A DNA stretch of 64,000 bases, taken from positions 2,227 through 66,226 of the forward strand of contig CAZKFV010000121.1 in assembly GCA_964552295.1 (NCBI GenBank), in the 5' to 3' direction. The position numbers and the translations under genes are program-made. This document shows positions 1 through 64,000 of the stretch, piece after piece. Within the stretch, counting starts at the first letter, position 1; each line of letters begins with the position of its first letter. The DNA is from an uncultured Thermotogae bacterium (GTDB lineage Bacteria; Bipolaricaulota; Bipolaricaulia; UBA7950; UBA9294). Below the pieces are notes generated by a model. It saw only the letters and a list, made by a program, of their open reading frames with translations. It did not search any database and was not told where the DNA came from.

Positions 1-1120
1 TAGGCTGTATAAGGCGCATTTCCTCGACCACATCTAAAATCAGATAACTCAGATCGTTTACAGCATCCCTTCCATCTCGCGTTAACCCACCTGGATCAAC
101 CGTAACAAAATCAGTGTACGTGGCGCTCTCTTCCGCTGTTACCCCAACCTTAGGCGGCGCTGGCTGATTGTGGAATTTGATCCAGAAAGCCTGTAAGAGT
201 TCCTCCGCTTGGTTACGGTCAAGGCTTCCGTCCTTTGTTCCGCCTTCGTAGAAGGGCCAAAGATGTTGGTCAAGCCTGCCTGGACTGAACGCGTCCCACG
301 TATTGAGCTCCAGGGTGACTCCTAAATGAACAAACCAGTAGTATTGGATGGCCTCCCAAAAATCGCGTGGGGCCTGGGATGGAACATGCTCGCATACCTG
401 CGCAATTCTCAGCAACTCTTGTTTTCGCTTGGAATCATTAGTTTTCTGAGCCAGATCACGAGCCTTGTCCGCGTGCCGTTTGGAGTAAGCGATAATCGCA
501 TCAGCAGTGATAGCCATAGCAGTCAGCTCTTCCTTCTTATCGTAGGCCTGAGAGTCTACAAAGAAATCTAGATGCTCCATTGCATCCGCAATCTGATGCT
601 TAAGATCAAGCATTCCAAGGTGATAGATTTTGTCATCCAAGACAGTATGCCCAGGAGCTCGCTGCTCCATGAACTCCGTAAACACCCCAGCAGAGAACGC
701 ATCCTTCCACTCTGGGTTCATTTGAGCAAAGAGCATCTCCCGCACTGAGCGCCCTTTCCAGAATGGAATTATCTCTTCCTCGTATATCCTGCGTGTTTCC
801 GCTGAAACCGCAAAAGATACATTGTCTCGGGAGTTTAGCACTTCCAGGTCTTGCAAGGAGTGGCAGCATAGCTCGGGGAAGGTGGGAACAGCCTTAGGTT
901 CTGGTCCTTTTTCACCAACAATCAACTCCCCCTCGCCAATGTAGATATGTTTCTGTTCTAACATGTACCTGAATGCAAGGGCCCTATTGATGGGGGCAGG
1001 ATACCTGCCTGCTGATTGTTTGTAGAACCTTGTCATAAGCTGTGCCCGCTCAGGCGAGATGTGCGGTTTAGAACTAATACTCTCTTCGCGCAAACGCCTG
1101 ATCCGTTCTGTCATAGCCAT
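1..1120 (-). CDS. Glycyl radical enzyme (PFL2/glycerol-dehydratase-like family), N-terminal ~370 aa; gene runs off the window start
   Basis: Reverse translation from the ATG at 1118-1120 gives MAMTERIRRLREESISSKPHISPERAQLMTRFYKQSAGRYPAPINRALAFRYMLEQKHIYIGEGELIVGEKG..., which is typical of the N-terminus of B12-independent dehydratase/lyase GREs. A strong SD (GGAGGTGA) lies 5 nt upstream. No stop codon occurs before position 1. The gene is absent from the ORF track only because it is open-ended. Confidence 0.75.
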   Translation of the reverse strand, partial: MAMTERIRRLREESISSKPHISPERAQLMTRFYKQSAGRYPAPINRALAFRYMLEQKHIYIGEGELIVGEKGPEPKAVPTFPELCCHSLQDLEVLNSRDNVSFAVSAETRRIYEEEIIPFWKGRSVREMLFAQMNPEWKDAFSAGVFTEFMEQRAPGHTVLDDKIYHLGMLDLKHQIADAMEHLDFFVDSQAYDKKEELTAMAITADAIIAYSKRHADKARDLAQKTNDSKRKQELLRIAQVCEHVPSQAPRDFWEAIQYYWFVHLGVTLELNTWDAFSPGRLDQHLWPFYEGGTKDGSLDRNQAEELLQAFWIKFHNQPAPPKVGVTAEESATYTDFVTVDPGGLTRDGRDAVNDLSYLILDVVEEMRLIQP

Positions 1121-2045
1121 ACCACTCACCTCCAATCATAACTGGTAGCTGAAAACGCCTAAATATGTCAGCAATTTCCTCTAATCTCGATCGAGACGGA
1201 GCTAGGGTTGCCTCCAGATGGTAAGGCATCCCTAATCTAGAGTACTTGTCGCCTCCAGCTCGATGATAGGGCAGAAGATCCACTGGGTAAGAATAATCAA
1301 GCCCTGCCACAAAACGTGCAATTGCATCCATGTTTTCATAAGTGTCGGTGTAACCGGGAATAACTGGTATACGCACAATTACCGGCGACTGTAATACAGC
1401 AAGCTGGTGAAGGTTCTCTAGAATCCGCTCGTTAGAAACCCCTGTGTAAAGGTAGTGCTTCTCATCATCAATTATCTTAAGGTCATAAAGAAATAGATCA
1501 GCCAGCTTGGCCACTTTCTCAATAACCTCCACGGGTGCGTATCCACTAGTATCAATTGTTGTATGAAGCTTATGAGCCTTACACATACCGAGAAGCTCGG
1601 TAAGGAAATCAGGCTGCGCAAGTGGCTCTCCCCCAGACAAGGTAACACCGCCTCCAGATTGGTCGAAGAAAGCAACATCCCTTTCTAACTCAGCCAGAAG
1701 GTTCTTCGCTGTTACTTCACGGCCAACCATCTCCAGCGCATCTGTGGGACAAGAAACGGCACAATCTCCACAGGATGTACATAGACTGCGATCTACAGAG
1801 AGCTCTTTATCGACCAAGCAGATAGCTTTTGTCTCGCATGCGGTTATACAATCGCCACACCCCGTACACCTGGCAGGGCGTACCATTAGTTCAGGATTGA
1901 GTTTCTGCCCTTCTGGATTGTGACACCATTGGCAAGATAGCGGGCATCCTTTAAAGAATGCAGTAGTACGGATACCGGGCCCATCATGCACGGCAAACCT
2001 TTTGACATCGAAGATAACCCCTACGCTCATTTGATCTCGCCTCAT
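1074..2045 (-). CDS. Glycyl-radical enzyme activating protein (radical SAM, with two extra ferredoxin-like 4Fe-4S motifs)
   Basis: The 323-aa product carries the radical-SAM motif CPLSCQWCHNPE and the G-rich SAM site GGEP. It also has two CxxCxxCxxxC ferredoxin motifs (CTGCGDCITAC and CTSCGDCAVSCP), typical of the long PFL2-class activases. It sits directly upstream of the GRE, and its 3' end overlaps the GRE start by 47 nt. Confidence 0.85.
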   Translation of the reverse strand: MRRDQMSVGVIFDVKRFAVHDGPGIRTTAFFKGCPLSCQWCHNPEGQKLNPELMVRPARCTGCGDCITACETKAICLVDKELSVDRSLCTSCGDCAVSCPTDALEMVGREVTAKNLLAELERDVAFFDQSGGGVTLSGGEPLAQPDFLTELLGMCKAHKLHTTIDTSGYAPVEVIEKVAKLADLFLYDLKIIDDEKHYLYTGVSNERILENLHQLAVLQSPVIVRIPVIPGYTDTYENMDAIARFVAGLDYSYPVDLLPYHRAGGDKYSRLGMPYHLEATLAPSRSRLEEIADIFRRFQLPVMIGGEWYGYDRTDQAFARREY

Positions 2046-2981
2046 GACCCAGAAACTTAACCATTATTACCTAATTATACTTCACTTTCAATCCTTCTCA
2101 GACATTCACGGTCCAGACCGTTTTCAAGATGTTTATAATATGGATTGATAGAACCTTTTTTGGGCTTCCGTTTGTGACAACCGTAGAATCACACTGTGGA
2201 TCTTAATCCCGCACGCAGTCAGGGCTAGGCGGAATCAACGGTCATTGCAGTCGGGTACTTGCTGTCAGCGGGCCGGGTAGCATCCCCATCCAGCATCAGG
2301 TACCCATCATTTCTGTAAAACAAACGTAACATCTAAATCCAACTGGTACACATAAACTACAGGCAAGAGCCAACCTACTGGTTACGTAGAGGCCGATGAG
2401 TAAATGAGTTTTCCATCTTTGGTGGACAGTGTATGTTTCAATAAGCGCATTGTACATGTATAATCCCTACACTACAGGTTACGGAACTCTTGTTTGGCTA
2501 ACATTGATTAACTTGCCAACCTCTTCTGGTTCAGATATCGAAACCATCTTGGCGTCACAGTTTTTTCCTAGCTCGGCGGTGATTCATACCTGATCGATCA
2601 GTCGCGTCGATCTACGTCCCACAAACCTTCGCTGAACTCAAACACCGCTGATTGTACTTGCACTCTATTGGCTCCCTTCACGCAATCTAGCAGTACTTCA
2701 ATCCTGCTGTGTCCCCTTGATAGACCTCGTACCCGCCACCTGTGCGTACCAGGCCTGGCATCTGCCAATATCTCCGCTCTAAGCAAAACGGGTGCTTCTC
2801 ATATTGTAGTCTACCTAGCTTTTCCCTCAAGGAGTACAAAAAGAATTACACAAATACCTCAAGGCAAAGCTTATATAATGACGCCACAGCTACGGTGCTG
2901 CCATTCAAATAAGGCTGATAACTACACTGATAAGGACTAAGTCACAGAATAGTCCTCTGACTCAGGAAGAAAATCCTCACA

Positions 2982-3263
2982 TTAATCCTCTATTGTTATC
3001 GCTCCTTCTGGACACGAGGTTTCGCATACTCGGCACTCTATACAACCTTCCATTTCATTAGAGATGATCAAATTGGCTTCTCCGTGACCCTTCTGCTCTA
3101 CCTCGTTATGAAACTTGTCCACCGCTTCTTTGTTATCCACCTCCGAATCTATAGCTTTGCACCAGGTTCCATTGCTGCTCATCTCCAGGATGTCAACTGG
3201 ACATGCATCCACGCATTCGCCTTCACCTTTGCACTTACTGTAATCAAAAACCACCTTCGCCAT
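2982..3263 (-). CDS. Ferredoxin (2-cluster, P. furiosus-like, with an acidic residue in the first motif)
   Basis: The 93-aa product has the motifs CKGEGECVDACP (CxxExxCxxxCP, Glu where the second Cys usually sits) and CIECRVCETSCP (CxxCxxCxxxCP). A ~30-aa insertion separates the two motifs. Confidence 0.75.
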   Translation of the reverse strand: MAKVVFDYSKCKGEGECVDACPVDILEMSSNGTWCKAIDSEVDNKEAVDKFHNEVEQKGHGEANLIISNEMEGCIECRVCETSCPEGAITIED

Positions 3264-3674
3264 TATCGTTTCCTCCTTTTGTTGTATCCGCTGCCATGTT
3301 AACCTGTTTTTTAGCTTACTGCCAAGTCTAGCCCATTAAATATCTAAAAAGTAAGTTATGCCACAAGAAGTATTCCGTCTGACCATTGCTATTTTGCATA
3401 GCCGCATTTTCAAAGCTCACAGAGATCTGGCTGCTTGGGCCCATTTTCTAAGCATGCTGCAAGGCGGAAGACAAGTCACGAAACCAGATGCCACTGCCTT
3501 ACCAGAGAGAATCGCGGTTAGAAGACTTCACAGGAAGTGATCGAGATGAGAGTTAATGAATCAAGACTGATTTGGGTTTATTGTAGCTTTAAAAAAACAC
3601 TTACACAACTGCCGCTCACCAACACCGCGATAGCTCTATGAGTTAGATAGATTAAGAAACCCAAGATATTTAAG

Positions 3675-4802
3675 CTATTCCTTATCCTTGCCCCACGGGC
3701 GCGATTTCTCATCTCGTGCCTTCCGGCTACGTCGCAGGTACGTTGGGATATCGAAGTCATCGAGGCCGCGAAGTTTCTCATTTTGCATCTTAGCAAGCAT
3801 CGTCTCATTTCCCAAAGGCGATCCTTCTTCTTCTTCTCCCGGACGAAGCACAGCGAAACCAGTAGCAATAACAGTAAGCCTTACTTTTTCCATCCCGTCA
3901 CGAATTGCTGTCCCAAATATGATATCGGCGCGATCAGACACAGCTTCACGGATCAGAGAGGCTGCCTCCGTAACCTCCTCCAACGTAAGATCGTTGCCCC
4001 CGGTGATGTTCATTATCACTTTTCGCGCACCCTTAATTGAAGCGTCCAAAAGAGGCGATAAAATGGCTTTCCTTGCAGCTTCTTTCGTTTTTCCCTCGCC
4101 TTCGCCTTCGCCTATCCCCATCATTGCAGTACCAGCGCCACGTATTACGCTTTCTATATCTGCAAAATCCAGATTGATCATGCCTGGCACCGTTATCAAA
4201 TCAGATATCCCTTCTACCCCTTGGCGCAGAACCTCATCCGCCATCTCAAAAGCACCAGTTATCGGCATGTCATTTGGGGCTACTTTTAGTAGCTTATCGT
4301 TGGAGATAGTTATCAGAGCATCAACTTCCTGAGACAAACGGGCAATTCCAGCCTCTGCCTTTTCAGCCCGAGCTAGCCCCTCAAATGAAAATGGCCTTGT
4401 CACAATCGCTGCAGTAAGAATGTTGGCTTGCTTGGCTACGGACGCAATGACAGGAGCTGCTCCGGTTCCTGTCCCCCCTCCCATCCCGCAGGTAATGAAT
4501 ACCATATCTACATCGGTGAGCAGGTCCGCGATCTCCTCGTGACTTTCCTCCGCCGCAAGCCTTCCAATTTCTGGATTTCCGCCTGCACCTAGACCGCTGG
4601 TTAGCTTACGGCCAATTTGAAGCGTGCGATTTGCCTTTACAACCTCGAGCACTTGCGCATCAGTGTTTACAACGACAAATTCTACATCACTGACACGATC
4701 GCCAACAAACATTCGATCGACGGCATTTCCACCTCCGCCGCCAACCCCAACAACCATTAGTCTTGCCGGAGGTGTAAGGAACTTATCTTCTGCCATTGCC
4801 AT
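3675..4802 (-). CDS. ftsZ: Cell division GTPase FtsZ
   Basis: Contains the tubulin signature GGGTGTG and the FtsZ N-terminus VGVGGGGGNAVDRM. It has a C-terminal variable linker and a conserved tail (DIPTYLRR). Confidence 0.95.
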   Translation of the reverse strand: MAMAEDKFLTPPARLMVVGVGGGGGNAVDRMFVGDRVSDVEFVVVNTDAQVLEVVKANRTLQIGRKLTSGLGAGGNPEIGRLAAEESHEEIADLLTDVDMVFITCGMGGGTGTGAAPVIASVAKQANILTAAIVTRPFSFEGLARAEKAEAGIARLSQEVDALITISNDKLLKVAPNDMPITGAFEMADEVLRQGVEGISDLITVPGMINLDFADIESVIRGAGTAMMGIGEGEGEGKTKEAARKAILSPLLDASIKGARKVIMNITGGNDLTLEEVTEAASLIREAVSDRADIIFGTAIRDGMEKVRLTVIATGFAVLRPGEEEEGSPLGNETMLAKMQNEKLRGLDDFDIPTYLRRSRKARDEKSRPWGKDKE

Positions 4803-4807
4803 TTCTC

Positions 4808-6040
4808 CTAACCCCGGAAGAAGCGGTTGAACCAGTAAAAAAGCTTATTAATCAAAGACGGCTTTTTTCTCTCATATTTCCTCTTAGAAAAGTCCTTTGC
4901 TTCCACAGCGTAGCGCAAGAGACCAATCGAGGTCGCGTAAATTGGGGACTCAACAATGTCTCGCAAGCCATGGATCCCCTGTGGTATTTTTCCACGCCGT
5001 ACAGGAATCCCGTACCGCTGCTGCGCAAACTCAGCTATCCCATCCAAGAGAGAAGTTCCCCCAGTGAGGACAAGCCCTGCTGGGACTAAGTCACGGTATC
5101 CAGCGTCCTCAACTTCTTGCATCGCCAGATCAAGAAGTTCCTCAACGCGCGGTTCTATTATCTTGGCAAGTTTTTTCTTAGAAACTGTTTTCTTCTCATC
5201 TCCGCCAATGGTGGCCACTTCAATTTTCTCATCCTCACCAACGCCTTCAACCAAAGCTGTTCCAGCCTGCTTCTTTATGAGTTCGGCCTCTTCAATTGGA
5301 GTCTGCAAACCCACTGTAATATCGTTTGTAATATGTTCCCCAGCAATAGGGATAACCTTTGAGAACCAAATATCCCCACCCCGAAAGACACTAATATCAG
5401 TTGTTCCGCCACCAATATCAAGCAGAATGACCCCAAGCTCCTTTTCGGCTGATGAAAGCACAGCAAGGGACGAGGCGATCGGTTCTAACACGATCTGCTT
5501 TATTCCTACGCCAAGCGACTCAACACAACGCACTAGATTATGCACAGCTGTAATAGCTCCGGTAACAATATGAACATCAACTTCCAGTCTCGTGCCAGTC
5601 ATCCCAACAGGATCGGTTATCCCGTCCTGTCCATCCACAATATATTGGCGTGGAATTACATGTATCATCTCACTAGCCGGTGGTAACTGGATCGCTTGTG
5701 CTGTTTCCACAACCCGATTGATGTCTTCCTCCATGATTATCCGATCAGGGCGGTTAATCGAGACAGTGCCGCTATTGTTAATTGAGCTGATGTGCTTACC
5801 GGCAATGCCCACGTAGACAGTGTCTATTTTGACATCGGCCATATTCTCCGCCTCTTCAATTGCCTTCCTTATGGAAGAGATCGTGCGGCCGATATCAACA
5901 ACCACTCCCTTTTCCAGCCCGTGCGATTCCGCCTTGCCCATGCCGATTATTTCTATCATTCCATCGGCCACATTGCCGACCAGGGCAACGACTTTAGTTG
6001 TGCCAACATCAAGGCCGACTACGACTCTTTCCTTGGTCAT
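4808..6040 (-). CDS. ftsA: Cell division protein FtsA (actin-like ATPase)
   Basis: The 410-aa product starts with the N-terminal phosphate-1 motif VVGLDVGTTKV and has actin-fold motifs (DIGGGTTD). It lies directly upstream of ftsZ. Confidence 0.92.
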   Translation of the reverse strand: MTKERVVVGLDVGTTKVVALVGNVADGMIEIIGMGKAESHGLEKGVVVDIGRTISSIRKAIEEAENMADVKIDTVYVGIAGKHISSINNSGTVSINRPDRIIMEEDINRVVETAQAIQLPPASEMIHVIPRQYIVDGQDGITDPVGMTGTRLEVDVHIVTGAITAVHNLVRCVESLGVGIKQIVLEPIASSLAVLSSAEKELGVILLDIGGGTTDISVFRGGDIWFSKVIPIAGEHITNDITVGLQTPIEEAELIKKQAGTALVEGVGEDEKIEVATIGGDEKKTVSKKKLAKIIEPRVEELLDLAMQEVEDAGYRDLVPAGLVLTGGTSLLDGIAEFAQQRYGIPVRRGKIPQGIHGLRDIVESPIYATSIGLLRYAVEAKDFSKRKYERKKPSLINKLFYWFNRFFRG

Positions 6041-6780
6041 CTGTTCACCACCTTACGGGGCACTAGTATCGCCTCACCCCCAAATCTTAGATCTATTATT
6101 CGATAGCTCTCGAGTTTGACCGTATTCAGAAGCGCCTCTAACTCATCAATCCGATCCTCAATCTGACTCAGTGAACCGAGAATTATCTCTCCCTCATCAT
6201 TCGTGTACATCCTAACTGCGCTAGGATCAGAGAAATCAATGCTTGCAAAAACCTCACTGCCAAGGTCCCTAGCACGTAGGTAATCAAGTACATGAACTAT
6301 ATCTAAATCGATAACTCTCCTGCCCAAGGCGCCCTCAGAAACACCTACTCCGTTTAACCGAACTAATTCTGAGCCAACTTCCTTGGTATATCCAACAATC
6401 ACCCCATCTTCCCCAACAACCATTGCTTGACTTGAATTGTTGCGATCAACAACAAGCGCTACGGGGGCCCTTTCTTGGACGGTAATCTCAAGAGTATGGG
6501 GGTACAATCTTCGAAAAGTTACATCCATTATCCAAGGAAGTTGTACTAGGGAAGTCCTTGCGTCTATAAGCGGAGCACGCAACAGGTTAACACCCTCCTT
6601 AATACCAGAACTATCTCTAATCTGCTCGACAGATGTATAGTAATTGCCTTTTACTACAATTCGATGCAGATCAAAAATGTTTACCCAGGGAGTATACAGG
6701 GCGATGATGGCAGCAGCGATAAGAATCCCCCCTATTACGGCAGCCCAATGAACAACATTTCTCGGTTTCCCCTCGTTCAC
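6037..6780 (-). CDS. ftsQ: Cell division protein FtsQ/DivIB (POTRA domain)
   Basis: The 247-aa product has a single N-terminal TM helix followed by a POTRA-like region (RIVVKGNYYTSVEQI). It overlaps ftsA and murB by 4 nt at each end. Confidence 0.75.
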   Translation of the reverse strand: MNEGKPRNVVHWAAVIGGILIAAAIIALYTPWVNIFDLHRIVVKGNYYTSVEQIRDSSGIKEGVNLLRAPLIDARTSLVQLPWIMDVTFRRLYPHTLEITVQERAPVALVVDRNNSSQAMVVGEDGVIVGYTKEVGSELVRLNGVGVSEGALGRRVIDLDIVHVLDYLRARDLGSEVFASIDFSDPSAVRMYTNDEGEIILGSLSQIEDRIDELEALLNTVKLESYRIIDLRFGGEAILVPRKVVNR

Positions 6781-7715
6781 CCGTCAACGACCTCAATCTC
6801 CAATTCAAGCAAGATATGAAAACTCTTATACACCTTTTGGCGCACAATGTCAATTATTTTGCTAATCTCAGCCGCGCTTGCTCCCCCCATGTTGATAAGA
6901 AAATTGGCGTGTATGTCAGACACCTTGACCATTCCAACTTGAAATCCCTTCAAACCAGCACGCTCAATAAGGTTACCAGCGGAGTGCCCAACTGGATTCT
7001 TGAAGACACAGCCGGCGCTGGAAAAGGAGATTGGCTGCGTAGCCGCACGTCGAGCCAAGATCTCGTGGCCATCAAATTGCTTTCCAGAGAGGGAAAGCCA
7101 GGCTCCCAAGACAGGAATGCGTTCCTTGAGTATCGAAGTACTGCGATACGAGAACCCACAATCATCTTTTCCAATAGAGCTTATATTCCCATTGGCTGAC
7201 AGAACCTTTACTCGCTTTACTACATTTTGGATTGAGTTTTCAGAGATGCCCGCATTCATCACCAGGGCGCCGCCCAGAGTTCCAGGAATACCGGCAAGAA
7301 AATCAAGTGAGCTACACCCAATTGTGTGCGTGATAGATATCAGTTTTGCAAGTGGAGCTCCACAATCAGAGAACACGTATTCATCATGCAGTCTAACCCT
7401 ATCCATTCTCACAGTAGAAATCACAAGGCCAGCAAAACCTTTGTCAGAAAAGAGTAAATTGGAACCGTTTCCAATGATGATATAAGGTACATCGTACTTA
7501 TGACTGTATTTAACCGCCCGAACCAGAGAAAGACTGCTTTCAGGAAGAAAGAAAAGGTCAGTAGAACCGCCTATTTTTATTGTAGTATGATTATGTAAAG
7601 GCTCGTCAGTCCTTACCTCGCCTGATAGACGCTTAAGGTTTGCCAGTAAAGCATCTAAATTGTGCAGAAACTCCCTTCCTCGAGAAAACGAGACAGACTT
7701 GTGGTTACCGTCCAT
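6777..7715 (-). CDS. murB: UDP-N-acetylenolpyruvoylglucosamine reductase MurB
   Basis: Contains the FAD-binding N-terminus EPLHNHTTIKIGGSTDLFF and the motif RSTSILKER...SAGCVFKNP. The ATG start at 7713-7715 was verified in the sequence. The gene overlaps the murC 3' end by 61 nt. Confidence 0.85.
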   Translation of the reverse strand: MDGNHKSVSFSRGREFLHNLDALLANLKRLSGEVRTDEPLHNHTTIKIGGSTDLFFLPESSLSLVRAVKYSHKYDVPYIIIGNGSNLLFSDKGFAGLVISTVRMDRVRLHDEYVFSDCGAPLAKLISITHTIGCSSLDFLAGIPGTLGGALVMNAGISENSIQNVVKRVKVLSANGNISSIGKDDCGFSYRSTSILKERIPVLGAWLSLSGKQFDGHEILARRAATQPISFSSAGCVFKNPVGHSAGNLIERAGLKGFQVGMVKVSDIHANFLINMGGASAAEISKIIDIVRQKVYKSFHILLELEIEVVDG

Positions 7716-9034
7716 ATATCACCCGCTCCGAAGCTTATGATGAAATCGCCTGGTTCTATATATCGCTTAAGGAAGGAAAGAACCTCTTTCTTATTCTCTA
7801 TAAGGAGCGGAACTTTGCCAGTTTTCTCTGTTATCGAGTCTACTACTGCTTGTGAGGAAACCCCTGGAATAGGTAGTTCATGAGCAGGATAGATGGGTGT
7901 TACAATCACGGTATCTGCTAACTGGAATGCGGTTCCAAATTCCCTCCCGATTTCCCGAGTACGGCTGTATCGGTGAGGCTGAAAAACAGCGACAATTCTA
8001 CGGTTAGACCAACCAGAGCGAATCGCCTGCAGGGTAACCTCAATTTCCTCTGGCAAGTGAGCGTAATCATCCACAACGGTTACGCCGTTTTCTTCTAGAA
8101 GCTGAAAGCGCCTTTTGGGAAGCCGAAAATCGGCTAGAGCATTCGCGGCTTCCTTCAACGGAACCCCGGCAAGGAAAGCCGCCCCAATTGCACACAATGA
8201 GTTTCTAACGTTATGATCGCCAGGTGCCGGTAGAAACACCTTTGTCACATTCCTTCCCCGGAACATAAGATCAAAGGTGGTATGGAAATGGTAATGCGAA
8301 ACATTTACAGCCCGCAGTTCAGCATACTGGTATGTACCAACCGTCAAGGCAGTGGGAATCTCAGAAGCAAGTAAGCGCACCGCAACATCATCTATAGCCA
8401 GTACCGACTTCTCCGCCTGCATGACGTATTGCCTGAAGCTCTCCTTGATCGATTCTAGAGAATGGTAAGTACCCAAGTGGTCACGCCCGATGTTATTGAG
8501 CACAGCAATGGTTGGCCTAATGGCAAGGAAAAGGCCATCACTTTCATCAACCTCGCTGATAAAGACCTCACCTGATCCAAGGTGTGAGTTTCCTCCCAAT
8601 CCAGGACAGTGCGCGCCAATCAGGTAGCTGGGATCTTTGCCTGTATCGCGCATGATGGTAGCTGTCATTGCCGTAGTAGTTGTCTTGCCATGTGTGCCCG
8701 CAACGCCTACGCTTGTGTACCCATCGAGAACATGGGCGAGTGCATGTAGACGGTGCACCACCGGGAGCCGCAGCTTAAGAGCTGTCTGTACCTCAATGTT
8801 CTCAGAGGGTATCGCAGATGAAACGATTACTTCATCCACTTTTTCGTCTACAAGCGAGGCATCATGTCCGATATGGATCGCTGCCCCAAACCGTTCTAGG
8901 CTATCTGTCTCCTCGTTTCCATGCAGATCAGACCCCGATACATGACTGCCGGCCGCAAGCATCACCGCGGCAAGTCCACTCATACCCGCACCAGATATTC
9001 CGACGAAGTGGTAACGCTTGCTAACGCCAATCAC
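7655..9034 (-). CDS. murC: UDP-N-acetylmuramate--L-alanine ligase MurC
   Basis: Has the typical MurC N-terminus FVGISGAGMSGLAAVML, the Mur ligase P-loop GTHGKTTTTAM and a DDYAH motif. Confidence 0.9.
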   Translation of the reverse strand: MIGVSKRYHFVGISGAGMSGLAAVMLAAGSHVSGSDLHGNEETDSLERFGAAIHIGHDASLVDEKVDEVIVSSAIPSENIEVQTALKLRLPVVHRLHALAHVLDGYTSVGVAGTHGKTTTTAMTATIMRDTGKDPSYLIGAHCPGLGGNSHLGSGEVFISEVDESDGLFLAIRPTIAVLNNIGRDHLGTYHSLESIKESFRQYVMQAEKSVLAIDDVAVRLLASEIPTALTVGTYQYAELRAVNVSHYHFHTTFDLMFRGRNVTKVFLPAPGDHNVRNSLCAIGAAFLAGVPLKEAANALADFRLPKRRFQLLEENGVTVVDDYAHLPEEIEVTLQAIRSGWSNRRIVAVFQPHRYSRTREIGREFGTAFQLADTVIVTPIYPAHELPIPGVSSQAVVDSITEKTGKVPLLIENKKEVLSFLKRYIEPGDFIISFGAGDIWTVTTSLSRFLEEGSFCTI

Positions 9035-10161
9035 GTTCTCCCCCCTTCTACAACAGCAACTACCTCGCCTAGCATGGATGCAGCCGCGTTCCTATTCCCC
9101 ATACACATAGATCTTTCTGCCATCAAACTAAGCCTCTGTTTATCTCTTATCATTTGTTCGATTAGTTGTGCCAATCGACGATCAAGAAAGTTGTCCTCTT
9201 CTATAACTGCGCAACCTCTTTTATCTCCTAGCACACGGGCGTTAGCTAGCTGATGCCCATCAGCTGATTTTCCCAACGGAATAAGGATGGATGGCTTTCC
9301 GCAGGAAGTTATCTCTGCTAGAGTAGAAGCCCCTGCCCGGGATACGACAAGATCAGCAACGGCAAACGCGTCCCCCATCCTTTTGATATAGGTCTTACAG
9401 ACAATATTTGTTACCCCAGCAGCAGCAAGCTCAAGCTCAATCATTGAAGTGTCTGCAAGCTTACCAGTGACAAGAAGAACCTGTATATCCTTGTCTCTAG
9501 CGATTTGCTCTTTGTTCTTTCTCACGGCGTTTGTTAACGCAGACGAACCATTCGATCCACCGAAGACAAGCACCGTTTTCTTATCTTGCAAGAGGCCAAA
9601 GCTCTTATAGACTGCTGGCGTTCGCCGTGCCACAAAGAATTCGTTACGAACAGGGTTCCCTGTAGTAATAACATTTCGTGCTGAGGAGAATTGCGCCTTA
9701 GTCTGTGGGTAAGAGATCAACACCTTGTCCACAAAGCGGGCAAGAAGGCGATTTGTCAGCCCAGCCAAAGCATTCTGCTCATGGATTAGCGTACTGATTG
9801 GCAGAATCTTTCCAAGAATAGATGCAAGAAAGACAGGGGGGAAGGATGCGTAGCCCCCCATTCCTATCACCACATGAGGACGGAAGAGCAACAGCACTAT
9901 ACCGGTTTGCAGAAACGAGATTACCAGCAGGATAAGAGCTCCGAGATTTTGAAAAGCGTTTCCTCGCTCAAGTCCCTGAACATGAATAGGAAAGAATGAG
10001 ATCTGACGATATGATGGTAGAACCCGGGCCTCGATACCTCTCTTAGTACCGATATAACCCACCTTTACTTCACTTCCATATTTCTGGAACTGTTCTATCA
10101 TCGCCAACGCAGGGTAGAAATGCCCCCCAGTTCCCCCACCAGCGATCAGCACGCGCATCAC
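9031..10161 (-). CDS. murG: Undecaprenyldiphospho-muramoylpentapeptide beta-N-acetylglucosaminyltransferase MurG
   Basis: Has the N-terminus LIAGGGTGGHFYPALA and the C-terminal GT-B motif (GASTLAEITSCGKPSILIP). Confidence 0.9.
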   Translation of the reverse strand: MMRVLIAGGGTGGHFYPALAMIEQFQKYGSEVKVGYIGTKRGIEARVLPSYRQISFFPIHVQGLERGNAFQNLGALILLVISFLQTGIVLLLFRPHVVIGMGGYASFPPVFLASILGKILPISTLIHEQNALAGLTNRLLARFVDKVLISYPQTKAQFSSARNVITTGNPVRNEFFVARRTPAVYKSFGLLQDKKTVLVFGGSNGSSALTNAVRKNKEQIARDKDIQVLLVTGKLADTSMIELELAAAGVTNIVCKTYIKRMGDAFAVADLVVSRAGASTLAEITSCGKPSILIPLGKSADGHQLANARVLGDKRGCAVIEEDNFLDRRLAQLIEQMIRDKQRLSLMAERSMCMGNRNAAASMLGEVVAVVEGGRT

Positions 10162-11240
10162 TTACCTCCTTGCTTGGAAACGTTAGCTAGAACGCCCACC
10201 ATCATTAAGGTAACAAGAAGGGAAGACCCTCCATTACTGATAAAAGGAAGCGTGAGGCCGGTAACAGGTAGAAGGCCTACGACAACGCCAAGATTTAGAA
10301 TAACTTGAAAGACAATGGAAAACCCGATTCCAAAAGCAAGTAGTTGCCCAAATCGATCAGCCGCATTGTTAGCAATCGCAAAAGCTCGCCAAGCAAAGAC
10401 CACATAAAGCAGAAGCAATATACCCCCCCCTACCAACCCCATCTCTTCTGCTGTTATGGAGAAGATGAAATCGCTCTGTGCCTGAGGCAGATAGAAGAGT
10501 TTCGCTCGTGATGCCCCAAGCCCTCGCCCAAAAAAGCCTCCCGAGCCAATCGCTACAAGTGACTGAATAGTCTGATACCCGGATGATGTGCTGTACTCCT
10601 CTGGATTCAGGAAAGACAGTATTCTCGCCAGTCTATAGGGGGCAATCCGAACAGCAACAAATACCAGCGGCAGGCTTGCCATTCCTACCCCAAGCAGATG
10701 GCTAACCTTTGCCCCACCAACAAACAGCATCACGCCAGTCAACGCGGCAAGGATTAGCGTCATACCAAAGTCAGGTTGATTTATGGTGATTGCAGCAAGT
10801 ACAAGCAAGACCAAGACGAACGGAAGCACACCTTCTACAAACGTAGTCATTGATCCCTTCTTTCGCGTTATGGTAGCTGCCAAGTACGCAACAAGCGCGA
10901 ACTTACAAAGCTCCGTTGGCTGCAGCACAAGAGGTCCGATGTTCAACCAACGACCATCGCTAATCCCGTTCAGGGGAAGGATGGTAAGAAACGTAAGCCC
11001 GATAGCGCCTACGAGAAGGATGTCATCTAGCTGCTGCAAGATGTGGTAATCCAGATAACTGAACAAGACCAGCAGTGCAATGCCCAGGATCGCAGCAATG
11101 AGCTGTCTCACGAGAAGATGCGTATCTACTCCATAATGATGAAGGGAAAACGGAGCGCTAGCACTATAAACCATAATCAACCCGTAAAGCAACAGAAGCG
11201 CTGCCGATAGCAAGATTGTGCGGTCGATCTGTCGGTCCAA
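10158..11240 (-). CDS. ftsW: Peptidoglycan glycosyltransferase FtsW (SEDS family)
   Basis: A 360-aa polytopic membrane protein with SEDS signatures (QPDFGMT...SDFIFS...EEMGL...). It occupies the usual position between murD and murG. Confidence 0.85.
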   Translation of the reverse strand: MDRQIDRTILLSAALLLLYGLIMVYSASAPFSLHHYGVDTHLLVRQLIAAILGIALLVLFSYLDYHILQQLDDILLVGAIGLTFLTILPLNGISDGRWLNIGPLVLQPTELCKFALVAYLAATITRKKGSMTTFVEGVLPFVLVLLVLAAITINQPDFGMTLILAALTGVMLFVGGAKVSHLLGVGMASLPLVFVAVRIAPYRLARILSFLNPEEYSTSSGYQTIQSLVAIGSGGFFGRGLGASRAKLFYLPQAQSDFIFSITAEEMGLVGGGILLLLYVVFAWRAFAIANNAADRFGQLLAFGIGFSIVFQVILNLGVVVGLLPVTGLTLPFISNGGSSLLVTLMMVGVLANVSKQGGK

Positions 11241-11372
11241 TTCTGTCTCCTTGTATCCCTTTCTACCTCGCCACTGTTACATCACAATGGATACGCCACT
11301 TGTCCTGGAAACGGAAGGAAGGATGTCGGAATATAGGCGAGAATTCGCGTTATGGATATGAGACGTTTGACC

Positions 11373-12686
11373 CTACAGGAAACCAGACTCGCGTCGCTGG
11401 CGAACGCTTACAAGTTGCGAGAACCTCTCGCCACGTTCGATGTAATTTGCGTACTGGTCGAAGCTTGAGCAGGCAGGAGAGAAGAGAACTGTATCTGAAG
11501 CATGTGCCTGCTCCAAAGCACATTTTAACGCTTGATCTAGGGTAGAGCATAGGGTTGTACGAAAGTAACCCGTATCACGTATGATACTTTCGATAAACGA
11601 TGCTCCCTCCCCAAAGAGGGCCACGTGGCGAACATCATACCTGATTATCGCATTTGCCAGATCTGCATAGCCCCCTTGCTTATGCTTTCCGCCGAGTATT
11701 AGCACGCACCTGCCAGGAACGCTTTCAAGTGCAGTGATAGAAGACGCAGCATTGGTGGACTTCGAATCGTTGATTATCCTTATCCCTTCAATAGAGGGTT
11801 CCTGTTGAAGACGATATGGAAGATGAAATAAGTGATCTAACTCTTCTAACCTAATTGCTTCTACATCAAGCCCAGGAACTACCTCTTTACAACATGCGAT
11901 TGCTGCGCGCAAATTGCAGAGATTATGAGGAGCAAGCTTTTCAAATAGATCCCCTCGGGGAAGACTGATGTCCTCTATATAGACCTTACGCGCTATTAGG
12001 TTTTCAGTAGGTATTGGCAGCTTACGCCTTAGAATTGCGACATCTGATATACCCTGTCTTAGATAGATGCTAGATTTAGCAGCAATGTAGTTGTCCATTG
12101 TTTCATGCCAATCTAGATGGTCGGGTGATATGTTCAATAAACAGGCAACGTATGGATGAAACAGCCTGCTTTGTACAAGTTGGAAGCTGCTGACTTCAAG
12201 TACTATGACATCAGGCGAATTATCCACAACAGAAATTAGTGGAGTGCCTATGTTGCCCACTGCCTTCGCGTTTATACCCGCCTGCTTAAGTATTCCTTCT
12301 ATTATGCTCACCGTTGTTGTTTTACCGTTGGTTCCAGTAACAGCGATAAGTTTGTTCCAATCTGTGAGCAAAAGCCAAGCAAAATCGATTTCGGAGAGAA
12401 TTGTAATTCTTCTTCTTCTTGCCTCCTGCAGAATAGGAATATCAGGTCTCACTCCAGGGCTTAGAACGATCATGTCCGCTGCTTCTAAACACCGCAGGCT
12501 GTGGCCTCCTTGTTCATAGGAAATACCACTTTCGGACAAATTATCTTCATCAGCTTTTTTCAGATCTCCGTTTTCGCTAACAAAGACACTTAATCCATGA
12601 TTGTGAAGATATGAGGTAAGCGCACGCCCCGTCATACCGTAGCCAATTACGGTGACCTTCTTAATCTCTTTCCTAGCAATCCTCAC
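11373..12686 (-). CDS. murD: UDP-N-acetylmuramoylalanine--D-glutamate ligase MurD
   Basis: Has the N-terminal Rossmann motif VIGYGMTGRA, the Mur ligase P-loop GTNGKTTT and the central and C-terminal Mur ligase domains. Confidence 0.88.
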   Translation of the reverse strand: MRIARKEIKKVTVIGYGMTGRALTSYLHNHGLSVFVSENGDLKKADEDNLSESGISYEQGGHSLRCLEAADMIVLSPGVRPDIPILQEARRRRITILSEIDFAWLLLTDWNKLIAVTGTNGKTTTVSIIEGILKQAGINAKAVGNIGTPLISVVDNSPDVIVLEVSSFQLVQSRLFHPYVACLLNISPDHLDWHETMDNYIAAKSSIYLRQGISDVAILRRKLPIPTENLIARKVYIEDISLPRGDLFEKLAPHNLCNLRAAIACCKEVVPGLDVEAIRLEELDHLFHLPYRLQQEPSIEGIRIINDSKSTNAASSITALESVPGRCVLILGGKHKQGGYADLANAIIRYDVRHVALFGEGASFIESIIRDTGYFRTTLCSTLDQALKCALEQAHASDTVLFSPACSSFDQYANYIERGERFSQLVSVRQRRESGFL

Positions 12687-13608
12687 CTAAAGCGTCCTCG
12701 ATTCGCTCCTCCAGGATCAAATCATGCGAAAATGCCCGTATCTGCAAAGCCATACGCGCTACATCATACAATGCTGCCCTGGGAATTGTCCCCACAATCT
12801 CACTTCCGATCACCTCTACCCCTCGTCGTGACGCTTCTAGCTTGACGAGGTCGAAAACCCTCAGAACAGGCGTTTTCTTGAAGTTAGTTAGGTTCATGGA
12901 CACTTGGACTATGCCCCTATCTGCTAGAGTAAGCCCAAGTGCCTTCACGTAACGCAGACCTCCACTTGAGAAACGCACAGCACTGGCTATCTCCCTTGCC
13001 ACAGTGACATCAGACGAAGCTAATTCAATGTTGTAAGCAATAAGAAATTCCCGCGCACCCACCGCCACAACTCCCGCTGTAGGGTGAACCTTAGCTTCAC
13101 CGTAATCTGGTTTCCATTCGGCACGCGCAATCTTCTCTGTGAACCCTTCGAACTCTCCCTTTCTGATCTCAGCAAGGTTACGACGATAGTGGCTTGTAGC
13201 CGCCTCTTCATAAAGGTATACAGGTATCCCAAGATCCTTTGCTATACGTTGCCCAACAGTCCTGGAAAGGGCTACGCAATCGCCCATAGTAACCCCGCAA
13301 ACCGGTATAAATGGAATTACGTCAACAGCTCCCATGCGGGGATGCTCACCGGAATGTAGATTTAAGTCGATCAACTCAGAGGCTTTCTTAGCTAGCGCAA
13401 CTACCCCCTCCGCTAAGCCCTGGGCTTCACCAACAATAGTGATCACAGACCGGTTATGATCCGGATCCATACTCAGATCAATCACCTTTCTGCCACTGCC
13501 ATTAGCTGCATTAGCTATAGACTCCACTATGTCCCTGTCACGTCCTTCACTCACATTAGGAACACATTCGATCAGTTTATTCCACGTCATCATGTACCTG
13601 TGTGACAA
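12673..13608 (-). CDS. Glutamate formimidoyltransferase domain protein (FTCD N-terminal domain-like)
   Basis: Contains KLIECVPNVSEGR and HSGEHPRMGAVDVIPFIPV, which match the hallmark FTCD formiminotransferase motifs ECVPNFSEG and GEHPRMGALDVCPFIPV. The true start is possibly at the internal MM (about 13593). Confidence 0.8.
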   Translation of the reverse strand: MSHRYMMTWNKLIECVPNVSEGRDRDIVESIANAANGSGRKVIDLSMDPDHNRSVITIVGEAQGLAEGVVALAKKASELIDLNLHSGEHPRMGAVDVIPFIPVCGVTMGDCVALSRTVGQRIAKDLGIPVYLYEEAATSHYRRNLAEIRKGEFEGFTEKIARAEWKPDYGEAKVHPTAGVVAVGAREFLIAYNIELASSDVTVAREIASAVRFSSGGLRYVKALGLTLADRGIVQVSMNLTNFKKTPVLRVFDLVKLEASRRGVEVIGSEIVGTIPRAALYDVARMALQIRAFSHDLILEERIEDALGEDC

Positions 13609-14020
13609 GTGAGATTATAGCAAAAGCAGCCAGTTCATCGTTCACTTTCGCTTCAACCTCTGCTTTCACTAAGCTTTGGCGAGCTTTGAGCGATCTTGCC
13701 GTAAGTATCAATTGATCTCCAGGCACAACTTTACGACGAAAGCGAGCCTGATCTACTCCAACAAGATACCCTTCACCACTCGCCTGAGACGTCAACAGAA
13801 AAGCAGCCGTTTGAGCCATTGCCTCCAGGATAAGGGTGCCTGGCATAACCGCTGGCAGTGGCTCAGGAAAGTGCCCTTGGAAAAAGGGCTCGTTGATCGT
13901 GACGCACTTCAGTGCCACGACAAGCCCTTCCTCCTCTTGCAATATCCGATCTATCATCAAGTAAGGATAGCGTAGGGGCAAGGTTCTACGTATCCCTTCC
14001 AGATCCCTAGTCATAAGCAC
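13577..14020 (-). CDS. fabZ: 3-hydroxyacyl-ACP dehydratase FabZ
   Basis: A hot-dog fold protein with the FabZ motif LPLRYPYLMIDRI...EPFFQGHFPEPLPAVMPGTLILEAMAQ. Confidence 0.88.
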   Translation of the reverse strand: MLMTRDLEGIRRTLPLRYPYLMIDRILQEEEGLVVALKCVTINEPFFQGHFPEPLPAVMPGTLILEAMAQTAAFLLTSQASGEGYLVGVDQARFRRKVVPGDQLILTARSLKARQSLVKAEVEAKVNDELAAFAIISLVTQVHDDVE

Positions 14021-14764
14021 TTACAGGTAACTGGAGAGCTCTTCCTTAACAAGCTGAGTGATGTCCTCGATCTTGTCAGTGTTGCGATATACTATAACGT
14101 TCTTCGATCGCAGCACTATATCATAACCTTCTTTATCGGCGATTTTGTTAGCCGCTTGTACTATCTTAGCTGTCGCAGCCTGCGTCAGTAGCTGATCAAG
14201 CTGACTGAACGCATTCTTTACCTGAGTGTAACGGTTATCAACTTCGGTGGCATCAACAACCCCCACACGTACAGTAGAAACCAAGTTTTTCATCTCATCT
14301 ATTACAGGTTGCGCCTCATCCTTCAGTAGCTGTAGATCAGTCTTCATATCAGAAAAGCCTGGCGATGCAATCATCTTATCAATCGTTCCCATATCTATGT
14401 TTAGTTGAGCCTGCAATAGCTCCACCTGCAATTGCCTGTACTGTGCATCATACTCATCCTTGGATATCGTGCTCGCCATATACTGCTGCTGCAACTTGGT
14501 TATCTCTCCCTGCTTATCAACAGCTAACTGCCTTAGATCACTAACCGCATCCGTAAATACTTTAAACGCATCCTCTGCGCTGATGTAGGCCATATTTAAC
14601 GATGTGGCCGGCCTGTTCTCCAGGTCCTCAATTCTACCTGTAAGATCCCTTATTTCTGCACTATTGTCCGGTCCTTCTCCAGAAGGCATCACAAACGGAA
14701 GCACGATGGCGACCACCGCAAGCACAATAGCAACAACTGATACTACAAGCGTGTTCTTTGACAT
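14021..14764 (-). CDS. skp: OmpH/Skp-family periplasmic chaperone, long form with an N-terminal membrane anchor
   Basis: A 247-aa coiled-coil protein with a C-terminal OmpH-like segment (AANKIADKEGYDIVLRSKNVIVY...DITQLVKEEL). It occupies the canonical position between bamA and fabZ. Confidence 0.6.
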   Translation of the reverse strand: MSKNTLVVSVVAIVLAVVAIVLPFVMPSGEGPDNSAEIRDLTGRIEDLENRPATSLNMAYISAEDAFKVFTDAVSDLRQLAVDKQGEITKLQQQYMASTISKDEYDAQYRQLQVELLQAQLNIDMGTIDKMIASPGFSDMKTDLQLLKDEAQPVIDEMKNLVSTVRVGVVDATEVDNRYTQVKNAFSQLDQLLTQAATAKIVQAANKIADKEGYDIVLRSKNVIVYRNTDKIEDITQLVKEELSSYL

Positions 14765-14826
14765 TCTTTTCCTCCTTATCGTTAACGGCGTCCTAGATTA
14801 TAAGATCCAATCCTTCTTCTGTCATC

Positions 14827-16995
14827 TTAGAACATTGGGCTGAACCCGAAGTCGAACGTGGGAACCCAGCTCATGTCTTTTCCCAACACCCATGCTGCAT
14901 CCAACCTTACGTATATTCCCGCCGCTTCAATTCCAAGCTCTATCCCGAACGATCCCTTTGCCGATGAAAGCGTAACCTGGTCCAGTGATGCTCCTGCATC
15001 CAAGAAAAGAACACCCGTCAGCCCTTCCACTATTGCAAGCCTATACTCGAAGTTACTATATACAAGTCTACTTACCGAACTGACGGTTGTGCCCCTGATT
15101 GTTGCCGCCCCGCCCAGGCTATATGCCTCAGAGGCCGGGATATTTGATCCCCACCCAGCGGCAAGCCGCACCGCAAAGACCTGGTCACGCTCGCTTACAA
15201 AGGGAAGGTTGCTGTACAGCTGAGAAAACTTGATCCAACTAATGTTAACCTTGGTGTAGCTAGGCCCTGGAGCAAATCCGCCTGCTTTCTCTAAAGATAT
15301 CGATCGCCTATTGCCGGAGGTAGGAAAAAATGGATTACGGACGTCGTCATAGCTGATCCCAGTAGTAACAGAATTTACGGGATAGGTTATTTGATCCTTT
15401 GAAGAGGTAACTTCCTCATGCTTGAAAGAAAGGTTTAAGGTAGTGAAATCGACAACGGGGTAACTGACCGATCCAGAAGCACCTATGGTGAGATATGTTG
15501 TTGGAGAGTCATCGTTCACCTCTCTTTCATCGGTCTGACGATACAGGTCTAGCCCGACCCGCTCAAAGCCGCGGAAAAACGCAACGGTGCTGTAGCCGAG
15601 GTTCCAGGTTGCGCTCTCATCGTTTATCAATCCGCGCGCAAACGAGAATGAAAGGTCCTGCCCCGTACCAAATAGGTTCTTCTGGCTGTAGTCAAGCTTG
15701 CCGACTAGCCCCCCACTCGGCGGAGAAAATGCTATCGAACCGTTTATTCCGCCGAGCTTCTTGCTTTCTACGACGGAGACTGAGACATCAACCTTTCCAT
15801 CTACCCACTGGGGATCGACATTGACCGAATTGAAGTAACCCAGCGACATCAGTTCCTGGTAGTACACCGCAAGCCGATTCCTGTTAAAGACATCCCCTGG
15901 CTTAAGACCGAAGACTTTACTGATCACGTATGTCTTCGTCTTTTCGTTCCCAGCAATGTTCACCTCGCCTATCTCCCCTTCCTTAACAACTACTGTGAGT
16001 TTCCCATTCTCAACCGGGCCTACTTCAAATTCCACCATGACATATCCGTTGCGATAGTAAAGATCAAACAGTCCCTTCAGCAGACTTAGTAGTTCGTAAT
16101 TGTCTATCTCATCCAGCGCAACTTCACCCACAGTTGCCGCAGTGATCTCCCAAGGAAAAACGGTAACTCCCGCTATATTCAGACCGCTAATCGAAATCGG
16201 GTCATCGATCAGCACCCGCTCAGTCAGTGACCATAATAAGCGCACCGAATCCGCTGTTGCTCCCTGTTGTGCCTTTACATCCACGTTCGAGAAGTATACA
16301 GATGCCTGCAACCGCGACACCACTTGCTGAATAGGGGCGCTCTTTAAGCATTCCCCCAGAGGCAACTCGATCATATCCTCAGCGACGCTTTCAGGCACCG
16401 ATGATAGCCCCGTCACTATGTTGCCGGTTACCTTTCCCTCTACGATCTGTACTCTGAGAGTCTCTCCGGGGGTCACACGGCCAATGGATACCAATACGTA
16501 TCCCTTATCTTCGTAAGCGTCTATTATGGCTTTCAAGCCATCATTTAAGGAATTGTTGTTCAGAACCTTGTCCTTTTTTACCCCTTTGTCTCGCAAGATT
16601 CTGCGCGCTTTATCACTACTCATAATGGGCGCCCGAAAAAGCGTTAGGCCAAACAGGTTAAACTCCTCGGTATTAGCATTCCCTGTAATCTCTATTTCCT
16701 TGACCACAGGATTTTCTGTCACGCTGAAGGTCAATACTGCATCATCACTAACCTCAGGAATGACATCGCTAAACCAGCCAAGGTCATAGATTGCTTGTGA
16801 AGCCGCCTTAAGCATTTTGGAGGTGATTTCATCACCTACGTTAAATGGTACAACCTTCATTATGTCAGCCGTTTCAATTTTCTTATTCCCATCTATTGCT
16901 ATTTCCGTTATTGTTATCGGCAAATCAGCCGCGAATACGTTAAGGCCAACGCTCAGAAGACATGCCAGCACAAACAAAAGCTTGCTTCTCATCAT
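14827..16995 (-). CDS. bamA: Outer membrane protein assembly factor BamA (Omp85)
   Basis: The 722-aa product has a signal peptide, repeated POTRA modules and a C-terminal beta-barrel that ends in an aromatic residue (...FGFSPMF). Confidence 0.88.
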   Translation of the reverse strand: MMRSKLLFVLACLLSVGLNVFAADLPITITEIAIDGNKKIETADIMKVVPFNVGDEITSKMLKAASQAIYDLGWFSDVIPEVSDDAVLTFSVTENPVVKEIEITGNANTEEFNLFGLTLFRAPIMSSDKARRILRDKGVKKDKVLNNNSLNDGLKAIIDAYEDKGYVLVSIGRVTPGETLRVQIVEGKVTGNIVTGLSSVPESVAEDMIELPLGECLKSAPIQQVVSRLQASVYFSNVDVKAQQGATADSVRLLWSLTERVLIDDPISISGLNIAGVTVFPWEITAATVGEVALDEIDNYELLSLLKGLFDLYYRNGYVMVEFEVGPVENGKLTVVVKEGEIGEVNIAGNEKTKTYVISKVFGLKPGDVFNRNRLAVYYQELMSLGYFNSVNVDPQWVDGKVDVSVSVVESKKLGGINGSIAFSPPSGGLVGKLDYSQKNLFGTGQDLSFSFARGLINDESATWNLGYSTVAFFRGFERVGLDLYRQTDEREVNDDSPTTYLTIGASGSVSYPVVDFTTLNLSFKHEEVTSSKDQITYPVNSVTTGISYDDVRNPFFPTSGNRRSISLEKAGGFAPGPSYTKVNISWIKFSQLYSNLPFVSERDQVFAVRLAAGWGSNIPASEAYSLGGAATIRGTTVSSVSRLVYSNFEYRLAIVEGLTGVLFLDAGASLDQVTLSSAKGSFGIELGIEAAGIYVRLDAAWVLGKDMSWVPTFDFGFSPMF

Positions 16996-17111
16996 TCCTC
17001 CTTAATGGTGATGGCCTGAAGGGCCAATCTACACAACAGCAATACATCCGCTAACTATACAAACCGAATGTGTGGTTTCTGTGAATCATGTTACTTGTTT
17101 ATGATAACAGA

Positions 17112-18644
17112 TCAAAGAGAACTATCACTAGCGCGATACTGGATCGCCTCCGCAAGATGCGCACTTCTTATTGCCTCCGAGTTATCAAGATCAGCTATTG
17201 TACGAGCTACTTTAAGGGTGCGGGTATATGCTCGGGCACTCAACCCTAAGCGCCTGATTGCTAGTTTGATAAGGTCTTTTCCTTCATTATCAAGGGCGCA
17301 ATAGGTCTCGATCGCCTTGGTGGACAGCTGCGTATTAGTGAATGTACCCTTCTTGTCTCGGAACCTGCTAAGCTGTATCCTCCTTGCACGCATTACCCTT
17401 TCCTGCGCCATCAAGGAGCTTTCTCCTTGAGGTCGAGCGAGAAGCTCTTCAGTAGTTAGTCGTGGAACCTCCACGAACAGATCAACACGATCGAGAAATG
17501 GCCCGGATAATCTTCTGCGATAACGCTTGATCTCGCTTATCGTGCATGTACAAGGCTGCGTGTGATCGCCAAGGTGCCCGCAAGGACAAGGGTTCATTGC
17601 TCCTATCATAGTGAAGCTAGCTGGATAACGAATTGATACTCCTGCACGGGACAGGAGAATTGACCTGTCCTCAAGTGGCTGACGAAGTGTCTCTAGAACA
17701 TGTCGCTCAAACTCGGGGATCTCATCCAGGAATAGTACACCATGGTGAGCAAGGGTGATCTCTCCTGGCCCAGGCAAACCATGACCACCTCCCACCATAC
17801 CCGCATACGAGATCGTGTGATGCGGAGCGCGAAAAGGAGGCAAGGTGATTATTGGCGTCTCTGGAGCTAGCAGACCAGCTATGCTGTAGACACGCGTAAC
17901 CTCTAGAGCCTCCTCGAAAGAGAGTACTGGAAGAATCCCCGGAAGACAGTGAGCAAGCATGCTCTTACCTGCCCCCGGAGGCCCGCTCATCATCAGATTA
18001 TGTCCTCCTGCAGCAGCTATCTCTAAGGCCCGCTTCGCAATTTCCTGCCCCTTTACATCGGATAGATCAAGCTTGACCGCAGTTCTTCCCCGCTGGAAGA
18101 GCGCTTGTTTATCTACTACAGATGGTAAGATGGGTGCAAGGCCCGCAATGAAGGCTGCTGCTTGTGCTAAGCTTTTTACTGGATAAACAGGAAGACCATC
18201 CACAAGAGCTGCCTCAGTTGCATTTCCTTCCGGAACCACCAACCCGTCATACTTAGAATTGGAACTCATCATTGAAATCGCAAGGACCCCCGGCACAGGG
18301 CGCACCTCTCCATTCAAAGATAACTCACCAACAATGACGTATCGCCGCTCTGTGGAAACAATCTGCTGAGAAGAAAGCAATATAGCTAAGGCGATCGGAA
18401 GATCAAAACCAACGCCCTCCTTTCTCAGATCAGCAGGGGCCAGATTTGCCGTAATCCTCCTTGCCGGGAAAGAGAATCCGGAGTTTTTGATAGCCGAGCG
18501 AACTCTCTCTCTGCTTTCACTCACTTCTTTTTCTGGAAGTCCCACCACTTGAAAAGCAGGCAAACCACCAGTTACATCGCATTGAATCTCAACAGACCGA
18601 GCGTCGATCCCTACGACAACACTGCTCACAAGGTTGGAGTACAT
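17112..18644 (-). CDS. YifB/ComM family Mg-chelatase-like AAA+ ATPase
   Basis: The 510-aa product has an N-terminal Lon-like domain, a Walker A motif (GPPGAGKSM) and a zinc-finger-like segment (CPCGHLGDHTQPCTC). It overlaps yraN. Confidence 0.85.
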   Translation of the reverse strand: MYSNLVSSVVVGIDARSVEIQCDVTGGLPAFQVVGLPEKEVSESRERVRSAIKNSGFSFPARRITANLAPADLRKEGVGFDLPIALAILLSSQQIVSTERRYVIVGELSLNGEVRPVPGVLAISMMSSNSKYDGLVVPEGNATEAALVDGLPVYPVKSLAQAAAFIAGLAPILPSVVDKQALFQRGRTAVKLDLSDVKGQEIAKRALEIAAAGGHNLMMSGPPGAGKSMLAHCLPGILPVLSFEEALEVTRVYSIAGLLAPETPIITLPPFRAPHHTISYAGMVGGGHGLPGPGEITLAHHGVLFLDEIPEFERHVLETLRQPLEDRSILLSRAGVSIRYPASFTMIGAMNPCPCGHLGDHTQPCTCTISEIKRYRRRLSGPFLDRVDLFVEVPRLTTEELLARPQGESSLMAQERVMRARRIQLSRFRDKKGTFTNTQLSTKAIETYCALDNEGKDLIKLAIRRLGLSARAYTRTLKVARTIADLDNSEAIRSAHLAEAIQYRASDSSL

Positions 18645-18994
18645 CTGTCCTCCAACTGAAAAGCATTCTTCAGCAATTTGACCTTACCGTTCTGGATGGT
18701 GACAAGGTCAAACCTAACTGGAAGGTCAGTCTGTACCTTGGAAAGATACATCCGGCTAGCAGCTACTATTCTCCGTTGTTTGTGCAGAGTAAGCGCCCCC
18801 TCAGCCCCGCCATAATCTGATCTGGTGCGTGCCTTGACCTCTATGAACGCAAGGGTGTCACCATCGCGAGCGATGACATCGATTTCACCAAAGCAACATG
18901 TCCAATTACGCTCTATAAGAGCATACCCATGTTTTTTCAAGTACCGACAAGCTGCTTGTTCCCCCTTTTTACCGATTCCATCACTTTTCTTCAT
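18626..18994 (-). CDS. YraN family (UPF0102) predicted endonuclease
   Basis: The 122-aa product contains GEIDVIARDGDTLAFIEVKAR, a restriction-endonuclease-like fold motif. It forms the conserved yraN-yifB pairing. Confidence 0.75.
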   Translation of the reverse strand: MKKSDGIGKKGEQAACRYLKKHGYALIERNWTCCFGEIDVIARDGDTLAFIEVKARTRSDYGGAEGALTLHKQRRIVAASRMYLSKVQTDLPVRFDLVTIQNGKVKLLKNAFQLEDRCTPTL

Positions 18995-19052
18995 TGTCTA
19001 TTCTACATTATACCAAAAGAACAGCTCGCTGAGCGAACAGCCCACATGTCTG

Positions 19053-19081
19053 TTGTGGAAAACTGTCTTAAGCGCTATAAT
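19053..19081 (+). promoter_or_regulatory. Sigma70-like promoter for mtaD (TTGTGG-N17-TATAAT)
   Basis: A perfect TATAAT lies at about 19076-19081 with TTGTGG 17 nt upstream. The predicted TSS falls downstream of the first in-frame ATG, which argues for the ATG at 19111 as the true start. Confidence 0.4.
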
Positions 19082-19110
19082 TATTGATAGATGGAAGGGA
19101 AGAAGAGCCG

Positions 19111-20397
19111 ATGGGTATAATCATCAACAATGTAGTCGCTTCAATCGGTAAACAGAGAAGTATCAAGCGCGTCAACCTACGCATAGAAAACAAGGTAATA
19201 TCGGGTGTTAGCGAAAGTGTATTACCAGCGGCCAGCGATTTTACAGTGATAGACGGAGAGGGAAAATTTGCATTTCCTGGAATGGTAAACGCCCATAGTC
19301 ACCTTCCAATGAGTCTTTTCCGCGGGTTAGCAGATGATTTGCCGCTTAGCTCTTGGCTGAAAGATCATATTTGGCCAGCCGAGAAAAAGCTCACTAAGGA
19401 AGATGTATACTGGGGTTCTCTCCTTAGCTTAGCAGAGATGATTAGATCTGGGACAACCATGATTGCTGACATGTATTTCCACACTGATTCTATAGCTAAG
19501 GCGGTCAGTGAGGCCCATATGCGAGCTTTACTTTCGTACGGAATTATAGCAGATAAGCTCAATACACACGGTAAAGGAGAGCTTTCCATAGCCCGCGCTG
19601 TGATCGACCAGTGGGAGGGGGCATCGGAAGGCTTAATTAGGGCGGCCGTAAGTCCTCATGCCATCTATACCTGCGGCAAAGATGTGTGGCAGGCAACGCT
19701 AGACCTAGCACGGGAGAAGAGTGTACCATTACACACCCACCTAGCTGAGACAAGAGAGGAACTTTCGTGGTCTGTGGATAACCTGGGTGATACGCCGGTA
19801 AAAGCCCTCAATAAGCTCGGTGTTTTCTCTGCACCAACCATTGCTGCACATTGTGTGCACGTCACTACAGAGGAGATTGAAATCCTGGCGGATCGAAAAG
19901 TGACAGTTGTTCACTGTCCCAAGAGCAACGCCAAACTGGGAAACGGAAACGCCCCCGTTGTATCATTACAAACTGCAGGTGTAAACGTGGCGCTTGGAAC
20001 AGATGGCGCTGCATCAAACAACAGTCAAGACATGATTGAGGAAATGAGAATGGCTTCCCTGTTGCAAAAGGCCTATTCAGAGGATCCAACAAGCCTTCCA
20101 GCATGGCAGGTAGCTAGGATGGCTACAACCAATGGAGCAAGGGCGCTGGGAATGGGAGCGAATGAGATCGCTATTGGGGAAGATGCGGACATAATCCTCG
20201 TCAATCTCAGTGGAGTTGATACACTACCCGTTCATGACCCGTTATCAACCCTTGTTTACGCGGGACATGGCTGCGATGTTACTGACGTTATTGTTGCAGG
20301 AGAGTTTCTGCTGCGGAACAGGGAACTTGTCACAATCGATGAGGAAAGGGTGCGTTACGAAGTAGCTAAGAGATTCAGAAAGCTATCAACAAACTGA
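19111..20397 (+). CDS. mtaD: Amidohydrolase, 5-methylthioadenosine/S-adenosylhomocysteine deaminase-like (MtaD/chlorohydrolase family)
   Basis: Contains the metal-binding HxH motif (AFPGMVNAHSHLPMS) together with HTHLAET and DGAASNN motifs. The start was moved to the ATG at 19111, which has the RBS GGAAGAAGAG (the ORF track starts at 19084). Confidence 0.7.
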   Translation: MGIIINNVVASIGKQRSIKRVNLRIENKVISGVSESVLPAASDFTVIDGEGKFAFPGMVNAHSHLPMSLFRGLADDLPLSSWLKDHIWPAEKKLTKEDVYWGSLLSLAEMIRSGTTMIADMYFHTDSIAKAVSEAHMRALLSYGIIADKLNTHGKGELSIARAVIDQWEGASEGLIRAAVSPHAIYTCGKDVWQATLDLAREKSVPLHTHLAETREELSWSVDNLGDTPVKALNKLGVFSAPTIAAHCVHVTTEEIEILADRKVTVVHCPKSNAKLGNGNAPVVSLQTAGVNVALGTDGAASNNSQDMIEEMRMASLLQKAYSEDPTSLPAWQVARMATTNGARALGMGANEIAIGEDADIILVNLSGVDTLPVHDPLSTLVYAGHGCDVTDVIVAGEFLLRNRELVTIDEERVRYEVAKRFRKLSTN

Positions 20398-20501
20398 TCC
20401 ATGCGGTTTCTGTAATCAATGTCCACCGCCATGGAGATACCATTGGCCCCTCCTGGGAGATGGGAAGACCCACTCTCGGAAGAGGGACATAAGGAGAAAC
20501 A

Positions 20502-20774
20502 ATGAGTCTAACACAAGAAAAGAAAATGGAACTTGCAAAGAAGTACGGACATAGTGATAAGGATACAGGATCAGCGGAGGTACAAATCGCCTTGCTCACC
20601 GAGAAAATAAGAGAGCTAACAGAGCACTTGAACGTCCATCGAAAGGATTTCAGCTCTCAGCGAGGTCTTAGAAAGATGGTTGGGCAACGCCGCCGGTTGA
20701 TGAAATACTTAAAGAAACATGACCTCGCAGTATACAAGGAATTGATTCAGACTTTGGGAATCAGAGGAGTATAA
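20502..20774 (+). CDS. rpsO: 30S ribosomal protein S15
   Basis: The 90-aa product has the canonical S15 sequence ([21 protein letters not shown]...RRLMKYL). Confidence 0.95.
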
Positions 20775-20781
20775 TCGCCAG

Positions 20782-23325
20782 ATGCTAATTAGAGAGAGTA
20801 TGGATTTAAACGGTAAGAAAATATCCCTAGAGACTGGACAGCTCGCCAAGCAAGCGAGCGGAGCTGTACTGGCAAGCTACGGGGAGACGCGCGTACTTGT
20901 GACAGTGTGTGTGCAAGAAAGCAAAGAAGAAAAAGATTATTTTCCCCTTCGCGTTGACTACGAAGAGCGGTTCTACGCTAGCGGAAAGATTCCAGGTGGC
21001 TTCTTCAAACGCGAAGGAAGACCAAGTGACGTGGCAGTACTGGCTGCACGTATGATAGACAGACCGATCCGGCCCTTGTTTCCAAAAGGATACCGCGATG
21101 AAGTGCAAATTGTTGCCACTGTCCTATCGGCTGAGATGGACTGTTCCCCCAGCATTCTTAGCACCCTGGGAGCATCGGCAGCGCTTATGATCTCAGAAGC
21201 TCCTTTCAACGGCCCAATTGCAGCGGTGCAAGTGGGATACAAAGACGGGGTTTTCGCAATGAACCCCAACAGCCAGGTACAGGAAGAGGGCAATATGGAG
21301 ATCACCGTAGCCGGGACGAAGGATACGGTGACCATGGTAGAGGGCCTGATGGATGAGGTCTCCGAAGACGAAGTTGTAACCGCCATCAGCAAGGCACATG
21401 ATGTCATTCAGCAAATGATTGTCCTACAACAGAAATTCGTAGCTCAGTGCAATGTTGTGAAGAAAGAGATACCCATTGCTAGAGAAGATGATGCTTCTCT
21501 TCGCGACCGGGTAGCAGCGCTGGTAGACCCAGAGTTTCCAACACTGATCTCGCTTAGTACAAAAAAGCAGCGAGCAGACTTCGTAGCATCTTTGCGCGAT
21601 CACGCTATTGAGAATATTCTTGCAGGCGACCTAGAAACTGAAGATGATTCATCAATAAGGAGCAAGATCACTGGCCTATTAGACGACCTTTATCGCCAAT
21701 TCATGCGTAGCCAGATCCTGGATCGCGGAGTACGAATAGATGGTCGGCGACCAGATGAAATCCGCAAGATTACCTGTGAGGTAGGTGTGCTTCCCCGGGC
21801 ACATGGGTCAGCTTTGTTCACACGGGGTGAGACTCAGAGCCTTGGAATTACCACCCTTGGGGCGACACGTGGCGATGAGCAGATTATTGACCAAATGATG
21901 AAAGAAGGGACCAAGCGATTCATGCTCCACTACAACTTTCCCCCATACTCTGTGGGAGAAGTGGGCCGTATAGGGTCGCCTAGCCGGCGTTCCATCGGAC
22001 ATGGGTACCTTGCAGAAGGAGGCTTGCGCGCTGTTCTGCCAAGTGAAGCGGAATTCCCGTACGTGATTCGCATAGTATCCGAGATCCTGGAGTCAAACGG
22101 TTCTTCATCAATGGCATCAGTATGCAGCGGGTCCCTGTCTATGATGGATGCTGGTGTGTCGATAACCAAGCCTGTCGCTGGAATAGCTATGGGGATGATC
22201 GAAGATGAGTCGACACAGAGAAGGGTTATTCTTACCGATATAATCGGGGATGAGGACCACTACGGTGACATGGATTTCAAAGTGATCGGCACCCGTAGCG
22301 GCATCACCGGGTTCCAGCTGGATGTCAAGGTTGGGGGAATCGGTCGTGAAACGCTCCGCAAAGCTTTGGCCCAGGCCACAAGAGCCCGTCTGGAGATCCT
22401 GGACAAGATGGAGGAAACGCTAGCGTCTCCGCGAGAATCACTTTCAATCTACGCACCACGTTTGGAGACAATCAGCATATCGACAGACAAGATAGGACTA
22501 GTAATCGGCCCAGGAGGTAAGATGATCAGAAAGATCATCGAAGAAACCGGGGCACAGATAGATATCGAGGACGACGGAACAGTGAAGCTTGCCAGCGTAG
22601 ATATGGAATCTGTAGAGGCCGCTAAGCGCTGGATAGAGGACCTGACAGCAGAGATTGAGGTTGGCACCGTCATAACGACGAAAGTCACCCGTGTTGTCGA
22701 TTTTGGCGCCTTCGTAGACCTGAAAAACGGAAATGAAGGGCTAGTTCACGTTTCCAATCTTGCGCCTGGATTTGTTGATAACGTACGAGATATAGTTAAG
22801 CCGGGAGACGAGATTACGGTAGAGGTCATAGGAGAAGACAAGATGGGACGTCCCGATCTACGCCGTGTTATCGAAGGGGCAGATTGGGAAGATGGTTCAT
22901 CAAGAACACGCAGCGAGAAAAGTTCCAAGGCAAATGGCGGACGGCGCAGTCACAGAAAGAGCAATCGGACAATCAAGGTCGGGAGCATAATTGAAGGGAC
23001 GGTTGCCAACACCACTGACTACGGGGCGTTTGTGGAGCTAACGCCAGAGGTAACTGGCCTAATTCACATTTCCGCTTTATCCGACGAGTACGTCAGACGT
23101 GTATCAGACGTGGTGAAACCGGGAGACAAAGTCAAGGTTGAAGTCCTCGATGTTGACGACCGAGGCCGCTATAAGCTTCGGCGCCTTGTTTCCGACGAAG
23201 AGCACCTAAACCAGCAAAAAGAGGTTAAGCAACAGGCGCCAGACCAGGTTGAAGAACAGCAAAAGGCTGCGGTTGAACCAGAAGTCGAGGAGGAAGAGCC
23301 ACCAGTGTTTGAGGACCGTTGGTGA
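20782..23325 (+). CDS. pnp: Polyribonucleotide nucleotidyltransferase (PNPase) with two tandem S1 domains and an acidic C-terminal tail
   Basis: Contains two RNase PH domains, a KH domain (IGLVIGPGGKMIRKI) and two S1 domains (VGTVITTKVTRVVDFGAFVDL... and VGSIIEGTVANTTDYGAFVEL...). The 847-aa length exceeds the usual ~700 aa. Confidence 0.93.
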   Translation: MLIRESMDLNGKKISLETGQLAKQASGAVLASYGETRVLVTVCVQESKEEKDYFPLRVDYEERFYASGKIPGGFFKREGRPSDVAVLAARMIDRPIRPLFPKGYRDEVQIVATVLSAEMDCSPSILSTLGASAALMISEAPFNGPIAAVQVGYKDGVFAMNPNSQVQEEGNMEITVAGTKDTVTMVEGLMDEVSEDEVVTAISKAHDVIQQMIVLQQKFVAQCNVVKKEIPIAREDDASLRDRVAALVDPEFPTLISLSTKKQRADFVASLRDHAIENILAGDLETEDDSSIRSKITGLLDDLYRQFMRSQILDRGVRIDGRRPDEIRKITCEVGVLPRAHGSALFTRGETQSLGITTLGATRGDEQIIDQMMKEGTKRFMLHYNFPPYSVGEVGRIGSPSRRSIGHGYLAEGGLRAVLPSEAEFPYVIRIVSEILESNGSSSMASVCSGSLSMMDAGVSITKPVAGIAMGMIEDESTQRRVILTDIIGDEDHYGDMDFKVIGTRSGITGFQLDVKVGGIGRETLRKALAQATRARLEILDKMEETLASPRESLSIYAPRLETISISTDKIGLVIGPGGKMIRKIIEETGAQIDIEDDGTVKLASVDMESVEAAKRWIEDLTAEIEVGTVITTKVTRVVDFGAFVDLKNGNEGLVHVSNLAPGFVDNVRDIVKPGDEITVEVIGEDKMGRPDLRRVIEGADWEDGSSRTRSEKSSKANGGRRSHRKSNRTIKVGSIIEGTVANTTDYGAFVELTPEVTGLIHISALSDEYVRRVSDVVKPGDKVKVEVLDVDDRGRYKLRRLVSDEEHLNQQKEVKQQAPDQVEEQQKAAVEPEVEEEEPPVFEDRW

Positions 23326-24599
23326 AACACTCCCTTCTTTACAAAGGTCTCAATGAAACCACACTTGATAATGGAATGCGGGTCCTTGTTGAAGAGGTCC
23401 CGCATTCCCGCTCTGTCAGTGTTGGTCTATGGGCGTCGGTCGGCGGTCGTGATGATATCCTTTCCCAATTGGGTATCGCCCACCTCATTGAGCACATGCT
23501 GTTTAAGGGGACACCAACACGCAGCTCGAGCCAAATCTCCCATGAAATAGACTCAATAGGTGGCCAGATCAACGCTGGTACAGGGAGAGAATATACTTTC
23601 TACTACGCCCAAGCCCCGCTTAACGGAATTGGCCAAGTGTTAGAGATCATCTCAGATATTACTCAGCATCCGGAATTCTCAATAGACGAACTAGAACGAG
23701 AAAAATGTGTTGTGCTAGAAGAGATTCGAGCAAGACAAGATGATCCAGAACAGCAAGCACACGACTTCTTTGTTGCTGGACTCTGGCAAGACCAACATCC
23801 GCTAAACCAATGTGTACTAGGGAGATCAGACACGGTAGAGAATATTTCCCGCGATGACCTGGTAAACTTCCACTCACGCTACTACCACCCAGGAACAATA
23901 ACACTTGTAGTGTGTGGGGGAGTGGATATTGAAACGGTTGTAAAGCTAGCATCTGGCCTCTTTGAGCCAGCAAAGGCAAATCTAAGCGTTCCAAACCGCA
24001 ATGCGCCTTACCTCAAAGCAGGTTTTAGATATCACAACAAAGATACGGGGCAATCACATATCTACATCGGCTTTCCAGCACCCAGCGCCGGAAGTAACGA
24101 CCGTTTTGCTGCCGAAGTGGTAAACACAATCCTTGGAGGGGGAACCAGCTCCCACTTATTTACCCGTGTGAGAGAGCAGCTTGGCTTGGCGTACTCCGTT
24201 TCTAGTTCGGTGCTTAGCTATTCAGATACCGGCATATGGGTTACCTACGCAGGAATCGCTCCAAGAAACACTAAAAGGACTTTAGACGTTATTTTAGAAG
24301 AGCTACAGACATTGCAGCGAGGAGTATGTGAGGATGAGCTCAATCTTGCCCGGGCGAAGCTGCGCGGCAACCTAATTCTTGATCTTGAATCCAACACCAA
24401 TCGCATGGGTCGCCTGGGAAGTGCAGTAGTTGTAGGCACTGAAATAATCTCTCCAGATAAGCTGATCCAACGCATCGATGCTGTGAACCTTGACGACGTA
24501 CATAGGATCATAGACTGTTACCTCGACTCGAAAGAAATGAACGTCTCCGTGGTTGGGCCGGGTGATTCAACAATAATCCCTGACATTGAGACGCATTAA
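23319..24599 (+). CDS. M16 family zinc metallopeptidase (insulinase/pitrilysin-like)
   Basis: Has the inverted zinc motif HxxEH (GIAHLIEHMLFKGT). The start overlaps the pnp stop. Confidence 0.8.
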   Translation: MVKHSLLYKGLNETTLDNGMRVLVEEVPHSRSVSVGLWASVGGRDDILSQLGIAHLIEHMLFKGTPTRSSSQISHEIDSIGGQINAGTGREYTFYYAQAPLNGIGQVLEIISDITQHPEFSIDELEREKCVVLEEIRARQDDPEQQAHDFFVAGLWQDQHPLNQCVLGRSDTVENISRDDLVNFHSRYYHPGTITLVVCGGVDIETVVKLASGLFEPAKANLSVPNRNAPYLKAGFRYHNKDTGQSHIYIGFPAPSAGSNDRFAAEVVNTILGGGTSSHLFTRVREQLGLAYSVSSSVLSYSDTGIWVTYAGIAPRNTKRTLDVILEELQTLQRGVCEDELNLARAKLRGNLILDLESNTNRMGRLGSAVVVGTEIISPDKLIQRIDAVNLDDVHRIIDCYLDSKEMNVSVVGPGDSTIIPDIETH

Positions 24600-24623
24600 G
24601 GCTTGGGCTAGAATGGAGCCATC

Positions 24624-25118
24624 ATGACCATGCCAGAAGCGATCTACCCAGGAAGCTTTGACCCGATTACTTATGGACATATCGACATCGTACGTCGTGC
24701 CAGAAAGGTTTTCCCGAAGCTGATTATTGCCATCGTCGCCAATCCCAACAAGCAAGCCCTATTCTCAGTAGAGGAACGTGAACAGATCACCCGTGATGCC
24801 CTTGCTGAAACAAAGATCACCGCAGTGGAAGTTATCAGTTACACCGGTCTATTGATAGACTGTGCTCACAGACTGGGAACCCGAGCTGTCGTGCGTGGCC
24901 TGCGTGCAAACTCTGACTTCGATTACGAGTTTCAAATGGCCCTTACCAACCGTGACCTGGATTCAGACATTGAGACCGTCTTTTTCATGACAGCAGGAAG
25001 GTTTTCTTTCTTATCCTCCTCCATCGTTAAGGAGGTAAAACGCTATGGAGGAGATATAAGTTCATTTGTCCCCCACACGGTGGAAGAAGCCCTGAGCAAG
25101 AAGTACGAACTAAAATAG
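24624..25118 (+). CDS. coaD: Phosphopantetheine adenylyltransferase
   Basis: The N-terminus is AIYPGSFDPITYGHIDIV (the T/HxGH nucleotidyltransferase motif); the product is 164 aa. Confidence 0.9.
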   Translation: MTMPEAIYPGSFDPITYGHIDIVRRARKVFPKLIIAIVANPNKQALFSVEEREQITRDALAETKITAVEVISYTGLLIDCAHRLGTRAVVRGLRANSDFDYEFQMALTNRDLDSDIETVFFMTAGRFSFLSSSIVKEVKRYGGDISSFVPHTVEEALSKKYELK

Positions 25119-25164
25119 AAAACCGGCCATACACTGACCGGCTTTCTTGTGCCCAATACACGTA

Positions 25165-26526
25165 CTAATCGCTCGGAGGAGGCTGGATGTGCCCTGCATC
25201 CATCAGGATTTTTGTCTCTTCCTGAGCGTGATGGATCTTCGTCTCTGCTTCCCGACGCAGCTCATCCTCGGTAAGCTCACGGCGCGCAATTCCCTGTTCA
25301 ATTGCCTTCAGTCCAACTGCAACTGCCTCATTTATGAAAACATCAGTCTCCATCATCGTCGGGACAATATAATTTTCATTGATGCCCTTGTCCTCCGCTG
25401 TCTTCGCGATAGAGTACGCAGCAGCAATTGCCATCTCGTCTGTTATCGTCTTCGCAAACACATCAAGTGTCCCTCGGAAAATGCCGGGGAAGCCAATCGA
25501 ATTGTTCACTTGGTTAGCAAAATCAGACCTGCCGGTTCCTACAATTCGTACTCCAGCCTCTTTTGCCTCCCATGGCCAGATCTCCGGGGTGGGATTTGCC
25601 ATGATGAAGGCAACGGCATCTTTGTTCATTGCCATCAGCCATTCTTTCTTTATCGTCCCTGGGCCAGGCTTGGAAGCAGCTATCAGTACATCACTCCCCT
25701 CAATCGCTTTTTCCATATCTCCGGCACGCCCTTCCTGATTCGTTACCTGGGCGTAGTGCCACTTGTACGGATTGTTGCCCTTGTTCTTCTCCAGATCCTC
25801 ACGACCTGGGTGAAGAATGCCCTTGCTGTCCACCATGACAACGTTACCAGCAGGTACCCCAGCACTCAGAAGAATCCTAACAAAAGCTATATTAGCTGCA
25901 CCCGTTCCAATTACACAGTAAGTCACCTTGTTTATATCCTTTGAGACCACCTTCATTGCATTGATTACCCCGGCCAGGGTGATCGAGGCCGTGCCTTGCT
26001 GATCATCATGCCACACCGGTATGTCTAGCTCCTGGCGTAGGCGATCAAGAATGTAGAAACACTTGGGGTTGGCTAGATCTTCCAGGTTAACCCCTCCAAA
26101 TCCCGGAGCTATCCATTTTACTGCCTGTATTATTTCGTCAGGGTCCTCTGTATCCAACATAATCGGGAATGCTCCTACTCCCCCGAGAAACTTAAATAGG
26201 AGAGATTTACCCTCCATTACAGGAAGCCCTGCGTGCGGACCAATGTTCCCCAAACCTAGCACACGCGACCCGTCTGAAACAACCGCCACTGTGTTGGCCT
26301 TGTTCGTATAATCAAAAACCTTGCTCTGGTCTGCTTCAATCTCTCTACAGGGAGCGGCCACGCCGGGGGTATACCAAATTCCAAAGTCATCTACCTCTCT
26401 AACAGCACATTTCAGCGTGGTCTCAACCTTACCTCGATAGAAAGCGTGCCATGAAGGTGCCTTCTTGGCCGGTATCTCCGCTTTTTGCTTCATTTCCTCT
26501 ACGGTAAGCTTATCTTCCTCCATCAC
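25165..26526 (-). CDS. NAD(P)-dependent malic enzyme (small form)
   Basis: Has the malic enzyme NAD-binding segment (VIGTGAANIAFVRIL) and the catalytic region (YTPGVA...GLPVMEGKSLLFK). The 453-aa product is the last gene of the large operon. Confidence 0.85.
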   Translation of the reverse strand: MMEEDKLTVEEMKQKAEIPAKKAPSWHAFYRGKVETTLKCAVREVDDFGIWYTPGVAAPCREIEADQSKVFDYTNKANTVAVVSDGSRVLGLGNIGPHAGLPVMEGKSLLFKFLGGVGAFPIMLDTEDPDEIIQAVKWIAPGFGGVNLEDLANPKCFYILDRLRQELDIPVWHDDQQGTASITLAGVINAMKVVSKDINKVTYCVIGTGAANIAFVRILLSAGVPAGNVVMVDSKGILHPGREDLEKNKGNNPYKWHYAQVTNQEGRAGDMEKAIEGSDVLIAASKPGPGTIKKEWLMAMNKDAVAFIMANPTPEIWPWEAKEAGVRIVGTGRSDFANQVNNSIGFPGIFRGTLDVFAKTITDEMAIAAAYSIAKTAEDKGINENYIVPTMMETDVFINEAVAVGLKAIEQGIARRELTEDELRREAETKIHHAQEETKILMDAGHIQPPPSD

Positions 26527-27113
26527 TCCCCCTTCTCGATCTGATCGCGGATCTTCTGCATATTAATCTGTACAGCCTCGTCCACAGACTTGTACAAGCT
26601 TTCCCCATGAGCATCCATGGCTACAGCTAGAGGCCCGAATTTAGTCACTGACATGACCCACACTGCCTCTGGAATTCCTAGTTCCGAAAGCCAATGTACA
26701 TCAGTCACTTCGTCTATCGCCCGAGCCGCCAACGCACCCGCACCACCGGTGTAATGAGTGTAAACAGCTCCCGTGTTCTTCAACGCGGCTAGAGTCTTTT
26801 CCCCCATCCCACCTTTTCCAATGATCACCCGGACCGGAAAGGTTTCCAAAAAGCGATCCTCGAAGATCTCCATCCTGGCAGATGTAGTGGGACCAGCGGA
26901 GACAATCTTCCATTTGCTATCTTCCTTTTTTACTACTGGTCCACAGTGATAAAGACCTAGCCCTTCCAGAGGGAAAGGCTCTCCTTGTTCAAGCATCTTT
27001 AGGTGTGCCTCGTCACGGGCAGTGAATATCGTCCCCGTAATATAGATGACATCACCTACATGCAGATCACGTGCTTCTTCTTCTGAAATTGGAGTATTCA
27101 GCACTTTCTCCAT
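26523..27113 (-). CDS. Fumarate hydratase class I (Fe-S hydro-lyase), beta subunit
   Basis: The 196-aa product matches the tartrate/fumarate Fe-S hydrolyase beta family (IIGKGGMGEKTLAAL...YTGGAGALAA). Confidence 0.85.
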   Translation of the reverse strand: MEKVLNTPISEEEARDLHVGDVIYITGTIFTARDEAHLKMLEQGEPFPLEGLGLYHCGPVVKKEDSKWKIVSAGPTTSARMEIFEDRFLETFPVRVIIGKGGMGEKTLAALKNTGAVYTHYTGGAGALAARAIDEVTDVHWLSELGIPEAVWVMSVTKFGPLAVAMDAHGESLYKSVDEAVQINMQKIRDQIEKGE

Positions 27114-27114
27114 T

Positions 27115-27975
27115 TTAGCTCACCTCTATCTTACCGCTAGCATCAATCATTACCCTCGCCCTCCTATCAGCCCAGCATTGATAGACAATCCCTACCGGCA
27201 GCGAAGCAGGGTGACGGTGAGCGTACTCGATATGCACGTCAAGGCACGTGGTTTTGCCGCCCATTCCCATTGGCCCAATCCCGCTTTGGTTAATCAGATC
27301 ACGCAAGCTTTCTTCCAGCAGTGCTACATTATCTTCCTTGTGACGAGAACCGACCGGTCGCAATAATGACAGCTTACCAAGCTTGAGGGACAGATCCGCT
27401 CCGCCACCGATTCCAACTCCCACAATTCCTGGAGGGCACGGTTTTCCCGCACAAGCAACTACGTGGTCTACAACGAATCGCTTTATGCCCTTAATTCCCA
27501 CTCCAGGAGAAAGCATCCCCAAGCCGCCGCAGTTCTCGCTTCCCCCTCCCTTGGGGAGAAGATCAATTACACATTCATTCCCATCTACAATCTCCCAAGA
27601 GATATAAGGCACGTGGTACCCAACATTATCGCCAGGATTCTCGCCGGTAAATGGATGAACCGTATTGGGACGAAGCGGTACTTGCATTGTTGCCCTACGA
27701 ACAGCCTCCGCTATTACAGATCTCAGGGAAGAAAGACCAGGAAAGTCCGCCCCAACACGTACAATAAAGGTCTGAATACCGGTATCTTGACACATTGGAA
27801 TGGATCCGTCCCGCGCGGCATCAACGTTCTTAAGCATCGCCTCTAACTGTACCCGCGCGGCGCCTTCCTCCCTTTCCCTGGCCTCTTCTAATGCCAGGAT
27901 AACATCGTTAGGCAAAATTGTCTCAGCAATACGCACTGCATCGACTAACTGCCCTATTAGTTCCTCATCGTTCAT
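27115..27975 (-). CDS. Fumarate hydratase class I (Fe-S hydro-lyase), alpha subunit
   Basis: The 286-aa product contains SIPMCQDTGIQTF, the alpha-subunit catalytic Cys motif. It is coupled to the beta subunit. Confidence 0.85.
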   Translation of the reverse strand: MNDEELIGQLVDAVRIAETILPNDVILALEEAREREEGAARVQLEAMLKNVDAARDGSIPMCQDTGIQTFIVRVGADFPGLSSLRSVIAEAVRRATMQVPLRPNTVHPFTGENPGDNVGYHVPYISWEIVDGNECVIDLLPKGGGSENCGGLGMLSPGVGIKGIKRFVVDHVVACAGKPCPPGIVGVGIGGGADLSLKLGKLSLLRPVGSRHKEDNVALLEESLRDLINQSGIGPMGMGGKTTCLDVHIEYAHRHPASLPVGIVYQCWADRRARVMIDASGKIEVS

Positions 27976-28856
27976 CCGCCATTCCCTCCAAAGTGTTCAT
28001 TGACAAAGTTAGCGTATATTTCCAGGTAGTCGGGTTTTTCTCGGTTAACAAAGGTACCCACTATGAACTCTTCACCTGGTATAATTTCAGCGTCCTTGGG
28101 GTCAGAAAAATTTTTAATCACAGCCTTTTCTTGATAGTAGCGCATCTCATCAAGCGCGGTAGGAAGACGGTTCCTGCGGCCATAATTCGTCGGACATGGA
28201 CCAATGATCTCAACAAATGTAAAACCTCGCTTATTTATCGCTTCTTCCATCGCTCTCTGTAACCTATGTACATGCAGTGTAGTCCACCTCGCCACGTACG
28301 GAGCCCCAGACGATGCAGCTAAATAAGGAAGATTGAAAGGATGCTCGAACATTCCATATGGCGCAGTCGTCCCCTTTGCTCCCATCGGCGTCGTTGGCCC
28401 AACCTGTCCGCCCGTCATTCCATAGTTAAAGTTATTGACACATAAAACAGTAAGATCTATATTGCGGCGTGCGGCATGAATGAAGTGATTACCGCCTATA
28501 GAGAACAAATCTCCATCTCCGCTAAACACAACCACTTTTTGACCCGGCTTAGTCTTTTCCAGAGCTACGCGCAGGCCAGTAGCAAATGGTAAAGCCCTTC
28601 CATGTGTGGTGTGGTAAGAATCCGGGCGCATATAGCCAGCTAGCCGCCCAGAACAGCCGATGCCGGACACGATACTCACATCGTCCACATCGAGTCCCAG
28701 CCTATCAAATGTCGCCGCCAAACAGGACATAGATGTACCCAAGCCGCACCCAGAACACCAGATGTGAGGAAGACGCTCGCTTCGAAAGTAATGCTCAAGT
28801 GGATGACGAACATCGTTGACTATCTCGGGCTTTGGCTTAGTCACTAAACGTTTCAT
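27972..28856 (-). CDS. 2-oxoacid:ferredoxin oxidoreductase beta subunit (TPP-binding); likely 2-oxoglutarate synthase KorB from context
   Basis: Contains WCSGCG, the TPP/Fe-S region GDGD and the TPP-fold motif VVFSGDGDLFSIGGNHFIHAAR. Confidence 0.85.
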   Translation of the reverse strand: MKRLVTKPKPEIVNDVRHPLEHYFRSERLPHIWCSGCGLGTSMSCLAATFDRLGLDVDDVSIVSGIGCSGRLAGYMRPDSYHTTHGRALPFATGLRVALEKTKPGQKVVVFSGDGDLFSIGGNHFIHAARRNIDLTVLCVNNFNYGMTGGQVGPTTPMGAKGTTAPYGMFEHPFNLPYLAASSGAPYVARWTTLHVHRLQRAMEEAINKRGFTFVEIIGPCPTNYGRRNRLPTALDEMRYYQEKAVIKNFSDPKDAEIIPGEEFIVGTFVNREKPDYLEIYANFVNEHFGGNGG

Positions 28857-30001
28857 TTCGCCACCTCCTCTATCGCCGCAAGAATATCCTCCGGCCGGTG
28901 GAGACCTCCTCCTGCGTGGGGAACCAGGCGTACGACAGTCTGTCCAGCGGCTGCCCGCTCCACTTCGTTCACTATTTGGCCAAGGTTCAATTCAGGCACA
29001 ACTAGTCCCTTTACATCTCCTGCGATAGCACGCACCTGCTCTAAAGGAAATGGCCACACTGTGATCAATCTCAGCATGCCCACTTTGATACCTTTTTCCT
29101 CCGCCAATTCAATTGCTCGTGCAGAGGTGCGGGCAGCTATTCCATAGGTAACCACTACTACATCCGCTCCCCGAATGTTCTCCTTCTCGACCTCTATAAT
29201 CTGGTCTTTGTTAAGCCGGATCTTGTTGAGCAGGCGATTCATCAGTTTAGCCTGGGCCTCTTCCGATAGGTCAGGGTATCCCTGCTCGTCGTGGGTCAAA
29301 CCCGTTACATGGATCCTGTATCCCTGTCCAGCATTGGCCATCTCCGGCACCAAATCTGCTGTTCCCTTGTAAGGGAGGAACTGCTCATAGGGAACGCTTG
29401 GCTTACGGCGCGGATAGACCTCGATTTTGTCCGGATCTATTATCACTCGCTCCATCATATGCCCTACTACCTCGTCGGCCATTACCAAAACAGGCTGGCG
29501 GAATCTCTCAGACTGGTTAAACGCCTTTACTGTATGATCAAACATCTCTTGGGGAGAAGCTGGAGCATAGGCAATGATCTCATGATCACCATGCGTTCCC
29601 CATCGCGCTTGCATCATATCTTGCTGAGAAGTTGCTGTAGGAAGACCGGTGCTGGGACCGCCACGCTGCACATCTACTACTACACAGGGAGTCTCCGTCA
29701 TTATTCCCAGGCCCAGATTCTCCATCATCAGGGAGAAACCTGGACCGGAGGTAGCTGTCATAGCTTTCATTCCTCCCCAGGCTCCTCCAAGAATAGCAGC
29801 GATGGATGCCAGCTCGTCCTCCATTTGAAGAAAAAACCCTCCTATCGTAGGCAGACGGAGCGCCATGCGCTCCATAATCTCCGATTGAGGAGTAATCGGG
29901 TAACCGGCGAACAAGCGACAACCAACAGCTATCGCTCCCTCGGCACAGGCAACATCTCCATTTAGGAAATGCTCTCCAGCAAGGATATCCTTGTCACTCA
30001 T
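28853..30001 (-). CDS. 2-oxoacid:ferredoxin oxidoreductase alpha subunit (KorA-like)
   Basis: The N-terminus ILAGEHFLNGDVACAEGAI is typical of Kor/Por alpha subunits. The start was moved to the ATG at 30001, which has an AGGTGA SD (the ORF track starts at 30046, inside korD). Confidence 0.85.
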   Translation of the reverse strand: MSDKDILAGEHFLNGDVACAEGAIAVGCRLFAGYPITPQSEIMERMALRLPTIGGFFLQMEDELASIAAILGGAWGGMKAMTATSGPGFSLMMENLGLGIMTETPCVVVDVQRGGPSTGLPTATSQQDMMQARWGTHGDHEIIAYAPASPQEMFDHTVKAFNQSERFRQPVLVMADEVVGHMMERVIIDPDKIEVYPRRKPSVPYEQFLPYKGTADLVPEMANAGQGYRIHVTGLTHDEQGYPDLSEEAQAKLMNRLLNKIRLNKDQIIEVEKENIRGADVVVVTYGIAARTSARAIELAEEKGIKVGMLRLITVWPFPLEQVRAIAGDVKGLVVPELNLGQIVNEVERAAAGQTVVRLVPHAGGGLHRPEDILAAIEEVAK

Positions 30002-30275
30002 GCCTCTCACCTTCTTGTATGTTGTCGCGTTCACTCCAAATCGCAAAATCAGGACAGAGAAGCTGACAGTAAGCGCAGTTTACGCATTTTTCTGGGTAGA
30101 GCATTTCGGGATAATGATAACCCTTCTCATTGAACTCCTCTGATTGTCCCAGTACTTGCATTGGACAGAAATTGATACACAACTCACATCCCTTGCACAA
30201 GTTATCAACAATTGTTATGGTACCTTTCGCCGTCTTCCATCGCTTGCCGGTATTCACCGCATTAGCTTCCTTCAT
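29994..30275 (-). CDS. 2-oxoacid:ferredoxin oxidoreductase delta subunit (2x[4Fe-4S] ferredoxin)
   Basis: The 93-aa product has CKGCELCINFCP and CVNCAYCQLLCP motifs and sits immediately upstream of korA. Confidence 0.72.
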   Translation of the reverse strand: MKEANAVNTGKRWKTAKGTITIVDNLCKGCELCINFCPMQVLGQSEEFNEKGYHYPEMLYPEKCVNCAYCQLLCPDFAIWSERDNIQEGERHE

Positions 30276-31933
30276 AGCAGATGCCCTAATGTGCGTTCAT
30301 GCACGCTCTTTGGCCGATAGTCAGGCAGGATCATCGGTGCTTTGCGATCGGTTTCAATTCCTTGTTTGACCAATGCCTTTTCGTAATCTATCACATGCTG
30401 AAGTGACAGTCGGCCTAATTTCTCTTTTTTGGCCCACTTTCCAGCAGAGATTCCTGCCCGCCGGCCAAATACGTTGTAATCAAGCTGAGAATTTCCCATT
30501 AACCGATTCTTCCCATGCACACCGCCTTCGCACTCTCCACCTGCAAAAAGGCCGGGAATTCTGGTGTGAGCATCCGCATCGATCTCTACTCCACCATTTT
30601 GATAGTGTAGCGTCGGATAAATTAGCGCCGGGTCAACGGTAATATCGATGTCGTGTCGATGCCACATGGTCCACATTGCCGCTAGGGCTTTTTTTATCGT
30701 ACCTTTACCGTGAAGCTGCTCAATCATCGGGGTGTCCAACCACACACCACGGACTCCACTTGGAGTTTCGATCCCCTTGTTCTTCACCCAGCATTCCTCG
30801 ATGATCGCTGCCGCTTCCACATCGCGTGGCTCCAAGGGAAACACAAATGCTTCCCCGTCTTTGTTCACCGGCATTGCACCTTGATTGCGCAATTTTTCGG
30901 TGGCCAATTGGCCCAAAATAGCTGCAGGGAAAGCCACACCAGTCGGATGGTACTGCACCGAGTCCATGTCAATGATATTTGCACCAGCCCGATAGGCGAT
31001 CACTAGCCCATCCGCGGTAGCGCCGTAATGATTGGTGGTGGGGAAGCCCTGAATATGAACACGCCCGAAGCCGCCTGTGGCCAGCACCGTTGCCTTAGAG
31101 CGAATTACCCGGTATTCCTCGGTCTCAATGTTGTACACAACTGCTCCAGCCGCGTGTCCGTGCTCATCAAGGATAATCTCTACTGCTGGGAAGAACTCCA
31201 AAACTGGGATATCCAGATTACGTGCCTCGTCTCTGATGGCATTGAATGTTTCTTTCCCTGTGTAGTCCTTGGCGGAATGCATGCGCATCCGAGATGTCCC
31301 TCCGCCGTGAGCCTCTACATACTCCCCATTAACCTTGTCATACATCACACCCATATCCTCGTGCCAGCGGATAATTTCTGGACCATCAGTGACTAAGGCC
31401 TTCACTAAGTCAGGCTTGTTAGCATAGTGTCCACCCCCCATTACGTCCAGATAATGTATTGCTGGTGAATCCTGTGGCCTGTCAGCTGCCTGGATTCCTC
31501 CTTGGGCCATAATCGAGTTACAGTCCCCATGGCGCAGTTTAGTAGCAATCAGTATTCTATCTACAGGAATGCCTTGCTCATGGGCGAATATTGCAGCTAC
31601 CGTTCCCGCCCCTCCACCACCGATGACTAGTACATCCACATCGTGGTCGATTTTCGAGAGATCGATCTCCCGCGGATGCAGTACTGAGCTTGACTCGAGG
31701 ATATCTGCAACTTCATGAGGTACATATTCACCAGCCGAGGGGCCTATGACCAGTTTACGCTTTCCTTCTTCCTTATAGTCCGGATGACTGCGCTTGAGGA
31801 CTTCTTCCCTTTCCTCTGCGCTCATCGGTGGAGGCGGCCCCTCTTTCAGTCGCTTGCTTCTGGTGGCTTCTACCTTTTCGATCGACTCCCGCATGTAAGC
31901 GGGGTACCCTCTAATAAATCCCTTCTTACTCAC
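30272..31933 (-). CDS. Fumarate reductase / succinate dehydrogenase flavoprotein subunit
   Basis: Has the FAD dinucleotide motif VLVIGGGGAGT and the catalytic region HYQNGGVEID...GLFAGGECEGGVHGKNRLMGNSQLD. About 95 aa at the N-terminus precede the FAD-binding motif. Confidence 0.88.
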   Translation of the reverse strand: MSKKGFIRGYPAYMRESIEKVEATRSKRLKEGPPPPMSAEEREEVLKRSHPDYKEEGKRKLVIGPSAGEYVPHEVADILESSSVLHPREIDLSKIDHDVDVLVIGGGGAGTVAAIFAHEQGIPVDRILIATKLRHGDCNSIMAQGGIQAADRPQDSPAIHYLDVMGGGHYANKPDLVKALVTDGPEIIRWHEDMGVMYDKVNGEYVEAHGGGTSRMRMHSAKDYTGKETFNAIRDEARNLDIPVLEFFPAVEIILDEHGHAAGAVVYNIETEEYRVIRSKATVLATGGFGRVHIQGFPTTNHYGATADGLVIAYRAGANIIDMDSVQYHPTGVAFPAAILGQLATEKLRNQGAMPVNKDGEAFVFPLEPRDVEAAAIIEECWVKNKGIETPSGVRGVWLDTPMIEQLHGKGTIKKALAAMWTMWHRHDIDITVDPALIYPTLHYQNGGVEIDADAHTRIPGLFAGGECEGGVHGKNRLMGNSQLDYNVFGRRAGISAGKWAKKEKLGRLSLQHVIDYEKALVKQGIETDRKAPMILPDYRPKSVHERTLGHLL

Positions 31934-32651
31934 TTATCTCACTCCCTACTACTGCTTCCTCTCTTAATCGACCAGCATACGCCTCCGCTAGCCCCTCATG
32001 ACTCATGCTGACCAGCTCATCCAGTTCAGCATCAAAAACGCCATCCTTGATTTCCTGTAGGCGTTTCTCCAGGTGTTGAGGCACCGGAGACATGTATCGC
32101 CCGTATATTCTCCGCGCCATCTGTGCCATATGATAGTGCTTGATATCCGCTGGACAGCGCATGCTACACAGACCACACTGGATGCAATCAAAAGATAGCT
32201 GCGCCGTCTTCTCAATATCACCACGCAATGCCGCTTGTATGTAATCCATTACCTCTATGTCTTGCGGACAAGCTTTTGTACAAGTATTACAAGAAACGCA
32301 GCGGGCAATCTCTGGATAGTACTGTAGGAGTACATTCTCTTTTGGGTTAATCTTCTCGATATCATACTTAACACGAGGGGCTGGGGTGAACGGTAGCTGT
32401 ACCAGGTACATACCCTCCACTGCCGTCTCCTGGCAAGCAAGGGTAAACTGTAGCCGGTAGTCTCCTTCCTGGCGATAAACAGTCGAACAGGCGCCACAGA
32501 ACCCAGACCGACAACCCGCGCCTCGGGTGAACCGATAGCCAGCGTACTCCATTGCATCCATTATAGTTAGGCCCGCAGGAACCTCGTAGGTCTTGCCCAT
32601 AATATGGATGTGGATCATTTCAGATTTCTGGTCTTTCTTCTTACTTTCCAT
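31926..32651 (-). CDS. Fumarate reductase / succinate dehydrogenase iron-sulfur subunit
   Basis: Has the 2Fe-2S motif CRSGFCGACS, plus CVSCNTCTKACP and CIQCGLCSMRCP for the 4Fe-4S/3Fe-4S clusters. Confidence 0.85.
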   Translation of the reverse strand: MESKKKDQKSEMIHIHIMGKTYEVPAGLTIMDAMEYAGYRFTRGAGCRSGFCGACSTVYRQEGDYRLQFTLACQETAVEGMYLVQLPFTPAPRVKYDIEKINPKENVLLQYYPEIARCVSCNTCTKACPQDIEVMDYIQAALRGDIEKTAQLSFDCIQCGLCSMRCPADIKHYHMAQMARRIYGRYMSPVPQHLEKRLQEIKDGVFDAELDELVSMSHEGLAEAYAGRLREEAVVGSEISE

Positions 32652-32652
32652 C

Positions 32653-33537
32653 TCATCCCTCCCCCTTAACCGTCTGAACGCGCTTTAGTTTAGCCTTGAG
32701 CGGGGCGGGAATTACTCCAGTCTCCACGTCCAACGCCAGCGCCATCAATTGGGTGAAATAGATAATCGGCATCTCTTCGTAGTCGGGAACTGTGCGAATA
32801 AGCTCTTTTTGTGTATCACTCAGGTTATAGTGGCAGAGAGGACAACTGGTGATCACTACATCTGCGCCAGCCTTTCTTGCACTGCTCAATATCCTATGCG
32901 TGCGTTCAATTACAACATCTCGATGATCAACAACCTGGTACGCCCCACAACACTCAACCGAATAAGCGTAATCTATAGGAGTTGCCCATAATGACGTTAT
33001 CAGGTCTTCAAGTACGGTTGGAGCATCCGAATCATCTATAGCTATCTCTTCAGGCCGCAAAAGCGTGCATCCGTAGAATGTGGCAACCGATAATCCTTCC
33101 AAGGAATTAGTCATCCTCTCTTCGATCCGTTCCCAGCCTATGCGGTCACGTAGAATCTCAAGTAGGTGATACACATTAACTTGACCCTTGTAGTCAACCT
33201 CTCTGTTCATAAATGCGTTCAGCTTATCCAATCGCTCTTGATTGCCGTTGACAAATAAGCTTGCTCGCTTCAGGGTGGCATAACACATGGAACACAGGGT
33301 AATTATCTCGTTCGAGCCCGCCTCTTGAGCACGTATCATATCTCTCACTGGAGCAACTTGATGCATCAAGTCGTCTTCAGTGAGTGAGAACACTGTTCCA
33401 CAACAGTTCCAGCGATCGAGCTCTTTCAATTCGTAACCTAGCGCCTCCATCACCGCCATACCCGATATCTCAAAATCGCGGGCAGTATCCTTCAATGTAC
33501 AGCCTGGAAAATAGGTCAATTTCTCCAATTCTTTCAC
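32653..33537 (-). CDS. Heterodisulfide reductase subunit B-like (two CCG domains)
   Basis: Carries two Cys-rich CCG domains (NCCGTVFSL and ECCGAYQV) plus the C-terminal CPLCHYN motif. Confidence 0.8.
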   Translation of the reverse strand: MKELEKLTYFPGCTLKDTARDFEISGMAVMEALGYELKELDRWNCCGTVFSLTEDDLMHQVAPVRDMIRAQEAGSNEIITLCSMCYATLKRASLFVNGNQERLDKLNAFMNREVDYKGQVNVYHLLEILRDRIGWERIEERMTNSLEGLSVATFYGCTLLRPEEIAIDDSDAPTVLEDLITSLWATPIDYAYSVECCGAYQVVDHRDVVIERTHRILSSARKAGADVVITSCPLCHYNLSDTQKELIRTVPDYEEMPIIYFTQLMALALDVETGVIPAPLKAKLKRVQTVKGEG

Positions 33538-33965
33538 CCGGTCTTCTTTCTAAACGCAGCGACAACCGCGATTTGCGGTAGGCGCCGAATCTCTTTGTGG
33601 CTGAGGCCATCTAGCGATACGTGGTCAAGTCTTTTGCGCAAATAGATCTGCCGCATCGCTTCCATTACCTTAGCTAAATCAACTTCCTTCGGGCAGCGCA
33701 CTTGGCATGTATAGCAGCTTGCGCAGATCCACATCGAGTTTGCTGTCATCGCCCTCGGGTCCTTTACTTGTAATGCGTGAAGTATCTGATTTGGCATCAG
33801 ATCCATTTGCTCAGCCATTGGGCAACCAGCAGAGCACATTCCGCATTGGTAGCAGTCAAATATGTTCTGGCCCGAAAGCTCCTCAATTTTTTCCACTATC
33901 TCATCCATTGGAAGTTCAAGAAGCGCCAATTCCTCCTCGGCCGTGGGCTGCTTGGTCTTGGTCAT
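33534..33965 (-). CDS. Heterodisulfide reductase subunit C-like (2x[4Fe-4S])
   Basis: Has the motifs CYQCGMCSAGCP and CASCYTCQVRCP. Confidence 0.8.
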   Translation of the reverse strand: MTKTKQPTAEEELALLELPMDEIVEKIEELSGQNIFDCYQCGMCSAGCPMAEQMDLMPNQILHALQVKDPRAMTANSMWICASCYTCQVRCPKEVDLAKVMEAMRQIYLRKRLDHVSLDGLSHKEIRRLPQIAVVAAFRKKTG

Positions 33966-35263
33966 GGTACCCTCCAGTGCTCAATCATCTTTCCCTCTTT
34001 ATCTCTCATAGTAATCAGGAGTGAGAACTCAGCCTTGGGCTCAAAAGCTGGCTGGTAAGCGCTAATAACGTTCGCTATTCGCTCGGCCGTCGCCTCAGTG
34101 ACCTCATGCCCGCTACTGTTCACAACAGCAGAAATAGCGGCTTTTACCTCCGATGCGAGGAGCTCCCCCGTAGGAGCAATTTGCGCTTGGGCAACCATCC
34201 CCTGCTTATCCAGAACGTAACGATGGATCGCCGTACCGCAAGCTCCTTCTATCGCTGCTATGCCTTCGCCTGGTTCGTTCAAGGAGCAATGGATATCAGA
34301 ATTGCCGGTCTCTAGTTGCTCTAACTCTTGGGATAAGAGCTCTGCTGCCTGCACCAGCTCTATCACCGTTGCCCAGTGCCCGACAGCAGCCAAGTGAACC
34401 GGCGGTTGGCCAACCACTTCAAACAACTTCTCCTGTGAACGCCTTGCCTCCGGCGTTGACGCCTGGCAACCAACGTTTATACGGGCCAGAGGCCCGACAC
34501 GAAGTGGCAGCTTCTCTTTCCAGGCTGCAACCTTCGCTAAGATCTTCTTTGCATCGCCCTTAGCAAATTCAGTCCCTTTGGGATCAACAATTCGCAGCGT
34601 ACCCTGGTAGAAACTGCAAGCCCCTGAATCATCTACTGTCGCTAGAGAATAGGCTTGTGTAAGCACTCCTTGCTCTTTTACCCATGCCGCATAACAAGTA
34701 CGAAACTCTTCCTCTATTCGCAAGGAAAAATCTAGCAGGTTTGCAGCAATATCCTTGGCACGTGCTAGCTCTTTATCGGTTATTCCTCTAGTCAGCCCAC
34801 CTGGAACTAGCCGTTCTGGTGTAATCCCACGGCCTCCCAGTATCCCGATAGCTTCGCCAGCGCCACTAAGAGCGCCAAACACATCGCCTGCCTCCGCTTC
34901 ATCAGTCATTACCAAGCTCGAGATGCCATCACTTCCACTCGGGCGACTGAAGAAAAGCTGCTGCAAGTGAGCAAAAAATACTCCAAGGTAAGCAAGTGCG
35001 TGTCGAATCCTCAAAGCTTTCTGGGGTAGTATCACCTGGTAACACCTATCAAGGGCGCTCACAGCAGCTAGGTGATTAGCCATCCCACAATGAGCATCAA
35101 TTCGCTGAGCGTACAAGGGGATGTCTTCTGCTAGCCTGCCACGCATGTACAAGGCGAAACCATCGCGTGCTTTCTGAATTGGGACGCTGGCGGAAATCGG
35201 ATCGCCCTTTACTAACTCCACCAGATCGAAGTGACTCACCGGCATGATTCTCTTACTCTCCAT
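33962..35263 (-). CDS. [NiFe]-hydrogenase large-subunit-like protein (MvhA-like) that appears to lack the Ni-Fe ligand cysteines
   Basis: A 433-aa protein in the MvhA position. Its N-terminal motif RIDAHCGMANH replaces RxCGxCxxxH, and the C-terminus (SAYQPAFEP...HWRVP) has no DPCxxC motif. Confidence 0.55.
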   Translation of the reverse strand: MESKRIMPVSHFDLVELVKGDPISASVPIQKARDGFALYMRGRLAEDIPLYAQRIDAHCGMANHLAAVSALDRCYQVILPQKALRIRHALAYLGVFFAHLQQLFFSRPSGSDGISSLVMTDEAEAGDVFGALSGAGEAIGILGGRGITPERLVPGGLTRGITDKELARAKDIAANLLDFSLRIEEEFRTCYAAWVKEQGVLTQAYSLATVDDSGACSFYQGTLRIVDPKGTEFAKGDAKKILAKVAAWKEKLPLRVGPLARINVGCQASTPEARRSQEKLFEVVGQPPVHLAAVGHWATVIELVQAAELLSQELEQLETGNSDIHCSLNEPGEGIAAIEGACGTAIHRYVLDKQGMVAQAQIAPTGELLASEVKAAISAVVNSSGHEVTEATAERIANVISAYQPAFEPKAEFSLLITMRDKEGKMIEHWRVP

Positions 35264-36143
35264 CGTTAACCCTCCCTTTCAAAACAGAGGAAGCAGCCGA
35301 ATACTTGTACGCTGTACCGACGATATCGAGCACGGAATCCAGCACCTTACGTCCCTTTGCCTCTTTACCTTCCCCCGAGAAGGAAACTAAGGAGGCAAGA
35401 GCATGCAGGATTGCTGCTCCCTGATCTCGCACTCCGGCAACTGATCCTGAGCAGCCGGTACACGGACGGTTGGACTTTAGGCATACAGCGCCACATCCAC
35501 CTCTGGTGACAGGGCCGAGGCAGATATACCCCTGATCTATAAGACAAATCTCTGGATCGGGTGGAGAAGCATGGTATCGCTTGATCTCGGTAAGAGGGTT
35601 ATGAATATGTCGACGGTCGCACTCCGCGCATACCGCCTTTTCATTGGCAAAAACAGTCCCTTGGTCTGGTGCTTGGTCTGAAAGCAAAAGCTCTTCGATC
35701 ATCCTTTCAATCATTGTCTGCGGTGGTGGACAGCCAGCAATGATGTAATCAACGTCGATAACCGCAGGCAGCGGCTGGACAAATTCTCCATTAGCTTCTG
35801 CGCGCCCCCTCAATTGTGCCCCAGGGGCTACGTTCGCTAGTCCACAAAGCCCTCCAAGATGAGCACATGCCCCATAAGCTACAACTCGTCTTGCCTTACA
35901 GCGCAGAAGCTTGGCCACAGCTACAGCCTCTTGTCCGTGGACAGGGCCAACGTACATAAGAATGTCGATGTCTCGATCACCGTATTTGTCTATATCATCC
36001 ACAGTAAGATCGCCCTCTTCAGTGGCCCAGAAGAGGAGCTCTGCTGAGTTGAGCATCTTTTTCAGGCTCGGGCTTAGCAAAAGCGACTGACTGCACCCGC
36101 CACATCCACTTGCAGCGTAGATTGCCAAGTTCTTTTTAGGCAT
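35253..36143 (-). CDS. [NiFe]-hydrogenase small-subunit-like Fe-S protein (MvhG-like)
   Basis: Has the Cys clusters GCGGCSQS, GACAHLGGLC, CAECDRRH and CLGPVTRGGCGAVCLKSNRPCTGCSG, and sits between mvhD and the mvhA-like gene. Confidence 0.65.
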   Translation of the reverse strand: MPKKNLAIYAASGCGGCSQSLLLSPSLKKMLNSAELLFWATEEGDLTVDDIDKYGDRDIDILMYVGPVHGQEAVAVAKLLRCKARRVVAYGACAHLGGLCGLANVAPGAQLRGRAEANGEFVQPLPAVIDVDYIIAGCPPPQTMIERMIEELLLSDQAPDQGTVFANEKAVCAECDRRHIHNPLTEIKRYHASPPDPEICLIDQGYICLGPVTRGGCGAVCLKSNRPCTGCSGSVAGVRDQGAAILHALASLVSFSGEGKEAKGRKVLDSVLDIVGTAYKYSAASSVLKGRVNDGE

Positions 36144-36561
36144 TTGACATCACCGGACTCGGCCCTAATGCACGGATATCTTCGGTAAAAGTCTCTACAG
36201 CCCGCTGGAAGATCAGGCCTTGCGCCCCTGCGATCCCCACCTCGCGGATTCTCTCAGGGTTAAACCCGAACTCCTTAAGGGCTCTTTTCATCAGGTAAAT
36301 TCGGTTTGACTCTTTGAGGTTTCCGCCCTCATAGCGACAATGGCCCGGACGGCACCCACCAATTAGAATCCCGTCCGCTCCCTTTTCAAAAGCTGATAGA
36401 ATCATGTCCGAACTTACTTCACCCGTACAATTGACCCGGATGATCGAGACATTGGATGCGTAAGGCATTCGACTGACGCCGCAAAGATCAGCAGCAGCAT
36501 AGGTTGTCCACTTACATAAGAAAGCGATTATCTTTGGCTGAAATTCAGTATTCTGACTCAT
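36136..36561 (-). CDS. Methyl-viologen-reducing hydrogenase delta subunit (MvhD/FlpD family)
   Basis: The N-terminus KIIAFLCKWTTYAAADLCG...VSIIRVNCTGEVS matches the MvhD signature (KIVAFxCNWCSYAGADLAG...IRVMCSG) with some substituted Cys. Confidence 0.75.
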   Translation of the reverse strand: MSQNTEFQPKIIAFLCKWTTYAAADLCGVSRMPYASNVSIIRVNCTGEVSSDMILSAFEKGADGILIGGCRPGHCRYEGGNLKESNRIYLMKRALKEFGFNPERIREVGIAGAQGLIFQRAVETFTEDIRALGPSPVMSNA

Positions 36562-38513
36562 ATTCCACTTCCCAGAGCGGCTGCGATCATGCTCTCTATC
36601 TGCTCTTGCCGCTCATTCCTAACCTCGATCGCTCCCGCTGGACATGACGCGGCACAGATACCGCATCCTGAGCAGAGGATTTCATTTACTACCGCAATGC
36701 CGGACCGCTCAACCTTAACCGCGTCGTAAGGGCAAACGAACTCACATATTCCACACCCCGAGCAGAGAGCTTCTTTGACTGAGGCTACCTCGGGAGAGTG
36801 GCTAAGTTTATCAGCTGCCAGGATAGCAATGGCTTTCGATGCTGCCGCACTTCCTTGAGCGACCGAATCAGGAATATCCTTTGGCCCTTGTACGGTTCCC
36901 GCGATGAATACCCCAGCTGTGGTTGTATCTACCGGCCGCAGCTTCGGATGGGCTTCCTTGAGAAAACCATTCTCATCCACGTTGATATGGAACGTCTTGG
37001 CTAACTCGGATGTTCCCTCGCTAGGAACTATCGCCATTGCCAACACAACTAAGTCCACATCCAGCTCAACCTGTCTACCGCTTAAGGTATCCGCCCCCCA
37101 GACAGTAAGGTGATCTCGTTCATTCACTATCTTGGCAACCTTTCCCCGAATGTAGCTAATACGTTGTCCAGAGATAATACCTTGAGCGAATTCCTCGTAG
37201 CCCTTCCCGTCCGTGCGAACATCTATGTAAAAGACACTTGCCTGGCCATCAGGCACGGCCTTTTTGAAGAGTAGCGCGTGCTTTACAGTGTAAGTACAGC
37301 AAATTCTTGAGCAATAAGGCTTGTGCCTTCCTGGATCACGCGATCCCGCGCAGTGGACAAACGCGATTCTCTTTACCGGTCGTCCGTCGGACGGCCTTTT
37401 CAACTGCCCCTTCATTGGCCCAGATGGATGCACCATTCGCTCAAACTGAAGAGAGGTGACAACATCCGCGTACTTCCCTCCGCCATACTCAGTGAGGTGG
37501 CTTGGATCGTACAGGTCGTAGCCCGTGGCAACAATTATAGCAGCTACCTTTTCCGTAATGATCTCAGGCGCCATATCATAGTCAATAGCCCCTACGTCGC
37601 ATACTTCCTGACACAATCCACAACGAATAGGTTTTACTCCCAGGCACACGTCTTCATCCAGCACATATGAAGAAGGAATGGCCTGCTCAAAAGGCAAATA
37701 AATAGCCTTACGTTCAGACAAAGCCTCGTTGAACTCCTCTTTAGTGCTAACCGGACATACTTCTGCGCACTTATTACACAAATTGCACTTGTCTGCATCA
37801 ACATAGGTTGGTCTCTTACGAATTGTCACCTCGTAGTTTCCAGTGTAGCCAGCAACCTTAATCACCTCGCTATAGGTAAGAAGCCTAATGTTAGGATGTC
37901 GAGAAGCTTCAACCATACGAGGGGTGAGTATGCATTGGGCGCAGTCAAGGGTCGGAAAGGTAACAGACAGCTGCGCCATATGCCCCCCGATGCTCGGATC
38001 CTTTTCCACTAGAATAACTTGGTGCCCGCTGTTAGCTACGTCTATGGCTGCTTGAATCCCGGCGATCCCTCCACCCACCACAAGGCACTTCGTTTCATGA
38101 TCTACAGCGATGGGAAAGAGGTCAATGTCACCGCGCACTTTTTCCACCGCAGCACGCGTTATACGGATTGCTTTCTCGGTTGCTATCTCCCGATCCGAGT
38201 GCACCCAGCTCACCTGCTCACGGATATTGGCTACCTCAAGGCGGTAACGGTTTAGTCCAGCTTCTTCAGCCGCGTTTCGGAAAGTCTCTTGGTGCATTGA
38301 TGGAGTGCATGAAGCAACCACAACTCCATCCAACTTGTGCTCTACGATCGCGGTGCGGATCTTCTCTTGTCCGATCTCAGAGCACATGTAATCGTAATCT
38401 TCAGAATGTACAACCCCGGGATACTCGCCTACTGCTTCTGCTACCCGGCGTGTATCCACCGTCTCCTCGATATTCATCCCGCAATGACACACAAAAACAC
38501 CTATTCGGCTCAT
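36558..38513 (-). CDS. Heterodisulfide reductase subunit A (FAD and Fe-S, bifurcating flavoprotein family)
   Basis: Has the HdrA N-terminal 4Fe-4S motif VFVCHCGMNI, the FAD motif LVVGGGIAGIQAA and inserted and C-terminal ferredoxin domains (CNLCNKCAEVCP, CGLCQEVC, CSGCGICEFVCP, CSGCGICAASCP). Confidence 0.88.
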   Translation of the reverse strand: MSRIGVFVCHCGMNIEETVDTRRVAEAVGEYPGVVHSEDYDYMCSEIGQEKIRTAIVEHKLDGVVVASCTPSMHQETFRNAAEEAGLNRYRLEVANIREQVSWVHSDREIATEKAIRITRAAVEKVRGDIDLFPIAVDHETKCLVVGGGIAGIQAAIDVANSGHQVILVEKDPSIGGHMAQLSVTFPTLDCAQCILTPRMVEASRHPNIRLLTYSEVIKVAGYTGNYEVTIRKRPTYVDADKCNLCNKCAEVCPVSTKEEFNEALSERKAIYLPFEQAIPSSYVLDEDVCLGVKPIRCGLCQEVCDVGAIDYDMAPEIITEKVAAIIVATGYDLYDPSHLTEYGGGKYADVVTSLQFERMVHPSGPMKGQLKRPSDGRPVKRIAFVHCAGSRDPGRHKPYCSRICCTYTVKHALLFKKAVPDGQASVFYIDVRTDGKGYEEFAQGIISGQRISYIRGKVAKIVNERDHLTVWGADTLSGRQVELDVDLVVLAMAIVPSEGTSELAKTFHINVDENGFLKEAHPKLRPVDTTTAGVFIAGTVQGPKDIPDSVAQGSAAASKAIAILAADKLSHSPEVASVKEALCSGCGICEFVCPYDAVKVERSGIAVVNEILCSGCGICAASCPAGAIEVRNERQEQIESMIAAALGSGI

Positions 38514-39052
38514 GATTTCAGCTTCCTCCCATAGTCATAGCCCTCTTCGAACGCCTCTTTGTTCAGTTCGCAGAAGCGGGGAGGAACGGAAGCCTGAACT
38601 GAATCCAGCATTGCATCCTTGCTCACCATACCGGTGATAGCCACTATTGCTCCTAACATGACAACGTTGGCCACAACCCTGTTTCCTAAGCCCTCCGCCA
38701 ACTTCGTTGCCGGAACCTTATATAGGTGCACATCATCGTGAATCTCCCCCAGAGAAACCAAGTCCTCATCAACAATGAGGGTTCCTCCCTTGGCGATGGT
38801 TGAGCCAAAAGTGGTATACGCCTCTTGGGACATGATCACTAGTATATTGGGGGTTGTTACATTAGGATAAGAGATCCGATCTTGTGAGATGACAACATTG
38901 GCGCTGCATGCGCCTCCGCGCGCTTCAGGACCATAAGATTGTGTAAGAACAGCATTTAGATTGTCGTGGACTGTGGCAGCCCGCCCAGAAATCTTGGCGG
39001 CCGATATGATTCCTTGGCCGCCAAAGCCAGCAAACCGAACTTCTGTTCGCAT
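38510..39052 (-). CDS. 2-oxoacid:ferredoxin oxidoreductase gamma subunit (KorC-like)
   Basis: The 180-aa product contains the gamma-subunit motif GFGGQGIISAAKISG...QSYGPEARGG. It is separated from korDAB by the hdr/mvh/frd genes. Confidence 0.8.
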   Translation of the reverse strand: MRTEVRFAGFGGQGIISAAKISGRAATVHDNLNAVLTQSYGPEARGGACSANVVISQDRISYPNVTTPNILVIMSQEAYTTFGSTIAKGGTLIVDEDLVSLGEIHDDVHLYKVPATKLAEGLGNRVVANVVMLGAIVAITGMVSKDAMLDSVQASVPPRFCELNKEAFEEGYDYGRKLKS

Positions 39053-39125
39053 CGATTCGCTCCTTCTTAGTTGGTTGCAGGTTATTTGCGCTTGTGCTGA
39101 TGATCACAAATCCCGGCGCGCGGAC

Positions 39126-39154
39126 TATATAACCCTTTTCTCCTCGTATGTCAA
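39126..39154 (-). promoter_or_regulatory. Sigma70-like promoter (TTGACA-N17-TATATA) in the sucD-korC intergenic region, with its -35 box inside a CTCCTC/GAGGAG hairpin
   Basis: On the minus strand the sequence reads CTCCTCTTGACATACGAGGAGAAAAGGGTTATATAGTCC. The -35 and -10 boxes are 17 nt apart, and an inverted repeat CTCCTC-N9-GAGGAG overlaps the -35. Confidence 0.35.
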
Positions 39155-39164
39155 GAGGAGAAAC

Positions 39165-40031
39165 TCATATAATGTCATTTATTGCATGCCCTATCTTGGC
39201 GGGACTCTCCACTACAGTGACACCTGCTTGAGTAAGGGCAGTGATCTTTGCAGCGGCTGTCCCGCTTCCACCGGTCACTATCGCTCCCGCGTGTCCCATC
39301 CGCCTTCCTGGAGGTGCAGTACGCCCAGCAATAAAAGCTACAACAGGTTTACTGACATGTTCGGATATGTAATGAGCAGCTTCCTCCTCCGCACTACCTC
39401 CTATTTCTCCAATCAATACCATCGCCTCTGTTTGTGAATCAGCTTCAAACATCTCTAACAAATCGATAAACGAAAGACCGACTATGGGGTCTCCTCCCAT
39501 TCCTACACATGTTGACTGTCCTATTCCTCGCTGCGATAGCTGGTTTACCGCCTCATAGGTCAAAGTACCACTACGCGACATAACCCCCACACTTCCTTGC
39601 CGATGGATGTACCCTGCCATTAGGCCCAATTTCGCTTTACCTGGAGATATAATACCAGGTGTATTAGGCCCGATAAGCTTAGTGTGGTGAATGTCCAGGT
39701 ACCTACGGACATGTACCATGTCATTCACTGGAATCCCCTCAGTTAGGCATATGACAAGCTCGAGGCCTGCTTCCGCTGCTTCCAAGATGGCATCAGCGGC
39801 AAACCTAGGAGGAACAAAGATCATGGACACATTCGGATTGCAATTCTCAACCGCCTCGCTAACCGTATTGAATACTGGTACACCATGAACAGCCTGTCCC
39901 GCCTTGCCAGGGGTAACGCCGGCCACAACATTAGTGCCGTAAGCAATCATCTGTTCTGTATGAAAGCTACCTTCCCTTCCAGTAATCCCCTGAATCAGCG
40001 CTCGCGTATTCTCATCAACTAAGATGCTCAT
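39165..40031 (-). CDS. sucD: Succinyl-CoA synthetase alpha subunit
   Basis: The N-terminus is [27 protein letters not shown]; the product also carries the CoA-binding and phosphohistidine loop. Confidence 0.92.
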
Positions 40032-41196
40032 TCTTTTCCCCTCCTAGCGCTTGAGCAACTAGTGTCGCTGCCTCGTCTAAGTCACTAGCCCGCAGAAATT
40101 CAAGTCCTGATTGAGCAAGGATGTCTCTTCCTTCCTCAACGTTTGTACCCTCCAATCGCACAATCACCGGAACCTGAACCTGCAGTCTCTTGACCGCAGC
40201 TACAATGCCACGCGCCAGAATGTCGCAGCGCAGTATTCCACCGAATATGTTGATGAACACCGCTCGCACATCCGGGTCAGAAAGCAAGAGCGAAAAACCC
40301 TTCTCGATCATTTCCTCGTTCGCGCTTCCCCCAACATCTAAAAAGTTCGCAGGAGTTGCTCCAGCAAGCTTGATTAGGTCCATGGTGGCCATAGCTAAGC
40401 CTGCTCCATTGACCAAGCAACCAACATTGCCATCAAGCTTAATGTAATTCAAGTGGTTCTTCTTTGCTTGCGATTCAAGTGGGTTTTCCTCGTTTGGGTC
40501 TTGTAGCTTTTCAATCTCCGGGTGGCGAAAGATCCCGTTATCATCGAAGTTAATCTTCGCGTCTAGTGCGATGACGTCATCCTCAAAATCGACCACTAAC
40601 GGGTTGATCTCCACTAACATACAATCCTTATCCAAGAACAAGCGGTAAAGGTTGTTTATTATCTTTGCTACTTGTGATGTGGCCTGCGTGCTCAGTCCTA
40701 ATTTTACCGCCAGCCGGTAGCACTGAAACGCACGTAAACCAATCTCAGGCCAAACCCATTCCTTGAAAATCCTGTCCGGGAAATCTTTGGCTATCTGCTC
40801 GATTTCCATTCCCCCAGCAGGGCTAGCCATGATTACGGGGAGTCTTCGGTAACGGTCAATCGTAATCCCTAAGTAGATCTCCGTCTTGACCTTGGTTGCT
40901 TCCTCAATGAGGACCCGATGCACCACACGCCCTTCAGGGCCAGTTTGGTGTGTAACTAGCGGATAATTAAGGATCTTCTCTGCAAAATGCCCTGCTTCTT
41001 GGGCGGAGTCAACTATCTTCACCCCTCCCGCCTTCCCTCTTCCCCCCGCGTAGATCTGAGCTTTCACTACGACTGGACCAGAGAAAGCAGAGGCCACTTT
41101 GCTTGCCTCACTTGGCGTGGAAACCACATTTCCAGCCGGCACGGGGATGGAGAAGGAAGAGAACAGCTCTTTAGCTTGATACTCGTGAACCTTCAT
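40015..41196 (-). CDS. sucC: Succinyl-CoA synthetase beta subunit (ATP-grasp)
   Basis: The N-terminus is [12 protein letters not shown]...[18 protein letters not shown]. The start has a GGAGG RBS. Confidence 0.92.
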
Positions 41197-41282
41197 CCTG
41201 CCTCCTTGAGATGTTGATTACAAATCACGGCCTGAAACAGTATGAAAACTTAACTGGTAAATCAAGCAAAAACTCTAACACA

Positions 41283-41310
41283 AAAAAAGCCCACGTGTTT
41301 AAACATGGAC
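41283..41310 (-). terminator. Putative rho-independent terminator downstream of tRNA-Val
   Basis: The minus-strand RNA GUCCAUG-UUUAAACA-CGUGGGC forms a 7-bp stem with two G-U pairs, followed by UUUUUUU. Confidence 0.4.
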
Positions 41311-41313
41311 AAA

Positions 41314-41386
41314 TGGGCGAAGCAGGGCTCGAACCTGCGACCTTTCGGATGTGACCCGAACGCTCTTCCAACTGAGCTATTCGCCC
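41314..41386 (-). tRNA. tRNA-Val (anticodon CAC); the 3' CCA is not encoded
   Basis: The reverse complement GGGCGAATAGCTCAGTTGGAAGAGCGTTCGGGTCACATCCGAAAGGTCGCAGGTTCGAGCCCTGCTTCGCCCA folds as a cloverleaf. It has a 7-bp acceptor stem, a D-arm GCTC/GAGC, an anticodon stem TTCGG/CCGAA with loop GTCACAT, and a T-arm GCAGG-TTCGAGC-CCTGC. Confidence 0.8.
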
Positions 41387-41426
41387 AATTCTCACTTACT
41401 TATTCTAGCCCCTCTATATAGACCGA

Positions 41427-42671
41427 TCAAGCATCAAATTGAGCACTGTCCAACATGTCAGCCAGGCTTTCCCCAGCTCGTTTGCGCGTAATCTCGACCA
41501 GACCTAGTCCCGTCAAGTCGACAAAATCTGCTGATATCCTATCCTTCCTGAGTTCTTCCTTGACCCTATCAATCAACAACTGCTCGTCTTTCGCATCTAG
41601 CATATCCACAAAATCAACTACTATGATCCCGCTCATCTGTCTTAGACGCAACTGACGCGCAATCTCGGCAGCTGCTTCTAAATTTGTATTAAGGATAGCC
41701 GAGCGCTGATTGCGGTGCTGCACATCGCCTCCTGTATTAACATCAATAGCAATCAACGCCTCCGTTTCATCAATAACGATGGATCCTCCGCCTTCCAACG
41801 GGACACGGCGAGACTGGGTAGCTTGGATCTGTTCCTCTAGCGGATAGTGTTGAAACATTGGGTCCTTTTCCTCGTACAGGGTGATCCGACTCTTGTATTG
41901 GTCCATATGCATGTACTCCAAGAAGTACAGGATTTTCTCATAGAAGAACTCCGAATCCACAATCACTTCTGTAACATCGGATAACAGACGATCCCGCAAG
42001 ATCGTTTGTACAAGCCCCATTCCTTTGTACAAAAGCTGTGGAGAAGATGATGTTTTTGCTGCGCTCTCGATGCTTTCCCAGGTTCTCATCAGCAACTCAT
42101 AGTCGCGTGCTAGCTCCTCCTTACTTGCAGTCTGCGCTGCAGTGCGGGCGATCATCCCTTGTCCTTCCTTCTTGAGCTGGCGCGCTACACGCCGCAATTG
42201 CCGCTGTGTTCGTACACTATCGATACGTCGTGATACGCCCAATCTGTCCTCAGTAGGTAGTAAGACCCAGAAACGGCCCGGCAGGCTTATCTTGGTCGTT
42301 CCTTGAGGGTTCTTTGAACCAATTCCTCCACGCCTAACCTGCAAAGTAAGCGTTTGCCCAGGTCGAAGGAGTTTATTGATCGCGGCTGCGCCTTGCCAAG
42401 GTTTGAACCCCTTTTCTATCATTATCTGGTCGTTAATCTCTCCCTTGGACAAAAACAGGCTCTTCTTCTCTCCGACATCCACGAAGGCTGAACCGAGTCC
42501 AGGCAATACGTCTTCCACTTTCCCTTTGTAAATATTCCCAACGATATTCTCCTGAGTTGGATGCCCGTAGTAGATCTCCATCAAGCGATCATCTTCAACG
42601 ATCGCTACACGCGTCCGTTTTACGTGTTTCTCGGTAGTATCAACCGTTATTAATATACGTTTCCCTTTAAT
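41427..42671 (-). CDS. rng: Ribonuclease G/E family endoribonuclease (RNase G-like)
   Basis: Contains the S1 domain (IVGNIYKGKVEDVLPGLGSAFVDVG) and the catalytic DNase I-like region (AIDVNTGG...IVVDFVD). Conserved N-terminal residues (KRILITVDTTEKHVKRTRVAIVEDDRL) are encoded upstream of the TTG chosen by the ORF track. The only in-frame initiator after the upstream TGA is ATT at about 42669-42671, 4 nt after a GGTGA SD. Confidence 0.8.
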   Translation of the reverse strand: MKGKRILITVDTTEKHVKRTRVAIVEDDRLMEIYYGHPTQENIVGNIYKGKVEDVLPGLGSAFVDVGEKKSLFLSKGEINDQIMIEKGFKPWQGAAAINKLLRPGQTLTLQVRRGGIGSKNPQGTTKISLPGRFWVLLPTEDRLGVSRRIDSVRTQRQLRRVARQLKKEGQGMIARTAAQTASKEELARDYELLMRTWESIESAAKTSSSPQLLYKGMGLVQTILRDRLLSDVTEVIVDSEFFYEKILYFLEYMHMDQYKSRITLYEEKDPMFQHYPLEEQIQATQSRRVPLEGGGSIVIDETEALIAIDVNTGGDVQHRNQRSAILNTNLEAAAEIARQLRLRQMSGIIVVDFVDMLDAKDEQLLIDRVKEELRKDRISADFVDLTGLGLVEITRKRAGESLADMLDSAQFDA

Positions 42672-43183
42672 TTTGTCACCTTCTTTTTCTCATCGAGTCC
42701 CGCCAGCAGGTAAGCGTACGGTGTTCCTTGCCCCGGTACTTTTATTCCAGGCGCAATCTCCAAAAGCGGAACAAGTACGAAACGTCGCTCGTGCATTCGG
42801 GGATGCGGTATCTCAAGCTCAGCCATCTGATATACATCTTGCTTGTAAAGAAGAATATCGATATCGATCGTCCGTGGACCAAATCGAAAGGTGTTTTGCC
42901 TATTTCCAAGATGCTCTGCTTCCTTACACAAACCCAGAAGCTGCATCGCGGAAAGGTCAGTCTTGACCGCAACCACCGCGTTTACAAACCATGGTTGTTC
43001 TTCAAAACCTATTGGCTCCGTTTCGTAAAGCGAAGAACGCTGCACTATACTTACCCCGCTTTTTCCCAAAAAGGAAATCGCTGAGCTGATTTGCTTGCGA
43101 CGGTCTCCTATGTTAGAACCAAGCCCTAGGTAGGCAAGTTTTCTGAATTCTTCCTCTCTTTCTCTAGCTCTACTGCCGCACAT
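42650..43183 (-). CDS. folK: 2-amino-4-hydroxy-6-hydroxymethyldihydropteridine pyrophosphokinase (HPPK)
   Basis: Contains the HPPK signature LAYLGLGSNIGDR...SLYETEPIG...GPRTIDIDILLY. Confidence 0.8.
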   Translation of the reverse strand: MCGSRAREREEEFRKLAYLGLGSNIGDRRKQISSAISFLGKSGVSIVQRSSLYETEPIGFEEQPWFVNAVVAVKTDLSAMQLLGLCKEAEHLGNRQNTFRFGPRTIDIDILLYKQDVYQMAELEIPHPRMHERRFVLVPLLEIAPGIKVPGQGTPYAYLLAGLDEKKKVTKLKGNVY

Positions 43184-43527
43184 CTCACTGTTCCCAGACC
43201 CATAGGGGCCAACTTTTCCACCCGTACAGCAATCCTTTGTATCTTCGGAAACCGTTCAAGTATTGCATTTGCTATGCCATCAGCCAAGGACTCGATAAGA
43301 AAGTATCTTTTGGCCTGGTTGACATTACGAACTACCTGCACCATCTCCGAATAATCAACAGACTCTTCCAGTTTATCACTTGAGAAAGATTTGCTAAAAT
43401 CGCCCTCTGCCCGAAGATCTACGCAAAAGCGACTCCCGTTTATCCGCTCTGCATCGTAGTATCCATGAAAACCGATCAACTCGATCTCACACACCTCGAT
43501 ACGCGCACTTATAAGCCTATTTTCCAT
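43126..43527 (-). CDS. folB: Dihydroneopterin aldolase
   Basis: The 133-aa product has the FolB fold motif (GFHGYYDAERINGSRFCVDL). It is coupled to folK. Confidence 0.8.
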   Translation of the reverse strand: MENRLISARIEVCEIELIGFHGYYDAERINGSRFCVDLRAEGDFSKSFSSDKLEESVDYSEMVQVVRNVNQAKRYFLIESLADGIANAILERFPKIQRIAVRVEKLAPMGLGTVRCAAVELEKERKNSENLPT

Positions 43528-43540
43528 CTTTCATCTTCGC

Positions 43541-44032
43541 CTAATTCAGGTTGGCTGTACCATTGACAAGCGTGCTGAAGTCCGCCACATAATCACAGAG
43601 GTTTACGGCCCTGTTGCCTACAAAACTATTTCCAATTAACACATCTGGGATAAAGAGCGAGCAGGAGATATTCTCGTTGTCAGTAAGACAAGGCTCACTG
43701 ATCACTAGCTGCTGGCATTCTTGAAATGGCATTCTGTAAGCCTGTCTCATGCATTGCGTACTCACAGATGCAAGAACATGCCAAAACAGCTTAGCAGTCT
43801 GATCCAGTGACAGCATCTGCCATCCGTCGTTGTATTCAGCGGTTGAGAACCATTCTAAGCAACAACATGCGCAAAGCCATATTTTAGGGTCGCTATTTCC
43901 TGCTACCTGCAGATTCACCAACTCTTGTATCTTAACCTCATCAAGTTCATGTAGTCCATCAGCTCTCAACAAAGCCATGGAACAGAAATCCTTGTCTTGC
44001 GCAACAAAGCTCAGATGGTTGCCCATTCTCAC
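43541..44032 (-). CDS. Hypothetical Cys-rich protein (11 Cys including a CACCC cluster)
   Basis: A 163-aa ORF with no recognisable family. It sits in an operon-like position between rplT and folB. Confidence 0.4.
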   Translation of the reverse strand: MRMGNHLSFVAQDKDFCSMALLRADGLHELDEVKIQELVNLQVAGNSDPKIWLCACCCLEWFSTAEYNDGWQMLSLDQTAKLFWHVLASVSTQCMRQAYRMPFQECQQLVISEPCLTDNENISCSLFIPDVLIGNSFVGNRAVNLCDYVADFSTLVNGTANLN

Positions 44033-44322
44033 ACCTCAAGCATGTTCAACCTCTGCAAATAGCAACGACTCACTTCACCAATTAGCATTTTAGAAGAACC
44101 CTCAAGGAAGTGATCGATTAATTGACAAAGAGTCCCCTGTACAGAAGACCCGGTAGGGTCAGGCATATTGGGAAACCTGAAAGCAAGCAGTTTTGAAGTA
44201 GGCACACCAAAGAAAAGCATTCATCCAAAGCATATGAACCGCTTCGCCATGAAGAAAAACCGTATATACTTTTTCTTTCCAACGCCTTTTCCAGGTAAGG
44301 GGCAATCTCTTTGCAATTCAAT

Positions 44323-44685
44323 CTACCCCTTGACCGCCTCCTTTTTTGCCATCTCCGCTAACACGGAGAACGCATCGGTGTCGTGGATAGCGATCTCAGA
44401 CAACATCTTACGATTTAAGCCTATTCCCTTTTTCTGCAGGCCGCCAATGAATGCCGAATATGATAAACCGTTCTGTTTTGCCGCTGCTCCTATTCTAATA
44501 ATCCACAATCTTCGAAAATCGCGCTTGCGGCGCCGCCGATCGATATAGCTATTGCGTAGCGCTTTCATCACCGCTTGCTTGGCAATACGGTGCGATGTAC
44601 CACGCTTGCCCTTGAAACCTTTAGCGAGCTGCATAATCTTCTTGCGGCTCTGCAATCTCTTGTTACCCCCACGTGCTCGTGGCAT
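44323..44685 (-). CDS. rplT: 50S ribosomal protein L20
   Basis: Has the canonical L20 sequence (MPRARGGNKRLQSRKKIMQLAKGFKGKRG...). Confidence 0.95.
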   Translation of the reverse strand: MPRARGGNKRLQSRKKIMQLAKGFKGKRGTSHRIAKQAVMKALRNSYIDRRRRKRDFRRLWIIRIGAAAKQNGLSYSAFIGGLQKKGIGLNRKMLSEIAIHDTDAFSVLAEMAKKEAVKG

Positions 44686-44704
44686 CTTCTTCCTCCTGAT
44701 CTAT

Positions 44705-44899
44705 TTAACCACCGATCATCCGCTTTATGTTCTTTGCCTGTCCGCCGTATATCGGCTTATCCTGACGAGCTTGTCTAATCGACTTCGAGCGCTTCTTCAC
44801 ATTCTTGTGAAAATAGTTCGACATGTGATGGAAGAGCACACCGCTCTTCGAGCGCCGAAACCGCTTACTAGCCGCTCGGTGTGTCTTCTGTTTAGGCAT
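44705..44899 (-). CDS. rpmI: 50S ribosomal protein L35
   Basis: The 64-aa product begins MPKQKTHRAASKRFRRSKSG. Confidence 0.93.
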   Translation of the reverse strand: MPKQKTHRAASKRFRRSKSGVLFHHMSNYFHKNVKKRSKSIRQARQDKPIYGGQAKNIKRMIGG

Positions 44900-44917
44900 C
44901 TTCTACACTCCTTTCTA

Positions 44918-45424
44918 TCAGTTCTTCTGGTTTGGCACCAGTAACATCTGAAGTATCTTCCCTCTCGCTTTTGGTTGCTCATCTACTCGAGCAACATCAC
45001 TTAGTTCATCAGCCACCCGCTTCAAAAGATCATGCCCTCGCGAAGCATGGACAATCTCTCGCCCACGGAAGAAGATCGAGACGCGCACCATGTCACCGTT
45101 GCTTAAGAATTCCCGTACTCTCCTCATTTTCGTCTGAAAGTCATGCTCACCGATTTTGATCGTGAACTTCATCTCCTTCAAACGAGAACGATGCTTCTGC
45201 TTCCGGTCACGCTTTTCCTGCTGATAATGATACTTACCATAATCCACTATTTTACACACTCGGGGCTCAGACTGCGATGCTACCTCTACCAGATCAAGCC
45301 CCTTATTCTTGGCAAGCGCTATCGCATCCTCTGTGGCCATACGCCCTAAGTTATCGCCCTTATCGTCTATCACTAGTACTTCTGGCTCGCGAATCCGTTC
45401 ATTAACGCGCAAACTTCTTTTGAT
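44918..45424 (-). CDS. infC: Translation initiation factor IF-3
   Basis: Has the IF-3 N- and C-domains (VNERIREPEVLVIDDKGDNLG...; KEMKFTIKIGEHDFQTKMR). The ORF-track start is a TTG at 45410-45412. An in-frame ATC lies 4 codons upstream, 4 nt after a GGAGGT SD, and may be the real non-canonical start. Confidence 0.88.
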   Translation of the reverse strand: MKRSLRVNERIREPEVLVIDDKGDNLGRMATEDAIALAKNKGLDLVEVASQSEPRVCKIVDYGKYHYQQEKRDRKQKHRSRLKEMKFTIKIGEHDFQTKMRRVREFLSNGDMVRVSIFFRGREIVHASRGHDLLKRVADELSDVARVDEQPKARGKILQMLLVPNQKN

Positions 45425-45441
45425 GCCTACCTCCTATTCCT

Positions 45442-46059
45442 TCACTTCGCTCGCACCGATTGTTGTTTCTGGTACAAGCCATGCTCCTCTATGTAGCTCG
45501 CCACTGCTTCAGGCATACATTCTGGAATTTCCTCTTTACGCATTATCTTGTCGCGAATCCACGTGGAAGAAAGGTCAACCTCTTGCATCTCCAAAAATGA
45601 GATCTCAGCATGGTCAAAGGGCGGGACCTTAAAATGCTCCTCAGAGACTCCACCTCTAGGAGCAACCAAGAAAGGGACGCTGACAAGTAGCTTCTGTGGT
45701 TCCTTCCAAGTCTCAATTTGCAACAGGAGATCTGCTCCAACAATGAAACACATTTTTTGTACATACTTGCCTTTCAAAGCCAAGATAGTATCTATAGTGT
45801 AAGAAGGACCTTCGCGGTCTATCTCGATGCGCGATACGGAGAAGTAGGGAAACGGTGAGATTGCTTCCTTGACCATGGCGTAGCGATCCTCCTTGCTGAC
45901 ATTCTCCACAATCTCCTTATGCGGAGGAATCCCGCTTGGAATAAAAACAACCTGCGATAACCCAAACTGCTCATAAGCAGCCTGTGCTACTAGCAGATGT
46001 GCTTGATGCGGCGGGTTGAACGTCCCTCCAAAAAGGCCAACCCTATGCCTCAAGTTCAA
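45442..46059 (-). CDS. nadD: Nicotinate-nucleotide adenylyltransferase
   Basis: The N-terminus VGLFGGTFNPPHQAHLLVA carries the HxGH motif. Confidence 0.88.
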   Translation of the reverse strand: MNLRHRVGLFGGTFNPPHQAHLLVAQAAYEQFGLSQVVFIPSGIPPHKEIVENVSKEDRYAMVKEAISPFPYFSVSRIEIDREGPSYTIDTILALKGKYVQKMCFIVGADLLLQIETWKEPQKLLVSVPFLVAPRGGVSEEHFKVPPFDHAEISFLEMQEVDLSSTWIRDKIMRKEEIPECMPEAVASYIEEHGLYQKQQSVRAK

Positions 46060-47317
46060 GCTCTTTTCCTCCTATCATCAGCGAGCTATCCGGGGTAAAT
46101 CCCATCCTATGAAGATCTCGCAGTACTCCCATCCTTTCTAACCGGTCAGCCAAGTACTCCTGTGCATCTTTGGTGTCCAGAACCAATCTTTGGACCAGCT
46201 CCTCGACGAGTCTTCCTCGCACCACAAATACGTCACCGTCGCGCTCGATGCGAAACCCTTCCTCGTCGTCAAACCTGTATACTCGGCGCCTAAGCCCACT
46301 TGGCTGCTCGGGGCCCGCTGCCCTAAGCGCCTGCAATCTATCATACGTTCTATTTATGAGCTCACGCAACCCAGAGCCTGTAGCTGCAGATATTGGAATA
46401 AGGTGGACACCAATAGTCGCAAAACTTTCAATTTCCTCTTCAATTACATCCTCGTCAAGTAAATCGACCTTATTGCCTACTACAATCTGTGGCTTCTGGC
46501 TCAGATCCTCGCTGAAAGCTCGTAGTTCCTCGTTGATACTCCTGTAGTCCTCAAGCGAGTCCCGTCCTTCCAGCTTACCCAGATCAATCATATGAATCAA
46601 TAACCTTGTACGCTTTACATGACGCAGGAACTTGTCTCCCAGACCCTTTCCAGAGTGGGCTCCTTCAATCAACCCGGGAATATCTACTGCTACAAACTGA
46701 TGACGGCCGTCTACATCAACAACACCAAGGTTGGGAGAGATTGTCGTAAACGCATAATCGGCTATCTTAGCCTTTACCCCTGAAATACGCGAAATCAGGC
46801 TTGATTTCCCAACGTTCGGATAGCCAATGATGCCAACATCAGCCACCAGGCGCAGCTCCATGCGCAATGTACGCTTTTCGCCTGGAAGGCCTCTCTCACA
46901 GATCCGTGGGGCCTGTCTAGTTGGTGTTACAAAACCACTATTTCCACGGCCGCCTTTGCCGCCCCTAGCAACAACTACCTCTTCATCCGCTTCCATCAAA
47001 TCAGCAATGAGTCCTTCAGTATGCGTATCACGAACGATAGTTCCAACAGGGACGTAAACTACTACCGATTCTCCTCGAGCTCCTTTTCTATTGTTGCTTG
47101 CCCCATCTTCTCCCTGGCCGGCTGAATAACTAGGGCGGTTACGAAACTGATATAGCGTAGAAACACTTAGCGAGCTACGGATTATTATTTCACCGCCATC
47201 CCCACCATTTCCGCCATCCGGTCCCCCTTTCCGGTTGCTCTTGGTGGATATGAAACGGATCACCCCGTTTCCGCCGCGTCCTCCTACAACACGGATCGTC
47301 GCTTCATCAATGAACAT
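46043..47317 (-). CDS. obg: GTPase Obg/CgtA
   Basis: Has the Gly-rich Obg N-domain (VVGGRGGNGVIRFISTKSNRKGGPDGGNGGDGG), the G domain (GYPNVGKSSLIS) and an OCT domain. Confidence 0.93.
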   Translation of the reverse strand: MFIDEATIRVVGGRGGNGVIRFISTKSNRKGGPDGGNGGDGGEIIIRSSLSVSTLYQFRNRPSYSAGQGEDGASNNRKGARGESVVVYVPVGTIVRDTHTEGLIADLMEADEEVVVARGGKGGRGNSGFVTPTRQAPRICERGLPGEKRTLRMELRLVADVGIIGYPNVGKSSLISRISGVKAKIADYAFTTISPNLGVVDVDGRHQFVAVDIPGLIEGAHSGKGLGDKFLRHVKRTRLLIHMIDLGKLEGRDSLEDYRSINEELRAFSEDLSQKPQIVVGNKVDLLDEDVIEEEIESFATIGVHLIPISAATGSGLRELINRTYDRLQALRAAGPEQPSGLRRRVYRFDDEEGFRIERDGDVFVVRGRLVEELVQRLVLDTKDAQEYLADRLERMGVLRDLHRMGFTPDSSLMIGGKELELEA

Positions 47318-47361
47318 TGATCATCGCAAGGAAGCTTATGCAATTCATACGTACTTGAAGA

Positions 47362-47634
47362 TTAGCCCTTCTGAGCTACGGCTTGCTGAGCGGGGAGGAC
47401 ATTAACGTATTTCTTCTTCTTACCGGCAAACTCAACGAATCCAGCAGCCGTCGCGTAGATCGTGTAGTCTCGCCCTATACCTACGTTCTTTCCCGTTGCA
47501 AATTTTGTACCGCACTGCCGAATTATTATAGTTCCTGAGTTAACCCACTCGCCGCCAAAACGCTTCACCCCTCTGCGCTGGCCCGGACTATCATGCAGAT
47601 TATGGGTTGACCCTGTACTTGTCTTATGTGCCAT
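47362..47634 (-). CDS. rpmA: 50S ribosomal protein L27 (no N-terminal propeptide)
   Basis: The N-terminus MAHKTSTGSTHN...GVKRFGGEWV...IIRQCGTKF is the mature L27 sequence. Confidence 0.93.
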   Translation of the reverse strand: MAHKTSTGSTHNLHDSPGQRRGVKRFGGEWVNSGTIIIRQCGTKFATGKNVGIGRDYTIYATAAGFVEFAGKKKKYVNVLPAQQAVAQKG

Positions 47635-47647
47635 TGATTACTCCTTA

Positions 47648-47971
47648 CTAAACTTGTATACCCACTGTCTCTTCGTGCACGGCCAAGTCTTGCGCGTACT
47701 CGATTGCCAGCTGCTTAAGACCAATGACCAGCGTCTCCATAATCGCATCGATCTCCCTGTTCAGGTGCGGGGCGCTGCGATCAACTGATAGGGTCATTAC
47801 CTTTCCAGCAGAGTACCCAGGAGCAAGATGCAGATAGCCTGTCATTGAGGCAACACTTGCCTCAATAAACCGCAAAGCGGCCACGCCGGGACCACTACTA
47901 CAATCTATCCCTTGCCCGTTCAGCCCAAGAATACGATTATGCTCATCTCGTGAAACAACTATCTCTCCCAC
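47648..47971 (-). CDS. Prp-like (DUF464) protein in the rplU-rpmA position; a possibly degenerate ribosomal-processing cysteine protease
   Basis: A 107-aa ORF in the conserved slot between L21 and L27. It retains a Cys (GIDCSSGPG) but has no obvious catalytic His in the GHAG position. Confidence 0.45.
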   Translation of the reverse strand: MGEIVVSRDEHNRILGLNGQGIDCSSGPGVAALRFIEASVASMTGYLHLAPGYSAGKVMTLSVDRSAPHLNREIDAIMETLVIGLKQLAIEYAQDLAVHEETVGIQV

Positions 47972-47982
47972 GTATCTCTCCT

Positions 47983-48297
47983 CTAGGCCTCGATGGCATT
48001 TATTCTTGTCTTCATGTACAGCTGGCGATGCCCTTGCTTGTGACGGTAGCCTTTCTTGCTCTTATACTTGTAAACCACTATCTTCTCACCTTGGCCCTGC
48101 TCACGAACCTCTCCAGTGACCTTAGCATCTTCCAAATAAGGCGTTCCAACCTCAACCCGGCCATCATCAACAAGCATAAGCACTTTATCGAAGGTTACCA
48201 CGTCTCCAGCGCTTAGTCCGCTGACCAACTCATGGTCAAAAAGACCTCCGTTTTCTAACCGGTACTGCTTACCACCCGTTTCAATTACTACATACAT
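47983..48297 (-). CDS. rplU: 50S ribosomal protein L21
   Basis: Begins MYVVIETGGKQYRLENG; the product is 104 aa. Confidence 0.93.
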   Translation of the reverse strand: MYVVIETGGKQYRLENGGLFDHELVSGLSAGDVVTFDKVLMLVDDGRVEVGTPYLEDAKVTGEVREQGQGEKIVVYKYKSKKGYRHKQGHRQLYMKTRINAIEA

Positions 48298-48354
48298 GGA
48301 TTTTGCACCTCAATTGATCCAATTTTAGCTATATAAATCGCCCTTTTCAACGAC

Positions 48355-50301
48355 TCAGCTTATCCTTGTTCCCGGAAGAACCTCACGGTCCGTGTTTAGA
48401 AGCGAAACTTCCGCCCCTTTCCCGGCTGCAAGCAGCATCGCTTCAGACTTCACCCCATGGATCACTCCTGGCTCAAGGTTCACCACAACAATCACTTCCC
48501 GCCCGATCAGATCCTTAACCGAGTATATGCCTTTTATTCCGGCGACACTAGTCAGCTTTCTTTTTCCAATGTCAATCTCCAACTTGTACAGACGTTCAGA
48601 GCCAGTCATGTCATCAACAGATAATACTTTGCCTACCTGTATATCAAGGCGAGAGAATTCTTCCAATGGTATACGCTTCTCATGAAGAACCTCTGCTTCA
48701 GCCTCCATCTTTTTTACATCTATCCTTTCAATGAGGACCCGCGATGCGCCGATCTTCATTCCCGCTGCTACGCAATCGATATCCTCCCAACGCGGGTCGC
48801 TAAACCCCATAATTTCTAAAACCTGAGTCGAGTAAACAGGAACGAATGGGCCAAGTAGTAACGCTATTGCCTTAACTAAGTGGAAAGCACTCGCCACTGC
48901 GCCATCGTCTGCGTTTGCCCAAGGGGCTTTCCTCTGGAAGTACTCGTTTCCAAAAACCGCAACAGCACAAACCTCTCGCAGAGCCTGGCTTAGGCTTGCC
49001 CCATCCATCGCCCGGGTATAGGACGTAACCGCGCTTGCTAGCCTATCGTTTACTTCGCTATCGATGGCGCTTTCAGGGACTACGTGTCCATATCGATCTT
49101 GCACAAAGGACAGCACCCGGTTAACCAAGTTTGCCACATTCGAAACAAAGACCCCGTTAACCGCTTTCTGCAACTCGTCCCATGAGAAATTTACATCGCG
49201 CTCTTCGGGACGGTTATAGAGCAGATAGAATCTCCACAACTGAGGGTCCATCAAATGAAGGGCATCGTCGCAATAAAGCCCCAATCCGCGAGTCTTGGAA
49301 AAACTATCGCCATCAATCCAATTAAGATACTCAGTGGCAGCGATTTGGTCCGGCAGATGATATCCGCGGCCCGAGGCTATCAATTGACCTGGAAAGACCA
49401 GGGTGTGAAAGGGAATATTGTCCTTACCTATTGCGTAGATTTGATGAACATTCTCCCCAAACCAAAATTCCTTCCACCCATCGCCGCCATGGAAATGCTC
49501 AACTGCCGCTGACACATACCCCAAGGCGGCTTCGCCCCATACGTAGATCACTTTTCCTTCAGCCCCCTCAAACGGAGCTGGGATGCCCCACTTGATGTCA
49601 CGGGTCATGGCTCGCGGCTTCAATCCATCAGAGATCATCTGTTGGGTGAATTGGTGAACATTTCCCTGGAAGTCACGTGATGCTACGTAGGCCTGCAGCT
49701 GAGGCGCAAGCCTAGCAAGATCCAAATACCAGTGTACTGTCGGACGGAATTCAATATCGCCCTTTCCGCAGAAGCTGCAGAGCGGGTTGATCAACTCCTC
49801 AGGCTCAAGAATGGCTCCACAACTATCACACTGGTTGCCCAGGGCTCCGTGAGCTCCGCACTTCGGACACGTGCCCGAAATGAACCGATCCGCTAGGAAC
49901 AACTCACAATTACGGCAATAAGATCGATTCTCCTCCTTAGTTGTAATAAACCCATTTTCCTGCATGTCCAGGTATATTCGCTGCACAAAATCCTTATGAA
50001 CAGGAGATTCTGTTATAGTGTAATTATCGAAATGGATCCCAAACCCATCAATTATTTCACAAATCTTCTTGTGATTACGGTGGGAGAGTTCTGTTGGCGT
50101 AATCCCCAACTTCCTTGCCTCGTATTCGATGCGTGTTCCGTGTGCGTCACTACCGGAGACATATAGGACATCATGCCCCCGCAAACGGTAGTAACGAGCA
50201 AACACATCCCCAGAAAGCAGAGATGAGACAAGATTCCCCAGATGAGGAACTCCCGATGCATAAGGCCATGCACTGCACACTAACACTTTTTTCTTATCCA
50301 T
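48355..50301 (-). CDS. metG: Methionyl-tRNA synthetase with a C-terminal tRNA-binding (EMAP/Trbp111-like) domain
   Basis: Contains the HIGH motif (PYASGVPHLGN), a zinc knuckle (CPKCG...CDSCG), KMSKS-class architecture and a C-terminal LEEFSRLDIQVGKVLSV OB-fold. Confidence 0.93.
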   Translation of the reverse strand: MDKKKVLVCSAWPYASGVPHLGNLVSSLLSGDVFARYYRLRGHDVLYVSGSDAHGTRIEYEARKLGITPTELSHRNHKKICEIIDGFGIHFDNYTITESPVHKDFVQRIYLDMQENGFITTKEENRSYCRNCELFLADRFISGTCPKCGAHGALGNQCDSCGAILEPEELINPLCSFCGKGDIEFRPTVHWYLDLARLAPQLQAYVASRDFQGNVHQFTQQMISDGLKPRAMTRDIKWGIPAPFEGAEGKVIYVWGEAALGYVSAAVEHFHGGDGWKEFWFGENVHQIYAIGKDNIPFHTLVFPGQLIASGRGYHLPDQIAATEYLNWIDGDSFSKTRGLGLYCDDALHLMDPQLWRFYLLYNRPEERDVNFSWDELQKAVNGVFVSNVANLVNRVLSFVQDRYGHVVPESAIDSEVNDRLASAVTSYTRAMDGASLSQALREVCAVAVFGNEYFQRKAPWANADDGAVASAFHLVKAIALLLGPFVPVYSTQVLEIMGFSDPRWEDIDCVAAGMKIGASRVLIERIDVKKMEAEAEVLHEKRIPLEEFSRLDIQVGKVLSVDDMTGSERLYKLEIDIGKRKLTSVAGIKGIYSVKDLIGREVIVVVNLEPGVIHGVKSEAMLLAAGKGAEVSLLNTDREVLPGTRIS

Positions 50302-50778
50302 ACCTTCTCCAGTTCTATAACAATGATGTATTATACCTTGAAGCGAACCTGCCTTCTATCGAAGGACAAGCACCGCATGGTTTGGTGTCACGTTTCTCTG
50401 ACAACAATGCGCTACTACAGAGAGTAAACGCTTCACGAACAGCTATACGGATAGGTTCGATCTTGGAAGAGCATCGCCGTTACTATTCAAGGGAAAGCTT
50501 CAGGCACTAACTGCAGAACTATAGACCAGCTTTCTCCTAGCTTCATTCGACGCCCAATAGTTTCTATCCATCAGCATGTTTGCTTTTCGCAAACAACTTC
50601 CCTCTATCGTTAACTACAAGATGGTAACCGCTTTTATTAGCGCTGTGGTACGCTATAAATATCCTACTTCATAATCCTTGGCAGGCAAGCTTGTGCCTCT
50701 TTTCAAATGACCTTCCTTGCAAACCCAATTTCAGTAAGTGCCATCTTACCTGATCAAGCACTGCCCAGGTTAGTTGAT

Positions 50779-53700
50779 CTAGAATCTGGCTGCAATGAAA
50801 AGCTCTAATAGTAAGCTATTATAGAGCTCACCATCGCTCTTGGTCCCGGTCAGGTAGGATCCAGTGAGGGAAGTTTGCCATGTTTCAGAGATTGTTAGAT
50901 CAGCGCTCGTCTCCACCGATAAGCTGATATCGCGTTTCTCTTCTCCCGACGAGTAGCTTCCATCAACGTAAACACGAACCCCGAGTGGTTTGTAAAGGAA
51001 CCCTTCTCGAAATGGGTCCGTAGTGAAAGTATAGGTGTTATTAAGAGTGATGGTGAGATCATTAGTTTGGCTTGATCCAGATGAGCTACGTGCGCTAAGC
51101 CTTAAAGTATCCCTACTGCCGTCTGGTGGGGTCCAAGACAACGATCCAGTCAAAGTCATTGTTGTCGTCCCTCGCGACTCACCCCGATAGGTAACCAGAC
51201 TGGAGTTCTGTGAGTACGACAGGTTTGGCTTAAAGTCCGGTATTCCCGTGTAGGCTAAACTGGCCGAGATCCGATCCTTTATCTGCTCTCTATCTTGGCC
51301 GTACCCTGATACATCACGGGCAACCGATCCGTTTGCCGAGACATCGCTTACCGTCGCTTGTAAGCTAGCCTGGCCACCAAGCACAATCATCCCACCCTCC
51401 TTGTTAGCGTCAAGCGTTAGTCGTGGCGTCAGCCTGAAATCAGAGATCGAGAACGAAAAGACCCTGACGTCAAGGTCTGCTGTCTGAGCGATATCTATGT
51501 TATCGTCTGCAAGATTATGCGCGCCATCAACTTTGTACGCAAAGTCAGCACTAAAGCCCGTAAAGGAGTGTTTCACGCTTCCAGTAACACTCCATTTTTC
51601 ACTTCCACTTGCTCCAGTTAGACCAAAGCTCATCGGCCGGGCCCAGTTTCCCCTAATCCTAACCTCCGGCGTAATACTCCAGTCAACGCTTCCCGAGAGT
51701 CGGTTCTGACGAGGAGTGGAACTCCCCTCATTTCCACCATAGAAGGAGTCCGTCCACCCAAGCGATAGTGACAAGGAGTCCGATAATAATCTGTCCGATA
51801 AAGACAGCGCATAGCCAATCGTACTTCTTTCAAAACCGGGCACAAGAAAGTCATCGTTTACAAGGCTCTGGCTAATAGAAATGTCAGCATGGACACCAAG
51901 GTCAATAGAGAGCGAAGCCCTGTTCTCAAGTGTGTTTCGGGGATCTTCTGTTCTATAATCTATCTCGTAGAAGCTATGTGAGATAACTAGGTCTACTCCA
52001 TCCGAAACGTTGAAACTGCCATTCAATATCCATCCGGTCGAGTCACTGCGTGATGTCCTGCCAATGCTAGTGAATGTTGGTTGTAGAAGCTCGAAGCTTC
52101 CGGACAGTTTATAGCTATCCACGCTTCGATTGAAGCTAGCCCTAACCAAGACCCCCGTATCAGTGTGATCCAAAGCAGGTATATCTTTAAACCTGAAATT
52201 GTCATGGCCATCCAGATGCAGATCATAATTGTCAAATCGCTTTGAAGTACGGTCCTTGATAACCAATACTTCCATGTAGTAATCAGAATCAGCCCGGCAA
52301 CCCGCCCACAACGCACCATCAGGAGCCCTCCCGATTGCGGTTATAGCCATACCTTCTGTTTTCGATATGATGGTATCGCCATTGTACAGACCATCATTCG
52401 TCCCATAGTATATGTCATCGTTGTTCAAACAGACCGCATAGACCGGCCCATTTTCGAAGATCCAGCTTATGGCCCCCTTGTTTCCTCTCATTAGGCCAAG
52501 GCCATTGCTCGAGGCAATATATATGTTGCCATTGCTAGCAAGAAGGGCGTTAACCTTTTCGCCTACCGTTTCGGATACATGTTCGAACCTGCCGTTGTCA
52601 AAGTCTAGCGTGAACAGTCCGCTATCTGTACCAACATATAGCTCATCTTCACTCATAGCCAGGGCGTAAACCGTCGAAAACGCATCCGAGTTGTAGTTAC
52701 GATAACTAGCGAAATCATCCAGTGATTCCGTGGGTACCACAGCTATACCACCTTCCGTTCCAAGATACAGAATACCGTCACTAACTAACAAGGAATGAAC
52801 CGCCACGTCTGGCAACCCGTCGTCAGTATAGTATCGCTTCCAGTTTCCTACTTGATCGAATGGTGCCTCGCCAACTAGCTTGAGCTGGCTGAGGCCCGAT
52901 GAGGTTCCAAAATATATATTCTCTCCATCACGTGCCATCGTGTAGACTCGACTGCCCGACAAGCCGCTTGCCGCGCCGTACGCCGTCCATTCATCACCGA
53001 GGCCAACGCTTAATCCATTGAGGCTTGCAACAATTGTGTAGTCGCCTGCAACGACGATTGAACTAATTTGGTTTGGCATGCTCAAGCGTAGGTTGTCGTC
53101 GAACGGAAAGACATCGTTGTTGTACCCTACCGTAAAGCCAGCGCTAAAGCCATCCAAGTCAATAGTCCCAGCCACGCCGGAAACCGTATGAGTATTTGGC
53201 ATGGTGTGCATGGTTTCTCTGTCTTCACTCGAAGTAACGGAATCCGCTGCTTGCAACATGCTCAGATCGAGTGTTAGAGCTGGCGAGACGGGAAGAGTTA
53301 GCATCGCCCCGTAGAAATTTCTCGCGTATTCCGCGCTTGAACCTAGCCCCCCGCGTGACCGTTCGTAGTCGATCCGAATCGTATCCTTGTCTCCTATCTT
53401 GGAAAAAAGCACTAGAAGGCCAACATCATAGTCTATTGAATAGTCTTTATCACGAACAATAAGTTCCCCATTTAAGTATACCTTTTCGCTTGCAGGAACA
53501 ACCGATAACCCAAGATTGAATACATCTCCCGATATGCTATAATCGAAAGATACTAGAACTGCGCTATCTGGGTTTTCAAAGAAATCCGAAGGGAAGTCAA
53601 ACTCAATAATCCCCTCACCCTCATATGTATTCACTGAATAGCCAGCAAACAACGGCTCAGAAATATCTAAGAATGTCTCGCTATCTTGACTGATCTGTAC

Positions 53701-54759
53701 GGAAATCGAGTCTTCCATGATATTGGTCTTACCTAAGTAGTAAAAACGATGCCTAACAGCATCAGCAACAACATAGGAATCCCCATCAACCATCAAGCTC
53801 ACATGCTCTGCAAGCGAATACAGGAACCTCAATTCGTATTCGCTTCCGGTGTTAAATGGATACGTTTTGTACTCATCGCTATCAAACAAGTCATGTTCCC
53901 TGTTGTAAGTACTAATGGCTGAGGTAAGGTGCCTACGTAAAAGGGCATTTGGTTCTGACTTCAATATGAGATTATCGATATCCGATTCATCTGTCACTAC
54001 GCTATAACTGCTCGCGGAAACATCCACGGTAGGTGAGGTAGCAATGTCATCATACAGGTACCCCAGGCCATAATCAGCTAGCAGGCCTTTCAAGGCGTCT
54101 GTTGTGACAAATTCCAGGTTTACTTCGGAGAAATCAACAATGTAGGGCGCCGTTAACGGGTAAGCGTAAAGACCCGAAATATTCGTCTGATACGGCTTCG
54201 TAATCCACGGGGTATCAGGATATGAGGCAGCATATAAGACTTCGTCATGACCTGTTCTTCCCGTGAAGGTCTGTGACTCGGATATCCCCTCGATCTGTGA
54301 TACTATGCCAGTCAGGGTAGTTTCATCCCGCAGGTAGTCAAGGCGTAACCCCTTAAGCTTCTTGTTGTACACAGCAAACGCTTGCTGCCCCGATAAAGAA
54401 AAATCACCCAGTACACCCTTAAGATTATCTGTATCGAGGTTTATCGTCAGTGTTTGCATGCTAGAAGATTCTTGATCATTGAAGTGCGCGTTGATAGTCA
54501 ACACAGACAACGCTTCACCCTTGATATCCACAGCAAGCGACTGATCAAGCGAAAGCTGATATGCGCTTGCTCCCAACCTCGCTAATCCGCTGGCATCTCC
54601 AATCCCATAGCCCACCGTCCATGTCTTGCTTCCGGTGAGAGTAAGCTGATAGTTTTCCCCTTGTTCAGTCCTAGGAAAAGACTCCAGAGAGATCAGAAAG
54701 CCCAGTATGAACACAAAGAAGAAGAGTATAACATTTGTATTTGGTCTTAGGCGCTCCAT
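50779..54759 (-). CDS. Large (about 1326 aa) outer-membrane protein with a signal peptide, a two-component-regulator-propeller-like (Reg_prop/Y_Y_Y) beta-propeller and a C-terminal ~500-aa beta-barrel ending in Phe
   Basis: Starts MERLRPNTNVILFFFVFILGFLISLESF, a signal peptide, with a GGAGG RBS upstream. It has repeated GxxxGLxxxDG...Y/W propeller blades (IYFGTSSGLSQL, ILYLGTEGGIAVV, LYVGTDSGLFTL, IYIASSNGLGLM, IYYGTNDGLYNG). The C-terminal half is an alternating amphipathic S/T/G-rich segment that ends ...LLLELFIAARF. The ORF-track start at 54834 includes 25 aa before the signal peptide. Confidence 0.6.
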   Translation of the reverse strand: MERLRPNTNVILFFFVFILGFLISLESFPRTEQGENYQLTLTGSKTWTVGYGIGDASGLARLGASAYQLSLDQSLAVDIKGEALSVLTINAHFNDQESSSMQTLTINLDTDNLKGVLGDFSLSGQQAFAVYNKKLKGLRLDYLRDETTLTGIVSQIEGISESQTFTGRTGHDEVLYAASYPDTPWITKPYQTNISGLYAYPLTAPYIVDFSEVNLEFVTTDALKGLLADYGLGYLYDDIATSPTVDVSASSYSVVTDESDIDNLILKSEPNALLRRHLTSAISTYNREHDLFDSDEYKTYPFNTGSEYELRFLYSLAEHVSLMVDGDSYVVADAVRHRFYYLGKTNIMEDSISVQISQDSETFLDISEPLFAGYSVNTYEGEGIIEFDFPSDFFENPDSAVLVSFDYSISGDVFNLGLSVVPASEKVYLNGELIVRDKDYSIDYDVGLLVLFSKIGDKDTIRIDYERSRGGLGSSAEYARNFYGAMLTLPVSPALTLDLSMLQAADSVTSSEDRETMHTMPNTHTVSGVAGTIDLDGFSAGFTVGYNNDVFPFDDNLRLSMPNQISSIVVAGDYTIVASLNGLSVGLGDEWTAYGAASGLSGSRVYTMARDGENIYFGTSSGLSQLKLVGEAPFDQVGNWKRYYTDDGLPDVAVHSLLVSDGILYLGTEGGIAVVPTESLDDFASYRNYNSDAFSTVYALAMSEDELYVGTDSGLFTLDFDNGRFEHVSETVGEKVNALLASNGNIYIASSNGLGLMRGNKGAISWIFENGPVYAVCLNNDDIYYGTNDGLYNGDTIISKTEGMAITAIGRAPDGALWAGCRADSDYYMEVLVIKDRTSKRFDNYDLHLDGHDNFRFKDIPALDHTDTGVLVRASFNRSVDSYKLSGSFELLQPTFTSIGRTSRSDSTGWILNGSFNVSDGVDLVISHSFYEIDYRTEDPRNTLENRASLSIDLGVHADISISQSLVNDDFLVPGFERSTIGYALSLSDRLLSDSLSLSLGWTDSFYGGNEGSSTPRQNRLSGSVDWSITPEVRIRGNWARPMSFGLTGASGSEKWSVTGSVKHSFTGFSADFAYKVDGAHNLADDNIDIAQTADLDVRVFSFSISDFRLTPRLTLDANKEGGMIVLGGQASLQATVSDVSANGSVARDVSGYGQDREQIKDRISASLAYTGIPDFKPNLSYSQNSSLVTYRGESRGTTTMTLTGSLSWTPPDGSRDTLRLSARSSSGSSQTNDLTITLNNTYTFTTDPFREGFLYKPLGVRVYVDGSYSSGEEKRDISLSVETSADLTISETWQTSLTGSYLTGTKSDGELYNSLLLELFIAARF

Positions 54760-54767
54760 CTTTCCTC

Positions 54768-55610
54768 CTAGAAGCAAAAACTGATAGAAATCCGATGAGC
54801 GTTTGGAAACGATCCTCTTGTTATGTATGCCCAATCTGTCTGAAAACTGGAGAAACGCACTGACAGACCGAATGTCGCTCCAGCACCATCATAACCAACG
54901 CGCGCCGCTAATCCATCGACGTATACCTCTACGCCGGCGCGAAGCTTTGGAGAGGCAGAGAACAATCCCGCCCCTTCTACGCTAGCGTTTAATCCAACAT
55001 CTTCTCCAGGAGATGCACTAAGAGAAACCCCCAAGCGTGTTCTTGCAGTCCAGTCTTCAGTATGGGTATCAAAAGATATCGGCCGGCTGTAAGCATTCTC
55101 CACAAGCATACCCACTCTTATTACGTCAGTTACTATAAGAAGCGATGGGTCTAATGCCCACCCTGAACCGTCATCAGGGGAGGTGGCTCGGTAAACTTTG
55201 AGCCTTCCTCCAAACCCGACAGGGCCGATGCGAAATCCAGTAGAGACTATTCCTCCTCCACTTGAATAACGCAGCGTTTGCTCCTGCGTGTCTATCACTC
55301 CAGAATCCAGGTATAGAAAGGCCGCCCCAAAATATGGAAGAGCAAATTGAAGACAGCCGTAGTTGACAGCTCCAAACTGCCGCGCAAGAAGAGAAGAGAG
55401 TCTTATGCTGTTGATCCATCCAAGGCCAGCAGGATTGTAAAACACGGCGCTTTCGTCGTCTGCAATGGCTAAAAACGCCCCGCCCATACCCGTCGCACGG
55501 GCGGATGTCGAGAGTTCAAAGATCCCAGCAACGTCTGCATAACTATCGCCAAATGCTACCCATGAACAAATCGCTGTCAAGAGCAAGATCATAACCAATG
55601 CTACTCTCAC
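54768..55610 (-). CDS. Short FadL/OmpP1/PorV-like outer membrane beta-barrel protein
   Basis: Has a signal peptide and an N-terminal region ATGMGGAFLAIADDESAVFYNPAGL that resembles the FadL/TodX/PorV hatch-region signature (G.G.A...D.SA...NPA.L). The GTG start overlaps the upstream S8 protease stop (GTGA). Confidence 0.5.
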   Translation of the reverse strand: MRVALVMILLLTAICSWVAFGDSYADVAGIFELSTSARATGMGGAFLAIADDESAVFYNPAGLGWINSIRLSSLLARQFGAVNYGCLQFALPYFGAAFLYLDSGVIDTQEQTLRYSSGGGIVSTGFRIGPVGFGGRLKVYRATSPDDGSGWALDPSLLIVTDVIRVGMLVENAYSRPISFDTHTEDWTARTRLGVSLSASPGEDVGLNASVEGAGLFSASPKLRAGVEVYVDGLAARVGYDGAGATFGLSVRFSSFQTDWAYITRGSFPNAHRISISFCF

Positions 55611-57775
55611 CTAGAAATCACCAGCCTTCCCACAGCGGAGTTTCCCTTGTCGGTTCCAAGTACATATAGGTAAAGGCCGTTTGCCAGTGCTCGTCCGACT
55701 TCATCTATCAGATCCCAGCTGTATGTTGTATCATATACCGACAACTCTGCATCAAGCACCTTTGTTCCTGCGACTGTGATGACCTGCAAACATGCTTGAG
55801 TTGTATCATCAGGCAAAGAGTAAAGAAAAACTGCCTGATTGCTTACCGGGTTCTCTGCTAGCTCAACAACCGGCAGGTCGTCGACAGAAGGGATTATTTG
55901 GCCTGCCACTATTTCAACCGCATCACTAGCGTTCACCTTGCCGTATCCCCAGCTGTTGTTGGCCATACTCCCTGTAAACGCATCTCGGGTAGCAGTAGTG
56001 GTAAGAGCAAGTCTAATCTCATCTGATGTCAATTCCGGATTCTCAGAGAGCATCAGGGCAATCACTCCAGCCACGTGAGGAGCCGCCATGCTTGTCCCCA
56101 GGTTCATAACGTGCGTACCGTCCGGATTTAAAAGATACAGAGCATAACCTGCATCAGACGATTGCGCAGAACAAATCCAAGCGCCAGGAGCTACTATATC
56201 AGGCTTCTGCCTGCCATCCCGCGTTGGACCAAGGCTAGAGAAGTACGATAATCTGCCGATCTGAGTGCTGGATGAGAAATCTTGCTCGCCAGCCACAGAC
56301 ATCCACTTAGCCTTGGTATTGAACGATCCCACAGTGATTACAGTATTTGCATTTCCTGGCTCATCAATCGTGAGAAGCGAATCGCCACCGATGATTGATC
56401 CATTGTTCGAGGTTACCCAGCCATCAAACCTGCCTCCACCACTATCATCCCTTACAGTGATTGCCCAAGGCTCTCGGCTAGTTATCTCGCTTAAAGCTAC
56501 TCTGGCTTCGTTATCTTGGTTATTGGGGTTAGGTCCAGTGAATGCATTATCCACTACAATAATCCCATCGCGACTTGCATCACGTCCTATTGTTCCAGTA
56601 GCGACTGCCAAGGAATCGCCCATCGGTGGAGTAATCACTATCTTGAAATTTGATGTTCCGGGATACCAAATCGATATCTCTACAGAGTCCGACTCGGGGT
56701 CAACCAAGAAAGTAAATTCATTTCCTGCAAGCGATCGTGCCACATGCAAAGGTAGATCCCCTTCGTTACCGGCAGATACCACTATCGCCCTTCCTGGGCG
56801 ATCGATAAGCTCATCTAATCCCTGCTCAAAAAGACTTGTCCCATCGTGCGGCCCGTCCTGACCACCAAGGCTTAAGTTCACTACCGCAGGCAACCCTATC
56901 TCCTCAGCCTTATCAAATATGTACCGTACACCCGAAAGGATATCAGAGGTATAAAACGCGGTCTTTACTACAACTATCTTTGCTTGTGGGGCAACGCCTA
57001 TCATCGCCGCGCTCGACGATGATCCATCTCCAGCAGCTGCCGCAATTACGTGCGTACCGTGACCGCTACTGTCTGACTGACGAACGATCCCACTTTCTCC
57101 CCCAAAGCCATTCGCAATATCGCTTTCTACATCAGAACGATCGTAATAGTCACTAAACAGGCCGCTTGTCTGGTCCCAGATCCAAAGAATGCGCGATGAC
57201 TCCTCCAGGCCATCTCCATCGGAATCATAGCGAAAATCAAGGTGCATATAGTCTATACCAGTATCTACAGCACCAATGATCACACCTTCCCCCATATCTG
57301 ATATTGGGGGAGCATGCACAACATCGGCTTTTATGATTGGAACGCTTACATCCAGTTTAGGCTGCGTCTTCCAAGCTGGCTCCACATACACCACATCTGG
57401 CGAAGCAATAAGCGTTAAAAGGGAAGCAAGCGAAACCTTCATACCTAGAATTGTCCCCGTCGATACCGCAACAGGAAACCCTAGGAAACTTGACCCAAAA
57501 AACGGATAGCGCACTTTGACCAAAACACCAAGCTCCTCACCCTTTTCGCCGTCAGATTCGATTGGAAAAACTATCGGGCCGTTGGGCCCAAATACTTGCA
57601 TCGACGAGGAGTAACGTGATAAATCTTTCTCCTCACTGCTTTCAGCCAGTACCATCCGCAATACTGGGGAGAGCTTAGCCTCCTGTCCACAGAATGACAG
57701 AAGGCTGAACAAGAAGATCACAAGCACAGCAATAACAAGTTTTCGCACGTCACATCTCCCTACCTTCAAGCACAT
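55607..57775 (-). CDS. Secreted subtilisin-like serine protease (S8) with a C-terminal T9SS-type (Por_Secre_tail-like) sorting domain
   Basis: Has an N-terminal signal peptide and the S8 catalytic triad regions (GAVDTGID..., HGTHVIAAAAG, GTSMAAPHVAGV). The last ~75 aa (YSLPDDTTQACLQVITVAGTKVLDAELSVYDTTYSWDLIDEVGRALANGLYLYVLGTDKGNSAVGRLVISR) follow the T9SS CTD beta-sandwich pattern. Confidence 0.8.
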   Translation of the reverse strand: MCLKVGRCDVRKLVIAVLVIFLFSLLSFCGQEAKLSPVLRMVLAESSEEKDLSRYSSSMQVFGPNGPIVFPIESDGEKGEELGVLVKVRYPFFGSSFLGFPVAVSTGTILGMKVSLASLLTLIASPDVVYVEPAWKTQPKLDVSVPIIKADVVHAPPISDMGEGVIIGAVDTGIDYMHLDFRYDSDGDGLEESSRILWIWDQTSGLFSDYYDRSDVESDIANGFGGESGIVRQSDSSGHGTHVIAAAAGDGSSSSAAMIGVAPQAKIVVVKTAFYTSDILSGVRYIFDKAEEIGLPAVVNLSLGGQDGPHDGTSLFEQGLDELIDRPGRAIVVSAGNEGDLPLHVARSLAGNEFTFLVDPESDSVEISIWYPGTSNFKIVITPPMGDSLAVATGTIGRDASRDGIIVVDNAFTGPNPNNQDNEARVALSEITSREPWAITVRDDSGGGRFDGWVTSNNGSIIGGDSLLTIDEPGNANTVITVGSFNTKAKWMSVAGEQDFSSSTQIGRLSYFSSLGPTRDGRQKPDIVAPGAWICSAQSSDAGYALYLLNPDGTHVMNLGTSMAAPHVAGVIALMLSENPELTSDEIRLALTTTATRDAFTGSMANNSWGYGKVNASDAVEIVAGQIIPSVDDLPVVELAENPVSNQAVFLYSLPDDTTQACLQVITVAGTKVLDAELSVYDTTYSWDLIDEVGRALANGLYLYVLGTDKGNSAVGRLVISR

Positions 57776-57943
57776 TTAGAAGCTAATTCTACCTTCGTAC
57801 ATCCCATCGCACAAAGGACTGCCTTCAAAATGCACTCTACCAACGAAAAGAATACTTGATGGATCGAAGTATCCCCACCCATACACGTCATTCAACATCC
57901 CTGTAGCCGTAGATCCTCGATATGTATATCCTCGCACTGGGTA

Positions 57944-57972
57944 TTGATTTCACAGAACATAAGTGTTACAAT
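57944..57972 (+). promoter_or_regulatory. Sigma70-like promoter (TTGATT-N17-TACAAT) for the lamin-tail-domain protein gene
   Basis: The sequence GGGTATTGATTTCACAGAACATAAGTGTTACAATGAG lies about 60 nt upstream of the ATG at 58034. Confidence 0.35.
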
Positions 57973-58033
57973 GAGCATATCGTTCAGGAGGGAAGCCTCT
58001 AAGAACAACTCAAGAGTGTCAAAGGAGGAAGAG

Positions 58034-58927
58034 ATGGTTAGAAACCTGTTGTTAGGCGCTTTTATCATCATTTGTGTGGGTGTAGTTATCCACGCACAAG
58101 AATTAACAATCAGCGAAGTGGCTTGGGCCGGAACGGCCAGCAGCACCAGTGATGAGTGGATAGAGATCCATAATCCCAAAGATGTACCCGTAGATGTAAC
58201 CGGATGGCTTATCACTTTCGGGGACACGGCAATCGATCTCGGAAAGGCCGCAAACACAGTTATAGAAGCCGGAGCATATTTCCTACTTGAAAGGACGGAC
58301 GACGAAACAGTTTCCGATATCACAGCCGATTTGATCTATACCGGCAGCCTAAGAAATGATACATGCACCATAAGCCTCCTAGATCATAATGGTGCGGTTA
58401 TAGATACCGCTAACGCCACTCTCGAATCCGGTTGGGCTGCAGGATCTACAGGAAAATCAGATGTACCTTTCGCTACTATGGAGCGGATTGATCTAGCCGG
58501 TCCGGATACTGTTGACAATTGGGCTTCTAACAGCGGCCTAATAACATGCGGGCATGATGCATCCGGCGAAGCGATCAACGGTACACCAAGAGCTAAAAAC
58601 TCAGCAACAATTCTATGGGAGACTGTTCCTGTTGTGACCATAGACGCCTTTTGGCAAGACGAGCAGAACGTGAGCGACACCGTAGTCATCTCATGGCAAT
58701 CACACGACCCGGACGGCAAGGATGAAATGCTTCAGGTAGATATCTTAATCTCCGATGATGGTGGAGATACTTTTGCAGTACTAGTTAGCGATCTTGGCGG
58801 TGATTCCTACGTTTGGGATACAACAAAGCACAAAAACGGCGGTGAGTACATAATTAAGGTGGCTACGAAGGACGTTGATGGTAACGTTGGGGAGGAAGCG
58901 AGCCCTGAATTTTCTATAGCAAACTAG
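58034..58927 (+). CDS. Secreted lamin-tail-domain (LTD) protein with a C-terminal Ig/FN3-like domain
   Basis: Starts MVRNLLLGAFIIICVGVVIHAQE, a signal peptide, with an AAGGAGGAAGAG RBS. The LTD signature is ISEVAWAGTASSTSDEWIEIHNPKDVPVDVTGWLI...GAYFLL. The ORF track starts earlier, at 57944. Confidence 0.7.
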   Translation: MVRNLLLGAFIIICVGVVIHAQELTISEVAWAGTASSTSDEWIEIHNPKDVPVDVTGWLITFGDTAIDLGKAANTVIEAGAYFLLERTDDETVSDITADLIYTGSLRNDTCTISLLDHNGAVIDTANATLESGWAAGSTGKSDVPFATMERIDLAGPDTVDNWASNSGLITCGHDASGEAINGTPRAKNSATILWETVPVVTIDAFWQDEQNVSDTVVISWQSHDPDGKDEMLQVDILISDDGGDTFAVLVSDLGGDSYVWDTTKHKNGGEYIIKVATKDVDGNVGEEASPEFSIAN

Positions 58928-58936
58928 TGCAAAAAA

Positions 58937-59803
58937 CTACTGGGAGAGCCCGCACATCTTCTTGATCTGGTCCATGTGCGCGTAGGTCTCTCTCTTTCCA
59001 GCATCGATGGCCTCTTCCACGTGCTTGAAAGCCAGCATATTTATCCAGCCGACTTCCGGGCGCAGCACGATGAAGTGGCCATCGAGCCGTCTACTGGCGT
59101 TCTCCATCTGAAGGGCAGTCAGGGCATGTGATGTTATCCTCTGAGCTTGAAGAAGTGCGTCAAGCGTGGTCTTGACGTTTCGTGTAAGAGGAGCCCCCGT
59201 ATCAACAGCGATAACAGCCTCAGCCCCCATGTCGATTGTCACGCTTGCTGGAACCTTGTCAATGACTCCACCATCGATCAGGTAACGTTCCTCATAGGTG
59301 ACAGGATAGAACGTTCCCGGAATCGCCGCGCTGGCGGCGATCGCCTTGTACAGCTTACCCTCGGTAAGCACAATTCGCTCTCCTGTCTCTAGATCTGCCG
59401 CCACTACTGCAAATGGCATCCGCGTATCCGAGAAATCTCTGTTTGCTGTCAACAGCGAGAACAACTCGTAGATACGTGACAGATCCTGAGGAAAACCCTC
59501 ATTTGTGCGCCAGTCTGAACCGCGTACATACTCAATGAACCCTCGCCCAATTGCCTTCTGTAATTCACGCATTGCACTCTCCGAAACTTGAAGAAGCTCG
59601 TTCAGATCAAGGCAGGTAAGTAGAACGCGCAACCTGGAAAGATCCATTTCAAGCGCTCTGGCAGCTCCCATGACGGCGCCTATACTTGTCCCGCTTATGT
59701 AATCCAAGGGAATGTTATTCTCAGTCAGTGCCATAAGAACACCGAGGTGAGCAAAGCCACGCGCACCGCCGCCGCCAAGAGCTAATCCGATCTTTCTTCT
59801 CAT
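58937..59803 (-). CDS. Patatin-like phospholipase
   Basis: Has the oxyanion motif GGGGARG, the nucleophile elbow GTSIG (GxSxG) and the DGG(V) catalytic Asp motif (IDGGVIDKVP). Confidence 0.85.
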   Translation of the reverse strand: MRRKIGLALGGGGARGFAHLGVLMALTENNIPLDYISGTSIGAVMGAARALEMDLSRLRVLLTCLDLNELLQVSESAMRELQKAIGRGFIEYVRGSDWRTNEGFPQDLSRIYELFSLLTANRDFSDTRMPFAVVAADLETGERIVLTEGKLYKAIAASAAIPGTFYPVTYEERYLIDGGVIDKVPASVTIDMGAEAVIAVDTGAPLTRNVKTTLDALLQAQRITSHALTALQMENASRRLDGHFIVLRPEVGWINMLAFKHVEEAIDAGKRETYAHMDQIKKMCGLSQ

Positions 59804-59812
59804 CTCATCGGC

Positions 59813-59855
59813 AAGAAAAATCCCCCTTTGCCAGATAATAGACTAGCAAAGGGGG
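59813..59855 (-). terminator. Rho-independent terminator of groESL
   Basis: In the transcribed orientation it reads CCCCCUUUGC-(14 nt loop)-GCAAAGGGGG, a perfect 10-bp stem, followed by AUUUUUCUU. Confidence 0.6.
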
Positions 59856-59876
59856 AAAAGGCAACCACAATTCGGA

Positions 59877-61496
59877 TTAGTACATTCCGCCCGGCATCTG
59901 CGGAGGCATAGACGGTGTCTCTTCCTTCTCCTTGATGTCAGCAACGAGTGCGTCGGTGGTGAGGAGCATCCCCGCTATTGATACGGCGTTCTGCAGCGCA
60001 GAGCGAGTCACCTTCGTCGGATCAATAATGCCGGCCTTGAACATGTCGCGGTATGTCTCGGACAGTACGTCAAAACCAACCCCAGGCTTCTCTGCCTTAA
60101 CTCGCTCGACGATAATCGCACCCTCAAAACCGGCGTTGTCGGCCAGTTGGCGCAGGGGGGCCTCAACTGCACGGCTGAGTATCTTAACACCTACGGCTTC
60201 GTCGCCTTCGAGATTCAGGTCCTTCAGCTTGAGAGCAGCATTCAGTAGCGCGGCACCGCCACCGGGAAGAATCCCTTCGTCAACCGCGGCTTTCGTCGCT
60301 TCAAGAGCGTCTTCCATCCGGTGTTTCTTCTCGGCAAGCTCCGTCTCTGTTGCGGCTCCAACCTTGATCACAGCGACACCGCCTGCAAGCTTTGCCTTGC
60401 GCTCTTCCAGCTTCTCACGATCGTAGTCGGAATCAGTGTTCTCGATCTGGGCATCGATCTGCTCGATGCGTCCCTTGATCGCGTCAGCAGACCCACCTCC
60501 ACCAACGATGGTCGTGTTGCTGCCATCTACCTTGACACGCTCAGCGTGCCCAAGCATGTCCAAAGTGGTGTCCTTAATCATCATCCCTGCATCTTCGGCA
60601 ATTACTGTTCCACCTGTCAGTACAGCAAGGTCCTCCAGCATTGCCTTACGGCGGTCACCAAACCCAGGCGCCTTCACAGCACAGCTGGATAAAGTTCCCT
60701 TGAGTTTATTGAGAACTAACGTGGTCAAAGCTTCGCCAGTCACATCCTTGGCTATTATCAGCAACGGCTTACCACTTTGAGCAATCTTCTCTAGTAATGG
60801 AACAAGGTCGGCCGCGTTCTTGAGTTCCTGGTCAGTAATCAAGATATAGGGATCTTCCAGACCAACCTCCATCTTCTTGGGGTCTGTCACGAAGTAAGGC
60901 GAAATATACTCGCGATCGAACTGCATACCTTCAACTACGTCGTAATACGTTTCGATGGTTTCAGAATCCTCTACCGTGATCACGCCGTCCTCACCAACCG
61001 CCTCCATAGCGTCAGCGATAATCTTTCCTATGGACTCGTCGTTGGCGGAAATGGTCGCTACCTGAGCTGTCTCATCCTTTGTCTTAAGCGCCCGGCTCTG
61101 CTCCTTAAGCCCTTCCACGATCCTTGCCGCGCCCTTTTCCAGACCTCGCTTCAGCTCCATGGGGTTAGCTCCAGCAGCAAGATTCTTGAACCCCTCCTCA
61201 ATCATGGTATGGGCAAGTATGGTTGCGGTGGTCGTCCCATCCCCAGCAATGTCATTTGTCTTCGAGGCAACCTCTTTCACCAGCTGGGCGCCCATGTTCT
61301 CGTATGGGTCTTTGTATTCTTGTTCTTGCGCGATGGTCACGCCGTCGTTGGTAATGTCCGGGCTACCAAATTTCTTATCAATAATCACGTTACGCCCCCG
61401 GGGCCCAAGCGTGATACGCACGGCGTCAGCTAGCTTATCTATTCCCACCTTCATGCGGCGGCGTGCTTCCTCACCGAATATTACTTCCTTTGCCAT
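59877..61496 (-). CDS. groL: Chaperonin GroEL
   Basis: Begins [15 protein letters not shown] and contains [13 protein letters not shown] and [11 protein letters not shown]. The 539-aa product has the C-terminal GGM tail. Confidence 0.97.
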
Positions 61497-61513
61497 TTTT
61501 AGTCCCCCTTTAT

Positions 61514-61783
61514 CTACTTAATTACGGCAAGGATATCGCTCTCTTTGACAAGCAGGAGTTTGTCTTCGTCAATCTCAATCTCTGTACCTGCAAAGCTGGA
61601 AACGATAATCTCATCGCCCTTCTCTACGCTGAATTTCTCTTCAGTCCCTAGTTCTAGGACTTTGGCTCGTATAACTTTCTCGCTCTGTGCGCTTTCAGGA
61701 AGGACAATCCCTCCTGATGTTTTTCTCTCTTCTGGTTCGAGCTTCTTCGCCAGAATGCGCTTTCCCAATGGCTTGATCTTCAT
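61514..61783 (-). CDS. groS: Co-chaperonin GroES
   Basis: The 89-aa product begins [14 protein letters not shown]...GGIVLP. Confidence 0.95.
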
Positions 61784-61810
61784 TCTTCTATCCCCCTCCT
61801 TACGGGTTGA

Positions 61811-61837
61811 TTAGCACTCTCAAGGCTAGCCTGCTAA
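61811..61837 (-). promoter_or_regulatory. CIRCE operator (HrcA binding site) upstream of groES
   Basis: The sequence TTAGCACTC-N9-GCCTGCTAA compares with the consensus TTAGCACTC-N9-GAGTGCTAA. The left arm is perfect and the right arm matches 7 of 9. Confidence 0.7.
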
Positions 61838-61841
61838 ACGT

Positions 61842-61870
61842 ATTGTAACCGCCGACCTTTTGTACGTCAA
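61842..61870 (-). promoter_or_regulatory. Sigma70-like groESL promoter (TTGACG-N17-TACAAT) immediately upstream of CIRCE
   Basis: On the minus strand it reads CTCTTGACGTACAAAAGGTCGGCGGTTACAATACG, and CIRCE starts 4 nt after the -10 box. Confidence 0.45.
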
Positions 61871-61920
61871 GAGCAAACCGAAAGTTGTTTTACGGTGTAT
61901 CGCAATGTTAAATTAACGTC

Positions 61921-62388
61921 ATGCCATCAGGTAAGGTTCATTTGAGAATAGAGATGGTTATCCTTGCGGGATGCCTCGCTTTGGGCTCGTATCTTGTGAA
62001 AGAAGAGCTGATTGAAGCCGTTCATCTCACCGTCTTTTTTGGGGCATACCTCTTTTCGAGCTTCTTTCTTACCCCTGATCTCGACCTGAAGCAAAGCCTT
62101 GCTTTTAGACGCTGGGGAATAGCTCGCGTTCTATGGGTGCCTTATGCCCGCCTCTTTCGCCACAGGGCATTATCTCATAGCATACTGCTTGGTCCGCTTA
62201 CACGCATCTTGTATCTAGGATTTATTTTGTTTGTGATAACAATAGCCGCAGCAAACATAGCTGGCTGGACTGTGCAGCTCTATTTACCCCAATGGGGGGT
62301 CCTCATTTCTATCCTCACCGGCATTTACATGCCAAATCACATCCACGTCCTCGCTGATGTTCTCTGGTCTATCGCCCATCATCGCTAA
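61921..62388 (+). CDS. Integral membrane protein (possible DUF457/YdjM-like metal-dependent hydrolase)
   Basis: A 155-aa protein with 4 predicted TM helices and conserved His residues (HIHVLAD...HHR). It is divergent from groES. Confidence 0.35.
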   Translation: MPSGKVHLRIEMVILAGCLALGSYLVKEELIEAVHLTVFFGAYLFSSFFLTPDLDLKQSLAFRRWGIARVLWVPYARLFRHRALSHSILLGPLTRILYLGFILFVITIAAANIAGWTVQLYLPQWGVLISILTGIYMPNHIHVLADVLWSIAHHR

Positions 62389-62419
62389 GGTGTTGTGATG
62401 GGCTTTTCGCGGCTCTATA

Positions 62420-62812
62420 ATGGTAGATATGAAGGAATGGACGCTTTACCTAGTTACGGTTGCGGCAATAGTCGGGGCAATTGTCCTGTGGCAAATTGCG
62501 GGGCCTTACTACGAGGTTGGCATAGCATCGTGGTATGGTCCGGGCTTCAACGGTAATCACACTGCAAATGGTGAGATTTACGATATGAACGGTATCAGCG
62601 CAGCGCATAAGACGCTTCCATTCGGAACAGTGGTGAGAGTGGTAGACATGGAGACAGGTAGAAGCGTGGTCGTGAGAATAAATGATCGTGGCCCATTCAT
62701 TGAGGGGAGGATTATTGACCTTTCAAAGGGAGCGGCTGAGAAGCTCGGGATAGTCGAAAGAGGGATCACCCATGTAGGGTTACGTATCATCAGCTGGTCA
62801 AAATACGAGTAA
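62420..62812 (+). CDS. RlpA-like double-psi beta-barrel (DPBB) domain protein (septal ring lytic transglycosylase family)
   Basis: Contains ASWYGPGFNGNHTANGEIYDMNGISAAHKTLPFGTVVRVVDMETGRSVVVRINDRGPF, the RlpA DPBB signature, with an N-terminal TM anchor. Confidence 0.7.
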   Translation: MVDMKEWTLYLVTVAAIVGAIVLWQIAGPYYEVGIASWYGPGFNGNHTANGEIYDMNGISAAHKTLPFGTVVRVVDMETGRSVVVRINDRGPFIEGRIIDLSKGAAEKLGIVERGITHVGLRIISWSKYE

Positions 62813-62849
62813 CCATCATGATGGCTATGATCTGGGGAGTGATTAAGTA

Positions 62850-63410
62850 ATGGGACTTGCAGTCAGCGAAATGAGAAAAGGGATGGTGATCCTCTACGAT
62901 GGGGAGCTGTACGAGATCGTCGAATACGAGCATTCCAAAAGAGGACGAGGTGGAGCAATAGCGCGCACGCGGCTGAGACACCTAAAAACAGGGCGCAACC
63001 TCTCTACCACGTTTAAAGGATCCGAGAACACTGAGTCAGTCTTTTTAGAATCTCGCCCCATACAGTATCTATATAGTAACGGGGAGAGTTATTTCTTCAT
63101 GGACAAAGAGCGCTACGATCAGTTCCCTGTGCCCGCCGATGTTCTCGGCGCGCAAGCGCAGTTCATAGTAGAAGGGATAGATGTTACAGGATATTACCAT
63201 ATGGATTCGCTAGTAAAGGTCGATCTCCCCAATTTTGTTGATTTGAAGGTGATTCATACTGAGCCCGGGGTGAGGGGCGACACGGTGTCTAACGTGGAGA
63301 AACCTGCGACCTTAGAGAGCCAAGCCGTGGTGCAAGTCCCTCTTTTCGTCAAAGAAGGCGATACTCTTAAAATAGACACGCGTGACGGTTCATACGTGGA
63401 ACGTATTTAG
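62850..63410 (+). CDS. efp: Elongation factor P
   Basis: The 186-aa product matches canonical EF-P. Its loop reads HSKRGRGGAIARTRL, with Arg at the position of the modified Lys34 of E. coli. Confidence 0.93.
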   Translation: MGLAVSEMRKGMVILYDGELYEIVEYEHSKRGRGGAIARTRLRHLKTGRNLSTTFKGSENTESVFLESRPIQYLYSNGESYFFMDKERYDQFPVPADVLGAQAQFIVEGIDVTGYYHMDSLVKVDLPNFVDLKVIHTEPGVRGDTVSNVEKPATLESQAVVQVPLFVKEGDTLKIDTRDGSYVERI

Positions 63411-63420
63411 CAAAGGAGGG

Positions 63421-63810
63421 ATGATGGCTGAACGAAAGGTAGAAATAGTTGATGAAGATGGTCGCATCACGATAACTGAAGATGTGATAGGAGCGATAGC
63501 GAAGATCGCCGCAGGCAAAGTCGACGGGATAGCCTTGTCCACCGCTGGGACAGGAGGGATCAAGAGCTTCTTCGGTGGAGAAGACCTTTCACCAACTATA
63601 AAGACTGACTTAACTGATGATGGAGTGCACGTAGAGCTGCGCATCACCGTAGAGTATGGTTACCCCGTTCATGAGGTTGCGCGGGGGATTCAATCCAACG
63701 TACAAACGGATATTGAAAAATTGGCTGGCGTTACGGTAACCGGAGTCGATGTCTTTGTGCGGAAGGTGGTAGCTCCGCACACGCCAACTGAGAGCGTTGA
63801 CGAGGAGTGA
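63421..63810 (+). CDS. Asp23/Gls24 family envelope stress response protein
   Basis: Starts MMAERKVEIVDEDGRITITEDVIGAIAKIAAGKVDGIA after an AAAGGAGGG RBS. The ORF track starts earlier, at 63382. Confidence 0.75.
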   Translation: MMAERKVEIVDEDGRITITEDVIGAIAKIAAGKVDGIALSTAGTGGIKSFFGGEDLSPTIKTDLTDDGVHVELRITVEYGYPVHEVARGIQSNVQTDIEKLAGVTVTGVDVFVRKVVAPHTPTESVDEE

Positions 63811-63822
63811 GGAGGGAGCGCA

Positions 63823-64000
63823 ATGGCAGATTCAGAAAAAGGAAGTGTAGGCATCTCCAAGGAAGTGGTCACAGCTATTGCTGGAATAGCTGTCTCCGAA
63901 GTGGATGGAATAGCTAATCTTCGCCACGATGACGGAACCTTTCGTCGCGGTGAGGTTATGAAGAAGTACGTGGACACGGAAGTAGAAGGGGAGAGCGTCA
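63823..64000 (+). CDS. Second Asp23/Gls24 family protein (partial; runs off the window end)
   Basis: Starts MADSEKGSVGISKEVVTAIAGIAVSEVDGIANL after a GGAGGGAGCG RBS. Confidence 0.6.
   Translation, partial: MADSEKGSVGISKEVVTAIAGIAVSEVDGIANLRHDDGTFRRGEVMKKYVDTEVEGESV

Follow-up and report, generated by a model that had tools for sequence, protein, structure and literature searches.

A gene block that probably encodes a soluble Hdr-linked fumarate reductase within reductive C4-branch genes and that carries a hydrogenase large-subunit homolog without its NiFe site

The window, by which we mean the whole stretch of 64,000 nucleotides analyzed here, carries on its minus strand a block of 17 genes (Table 1) in the order sucC-sucD-korC-hdrA-mvhD-mvhG'-mvhA'-hdrC-hdrB-frdB'-frdA'-korD-korA-korB-fumarase alpha-fumarase beta-malic enzyme, so that an Hdr/Mvh/Frd cassette stands between korC and korDAB. 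An ORF check of the window bore out the coordinates and the order that a sequence-only reading of this DNA had given, and Pfam and NCBIfam searches upheld its labels at the domain level for all 17 genes. From sucC to maeB, the junctions measure -17, +112, -4, -4, -8, -11, -4, -4, +1, -8, -4, -8, -4, -4, +1, and -4 nt, where the value of -8 for korD/korA takes the ATG at 30001 as the korA start, which gives the 382-aa product of the JGI gene call. A 53-nt overlap at that junction is an artefact that derives from the longest TTG ORF of korA. Terminator-like hairpins lie on both sides of the block. Among the kor subunits, only KorA scores above its NCBIfam cutoff and its model is generic; specificity of the oxidoreductase (KOR) for 2-oxoglutarate is suggested by the gene context.

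Table 1. Features of the gene block and its boundaries, in the direction of transcription
Feature	Position	Strand	Description	Basis
tRNA-Val(CAC)	41313..41387	-		Rfam 65.7 bits; ARAGORN
Terminator-like hairpin	41310-41289	-	3' of tRNA-Val(CAC); with the tRNA marks the 5' boundary of the block	
sucC	40015..41196	-	ADP-forming succinyl-CoA synthetase, beta subunit	NF001913 538.5 bits (cutoff 370)
sucD	39165..40031	-	Succinyl-CoA synthetase, alpha subunit; 17-nt overlap with sucC	TIGR01019 447.9 bits (cutoff 353)
sucD/korC intergenic region	39053..39164	-	112 nt	Promoter-like element and palindrome
korC	38510..39052	-	2-Oxoacid:ferredoxin oxidoreductase, gamma subunit	PF01558 127.6 bits; NF006323 211.6 bits (below cutoff 235)
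hdrA	36558..38513	-	Flavoprotein, FAD and six Fe-S clusters; presumed bifurcation site	Homology to solved Hdr complexes
mvhD (= flxD)	36136..36561	-	[2Fe-2S] connector	PF02662 143 bits
mvhG'	35253..36143	-	Hydrogenase small-subunit homolog	PF01058; VhuG model 132.6 bits (cutoff 450)
mvhA'	33962..35263	-	[NiFe]-hydrogenase large-subunit homolog without NiFe site	Motif and fold comparison
hdrC	33534..33965	-	Two [4Fe-4S]	TIGR03290 and NF041890, both below cutoff
hdrB	32653..33537	-	Two CCG domains, two non-cubane [4Fe-4S] clusters	PF02754 (twice)
frdB'	31926..32651	-	Fe-S subunit	Fer2 and Fer4 matches only
frdA'	30272..31933	-	Soluble fumarate-reductase-type flavoprotein	PF00890 over residues 100-482
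korD	29994..30275	-	Delta subunit, two [4Fe-4S]; 8 conserved Cys	OGOR_delta 76.6 bits (below cutoff 125)
korA	28853..30001	-	Alpha subunit	NF006412 558.5 bits (cutoff 411)
korB	27972..28856	-	TPP-binding beta subunit	PF02775; NF007207 240.5 bits (below cutoff 364)
Fumarase alpha	27115..27975	-	Class I Fe-S fumarase, alpha subunit	NF004885 314.6 bits (cutoff 276)
Fumarase beta	26523..27113	-	Class I Fe-S fumarase, beta subunit	TIGR00723 197.5 bits (cutoff 145)
maeB	25165..26526	-	NAD(P)-dependent malic enzyme, without PTA domain	PF00390 and PF03949
Intrinsic-terminator-like hairpin	25117..25147	-	13-bp stem, then T-run; just past the maeB stop, ends the block	

The overlapping junctions agree with the earlier proposal of a single, translationally coupled operon of 17 genes, but the gap between sucD and korC does not. 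Since a conserved promoter-like element (TTGACA at 39154-39149, a 17-nt spacer, and TATATA at 39131-39126) lies in this gap together with the palindrome TTGTGATCATCAGCACAA at 39109-39092, sucCD is set apart, and the block is better read, from its sequence, as sucCD plus a 15-gene core running from korC to maeB. Both elements are without variation across a 4-genome alignment in which synonymous sites are saturated. The window has a single perfect copy of the palindrome, which is also present in loci L081-L087; it was not found 5' of korC in L001, L018, L019, L021, and L027. The intergenic region is thus a probable regulated promoter, as yet a candidate, driving korC to maeB, and its conservation suggests that transcription of the 15-gene core is under redox-type control.

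FrdA' has the FrdA fold: the top Foldseek matches of its AF2 model are E. coli FrdA and M. smegmatis Sdh1. The catalytic residues H329, T345, E346, R370, H443, and R477 are all kept and are invariant in alignment A2, whereas the histidine for covalent FAD is replaced by Asn139, invariant in 61/61 aligned sequences, so the FAD is predicted to be bound noncovalently. The protein has a conserved N-terminal extension of 97 aa, a domain search did not find the C-terminal domain Succ_DH_flav_C, and its best NCBIfam score, to the TfrA model, is 294 bits (cutoff 718). FrdB' carries motifs for one [2Fe-2S] cluster and two CxxCxxCxxxCP motifs, with 12 conserved cysteines; it gave zero matches to dhsB/SdhB/FrdB models and zero SdhB matches in the PDB, and a domain search found no CCG domain of its own. 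The description of these two subunits as a canonical bacterial FrdAB therefore does not hold. A type-E SdhABEF assignment was rejected, since the scores to MFR models lie far below cutoff and a membrane anchor is absent.

A match of 673 bits to 8rvu_a, spanning residues 3-648, supports HdrA as a full-length protein of the bifurcating type; 26 of its 27 conserved cysteine columns are kept, the exception being V101. HdrB aligns over its full length with the HdrB of 8rvv_B (133 bits), and the conserved cluster cysteines are complete in HdrB (10/10) and in HdrC (8/8). The HdrA2 model is the top NCBIfam model for both HdrA and MvhD of the window, at 785 bits, below its cutoff of 1100. In the window lineage, MvhD has one cysteine relocated (C19T, A27C), its motif reading CKWT..DLCG as opposed to CxWC..DLAG in 37/37 other orthologs.

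MvhA' lacks three of the four NiFe ligands, the motifs at the former site reading RIDAHCGMANH and YQPAFEPKAE. In other loci the ligands are intact, in 27/27 orthologs that extend over the N-terminal motif and, at the C-terminal motif, in 28/28, and their loss is common to the whole MvhA' clade of 14 clusters, which are probably Bipolaricaulota. On these residues, MvhA' is predicted to be unable to bind NiFe, and because the ligands are gone, H2, a donor considered earlier for this locus, would not serve as donor in the window lineage. The reading frame is uninterrupted at 428-435 aa in the 14 clusters, at identities down to 44%, and the motif remnants are conserved. MvhA' has evolved 3-5x faster than most other operon genes (dN 0.37, dS >2) and is only ~28% identical to the intact orthologs, which are ~55% identical to one another. 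A hydrogenase large-subunit fold is nevertheless predicted with confidence (AF2 pTM 0.85), its closest structure being MvhA 5odc_F (TM 0.76). MvhG' (dN 0.21 versus L081) retains all 12 cluster cysteines, which argues that electrons would still pass through it.

The block is not a chance arrangement, since its order recurs in relatives: gene order is identical from korC to maeB in L019 and identical with sucCD included in L081, L086, and L087. At least 599 GTDB species have the cassette flavoprotein, and the synteny spans more than 15 phylum-level labels. Among the 51 evaluable loci, frdB' adjoins frdA' in all 51, HdrABC lies near the flavoprotein in 39, hdrB immediately precedes frdB in 33, and kor is present in 28; no hdr gene is within range in 8, and FrdAB' may thus also have other partners. 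The synteny search that had been proposed for this locus accordingly finds the arrangement widespread in uncultured anaerobes, and hdr/mvh, as had been claimed, form no separate locus: in many phyla they are linked genetically to frdBA and stand inside kor. What stays constant in the family is the core MvhD(=FlxD)-HdrA-HdrC-HdrB-FrdB'-FrdA', and the electron-input module varies by lineage: some have a true [NiFe] MvhAG, others an NAD(P)H-type FlxABC, and others no module at all (Mvh in 20 loci, Flx in 9, HdrA only in 14). MvhAG and FlxABC exchange at one position of the cassette, as expected if the core splits the electrons of a mid-potential donor between fumarate and ferredoxin.

Taken as a whole, we consider it probable (about 0.6) that the genes of the block specify an Hdr-linked fumarate reductase, soluble and cytoplasmic, built into reductive C4-branch genes. 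The likely role is to provide 2-oxoglutarate, with pyruvate or malate as the starting point, in an anaerobe that probably belongs to the Bipolaricaulota/Acetothermia. In the family, the FAD of HdrA would receive electron pairs from the input module via the [2Fe-2S] cluster of MvhD and split them. The downhill electron would pass from HdrC to HdrB, to the FrdB' clusters and to the noncovalent FAD of FrdA', where fumarate would be reduced (E0' ~+33 mV); the uphill electron would leave through the ferredoxin domain of HdrA to ferredoxin, or directly to KorD, and KOR would spend it on the carboxylation of succinyl-CoA. From gene adjacency only, we infer a physical contact between FrdB' and HdrBC. 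In the window lineage, the donor is most likely either reduced ferredoxin via HdrA, in a nonbifurcating mode like that of HdrA2B2C2, or some donor whose genes lie elsewhere and which would dock on MvhD or MvhG', in which case MvhA'G' would be kept as a structural or electron-wire module. Against this proposal for the window, passing electrons from ferredoxin to fumarate would waste ~0.5 V. Nor does the ferredoxin-donor idea explain why MvhG' has kept its clusters.

Bifurcation to fumarate and ferredoxin, as put forward in the sequence-only reading, is partly supported by the cofactor ligands of the Hdr subunits, by the catalytic residues and fold of FrdA', and by the donor swap, but the concept is not new. 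It was hypothesized, with ferredoxin/OGOR as the second acceptor, for the Flx (NADH) variant of tubeworm symbionts (Rubin-Blum et al. 2019, PMC6315080) and was adopted by Mitchell et al. 2024 (PMC11636981) and by a 2026 survey; the gene cluster concerned, korABCD-tfrAB-flxABCD-hdrABC, occurs in tubeworm symbionts (Ca. Endoriftia, Escarpia symbiont) and in Thioflavicoccus mobilis (Rubin-Blum et al. 2019; Mitchell et al. 2024). Like the window, the symbiont cluster has an AB-type soluble fumarate reductase, HdrABC, MvhD/FlxD, and a four-subunit KOR, interleaved and co-oriented. Its donor module is FlxABC (NADH), whereas the window has an MvhG/MvhA pair without NiFe site, and it lies inside a full reductive TCA cluster with ATP-citrate lyase in an autotroph, whereas the window has only the C4 branch and malic enzyme. 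Flx cassettes with the FrdA' family are among the loci compared here. New here is the MvhA' without metal site; Hdr-linked fumarate reduction feeding KOR had already been hypothesized.

Other known systems share parts of this machinery. The MvhADG-HdrABC of hydrogenotrophic methanogens (PDB 5ODC, 8RVU, 9SW2) has its gene set in common with the window, whose HdrA, HdrB, HdrC, MvhD, and MvhG are full-length homologs with cofactor ligands retained; its acceptor, however, is CoM-S-S-CoB, whereas that of the window is presumed to be fumarate, via two extra subunits and with an MvhA' without NiFe site, and these Hdr and Mvh proteins of the window score below every equivalog cutoff of NCBIfam. TfrAB of Methanothermobacter is likewise a soluble fumarate reductase of anaerobes in a reductive branch to 2-oxoglutarate, and the HdrC-like and HdrB-like parts of TfrB match HdrC and HdrB; yet its Fe-S and CCG parts are separate proteins in the window, the C-terminal 117 positions of the TfrA model are unmatched by FrdA', and FrdA' has its N-terminal extension. 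In Methanosarcina acetivorans, the Hdr complex HdrA2B2C2 has no dedicated hydrogenase and is supplied with electrons by reduced ferredoxin or F420H2 (Yan et al. 2017, PMC5296606); in HdrA2, HdrA and MvhD are fused, whereas they are separate genes in the window, and the substrate is heterodisulfide rather than the presumed fumarate. The purified FrdABCDE of Hydrogenobacter thermophilus is described as a soluble, irreversible, five-subunit NADH-dependent fumarate reductase of the reductive TCA cycle (Miura et al. 2008, via PMC13147460). Compared by description only, it resembles the window in combining an FrdA-type subunit with extra nonmembrane subunits; its donor is NADH, and bifurcation is not known to have been reported for it. 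Its C and D subunits are reportedly Hdr-like. In the literature, Hdr input modules are exchangeable, and one of them, the FdhA isoform Elp of Methanococcus, has a nonfunctional catalytic metal site and is retained and used. Elp resembles MvhA' as an Hdr-linked module with a dead metal site but is derived from formate dehydrogenase and oxidizes F420H2, whereas no such cofactor site is evident in MvhA'.

Several alternatives to a bifurcating complex have to be weighed. Coupling could be mediated by a thiol, HdrBC reducing a small-molecule or protein disulfide (methanogen- or DsrC-like) and the fumarate reductase reoxidizing the thiol; HdrC-HdrB-FrdB'-FrdA' would then be a split TfrAB, and HdrA/MvhD would act via a diffusible cofactor. 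HdrC and HdrB do map to consecutive stretches of the TfrB model NF004898 (positions 123-230 and 261-479), all 10 CCG cysteines of the disulfide-reducing site are retained in HdrB, and such a route was considered both in the supplementary note of Rubin-Blum et al. and in the Sifarchaeia paper. We find it unlikely, since the cycle requires both a disulfide reductase and a thiol oxidase and the cassette has a single HdrBC pair, FrdB' has no CCG domain (its match to NF004898 is weak and confined to positions 170-209, inside the HdrC-like stretch), and the adjacency of hdrB to frdB in 33/51 loci better fits one complex. Synthesis of CoM or CoB is not known from the host phyla. Somewhat less probable still is an oxidative run from glutamate through 2-oxoglutarate, succinyl-CoA, succinate, fumarate, and malate to pyruvate, in which the complex would work by confurcation, succinate and reduced ferredoxin both donating electrons to a mid-potential acceptor, with H2 formed where MvhA is intact. 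Malic enzyme is typically decarboxylating, which also counts against the reductive explanation; ATP would be gained at the succinyl-CoA synthetase step, a formiminotransferase lies 12-19 kb off, as does an amidohydrolase, both possibly for histidine-to-glutamate breakdown, and MAG papers draw the same direction for peptide degraders. Covalent FAD is required for succinate oxidation in FrdA/SdhA, and the invariant Asn139 thus disfavors this direction, as does thermodynamics: the calculated mean of succinate (+33 mV) and ferredoxin (~-500 mV) is ~-233 mV, from which protons are reducible only at H2 of ~0.1 Pa, and the window has no catalytic hydrogenase for H2 release. The confurcating succinate oxidation proposed earlier as the reverse mode is disfavored on the same grounds.

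The remaining alternatives concern single subunits. It is improbable that MvhA'G' are decaying baggage en route to deletion, with the complex working like its HdrA-only relatives: the donor module is absent in 14/51 loci, and the rate and divergence of MvhA' fit such decay, but its uninterrupted frame with conserved motif remnants, a dN far below the saturated dS, the confidently predicted fold, the complete cysteine set of MvhG', and the maintained gene overlaps around mvhA'G' argue against it. As for the proposed fumarate reductase activity, we give very little credence to the view that the flavoprotein is L-aspartate-oxidase-like or another enoate/2-enoyl reductase in a coincidental TCA context. 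NadB models score 245 bits against 252-294 bits for Frd models, all below cutoff, NadB 1knp is among the structural matches, and the catalytic residues of NadB are identical. However, class I fumarase adjoins the cassette in many unrelated lineages, even where kor is absent (L006, L014, L015, L045, L048, L054, L057, L068, and L070), sucCD and kor are recurrent neighbors, and the Fe-S partner subunit is typical of Frd/Sdh, not of NadB.

The 17 genes that the sequence-only reading had placed on the minus strand as one block (sucC-sucD-korC-hdrA-mvhD-mvhG'-mvhA'-hdrC-hdrB-frdB'-frdA'-korD-korA-korB, the two fumarase genes alpha and beta, and maeB) are present in that content and order, and their labels are backed at the domain level by Pfam and NCBIfam. 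The junctions are as tight as had been claimed, 15 of the 16 lying between a 17-nt overlap and a 1-nt gap and the remaining one being the 112-nt interval between sucD and korC. An apparent 53-nt overlap of korD and korA was rejected as the product of the longest TTG open reading frame; the ATG start of korA, which one JGI gene call also uses, gives 8 nt. The block is limited upstream by a tRNA-Val gene and a hairpin and downstream by a terminator-like hairpin with a 13-bp stem directly after the maeB stop codon. We consider the block to be chromosomal, because its neighbors are housekeeping genes of an ordinary bacterial kind (PNPase, RNase E/G, Obg, MetRS, GroEL, the dcw cluster, and BamA). 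The four-subunit 2-oxoacid:ferredoxin oxidoreductase (KOR) is complete, with Pfam domains for the alpha, beta (TPP), gamma, and delta (two [4Fe-4S] clusters) subunits. KorA exceeds the cutoff of NF006412, a generic 2-oxoacid model, and the OGOR-specific models score 76.6 bits for a cutoff of 125 (delta), 240.5 for 364 (beta), and 362 for 579 (alpha); it is the sucCD context that points to a specificity for 2-oxoglutarate.

Coordinates of the features discussed (window positions unless a locus is named)
Feature	Coordinates	Strand	Remark
17-gene block, sucC to maeB	25165-41196	minus	
Upstream hairpin	41310-41289		
Downstream terminator-like hairpin	25147-25117		
sucD-korC gap	39053-39164	minus	
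Promoter-like element in the gap	39154-39126		
18-bp palindrome in the gap	39109-39092		
mvhD	36136-36561	minus	cysteine shift within MvhD residues 16-27
mvhG'	35253-36143	minus	
mvhA'	33962-35263	minus	
frdB'	31926-32651	minus	
frdA'	30272-31933	minus	
korA start codon (ATG)	30001	minus	
FTCD and 437-aa amidohydrolase	12673-13608 and 19084-20397		
BamA/Omp85 and OmpH-like protein	14021-16995		
Beta-propeller protein, 280-aa ORF, subtilase	50779-57775		
MvhA-like gene without NiFe cysteines	L088:8001-9302		
Motif upstream of korC, L021	~1600-1640 of L021		
Motif upstream of korC, L027	~2250-2290 of L027		

The fumarate reductase encoded in the block is not the canonical bacterial FrdAB that it had been taken for. 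FrdA' (553 aa, with an FAD_binding_2 domain at residues 100 to 482) shares catalytic residues and fold with the flavoproteins of FrdABCD and SdhABCD, but the system differs from these in the FAD-linking histidine, in PF02910, in the Fe-S subunit, and in the membrane anchor. The fumarate-binding and protonating residues H329, T345, E346, R370, H443, and R477, equivalent to H232, T244, E245, R287, H355, and R390 of E. coli FrdA, are all present and invariant, and the AlphaFold model (pTM 0.85) has E. coli FrdA and M. smegmatis Sdh1 as its top Foldseek structural matches. Asn139, invariant in 61 family members, aligns with the FAD-linking histidine of the R-S-H-T motif of SdhA and FrdA, and the Pfam search gave no match to Succ_DH_flav_C (PF02910). 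The NCBIfam models for Frd, Sdh, and NadB all score far under their cutoffs, the best NCBIfam model being that of TfrA (NF004900), with 294.4 bits for a cutoff of 718 over model positions 7 to 429 of 546. FrdA' also carries an N-terminal extension of 97 aa (residues 1 to 97), which is strongly conserved with many invariant residues, has a confident predicted fold (pLDDT > 90), and is without counterpart in the aligned FrdA/SdhA structures; it may be a docking surface for FrdB' or Hdr.

In FrdB' (241 aa), a single [2Fe-2S] motif of the plant type is accompanied by two full CxxCxxCxxxCP motifs. The protein matched none of the SdhB/FrdB models, TIGR00384 included, and SdhB was absent from its PDB sequence hits. 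In TfrAB, the TfrB subunit joins an Fe-S domain and HdrB-like CCG domains in a single polypeptide, whereas no CCG domain was found in FrdB', these domains residing on the separate HdrB; FrdA' also falls under the equivalog cutoff of TfrA. A type-E Sdh (SdhABEF, MfrABE) was rejected, as MFR_Fp_SdhA scores 184 bits versus a cutoff of 1100 and MFR_anch_SdhE 150 versus 500, and the match of MFR_FeS_SdhB, 25 bits versus 600, falls on HdrC, not on FrdB'. A quinone-linked enzyme was likewise rejected, there being no small hydrophobic subunit among the 17 genes, in which the hydropathy peaks are Rossmann-type segments. This lack of a membrane anchor argues that FrdA'B' is soluble rather than quinone-linked or type-E, and we regard it as a predicted soluble fumarate reductase forming a family of its own.

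The Hdr subunits look complete, even though every score of the Hdr/Mvh proteins against NCBIfam equivalog models is under the cutoff. HdrA aligns with the HdrA of solved methanogen complexes with 673 bits across residues 3 to 648 and has cysteine at 26 of the 27 positions where its orthologs conserve it, so that we assign it, by sequence, to the full-length, bifurcating type. HdrB is matched over its full length, with two CCG domains and 10/10 CCG cysteines, and HdrC retains all eight cysteines for two [4Fe-4S] clusters. Residue 101 of HdrA is valine in the window and in the related clade described below and cysteine (NIREQCSWVH) in 84% of orthologs. The idea that Val101 is the counterpart of the HdrA selenocysteine was discarded, because Sec197 maps to the retained C191/C194 region and the column holds Asp in M. 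maripaludis and, in L050, a Heimdall locus whose MvhA is intact, Val as well. The change at residue 101 is probably minor.

The sequence-only reading had raised the question of how widespread the arrangement is, and a synteny search indicates that the cassette recurs widely. The FrdA' family counts more than 8000 database matches, the best 120 of which are all at least 63% identical, and GTDB contigs (one genome per species) hold at least 599 loci with a FrdA' relative. The window's 17 proteins were mapped onto the best 80 of these loci, and the 51 with at least 6 kb upstream of frdA were evaluated. In all 51, frdB is next to frdA; 39 contain all three of hdrA, hdrB, and hdrC, 33 have hdrB immediately ahead of frdB, 28 carry kor genes, and 18 have the complete hdrABC plus mvhADG set. 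Fumarase genes stand beside the cassette even at loci without kor. The labels of the loci include Anaerolineae, Acetothermia/Bipolaricaulota, Thermotogae, Chloroflexales, Spirochaetota, Aminicenantes, Thermoplasmata, Methanofastidiosum, Theionarchaea, Bathyarchaeia, and Heimdallarchaeia. The best GTDB locus is labelled Anaerolineae (75%), and the 90%-identity cluster of the window's FrdA' includes proteins from MAGs labelled Acetothermia and Bipolaricaulota; we regard the second assignment as the more likely for the window. One Acetothermia locus (L019) has the korC-to-maeB order exactly as in the window. Because the synteny recurs across so many loci and labels, the arrangement is real and not peculiar to the window's genome, and it is ancient or widely transferred. 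The cassette has also been repeatedly rearranged and duplicated: in four loci (L078, L079, L022, and L031) frdB and frdA are surrounded by two sets of hdrCB or hdrA, and two of these loci, L078 and L079, have frdB separated from frdA by an hdrC-hdrB-hdrA block.

Where mvhAG is missing, three genes fill the space between mvhD and hdrC or frdB, and their products have FrhB-like plus Fer4 domains, a Fer4_22 domain, and FAD_binding_6, NAD_binding_1, and DHODB-type Fe-S domains, corresponding to FlxC, FlxB, and FlxA. Among the 51 loci, 20 have Mvh, 9 have Flx, 14 have HdrA without a donor module, and 8 have no hdr within range. The NAD(P)H-oxidizing FlxABC module is absent from the window; in the nine related loci it occupies the slot that MvhGA holds in the window. 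Solved methanogen Hdr assemblies likewise combine a constant core with exchangeable input modules, and this combination argues that the core draws electrons from a mid-potential donor.

In the window's lineage, the hydrogenase has lost its NiFe site. MvhA' reads RIDAHCGMANH in place of RICGICxxAHH and YQPAFEPKAE in place of YDPCxxCxxH, leaving one of the four cysteine ligands expected from RxCGxC...DPCxxCxxH. By comparison, all 28 orthologs at other loci have the C-terminal motif intact, and the N-terminal motif is intact in each of the 27 whose sequence includes it (that of L012 begins further downstream); MvhA is intact in other Acetothermia loci (L018, L019, and L021). A database search placed MvhA' in a NiFe-less clade of 14 clusters (428 to 435 aa, 44 to 100% identical), all without the ligands and with motif remnants in common; identity falls to about 28% between this clade and intact MvhA proteins. 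Within the reach of their contigs, three divergent members have the same operon around them, with sucCD as part of it. A new metal site made of Asp56, His58, and Cys59 of MvhA' was rejected as a clade-wide feature, since two members (P0133 and P0134) have neither the His nor the Cys.

The divergence of mvhA' could be taken as decay. Between the window and another locus of the clade (L081), dN is 0.37 for mvhA', 0.21 for mvhG', and 0.07 to 0.15 for the other genes; as dS is saturated or undefined for most genes, the usable quantities are relative dN and a bound on mvhA dN/dS (at most about 0.16). The mvhA' reading frame is intact, its overlaps with the neighboring genes are preserved, and the predicted fold (pTM 0.85) matches MvhA at a TM score of 0.76. 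MvhG' retains 12/12 conserved cysteines of its three Fe-S clusters. MvhD has five cysteines, one of them displaced (C19T, A27C): the motif is CKWT...DLCG in 4/4 clade members checked and CxWC...DLAG in 37/37 other orthologs, a shift by eight residues and not a loss, which may represent a ligand swap at the [2Fe-2S] cluster connecting to the bifurcating FAD. In our assessment, MvhA'G' is a stable, remodelled, and putatively noncatalytic module related to hydrogenase rather than a recent pseudogene. MvhA-like proteins without NiFe cysteines also form another, independent group (RILPILAPAHH; P0139 to P0145 and L088). The cluster at L088 is a different one, in which hdrC-hdrB, the gene for an HdrA of 1117 aa that has additional pyridine-nucleotide-binding and Fer4_20 domains, mvhD, and an mvhG-like gene are followed by the MvhA-like gene and by small sulfite-reductase-like proteins.

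For the family, we propose that flavin-based bifurcation would take place at HdrA, with electrons arriving from MvhAG (H2) or FlxABC (NAD(P)H) via the [2Fe-2S] cluster of MvhD. The high-potential branch would run through HdrC, HdrB, FrdB', and the FAD of FrdA' to fumarate, and the low-potential branch would pass electrons to ferredoxin or KorD, to be used when succinyl-CoA is reductively carboxylated. The E0' values of H2 and ferredoxin are -414 mV and about -500 mV, respectively. That of fumarate/succinate is quoted in the literature as +33 mV, and we calculate from these values that the reaction 2 H2 + fumarate + Fd(ox) releases about 70 kJ/mol. The reductive direction is favored, given the noncovalent FAD and the thermodynamics of bifurcation. 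The FrdB'-HdrBC contact is our inference, and so are the specificity of KOR, the direction in which flux runs, and the identity of the donor. The logic of the sequence-only reading is sound and strengthened by the wider family; what does not stand is its novelty, its canonical FrdAB, and, in this lineage, H2.

With three of the four NiFe ligands missing from MvhA', H2 is predicted to be one donor that cannot serve in the window's lineage. Two options appear best supported by our analysis: reduced ferredoxin could enter through HdrA, an entry shown for HdrA2B2C2 (PMC5296606), or a donor encoded elsewhere could dock on MvhD or MvhG'; for the latter, Elp, which serves as an Hdr input module although its metal site is dead, offers a precedent. 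A more far-reaching reading, to which we give a probability of about one in five, is that the MvhA'G' pair was repurposed and not just inactivated. MvhA', together with the fully ligated MvhG', would have become an electron-input or docking module for a non-H2 donor, with the relocation of the MvhD cysteine as part of the retuning; a parallel is provided by NuoD and NuoB of complex I, which derive from hydrogenase. The assembly, possibly with KOR bound directly, would then carry out hydrogen-independent fumarate reduction and 2-oxoglutarate synthesis, and fumarate would replace the "unidentified heterodisulfide" as the long-sought high-potential acceptor for Mvh-Hdr in many nonmethanogens, such as Heimdallarchaeia, Thermoplasmata, Bathyarchaeia, and Bipolaricaulota.

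The central idea has already been published, as a hypothesis only, by Rubin-Blum et al. 2019 (PMC6315080) for the cluster frdB-frdA-hdrC-hdrB-korDABC-hdrA-flxDCBA of tubeworm symbionts and Thioflavicoccus mobilis. The window likewise interleaves co-oriented kor, frdAB, and hdrABC with an MvhD/FlxD connector, but has no FlxABC. Mitchell et al. 2024 (PMC11636981) reported similar differential-expression patterns across the cluster except for tfrAB, with transcription through intergenic regions, and a 2026 survey repeats the bifurcation model. Compared with MvhADG-HdrABC, which reduces CoM-S-S-CoB in methanogens, the window shares the three-cluster cysteines of MvhG, the MvhD cysteine set (one moved), the full-length HdrA, HdrB, and HdrC, but not the NiFe ligands, and its host phylum is not methanogenic. 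In papers on Acetothermia, Culexarchaeia, Asgard, and Antarctic-lake MAGs, Hdr/Mvh and fumarate reductase are both mentioned, but no link is drawn between the two. An Acetothermia genome paper reports no annotated Sdh/Frd and assigns HdrABC and MvhDGA to a complex for H2 recycling, and Asgard papers invoke an "unidentified heterodisulfide" ("an unidentified heterodisulfide compound" in 2024) or thiol:fumarate reductase only in passing. The lack of an annotated fumarate reductase or succinate dehydrogenase in some MAG studies is explained by the flavoprotein often being labelled only "FAD-binding protein." We found no papers under the phrase "bifurcating fumarate reductase" and none describing the Mvh-type cassette or its breadth; our coverage being incomplete, an earlier description is possible.

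What is new here is the breadth of the cassette, the swap between Mvh, Flx, and no donor module, and the distinct FrdA'B' family, to which sequence comparison adds a conserved clade of apparently dead hydrogenases, the relocated MvhD cysteine, and a putative promoter and operator of their own. The acceptor of Mvh-Hdr complexes in organisms without CoM-S-S-CoB is an acknowledged gap. Across many anaerobes, from bacteria to archaea, the hdr/mvh genes stand together with those for a distinct, soluble type of fumarate reductase and are often nested in a kor operon next to fumarase, and the donor module swaps between H2 type and NADH type from lineage to lineage. This provides a concrete hypothesis, testable in many lineages beyond the tubeworm symbionts, in which fumarate is the high-potential acceptor and ferredoxin feeds 2-oxoglutarate synthesis. 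The window's lineage, in which the hydrogenase is catalytically dead yet conserved, constitutes a natural experiment relevant to the evolution of input modules in bifurcating complexes.

Comparative alignment of the sucD-korC gap revealed a promoter-like element, TTGACA-17 nt-TATA[TC]A, and an 18-bp palindrome, TTGTGATCATCAGCACAA, with the invariant form TTGTGATC-N-T-N-A-N-CACAA, at about +10 to +27 from the predicted start. Both are invariant in four genomes with saturated synonymous sites, from which we conclude that the 112-nt gap is not neutral. A consensus sigma-70 scan missed the promoter, its rule being that the -10 hexamer must end in T. The perfect palindrome occurs once in the window, and with one mismatch allowed there are 2 matches for 2.0 expected, which is of weak significance, so that the case for it lies in its conservation across genomes and not in window statistics. 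We take the palindrome to resemble a Rex or CRP-type box or operator; no regulator gene was found in the 64-kb window, and relatives whose hydrogenase is intact showed no Rex-like sites ahead of korC. Both elements are specific to the NiFe-less clade, and their conservation suggests that korC to maeB are probably under their own regulated promoter; sucCD may belong to a transcription unit that is separate or additional. Upstream of korC in a Bipolaricaulota locus (L021) and a Thermotogae locus (L027), both with intact MvhA, we noted a common motif, TAATCATTTT-N-AGG-N-TTGATCTT[A/T]ATCATGGA, which contains the FNR-like TTGAT-N4-ATCA. Regulation therefore differs from that in the window's clade.

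Several minor observations concern the surroundings of the block and its assembly. Genes for a glutamate formiminotransferase (FTCD) and an amidohydrolase, at a distance given as 12 to 19 kb from the operon, may be part of histidine-to-glutamate catabolism, which would supply 2-oxoglutarate and thus bears on the direction of the pathway. BamA/Omp85 with POTRA domains, beside an OmpH-like protein, indicates a source organism with an outer membrane. A 1351-aa beta-propeller protein (Reg_prop, PorZ-like repeats), a 280-aa ORF with no Pfam match, and a 722-aa subtilase may form a secreted or surface proteolytic system. In L082 (JGI 3300001335, contig ML8_10000824), an older assembly of the window's sequence, korB is split into 239 + 49 aa and maeB into 155 + 283 aa, and hdrA is shortened to 645 aa; three newer assemblies are intact, and these differences are probably frameshift errors in the assembly.

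Follow-up and report, generated by a model that had tools for sequence, protein, structure and literature searches.

The operon and its genes

The window, that is, the whole 64-kb stretch of DNA analysed here, carries on its minus strand a conserved operon with the gene order sucCD-korC-hdrA-mvhD-mvhG-mvhA'-hdrCB-frdBA-korDAB-fumAB-malic enzyme. The open reading frame of interest, mvhA', is directly preceded by mvhD and by an mvhG-like gene, and directly followed by hdrC. In operon order, the genes are:

39165-41196, minus strand: sucC and sucD, succinyl-CoA synthetase (open reading frames; annotation of identical genes)
38510-39052, minus strand: korC, gamma subunit of a 2-oxoacid:ferredoxin oxidoreductase (profile matches)
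36558-38513, minus strand: hdrA of module 2, flavin-based bifurcating subunit (NCBIfam HdrA2 and HdrA models, 786 and 633 bits)
36136-36561, minus strand: mvhD', connector subunit of the [2Fe-2S] type whose Cys pattern is rearranged (PF02662, E=4e-42)
35253-36143, minus strand: mvhG', homologue of the small subunit, all three [4Fe-4S] sites intact (top PDB match 5odc_E, E=2e-40)
33962-35263, minus strand: mvhA', 433 aa from an ATG start, group-3c [NiFe]-hydrogenase large-subunit homologue, ligand-less
33534-33965, minus strand: hdrC, two-[4Fe-4S] subunit (HdrC models; orthologues 78-85% identical)
32653-33537, minus strand: hdrB, SdhE-like, two CCG domains (PF02754 in two stretches; HdrB 165 bits, SdhE 150 bits)
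31926-32651, minus strand: frdB-like iron-sulfur subunit, [2Fe-2S] plus 4Fe-4S dicluster domain (profile matches)
30272-31933, minus strand: frdA, tfrA-like fumarate reductase flavoprotein (PF00890, E=1e-65)
27972-30275, minus strand: korD, ferredoxin-like (29994-30275), korA (28853-30046) and korB (27972-28856) (open reading frames; Pfam of identical genes)
25165-27975, minus strand: fumA and fumB (class I fumarase) and malic enzyme (open reading frames; annotation of identical genes)

The korC gene is split off from korDAB by the hdr-mvh-frd genes, an arrangement kept in about 30 loci. Both Cys...CCG...CxxC patterns can be read in the HdrB translation, and the flavoprotein, the FeS subunit and the CCG-domain protein of a candidate thiol:fumarate or soluble fumarate reductase (TfrAB, FrdABE type) are all encoded, with FrdB, HdrC and HdrB as individual polypeptides. 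Both Tfr models remain below threshold, TfrA with 294 bits for FrdA (cut-off 718) and TfrB with 45 (cut-off 385). No Fdh, FrhB/ElpB or NAD(P)H donor module is found in the operon or in the 64-kb window, and the only donor-type module encoded, MvhA'G'D', is devoid of a catalytic site. A membrane or quinone module is likewise not encoded with the MvhA' complex. The window also contains no hyp/hyc genes and no second hydrogenase, and the protease gene (hycI) that is present in loci L016 and L100 is absent directly after mvhA'. The search for hyp and endopeptidase genes that had been advised by the first-pass annotation was thereby answered for the window, which is the scope of the result.

Homology and fold of MvhA'

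The initial assignment of a large-subunit homologue to the MvhA slot (mvhD-mvhG-mvhA) is borne out by sequence and fold comparisons. The NCBIfam VhuA model matches MvhA' with E=7e-28 and 97 bits, below the cut-off of 800, as is also the canonical MvhA1 of locus L005 with 393 bits. Pfam PF00374 scores 29.7 against a threshold of 25.8, with a match confined to the N-terminal 60 residues. When PDB sequences were searched with phmmer, the top match was MvhA of the solved methanogen complex (5odc_F, E=6e-25), and the same chain was the top Foldseek match (TM 0.75, prob 1.00) of the AF2 model of MvhA' (pLDDT 86), the best fold matches being group 3 hydrogenases. As modelled, MvhA' is folded like the large subunit of a group-3c [NiFe]-hydrogenase. 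Profile searches detected in it no flavin- or nucleotide-binding motif and no extra domain. An assembly artefact is excluded by the presence of the identical protein on 11 contigs, the four locations shown being from four different JGI samples.

Loss of the NiFe ligands and of the active-site shell

The segments of MvhA' that correspond to the NiFe-binding and neighbouring regions of canonical large subunits are:

35072-35104, minus strand: remnant of the L1 motif, RIDAHCGMANH, residues 54-64 (Cys1 replaced by Asp56, Cys2 kept as Cys59)
34238-34240, minus strand: Cys342 in place of the catalytic Arg of PRGxxxH (EGACGTAIH versus canonical EA(A/P)RGTLIHH)
34028-34060, minus strand: remnant of the L5 motif, AYQPAFEPKAE, residues 402-412 (Cys3 replaced by Ala406, Cys4 by Pro409)
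33965-34027, minus strand: C-terminal tail, residues 413-433 (...LLITMRDKEGKMIEHWRVP), conserved, predicted beta hairpin

The L1 remnant matches, column for column, RICGICQVAHH of 5odc_F and RICGVCPEAHH of the canonical relatives, and in the L5 region ISAYQPAFEPKAE lines up with IRAYDPCL... and YDPCLACATH. This mapping of the four ligand positions, which had been called for at the outset, upholds the motifs first assigned by eye, namely an L1 motif with at most one Cys and a C-terminus without DPCxxCxxH. Thus, Asp56, Ala406 and Pro409 stand in the place of three Ni-Fe cysteines, with one of the four left. The His of the L5 motif has no equivalent, with a 5-residue gap after Lys410. MvhA' belongs to a family of 23 members from Ca. 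Bipolaricaulota, all with the same ligand losses (23/23), both L5 cysteines being replaced, by Ala and Pro, and the L5 His lacking in every one of them. P405, A406, P409 and A411 are invariant across the family, and the position of Cys59 is occupied by Ser or Ile, or falls in a gap, in the basal members, which have none of the four Cys.

The surroundings of the former active site have changed as well, in ways that the first-pass annotation had not listed. The N-terminal L0 motif RxEGHG (RxEGH) is deleted, the His of GGRxxHP is replaced by Thr148, and the column of the catalytic Arg contains C, S, R, N, D or A across the family. Only 49 of the 198 columns that are conserved to at least 95% in 24 canonical MvhAs of the same operon type are retained in MvhA'; another 40 of them, among which are the THN motif, the GGRxxHP His and the catalytic Arg, are variable in the MvhA' family, and 26 columns are fixed to a new residue with respect to canonical MvhAs. 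The tail that follows the L5 remnant is homologous to the C-terminal extension of the canonical relatives (aligned with P0015-18 and MvhA1 of L005), with strands at residues 415-420 and 426-432 in the AF2 model. As judged from these alignments, canonical binding of a NiFe centre is not possible in MvhA'.

The codons at the replaced and kept ligand sites are ordinary sense codons (GAT, TGT, GCT and CCC) with no TGA, and a DP(C/U)xx(C/U) peptide was found in no frame of the whole 64-kb window. A selenoprotein, or a split large subunit of the VhuU type, was rejected on these grounds and by taking into account that the L5-homologous segment is present, yet mutated.

Conservation of mvhA' within the family

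All 23 copies of MvhA' are intact and of near-constant length (426-435 aa), with 70 invariant columns in spite of identities down to 42%. Two pairs of mvhA' sequences yielded dN/dS values of 0.26 (dS 0.21) and 0.17 (dS 0.52), the same kind of comparison giving 0.05 for hdrC. The reading-frame overlaps of mvhA' with mvhG' and with hdrC are retained. Among orthologues, the identity is 42-55% for MvhA' and 63-70% for MvhG', and otherwise 80-88% for the rest of the operon, making mvhA' its fastest-evolving gene. Because dN/dS is 0.17-0.26 and every copy is intact, mvhA' is no pseudogene; it is kept by purifying selection. The early suggestion that a pseudo-hydrogenase retained within a tight operon represents a new variant of the Hdr-Mvh family is upheld.

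Partner subunits

The expectation that the MvhG-like small subunit keeps its Cys clusters proved correct, in that all 12 Cys of the three [4Fe-4S] clusters (12/12) are invariant in seven family members and in the canonical copies. The MvhG' family has, in addition, two loop deletions and a specific extra Cys100, located seven residues past the third ligand of the proximal cluster. In MvhD', the sequence FLCKWTTYAAADLCG is found in 7/7 copies of module 2, the hdrA-mvhDGA set with the ligand-less subunit, as opposed to FLCRWCxYAGADLAG in 16/16 canonical copies. Thus, all seven have a Thr at one of the two CxxC cysteines and have gained a Cys located 8 residues further downstream.

The HdrA of module 2 retains all FeS Cys columns and has lost Cys512, which is invariant in 15 canonical HdrAs. 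In a neighbour-joining HdrA tree drawn without support values, it forms a clade with a long stem. A donor acting directly on HdrA, by likeness to Methanosarcina HdrA2, was considered and rejected, the module-1 and module-2 HdrAs being alike in this respect (813 versus 808 bits).

Live and dead modules among relatives

The same operon with a canonical MvhA is found in at least 30 metagenome loci, in L016 together with the hycI gene, and this live form is the common ancestral one. Neither this form nor the tandem modules described next figure in the first-pass annotation. In L005 and L006, a live and a dead hdrA-mvhDGA module lie in tandem with a single hdrCB-frdBA set; one of these two tandem family loci is basal in the FrdA tree (neighbour-joining, without support values). 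L100 is an independent, younger case of the same arrangement. The lineage of the window retains the dead module only, with no live module in the operon or within 10-30 kb, in the window as in L002-L004 and L098. None of the 80 canonical MvhA loci listed comes from the samples of the window, a count to be read with the possibility that the collection does not hold these newer samples. Probably, in this Bipolaricaulota lineage the divergent dead module sits where an Hdr-coupled fumarate reductase would otherwise have its true hydrogenase module.

Comparison with known systems

MvhAGD-HdrABC of methanogens (PDB 5ODC) shares with the window operon the subunit set and the neighbourhood (hdrA, mvhD, mvhG, mvhA, hdrC, hdrB), and its MvhA matches MvhA' best in both sequence and fold. 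The operon also retains the CCG motifs of HdrB, as well as the FeS ligands in MvhG and in HdrA. However, the window complex is of bacterial (Bipolaricaulota) origin, has no NiFe site and a shifted Cys in MvhD', and its high-potential branch is tied to FrdBA, and thus to fumarate, rather than ending at CoM-S-S-CoB. A canonical Mvh-Hdr-Frd/Tfr-OGOR cluster of the reductive TCA (rTCA) cycle, the form present in the at least 30 metagenome loci, has been reported from the cloacimonadote Ca. Celaenobacter (Williams et al. 2021, PMC8542988), with identical content and order (sucCD-korC-hdrA-mvhDGA-hdrCB-frdBA-korDAB-fumAB). It differs in that MvhA of the canonical cluster has all its ligands, with a hycI protease gene in L016, and that it has been read as driving the rTCA cycle with H2.

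A precedent is provided by ElpA of the ElpABC-HdrABC complex of Methanothermobacter, a homologue of FdhA without cofactor that is kept in the mobile donor arm (Nature 2025, PMC12350162). Like MvhA', it is homologous to the catalytic subunit in an Hdr donor module, has lost cofactor site and activity, and is still a stoichiometric component of the arm. ElpA stems, however, from the molybdopterin-dependent FdhA and not from a hydrogenase, and the Elp arm contains the FAD-bearing ElpB, which accepts electrons from F420H2, whereas the window operon encodes no such entry subunit.

Large-subunit homologues without NiFe ligands are also found in complex I (NuoD/Nqo4 with NuoB) and in complexes of the Ehr/Mbx type, where they are paired with a small-subunit homologue that retains the proximal cluster. 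These proteins derive from group 4 membrane-bound hydrogenases, with one cluster only and a quinone site on the membrane arm. The analogy with NuoD/Nqo4 drawn by the first-pass annotation holds as far as a ligand-less hydrogenase homologue is concerned. A specific kinship with NuoD was instead ruled out by the weak score of the NuoBCD model (E=0.003, 54 residues covered) and by the absence of complex I chains from the best 50 of 457 Foldseek matches; MvhA' derives from group 3 and belongs to a soluble complex with no membrane module, and its partner MvhG' has three clusters.

Losses of NiFe ligands recur in other group-3 large subunits outside the MvhA' family. They comprise an HdrL-linked MvhA'' clade (ending ...LLPF) and other ligand-less proteins that underwent independent losses and are still encoded beside mvhG, mvhD and an HdrA-type flavoprotein. 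These are separate clades, at most 31% identical, in which the flavoprotein is fused to a module of the NAD(P)H type (HdrL or GltD-like) that provides an obvious alternative donor; the HdrA of the window, in contrast, has no such module.

Possible roles of the MvhA' arm

The explanation that we favour, and hold to be probable, is that MvhA' is a dead descendant of a group-3c large subunit whose role in the donor arm is structural and which does not oxidize H2. It rests on the lost ligands and active-site shell, the purifying selection, the conserved operon, the live ancestral form and the tandem modules as intermediates, with ElpA as a precedent. The genes of the Hdr-coupled fumarate reductase (HdrA-HdrCB-FrdBA) lie at the centre of an operon for the reductive TCA branch, which besides Frd itself comprises malic enzyme, fumarase, SucCD and 2-oxoglutarate:ferredoxin oxidoreductase. 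MvhA' keeps the fold, has no NiFe site and is paired with an MvhG' still bearing the complete chain of three FeS clusters. It may have been retained because MvhA'G'D' would form the body of a mobile donor arm that, by analogy, Hdr complexes would need for assembly and for conformational gating of bifurcation; the gating role is drawn from methanogen structures rather than from a Bipolaricaulota complex. With the canonical operons, electrons from H2 would be split between fumarate, at high potential, and ferredoxin, at low potential, the reduced ferredoxin then supplying the co-encoded 2-oxoglutarate synthase. In lineages with the dead module only, the electrons would not come from H2 at the MvhA' subunit, candidate donors being reduced ferredoxin or a partner encoded elsewhere. 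The first-pass annotation had likewise proposed a donor other than H2 or, as another possibility, that MvhA' may dock the FrdAB/HdrBC unit; the operon contains no candidate donor gene. Bacteria with only the dead module, as their sequences suggest, probably make no use of hydrogen at the Hdr-fumarate reductase operon.

Some observations fit this explanation less well. The 12 strictly kept Cys of MvhG' are more in keeping with a wire that still conducts electrons between MvhG' and MvhA' than with pure ballast, and the same can be said of the fixed Cys rearrangement in MvhD' and of the 26 newly fixed MvhA' columns. Furthermore, the operon encodes no alternative donor module.

The MvhA'-MvhG'-MvhD' arm may, instead, be a working electron-entry module with a new, nickel-free site at the former NiFe pocket, the MvhA'/MvhG' interface binding another donor or acceptor by the proximal cluster, as NuoD/NuoB do for quinone, so that the Hdr-fumarate reductase bifurcates electrons not derived from H2. 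By analogy with Elp replacing Mvh under Ni limitation (PMC12350162), module 2 could then be the arm of a Ni-independent isoenzyme; the tandem live and dead modules resemble alternative isoenzymes. The retention of all FeS ligands in MvhG' and HdrA, the extra Cys near the proximal-cluster ligand of MvhG', the Cys swap of MvhD', the newly fixed MvhA' columns and the survival of module 2 while the live module was lost also argue for such a site. Nevertheless, the former ligand positions are now Asp, Ala and Pro, the remaining Cys is not conserved, and the active-site shell, with 40 columns relaxed, has become variable instead of being fixed anew. MvhA' also evolves fastest in the operon and has neither a flavin or nucleotide motif nor an added domain, and the complex has no membrane partner for quinone. 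By weighing these points, we regard a new entry site as unlikely. If present, it would make the complex a soluble counterpart of the transition from hydrogenase to NuoBD, and the tandem modules would be alternative isoenzyme arms, e.g. for nickel-replete and nickel-poor conditions.

A mixed complex has also been considered, and is held to be unlikely. In it, the dead module would dimerize with a live HdrA-MvhDGA from a tandem copy or from another place in the genome, so that H2 is still the donor through the live arm and the dead arm merely completes the dimer. Such a pairing would be possible because HdrA forms dimers; Hdr complexes are obligate dimers of heterohexamers (PMC9012536; PMC12350162), and the tandem canonical and dead modules that share one hdrCB-frdBA set in L005 and L006, and the tandem modules found independently in L100, are in its favour. 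It is made doubtful by the window, L002-L004 and L098, where a live module is found neither in the operon nor within 10-30 kb, and by the count of 0 of 80 canonical MvhA loci from the window's samples, with the caveat already given on the collection.

That mvhA' is a pseudogene in progress with no role is very improbable: its divergence is the highest in the operon and most catalytic motifs are gone, but the dN/dS values, the 23 intact copies with their 70 invariant columns and the preserved gene overlaps speak against decay, and no frameshifted or truncated copies were seen in otherwise intact operons of close relatives. Scarcely credible is that MvhA' still works as a hydrogenase through a non-canonical metal site, or that an artefact (selenoprotein, split subunit or sequencing error) is involved, a reading that could appeal to the one ligand Cys and the Asp left in the L1 remnant of the window, but is contradicted by the ordinary codons, the lack of a VhuU-like peptide, the mutated L5 segment, the same protein in four independent samples, the basal members with 0/4 Cys and the loss of the catalytic Arg and of RxEGH.

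Concluding remarks

In the JGI annotation, the MvhA' proteins bear the name 'F420-non-reducing hydrogenase large subunit', and the Hdr-Mvh clusters of Bipolaricaulota have been taken as H2-recycling or H2-driven (PMC6092417; PMC9586279), a reading that is probably wrong for the MvhA' lineage. Such proteins go unnoticed in surveys with a filter for CxxC motifs, by which they are discarded (PMC8115248); no description of a ligand-less MvhA was found in the open-access literature searched.

The canonical operon is widespread and predicts a bifurcating reductase that couples H2 (or another donor) to fumarate and ferredoxin, the reduced ferredoxin of which would match one to one the demand of the co-encoded 2-oxoglutarate synthase, a coupling mentioned merely in passing within the literature searched. 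The MvhA' family represents a natural experiment on the non-catalytic role of the Hdr donor arm: after a probable duplication of a live arm, one of the two copies lost its function and some lineages kept only the dead copy, under selection, so that a structural or gating role of the donor arm becomes testable.

The MvhA' subunit and its ligand positions

The operon, on the minus strand, has the order sucC-sucD-korC-hdrA-mvhD-mvhG-mvhA'-hdrC-hdrB-frdB-frdA-korD-korA-korB-fumA-fumB-malic enzyme, with mvhA' overlapping each neighbour by a few bases.

Features of the operon
33962-35263, minus: mvhA', ORF of 433 aa with an ATG start
33534-33965, minus: hdrC
35253-36143, minus: mvhG-like gene (MvhG')
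36481-36516, minus: residues 16-27 of MvhD'
36558-38513, minus: hdrA
27972-39052, minus: 2-oxoglutarate:ferredoxin oxidoreductase (kor) genes split by the hdr-mvh-frd block

The first-pass annotation had described MvhA' as a hydrogenase large-subunit homologue, and this is confirmed by profile comparison with the group-3c large subunit and by the predicted fold. NCBIfam VhuA covers residues 20-362 (E=7e-28), with just 97 bits as compared with 393 bits for the canonical neighbour, and Pfam NiFeSe_Hases gives a narrow pass limited to the N-terminal 60 residues. The AlphaFold2 model (31 homologues; mean pLDDT 86, pTM 0.87) has MvhA of the methanogen MvhAGD-HdrABC complex (5odc_F, TM 0.75) as top Foldseek match in the PDB, followed by HydABCSL and Hox large subunits, with no complex I chain in the best 50 of 457 matches.

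Both motifs quoted in the annotation are correct as read in the ORF, and a careful alignment of the four ligand positions upheld their placement, with three ligand Cys replaced. In phmmer alignments, RIDAHCGMANH lies directly beneath RICGICQVAHH of 5odc_F (E=6e-25) and ISAYQPAF pairs with IRAYDPCL of 7t2r_D. In a multiple alignment with canonical relatives Cys1 is replaced by Asp56, Cys3 by Ala406 and Cys4 by Pro409, so that the C-terminal DPCxxCxxH is absent and only Cys2 (Cys59) is kept in L1; the L5-motif His has no counterpart, a 5-residue gap following Lys410.

Assembly error as the source of these losses is out, since the identical protein is found on 11 contigs, the four places displayed coming from four JGI samples. 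A selenocysteine-containing or split VhuU-type large subunit is also out: the codons at the ligand positions are ordinary sense codons, mvhA' has no in-frame TGA, and none of the reading frames across the 64-kb window holds a DP(C/U)xx(C/U) or Rx(C/U)Gx(C/U) peptide.

Family extent and constraint

Among 5.8 billion proteins, a word-indexed search returned only 14 close relatives (43-100% identity). When 1.84 billion representatives were searched exhaustively by HMM, three full-length family representatives scored 566-776 bits, the next match scoring 185 bits; the MvhA' family is thus small and has sharp limits. Cys1, Cys3 and Cys4 are missing in all 23 family sequences assembled from proteins and loci, and Cys2 becomes Ser, Ile or a gap in basal members. 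When the family was compared with 24 canonical MvhAs of the same operon type, only 49 of the 198 columns with 95% or higher conservation among the canonical proteins were retained, 26 were fixed to another residue and 40 were variable, including the PRGxxxH catalytic Arg (Cys342 in the window), the THN motif and the GGRxxHP His; the N-terminal RxEGHG motif is deleted.

Pseudogene status is ruled out by the copies being all intact (426-435 aa), by 70 invariant columns in the alignment of 14 proteins and by dN/dS values of 0.26 (dS 0.21) and 0.17 (dS 0.52) for two unsaturated pairs, the adjoining hdrC fragment giving 0.05. Constraint on mvhA' is relaxed yet real.

Partner subunits

The gene order is kept in seven genome loci (labelled Candidatus Bipolaricaulota in five cases, 'uncultured bacterium' and 'uncultured Thermotogae' in one each) and in a further locus, L098, and identity to the window varies sharply from gene to gene.

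Identity to the window in orthologous loci
HdrA, MvhD, HdrC, HdrB, FrdA, FrdB: 78-90%
MvhG': 63-70%
MvhA': 42-55%

As the annotation had proposed, MvhG' keeps its Cys clusters, the 12 Cys of three [4Fe-4S] clusters being present in every copy; HdrA keeps every FeS Cys column and HdrB both CCG motifs, and the putative electron wire MvhG'-HdrA-HdrB is conserved. MvhD' carries FLCKWTTYAAADLCG in all seven copies of the divergent hdrA-mvhDGA module (module 2) and in none of 16 canonical ones, which all have FLCRWCxYAGADLAG: in residues 16-27 one Cys is gone, with a new one 8 residues downstream, suggesting altered ligation or surroundings of the [2Fe-2S] connector cluster. The canonical GGCHPGDCHY also becomes GGCRPGHCRY. 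MvhG' has an extra invariant Cys100, seven residues past the third proximal-cluster ligand (GGLCGLAN versus GGVIGLAN), and two loop deletions (12 and 9 residues; residues about 105-125) when compared with canonical MvhGs from operons of the same type. Residue 512 of HdrA is Cys in each of 15 canonical HdrAs (KIGCGSEGF), and every module-2 HdrA has Val, Ile or Leu there (HINVDENGF); a further 25 columns, including a cluster at residues 352-367, separate the two groups.

Evolutionary order

A metagenome scan with canonical MvhA, followed by classification of all loci, revealed at least 30 loci with gene-for-gene the same operon and an MvhA carrying both RxCGxC and DPCxxC. The order in L016 is hdrA-mvhD-mvhG-mvhA(canonical)-hycI-hdrC-hdrB-frdB. 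In Ca. Celaenobacter a TFR-OGOR-fumarase-SucCD-Mvh-Hdr cluster has been interpreted as an H2-driven rTCA cycle (Williams et al. 2021, PMC8542988). Within the window clade, only the dead module, i.e. that without NiFe ligands, is found in the window, L002-L004 and L098 (L001 and L007, whose upstream side is lost at contig ends, were left out of this class); L005 and L006 have tandem live-then-dead modules sharing one hdrCB-frdBA set, and L017 only the live one (module 1).

In neighbour-joining trees without support values, FrdA of the window clade falls among canonical-Mvh lineages, L005 being basal, and the L005 module-1 HdrA nests with canonical-Mvh lineages, with module-2 HdrAs branching outside them as a clade on a long stem. 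A transfer or a paralogue, either old or accelerated, could account for module 2. Whichever its origin, the dead-only state is derived and took the place of a true hydrogenase; the order of events is only suggested, as the trees carry no support values. The ancestor of MvhA' was a live hydrogenase subunit.

L008 comes from the oldest of the metagenome assemblies (3300001335, ML8) and has korB and malic enzyme broken into two calls apiece (16408-17273, 18722-20049), probably through frameshift errors of that assembly; both genes are intact in the window and newer assemblies.

Recurrence of ligand loss

Outside the family, both motifs are missing from 32 full-length proteins among the 147 closest representatives. 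A large separate MvhA'' clade (L012 8001-9302; P0019-P0025, P0045, P0058, P0071 and others) lacks all four Cys and has a shortened C-terminus ending ...LLPF; it is found in hdrC-hdrB-hdrL(1117 aa)-mvhD-mvhG-mvhA'' clusters, in which an NAD(P)H-type module is fused to the HdrA (for HdrL see PMC2702500). These clusters adjoin small NIR_SIR-domain genes. L100 (4.77-Mb contig, 4629-14879) holds a tandem pair, about 75-80% identical, of GltD/NfnB-like flavoprotein-mvhD-mvhG-mvhA modules; the first MvhA is dead (NICGIA, YDPWLPYANH, truncated N-terminus), the second canonical and followed by a HycI-like gene. The tandem is a young duplication. Donor-module duplication with subsequent inactivation of one catalytic subunit is thus a route taken more than once.

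Other canonical-looking MvhA relatives (L050, L064, L072, L094 and others) match DPCxxC and not RxC[GSA]xC, which may reflect variant L1 motifs or further partial losses; some of their loci hold two mvhDGA sets.

Other genes in the window

50779-57775, minus: 1351-aa protein with just weak beta-propeller matches (Reg_prop, PorZ_N), then a 280-aa ORF without Pfam match and a 722-aa subtilase
43541-44032, minus: Cys-rich 163-aa ORF upstream of folB/folK, without Pfam match

The first set may be secreted or cell-surface; the Cys-rich ORF matches a gene of 161 aa, called without annotation on the identical contigs.

Proposed working of the complex

All functions given for MvhA' and its operon are deduced from sequence. 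MvhA' lacks a canonical NiFe site while being under selection, with an intact FeS chain and a conserved operon position. By descent it is of the MvhA lineage, but without the features that define a [NiFe] hydrogenase. The closest likeness in mode of working would be ElpA, the cofactor-less FdhA homologue kept in a methanogen Hdr complex (PMC12350162), both being dead catalytic homologues within the donor arm of an Hdr complex; a more distant likeness would be NuoD, a large subunit that lacks ligands and lies beside a proximal cluster. No description of a ligand-less MvhA was found in the open-access full-text literature searched, and Bipolaricaulota papers treat Hdr-Mvh as an H2-using complex (PMC6092417, PMC9586279).

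In canonical operons, electrons of H2 would be bifurcated to fumarate, via HdrCB and FrdBA, and to ferredoxin, then consumed by the co-encoded 2-oxoglutarate:ferredoxin oxidoreductase, a coupling which fits the presence of kor genes on both sides of the block. This interleaving (korC upstream, korD-korA-korB downstream) is conserved across distant lineages in about 30 loci (e.g. L019, L022, L024), and hints at physical or stoichiometric Kor-Hdr-Frd coupling.

The perfect cluster conservation of MvhG' and the fixed MvhD' and MvhG' changes leave some room for electrons truly entering on the MvhA' side, which we consider improbable. H2 cannot enter via MvhA' in the window lineage, and MvhA'G'D' would be retained as a structural, mobile element of the donor arm, by analogy with methanogen Hdr complexes, in which this arm and both terminal domains of HdrA (N and C) move together, the arm gating bifurcation (PMC12350162). 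Electrons may come from reduced ferredoxin through HdrA, from a partner encoded elsewhere or, in the tandem lineages, from a mixed dimer through its live arm.

Follow-up and report, generated by a model that had tools for sequence, protein, structure and literature searches.

A gene trio related to the SprA-PorV translocon core suggests compact protease export and surface display in Bipolaricaulota

The window analyzed here, that is, the whole stretch of 64,000 nt, comes from an uncultured Bipolaricaulota (Acetothermia/OP1) genome. An ORF check bore out the preliminary description of three co-directional genes on its minus strand: an S8 protease gene (55607..57775; 722 aa, predicted cargo), the GTG-started gene of a PorV/PorQ-type (FadL-like) outer-membrane barrel with 280 aa (54768..55610), and the gene of a giant protein, the predicted translocon (50779..54759; 1326 aa from the ATG at 54759, the ORF from TTG being 50779..54834). 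The genes are tightly coupled, and reading of the sequence agreed with the overlap and the 8-nt spacing proposed earlier. The protease stop and the barrel start overlap in GTGA (55607..55610, minus strand; protease TGA at 55609-55607, barrel GTG at 55610-55608), and the barrel TAG is followed by an 8-nt, Shine-Dalgarno-like spacer, GAGGAAAG (54760..54767, minus strand), and then by the giant ATG. The word operon is used here only in the sense of overlap, spacing and conserved order, since consensus promoter and terminator scans gave no signal above shuffled background. All three proteins open with a hydrophobic signal-like segment, and a conserved terminal Phe closes both barrel proteins. Housekeeping genes surround the trio. 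BamA and a Skp-like gene are also present in the window, in keeping with an outer membrane.

The protease belongs to Peptidase_S8 (PF00082, E 2e-43) and its catalytic set is intact (D171/H239/N337/S562). Residues 1-33 (57677..57775, minus strand; boundary approximate) resemble a signal peptide with the hydrophobic stretch LVIAVLVIFLFS (hydropathy 3.3 over 12 aa), implying that the protein would be exported through Sec to the periplasm. At the other end, aa 632-722 (55610..55882, minus strand) represent a T9SS type-A/FlgD-Ig-like domain and predicted sorting signal. These ~91 aa carry the pattern quoted in the preliminary description; the tails of orthologues, which head the trio in other loci, keep NPV..A.F.Y.LP....A.L.VY...G.LV......W.L....G..LASGLYLYV..TD.G.S.VGRLVI.R, with a basic residue retained close to the C-terminus (G[RK]LVI.R). 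Among homologous tails, 25 of 29 matched PF13860 (FlgD_ig), 13 of 29 PF13585 (CHU_C) and 10 of 29 PF18962 (Por_Secre_tail). Thus, the pattern of the proposed T9SS-type tail and its conservation in orthologues stood, but the window copy itself was below curated thresholds (15.3 bits against TIGR04183, E 0.014, cutoff 23) and had no Pfam match at E<=0.01; it is assigned to the FlgD_ig/Por_Secre_tail family at the sequence level because its orthologues match.

The 280-aa barrel matched NF033709 (PorV/PorQ) over its full length (E 2.9e-15; 56.7 bits, cutoff 90). In its family (n=38), NF033709 was matched by 38 members, PorVQ2 by 36, PorQ by 27 and PorV by 13, and no match to any other family was observed. 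The AF2 model (pLDDT 89) has ~14 strands, with a plug segment at the N-terminus. When it was compared with PorV and FadL, as had been suggested, the two best PDB folds by Foldseek were PorV chains (8gl6_F, E 3.4e-12, TMq 0.77; and 6h3i_F), FadL and OmpG folds lying near 1e-7; in a sequence search of the PDB, PorV was the sole match. A generic FadL identity was rejected in view of the better PorV folds, the 38/38 NF033709 matches and a Pfam FadL score of only 12.4 bits. The barrel is indeed shorter than PorV (280 aa vs about 370-400 aa) and is predicted to carry or anchor the sorting domain.

The preliminary description had asked for a T9SS component besides the tail, and the giant protein answers to this by matching SprA in Foldseek, hhalign, TIGR04189 and phmmer comparisons; it is a compact, divergent SprA/Sov homologue of about half length. 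For the AF2 model of aa 31-1230 (pLDDT 86.4), Foldseek PDB ranks 1-3 were SprA (E 2e-19 to 3e-16), and lower matches included propellers (8e-12), LptD (3e-8) and SlpA (2e-7). Alignment of the giant family with bona fide and Elusimicrobia-type SprA by hhalign (Prob 99.7%, E 1.2e-25, 444 columns) spanned giant columns 35-527 (about 490 residues) and columns 172-668 of the SprA alignment. TIGR04189 was matched by 11 of 11 giants (best E 1.3e-8), the window giant scoring 10.5 bits against the SprA model (cutoff 200). The giant-family profile gave 61-63 bits with WOR-3 and Gemmatimonadales ORFs, which clear the TIGR04189 cutoff (477 and 484 bits), and 73-100 bits with Elusimicrobia SprA-like ORFs. 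In an exhaustive phmmer search (1.84 billion proteins), aa 31-560 hit proteins of 1900-2160 aa (E about 1e-7) whose leading NCBIfam match at E<=0.001 was SprA (E 1e-42 to 1e-52), and for two of them (P0377 and P0378) SprA was the sole such match. It should be noted that all three window proteins lie below the curated family cutoffs, an observation against the interpretation given below.

The sequence alignment of the giant to SprA is limited to aa 35-527 (53179..54657, minus strand), the most conserved section of the giant family; it holds the initial strands of the barrel plus an alpha/beta insert bearing a VYLNG..L.RD.DY.IDY..G motif. An inserted Reg_prop-type beta-propeller (about aa 559-860; 52180..53085, minus strand) falls outside this region; having no counterpart in the aligning part of SprA, it also speaks against our interpretation. 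Most of the barrel wall is formed by long beta-strands in aa 866-1326 (50782..52164, minus strand): DSSP assigned 20 of them to aa 866-1229 of the model, and ~6 more are predicted from sequence in the last 96 aa. The strand count of the giant is roughly 34-40 (DSSP), and that of SprA is 36 (PMC10994853). These C-terminal strands are poorly conserved in sequence, and the protein ends in ...ELFIAARF, the terminal Phe being nearly invariant across the family.

The trio is conserved across the phylum. The co-occurrence analysis proposed earlier identified it, in the order cargo-barrel-giant, in 36 of the 42 assessable Bipolaricaulota species-level loci, and the flanking genes varied; as the same order recurs amid differing neighbours in dozens of species-level genomes, the association is more than chance. 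At 6 of the 42 loci, and additionally at L005, the giant has no adjoining cargo or barrel, and may thus have a function independent of the protease, which again speaks against the interpretation given below. Exchange and duplication of cargo-barrel pairs around the same giant were also observed. Two loci (L046 and L047) have the order barrel, cargo, giant, the cargo being either an M6 peptidase or a fervidolysin-like S8 whose Por_Secre_tail score of 37.9 bits exceeds the cutoff (27), and in three others (L030, L050 and L056) a second barrel and a PKD-repeat CTD protein adjoin the same giant. Such swaps and duplications fit a cargo/carrier/translocon arrangement.

On the basis of these results, we consider it reasonably probable that the trio is a compact outer-membrane export and surface-display module made of T9SS translocon-core homologues. 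Its three parts are homologous to a CTD cargo, PorV and SprA. The cargo-shuttle-platform reading of the preliminary description thus gains support from the SprA-homologous giant, the PorV-like barrel and the co-occurrence of the trio; the composition is nearer to the canonical set than that description had assumed, with SprA, PorV and cargo homologues in place of a non-homologous 'platform'. We infer the transport, docking geometry and surface retention of the protease as follows. The S8 protease would pass through Sec by its N-terminal signal and fold in the periplasm. Its beta-sandwich tail would be recognized in the lumen of the SprA-like giant by the PorV-like barrel docked at the side. 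The protease would then leave the pore tail first with the carrier along, and the carrier-bound enzyme would be retained at the cell surface (toga). The phylum has a cultured strain, J31, whose diderm envelope includes a toga and S-layer (bioRxiv 10.1101/2025.11.21.689855), and Ran1, its one closed genome, was reported to encode only one extracellular protease and to be devoid of LPS genes (PMC6092417). Given this lack of LPS genes, A-LPS anchoring is unlikely, and as neither the window nor the locus flanks showed a PorU-type sortase, permanent carrier binding would be the likeliest end state. In F. johnsoniae, substrate loading onto SprA-PorV costs no energy, and in the canonical T9SS a proton-driven motor is required for PorV release (PMC10994853). 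We lean slightly toward a module that would work without the PorLM/PorKN motor and ring. PorKLMN were found neither in the window nor in the flanks; the motor dependence of canonical PorV release, with no motor found in these regions, is an observation against our interpretation. The biological role is likely surface proteolysis feeding amino-acid/peptide nutrition, and the trio suggests a stripped-down T9SS in a phylum where T9SS is undescribed.

It is also possible, if rather doubtful, that the trio provides just the translocon for a full canonical T9SS whose remainder (motor PorL/M, ring PorK/N, hub PorW/SprE and PorT, sortase PorU, and many other CTD cargos) would lie elsewhere in the genome, the protease being one ordinary cargo that adjoins sprA and porV by chance. 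Each part of the trio is homologous to a T9SS part, and because T9SS genes are scattered in Bacteroidota, little can be concluded from not finding them within 64 kb. The second cargo adjoining the giant in some lineages indicates that the pore is not strictly single-client, and the giants without an adjoining cargo also agree with this reading. However, the 64-kb window contained no T9SS gene besides the trio, 6-10 kb flanks of 58 loci revealed no further conserved neighbour, and ~250 kb of Bipolaricaulota DNA yielded no additional CTD protein. Moreover, reviews confine T9SS to Bacteroidota or the FCB group (for example, PMC7463736, PMC12398890), A-LPS attachment needs the LPS genes that Ran1 lacks (PMC6092417), and no paper describing this module or linking Bipolaricaulota to T9SS was found in the literature searched.

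An attachment or processing complex, in which a PorU-like protease on a PorV/PorQ-like barrel would process surface proteins and the propeller would be PorZ-like, appears improbable. PorU of P. gingivalis retains its CTD and sits on PorV. A PorQ/U/V/Z attachment complex is named in PMC12365241 and PMC10947112. Here, PorQ was also matched by 27 of the 38 barrels, the propeller reached 27.9 bits against PorZ_N_b_propeller (Pfam cutoff 27) with PorZ 5m11 among the fold and sequence matches of the giant, and the protease tail weakly matched the PorU-model tail (E 0.034). On the other hand, PorU, a cysteine protease, has no relationship to S8, the propeller similarity is of the generic Reg_prop kind (sensor kinases, E 1e-26), and the conserved core of the giant is SprA-like rather than PorZ-like. 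Sister lineages place an M6 peptidase or same-tailed PKD-repeat proteins at the protease position, making the enzyme an interchangeable cargo and no fixed machine part. Similarly improbable is a nutritional unit of a structural or porin-type toga protein resembling Deinococcus SlpA or a large diffusion channel, a FadL-type uptake channel and a neighbouring peptide-supplying protease: SlpA (2e-7) and LptD (3e-8) folds for the giant, FadL and OmpG folds (about 1e-7) for the small barrel, the dependence of the phylum on external amino acids (PMC6092417), the toga with S-layer of J31 (bioRxiv 10.1101/2025.11.21.689855) and the housekeeping surroundings agree with it, but SprA and PorV give matches 5-12 orders of magnitude stronger, joined by sequence homology, the small barrel scores poorly with Pfam FadL, and a chance neighbour would not keep its T9SS-type tail across all lineages, nor would other same-tailed proteins take its place.

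Comparison with known systems places the proposed export module closest to SprA-PorV. LptD (26 strands), Deinococcus SlpA (30 strands) and the giant are all very large BAM-assembled beta-barrels; however, SprA surpassed LptD and SlpA in fold E-value by about 11-12 orders of magnitude, no sequence relationship exists, and the giant is devoid of SLH, a coiled-coil region and an LptE-type partner. The PorU-PorV-PorQ-PorZ assembly of P. gingivalis has, as proposed here, a surface protease with a CTD-like tail on a PorV/PorQ-type barrel and a propeller protein, but PorU is a cysteine protease in a complex working with A-LPS whereas the enzyme here is an S8 protease replaceable by other cargos, and the propeller is here an insert in the SprA-like barrel, unlike PorZ. 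The uncharacterized SprA-like proteins (1400-2200 aa; L060-L089) from Elusimicrobia, Desantisbacteria and allied candidate phyla are, as the giant, found outside Bacteroidota and sub-threshold on TIGR04189 (132-177 bits), share its N-terminal ~450 residues (73-100 bits), and in some cases are encoded immediately downstream of CTD-bearing genes (L063, L067, L068 and L072); they differ in being longer, in having no Reg_prop propeller match and in showing no fixed protease-barrel-giant arrangement. In Bacteroidota, type B CTD cargo pairs with a cognate PorP/SprF-like outer-membrane partner (PMC9143113; PMC12618676). Here too, cargo genes are paired one to one with small outer-membrane barrels, thought to receive and anchor the cargo, including two cargos with two barrels in L030, L050 and L056, but our barrel is of the PorV/PorQ family, the tail is type-A/FlgD_ig-like (though CHU_C matched 13/29 tails), and the pair directly adjoins a translocon gene. 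With regard to the F. johnsoniae T9SS, all trio scores were below curated equivalog cutoffs, and PPI, Plug, SprE, a SkpA-type partner and the GldLM motor were not identified here; the host belongs to Bipolaricaulota, with the closed genome Ran1 lacking LPS genes, and not to Bacteroidota/FCB. The giant, with its inserted Reg_prop propeller, has 1326 aa compared with about 2300-2400 aa of SprA, the carrier has 280 aa compared with about 370-400 aa of PorV, and the genes for cargo, carrier and giant form one tight unit, unlike in F. johnsoniae. Nevertheless, F. johnsoniae SprA-PorV (6H3I, 8GL6, 8GL8; PMC10994853) is the best structural match for both barrels, sequence homology covers aa 35-527 of the giant (to SprA) and the small barrel in full (to PorV/PorQ), and both systems combine a giant barrel, a FadL-like 14-strand carrier and a beta-sandwich-tailed cargo.

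The three genes lie side by side on the minus strand, and reading of the sequence confirmed both the coordinates and the two junctions given for them in the preliminary description. The S8 protease is encoded at 55607..57775 (722 aa), the small barrel protein at 54768..55610 (280 aa, GTG start) and the giant protein at 50779..54759. The latter has 1326 aa when read from the ATG at 54759, whereas in the mechanical ORF list it begins farther out, with a TTG at 54834. The TGA stop codon of the protease and the GTG start of the small barrel share the tetranucleotide GTGA, and the spacer GAGGAAAG separates the TAG stop of the small barrel from the ATG of the giant protein. A scan for promoter and terminator consensus sequences in this region gave nothing above shuffled expectation, and thus the term operon rests on the coupling of the genes and on their conserved order. 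A hydrophobic, signal-like segment stands at the N-terminus of each of the three proteins, and the last residue of both barrel proteins is a conserved Phe, which is usual in substrates of the BAM machinery.

The small barrel is a short PorV-type barrel and not a generic FadL protein. The PorV/PorQ model NF033709 aligned with it from end to end (residues 30-279 against positions 6-325 of 326; E 2.9e-15) at 56.7 bits, under the curated cutoff of 90, and matched all 38 family members tested. Other PorV-type models (PorVQ2, PorQ and PorV) matched 36, 27 and 13 of these members, respectively, and no further family was matched. When sequence profiles were used to search the PDB, PorV of F. johnsoniae was the only chain found. 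The AF2 model (pLDDT 89) has about 14-15 strand elements, a short N-terminal plug segment and short helices at 29-65, and its best PDB folds were PorV chains from structures of the T9SS translocon (8gl6_F, E 3.4e-12, TMq 0.77; 6h3i_F, E 1.1e-10), followed by OmpG and FadL near 1e-7. The FadL/OMPP1/TodX family (PF03349) gave 12.4 bits (E 0.054), under the Pfam cutoff of 29.7. On these results the middle gene is PorV-like, rather than the generic FadL-family transporter that would have spoken against the proposal in the preliminary description. The small barrel is ∼100 aa shorter than PorV, and therefore its loops should be shorter. A BamG-like subunit of the BAM machinery was considered as well, BamG being a FadL-like subunit of the Bacteroidota BAM (PMC12611786), and was rejected because the corresponding chains (9n2d_B and 9hiv_F) matched far more weakly than PorV.

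The giant protein is a homologue of SprA/Sov, compact and divergent, to which a propeller has been added. Its Pfam matches comprised a Reg_prop propeller in the middle only and a borderline match to PorZ_N_b_propeller, and the SprA model TIGR04189 gave 10.5 bits on the window copy (E 0.057, aa 411-467; cutoff 200). A sequence-profile search of the PDB with the giant family found Reg_prop propellers only and not SprA, and thus the link to SprA comes only from the fold search and from bridging sequences. For the fold search, aa 31-1230 were modeled by AF2 (pLDDT 86.4, pTM 0.69), the last 96 aa, including the last ∼6 strands and the closure of the barrel, lying outside the model. The structure was almost all beta and consisted, in order, of ∼9 strands, an alpha/beta insert, ∼5 strands, the propeller and 20 long strands; on the basis of the DSSP string and the unmodeled last 96 aa, the total is estimated at ∼34-40 strands. 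The first three Foldseek ranks against the PDB were all SprA (8gl8_A, 2e-19; 8gl6_A, 2.6e-19; 6h3i_A, 3e-16), and behind them came propeller proteins (8e-12), LptD (3e-8) and Deinococcus SlpA (2e-7). The TM-scores between the giant protein and SprA were low (0.37 and 0.22), which is to be expected where sizes differ two-fold.

The bridging sequences emerged when GTDB species genomes were scanned with conserved peptides of the giant family, taken from an 11-sequence alignment. Besides Bipolaricaulota, large ORFs could be identified in WOR-3, Gemmatimonadales, Elusimicrobia and others, on which the giant-family profile scored 61-100 bits over positions ∼35-500. Those of WOR-3 and Gemmatimonadales exceeded the TIGR04189 cutoff (477 and 484 bits, respectively, versus 200), and ORFs of the Elusimicrobia type reached 132-177 bits. 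Alignment of the giants with SprA-type proteins by hhalign gave a probability of 99.7% (E 1.2e-25) over 444 columns and giant residues 35-527, the common region being the N-terminal barrel strands and the insert domain that carries the DY.IDY..G motif. TIGR04189 matched all 11 giants tested (best E 1.3e-8). An exhaustive phmmer search of 1.84 billion representatives with a single-sequence query (giant aa 31-560) returned 250 clusters, which fall by size into three tiers (1260-1490, 1545-1730 and 1700-2160 aa). SprA headed the NCBIfam matches at E<=0.001 for each of the five tested proteins of the two larger tiers, with no second family matched in four of the five. It is this sequence evidence that identifies the giant protein as a SprA/Sov homologue, from whose equivalog (TIGR04189, ∼2300 aa) it differs in its length of 1326 aa and in a score under the curated cutoff. 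Thus, the further T9SS component on which the preliminary description had made its proposal depend is found within the trio itself. It should be noted that the DY.IDY..G insert (giant aa ∼390-470, window ∼53350-53590) also gave weak matches to phage tail-tube/distal-tail models: NF052337 matched 5 of 11 giants and the WOR-3 SprA at E 1e-5, and TIGR02217 matched the equivalent insert of one SprA-like protein. These matches may reflect a shared fold.

The predicted cargo is an S8 subtilase (PF00082, 149 bits) in which D171, H239, N337 and S562 are all present, that is, the Asp-His-Ser triad in subtilase order and the oxyanion Asn. The T9SS-type C-terminal domain (CTD) that had been assigned to it holds at the level of the family, whereas the window copy taken alone falls short: its last ∼91 aa scored 15.3 bits on TIGR04183 against a cutoff of 23, with no Pfam match at E<=0.01. 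This tail shares 27-65% identity with 28 tails of related loci, and among the 29 tails including that of the window, FlgD_ig was matched in 25, CHU_C in 13 and Por_Secre_tail (PF18962) in 10 at E<=0.01; some orthologous or related tails score over a cutoff, as at L046 (Por_Secre_tail, 37.9 bits versus 27). A basic residue near the tail's C-terminal end (G[RK]LVI.R) appears, from sequence, to recall the lysine that matters for function in type A CTDs (PMC10994853). A large-database search with the CTD profile yielded 21 short fragments and nothing else, and within the window and ∼250 kb of loci, CTDs were found only on the trio's cargo and on extra cargos beside the giant gene. The possibility that the protease is a lipoprotein was rejected, as the Cys of its LSFC motif is not kept in orthologues.

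The behavior of the trio as a module across genomes is the strongest functional evidence. Homologues of the giant protein formed ∼110 clusters at 90% identity, and those of the small barrel likewise ∼110; nearly all of these clusters were unnamed or 'hypothetical', and such names as the sources gave for these homologues were Candidatus Bipolaricaulota or Acetothermia. Among 49 loci of the genome scan with a strong giant match, upstream sequence was sufficient for judgement in 42. The order CTD protein, barrel, giant was observed in 36 of these 42 loci, and the giant gene stood alone in 6. The 36 comprise 29 recognized by an automatic rule and 7 that were added, namely L017, L031, L032, L050 and L056, which the rule had misclassified because stop-to-stop ORFs overlap, and L022 and L030, which are truncated by a contig end. 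Genes flanking the trio varied between clades, and no further conserved gene could be identified beside it in the flanks of 58 loci. Thus, the co-occurrence in related genomes that the module idea had called for was borne out, against differing flanks.

Variants of the arrangement were also observed. At two loci from MAGs labeled Bacillota (L046 and L047), the order was barrel, cargo, giant, and the cargo was either a 1527-aa fervidolysin-like S8 protease, with Por_Secre_tail over cutoff, or a 1031-aa M6 (InhA-like) peptidase. At three Bipolaricaulaceae loci (L030, L050 and L056), a second PorV-like barrel lies just downstream of the giant gene on the opposite strand, in convergent orientation; it is 29-33% identical to the first barrel in two BLAST-aligned pairs (L050 and L030) and is paired with a 970-1040-aa PKD-repeat protein bearing a FlgD_ig-type tail. 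At these three loci, each cargo would thus have a carrier of its own and share the one pore. Across loci, the tail, a PorV-like barrel for each cargo and one SprA-like pore were constant and the passenger domain varied, which is what a system of cargo, carrier and translocon predicts and which argues against the protease being a fixed part of the machine.

Giant genes that lack a neighboring protease or barrel gene are those of L041, L043, L045, L053, L054 and L058, together with L005, which came from a separate contig look-up outside the 42 assessable loci. In several of them the giant gene directly follows priA, the site of the full trio in other clades, and one MAG carries two giants (L042 and L045). 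The cargos of such a pore may be encoded at other sites. The trio loci that diverge most, L008 and L009, have genes for a MacB_PCD/FtsX permease and an ABC ATPase right after the trio (L008, 15004-16819; L009, 10193-11984), and this pair is not adjacent in other clades. The pair could belong to the LolCDE/MacB type and might conceivably supply energy.

Further loci (L059-L089) hold SprA-like ORFs, 1400-2200 aa long, in which the N-terminal ∼450 residues are common with the giant protein; they come from Elusimicrobia, Endomicrobia, Desantisbacteria, WOR-3, Zixibacteria, Eisenbacteria, Gemmatimonadales, Ignavibacteria and Nitrospira-labeled MAGs. Immediately upstream of the SprA-like ORF, four of these loci (L063, L067, L068 and L072) carry an ORF with a CTD, and L067 also has a PorV-like ORF. 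Thus, genes resembling the T9SS translocon seem to be widespread outside Bacteroidota.

Contamination of the assembly from an FCB genome was rejected, as the trio lies amid housekeeping genes and recurs in ∼50 MAGs labeled Bipolaricaulota or Acetothermia. With regard to labels, many MAGs with clear orthologues are titled 'uncultured Thermotogae bacterium' (L011, L014-L017, L020, L022, L023, L028, L032, L034 and L041-L043, among others), L053 and L058 come from MAGs labeled Firmicutes, and Neomarinimicrobiota, Atribacteria or Fraserbacteria stands in the title of single MAGs with trio orthologues. For the lineage that bears the trio, public record names look unreliable.

The rest of the window encodes housekeeping functions and central metabolism, including metG, rplU, rpmA, obg, groEL and a dcw cluster, as well as OFOR, fumarate reductase and hydrogenase-type genes. 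At 3675-12686 and 25165-41196 there are a complete dcw-type division/wall cluster (ftsZ, ftsA, ftsQ, murB, murC, murG, ftsW and murD) and an anaerobic central-metabolism block (2-oxoacid:ferredoxin oxidoreductase, fumarate hydratase/reductase-like, Hdr/Mvh-like and succinyl-CoA synthetase genes). A BamA gene (722 aa, POTRA and Omp85 domains) lies beside an OmpH/Skp-like gene on the minus strand (14021-16995), and therefore the organism assembles outer-membrane barrels and makes an outer membrane. A Skp homologue of F. johnsoniae (SkpA) belongs to the extended T9SS translocon. In Candidatus Bipolaricaulis anaerobius Ran1, BamA is present, LPS genes are absent and 'only a single extracellular protease' was reported (PMC6092417), and strain J31, the first cultured member, is a diderm that has an S-layer and whose outer membrane is toga-like (bioRxiv 10.1101/2025.11.21.689855). 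Divergent from the protease gene, a 327-aa secreted-looking protein with a Lamin Tail Domain is encoded on the plus strand (57944-58927), followed by a patatin-like phospholipase on the minus strand (58937-59803); neither protein has a sorting tail, and neither gene is kept beside the trio in other loci. On the other side, the 477-nt stretch between the giant stop codon and the metG start (50302-50778) contains no convincing ORF and has no Rfam match. A 107-aa ORF with no Pfam match lies between rplU (L21) and rpmA (L27) on the minus strand (47648-47971), and ORFs of 106-109 aa occupy the same position in L006 and L007. In some phyla this position is the site of Prp-type L27 proteases; the L27 of the window has no N-terminal extension.

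The T9SS is usually seen as a motor-driven machine of about 20 proteins. Here, a T9SS-like system would come down to three adjacent genes, which encode a predicted cargo, a small predicted carrier and a predicted pore roughly half as large as usual. The host phylum branches deeply and has a toga-like outer membrane, and its one closed genome has no LPS genes. A divergent SprA/Sov-type barrel, a PorV-type carrier and a cargo with, at family level, a sorting domain were all found, and neither the PorL/M (GldL/M) motor nor the PorK/N (GldK/N) ring could be identified in the 64-kb window or in the flanks of 58 loci; genes for the PorU sortase and PorZ were likewise absent from the window and the locus flanks. 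Since all parts of the trio belong to known superfamilies, it is not a new kind of system. Reviews describe the T9SS as restricted to Bacteroidota or the FCB group (PMC7463736, PMC12398890), and in our literature search neither SprA nor PorV nor the T9SS was connected with any of Bipolaricaulota, Acetothermia and Elusimicrobia.

In F. johnsoniae, the SprA barrel has 36 strands and a lateral opening over which PorV docks; the CTD is bound by PorV loops within the pore without energy input, and the motor then draws PorV and its substrate away (PMC10994853). By homology, we propose the same geometry of SprA, PorV and CTD for the trio: the protease would reach the periplasm via Sec, pass through the compact SprA-like pore and end at the surface, held by its own PorV-like barrel. 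As Ran1, the one closed genome, has no LPS genes and no sortase was seen, permanent display on the carrier would be the simplest end state. Tentatively, and as a possibility that we rate somewhat below an even chance, the trio might be a minimal T9SS-type translocon, independent of motor and LPS, in which a compact SprA-like pore and one dedicated PorV-like carrier per cargo are encoded as a single unit in Bipolaricaulota, possibly also in Elusimicrobia and other non-FCB candidate phyla; it might represent either the ancestral core of the Bacteroidota T9SS or a radically reduced derivative. If such a minimal translocon exists, the SprA-PorV pair alone would move folded protein across the outer membrane, and the trio would offer a natural minimal system for telling the capacity of this pair from the contribution of the motor. 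The trio would also inform the origin of the T9SS and explain how the apparently single extracellular protease of these organisms is placed at the surface. More than 100 protein clusters that are now 'hypothetical' could receive names. The prediction is testable, since the phylum recently gained a representative in culture (bioRxiv 10.1101/2025.11.21.689855). Compared with the canonical T9SS, the trio scores under the curated cutoffs, both of its barrels are smaller and its host lies outside Bacteroidota and the FCB group, and the proposed carrier-bound display would resemble that of type B cargo with PorP/SprF-like partners (PMC9143113).
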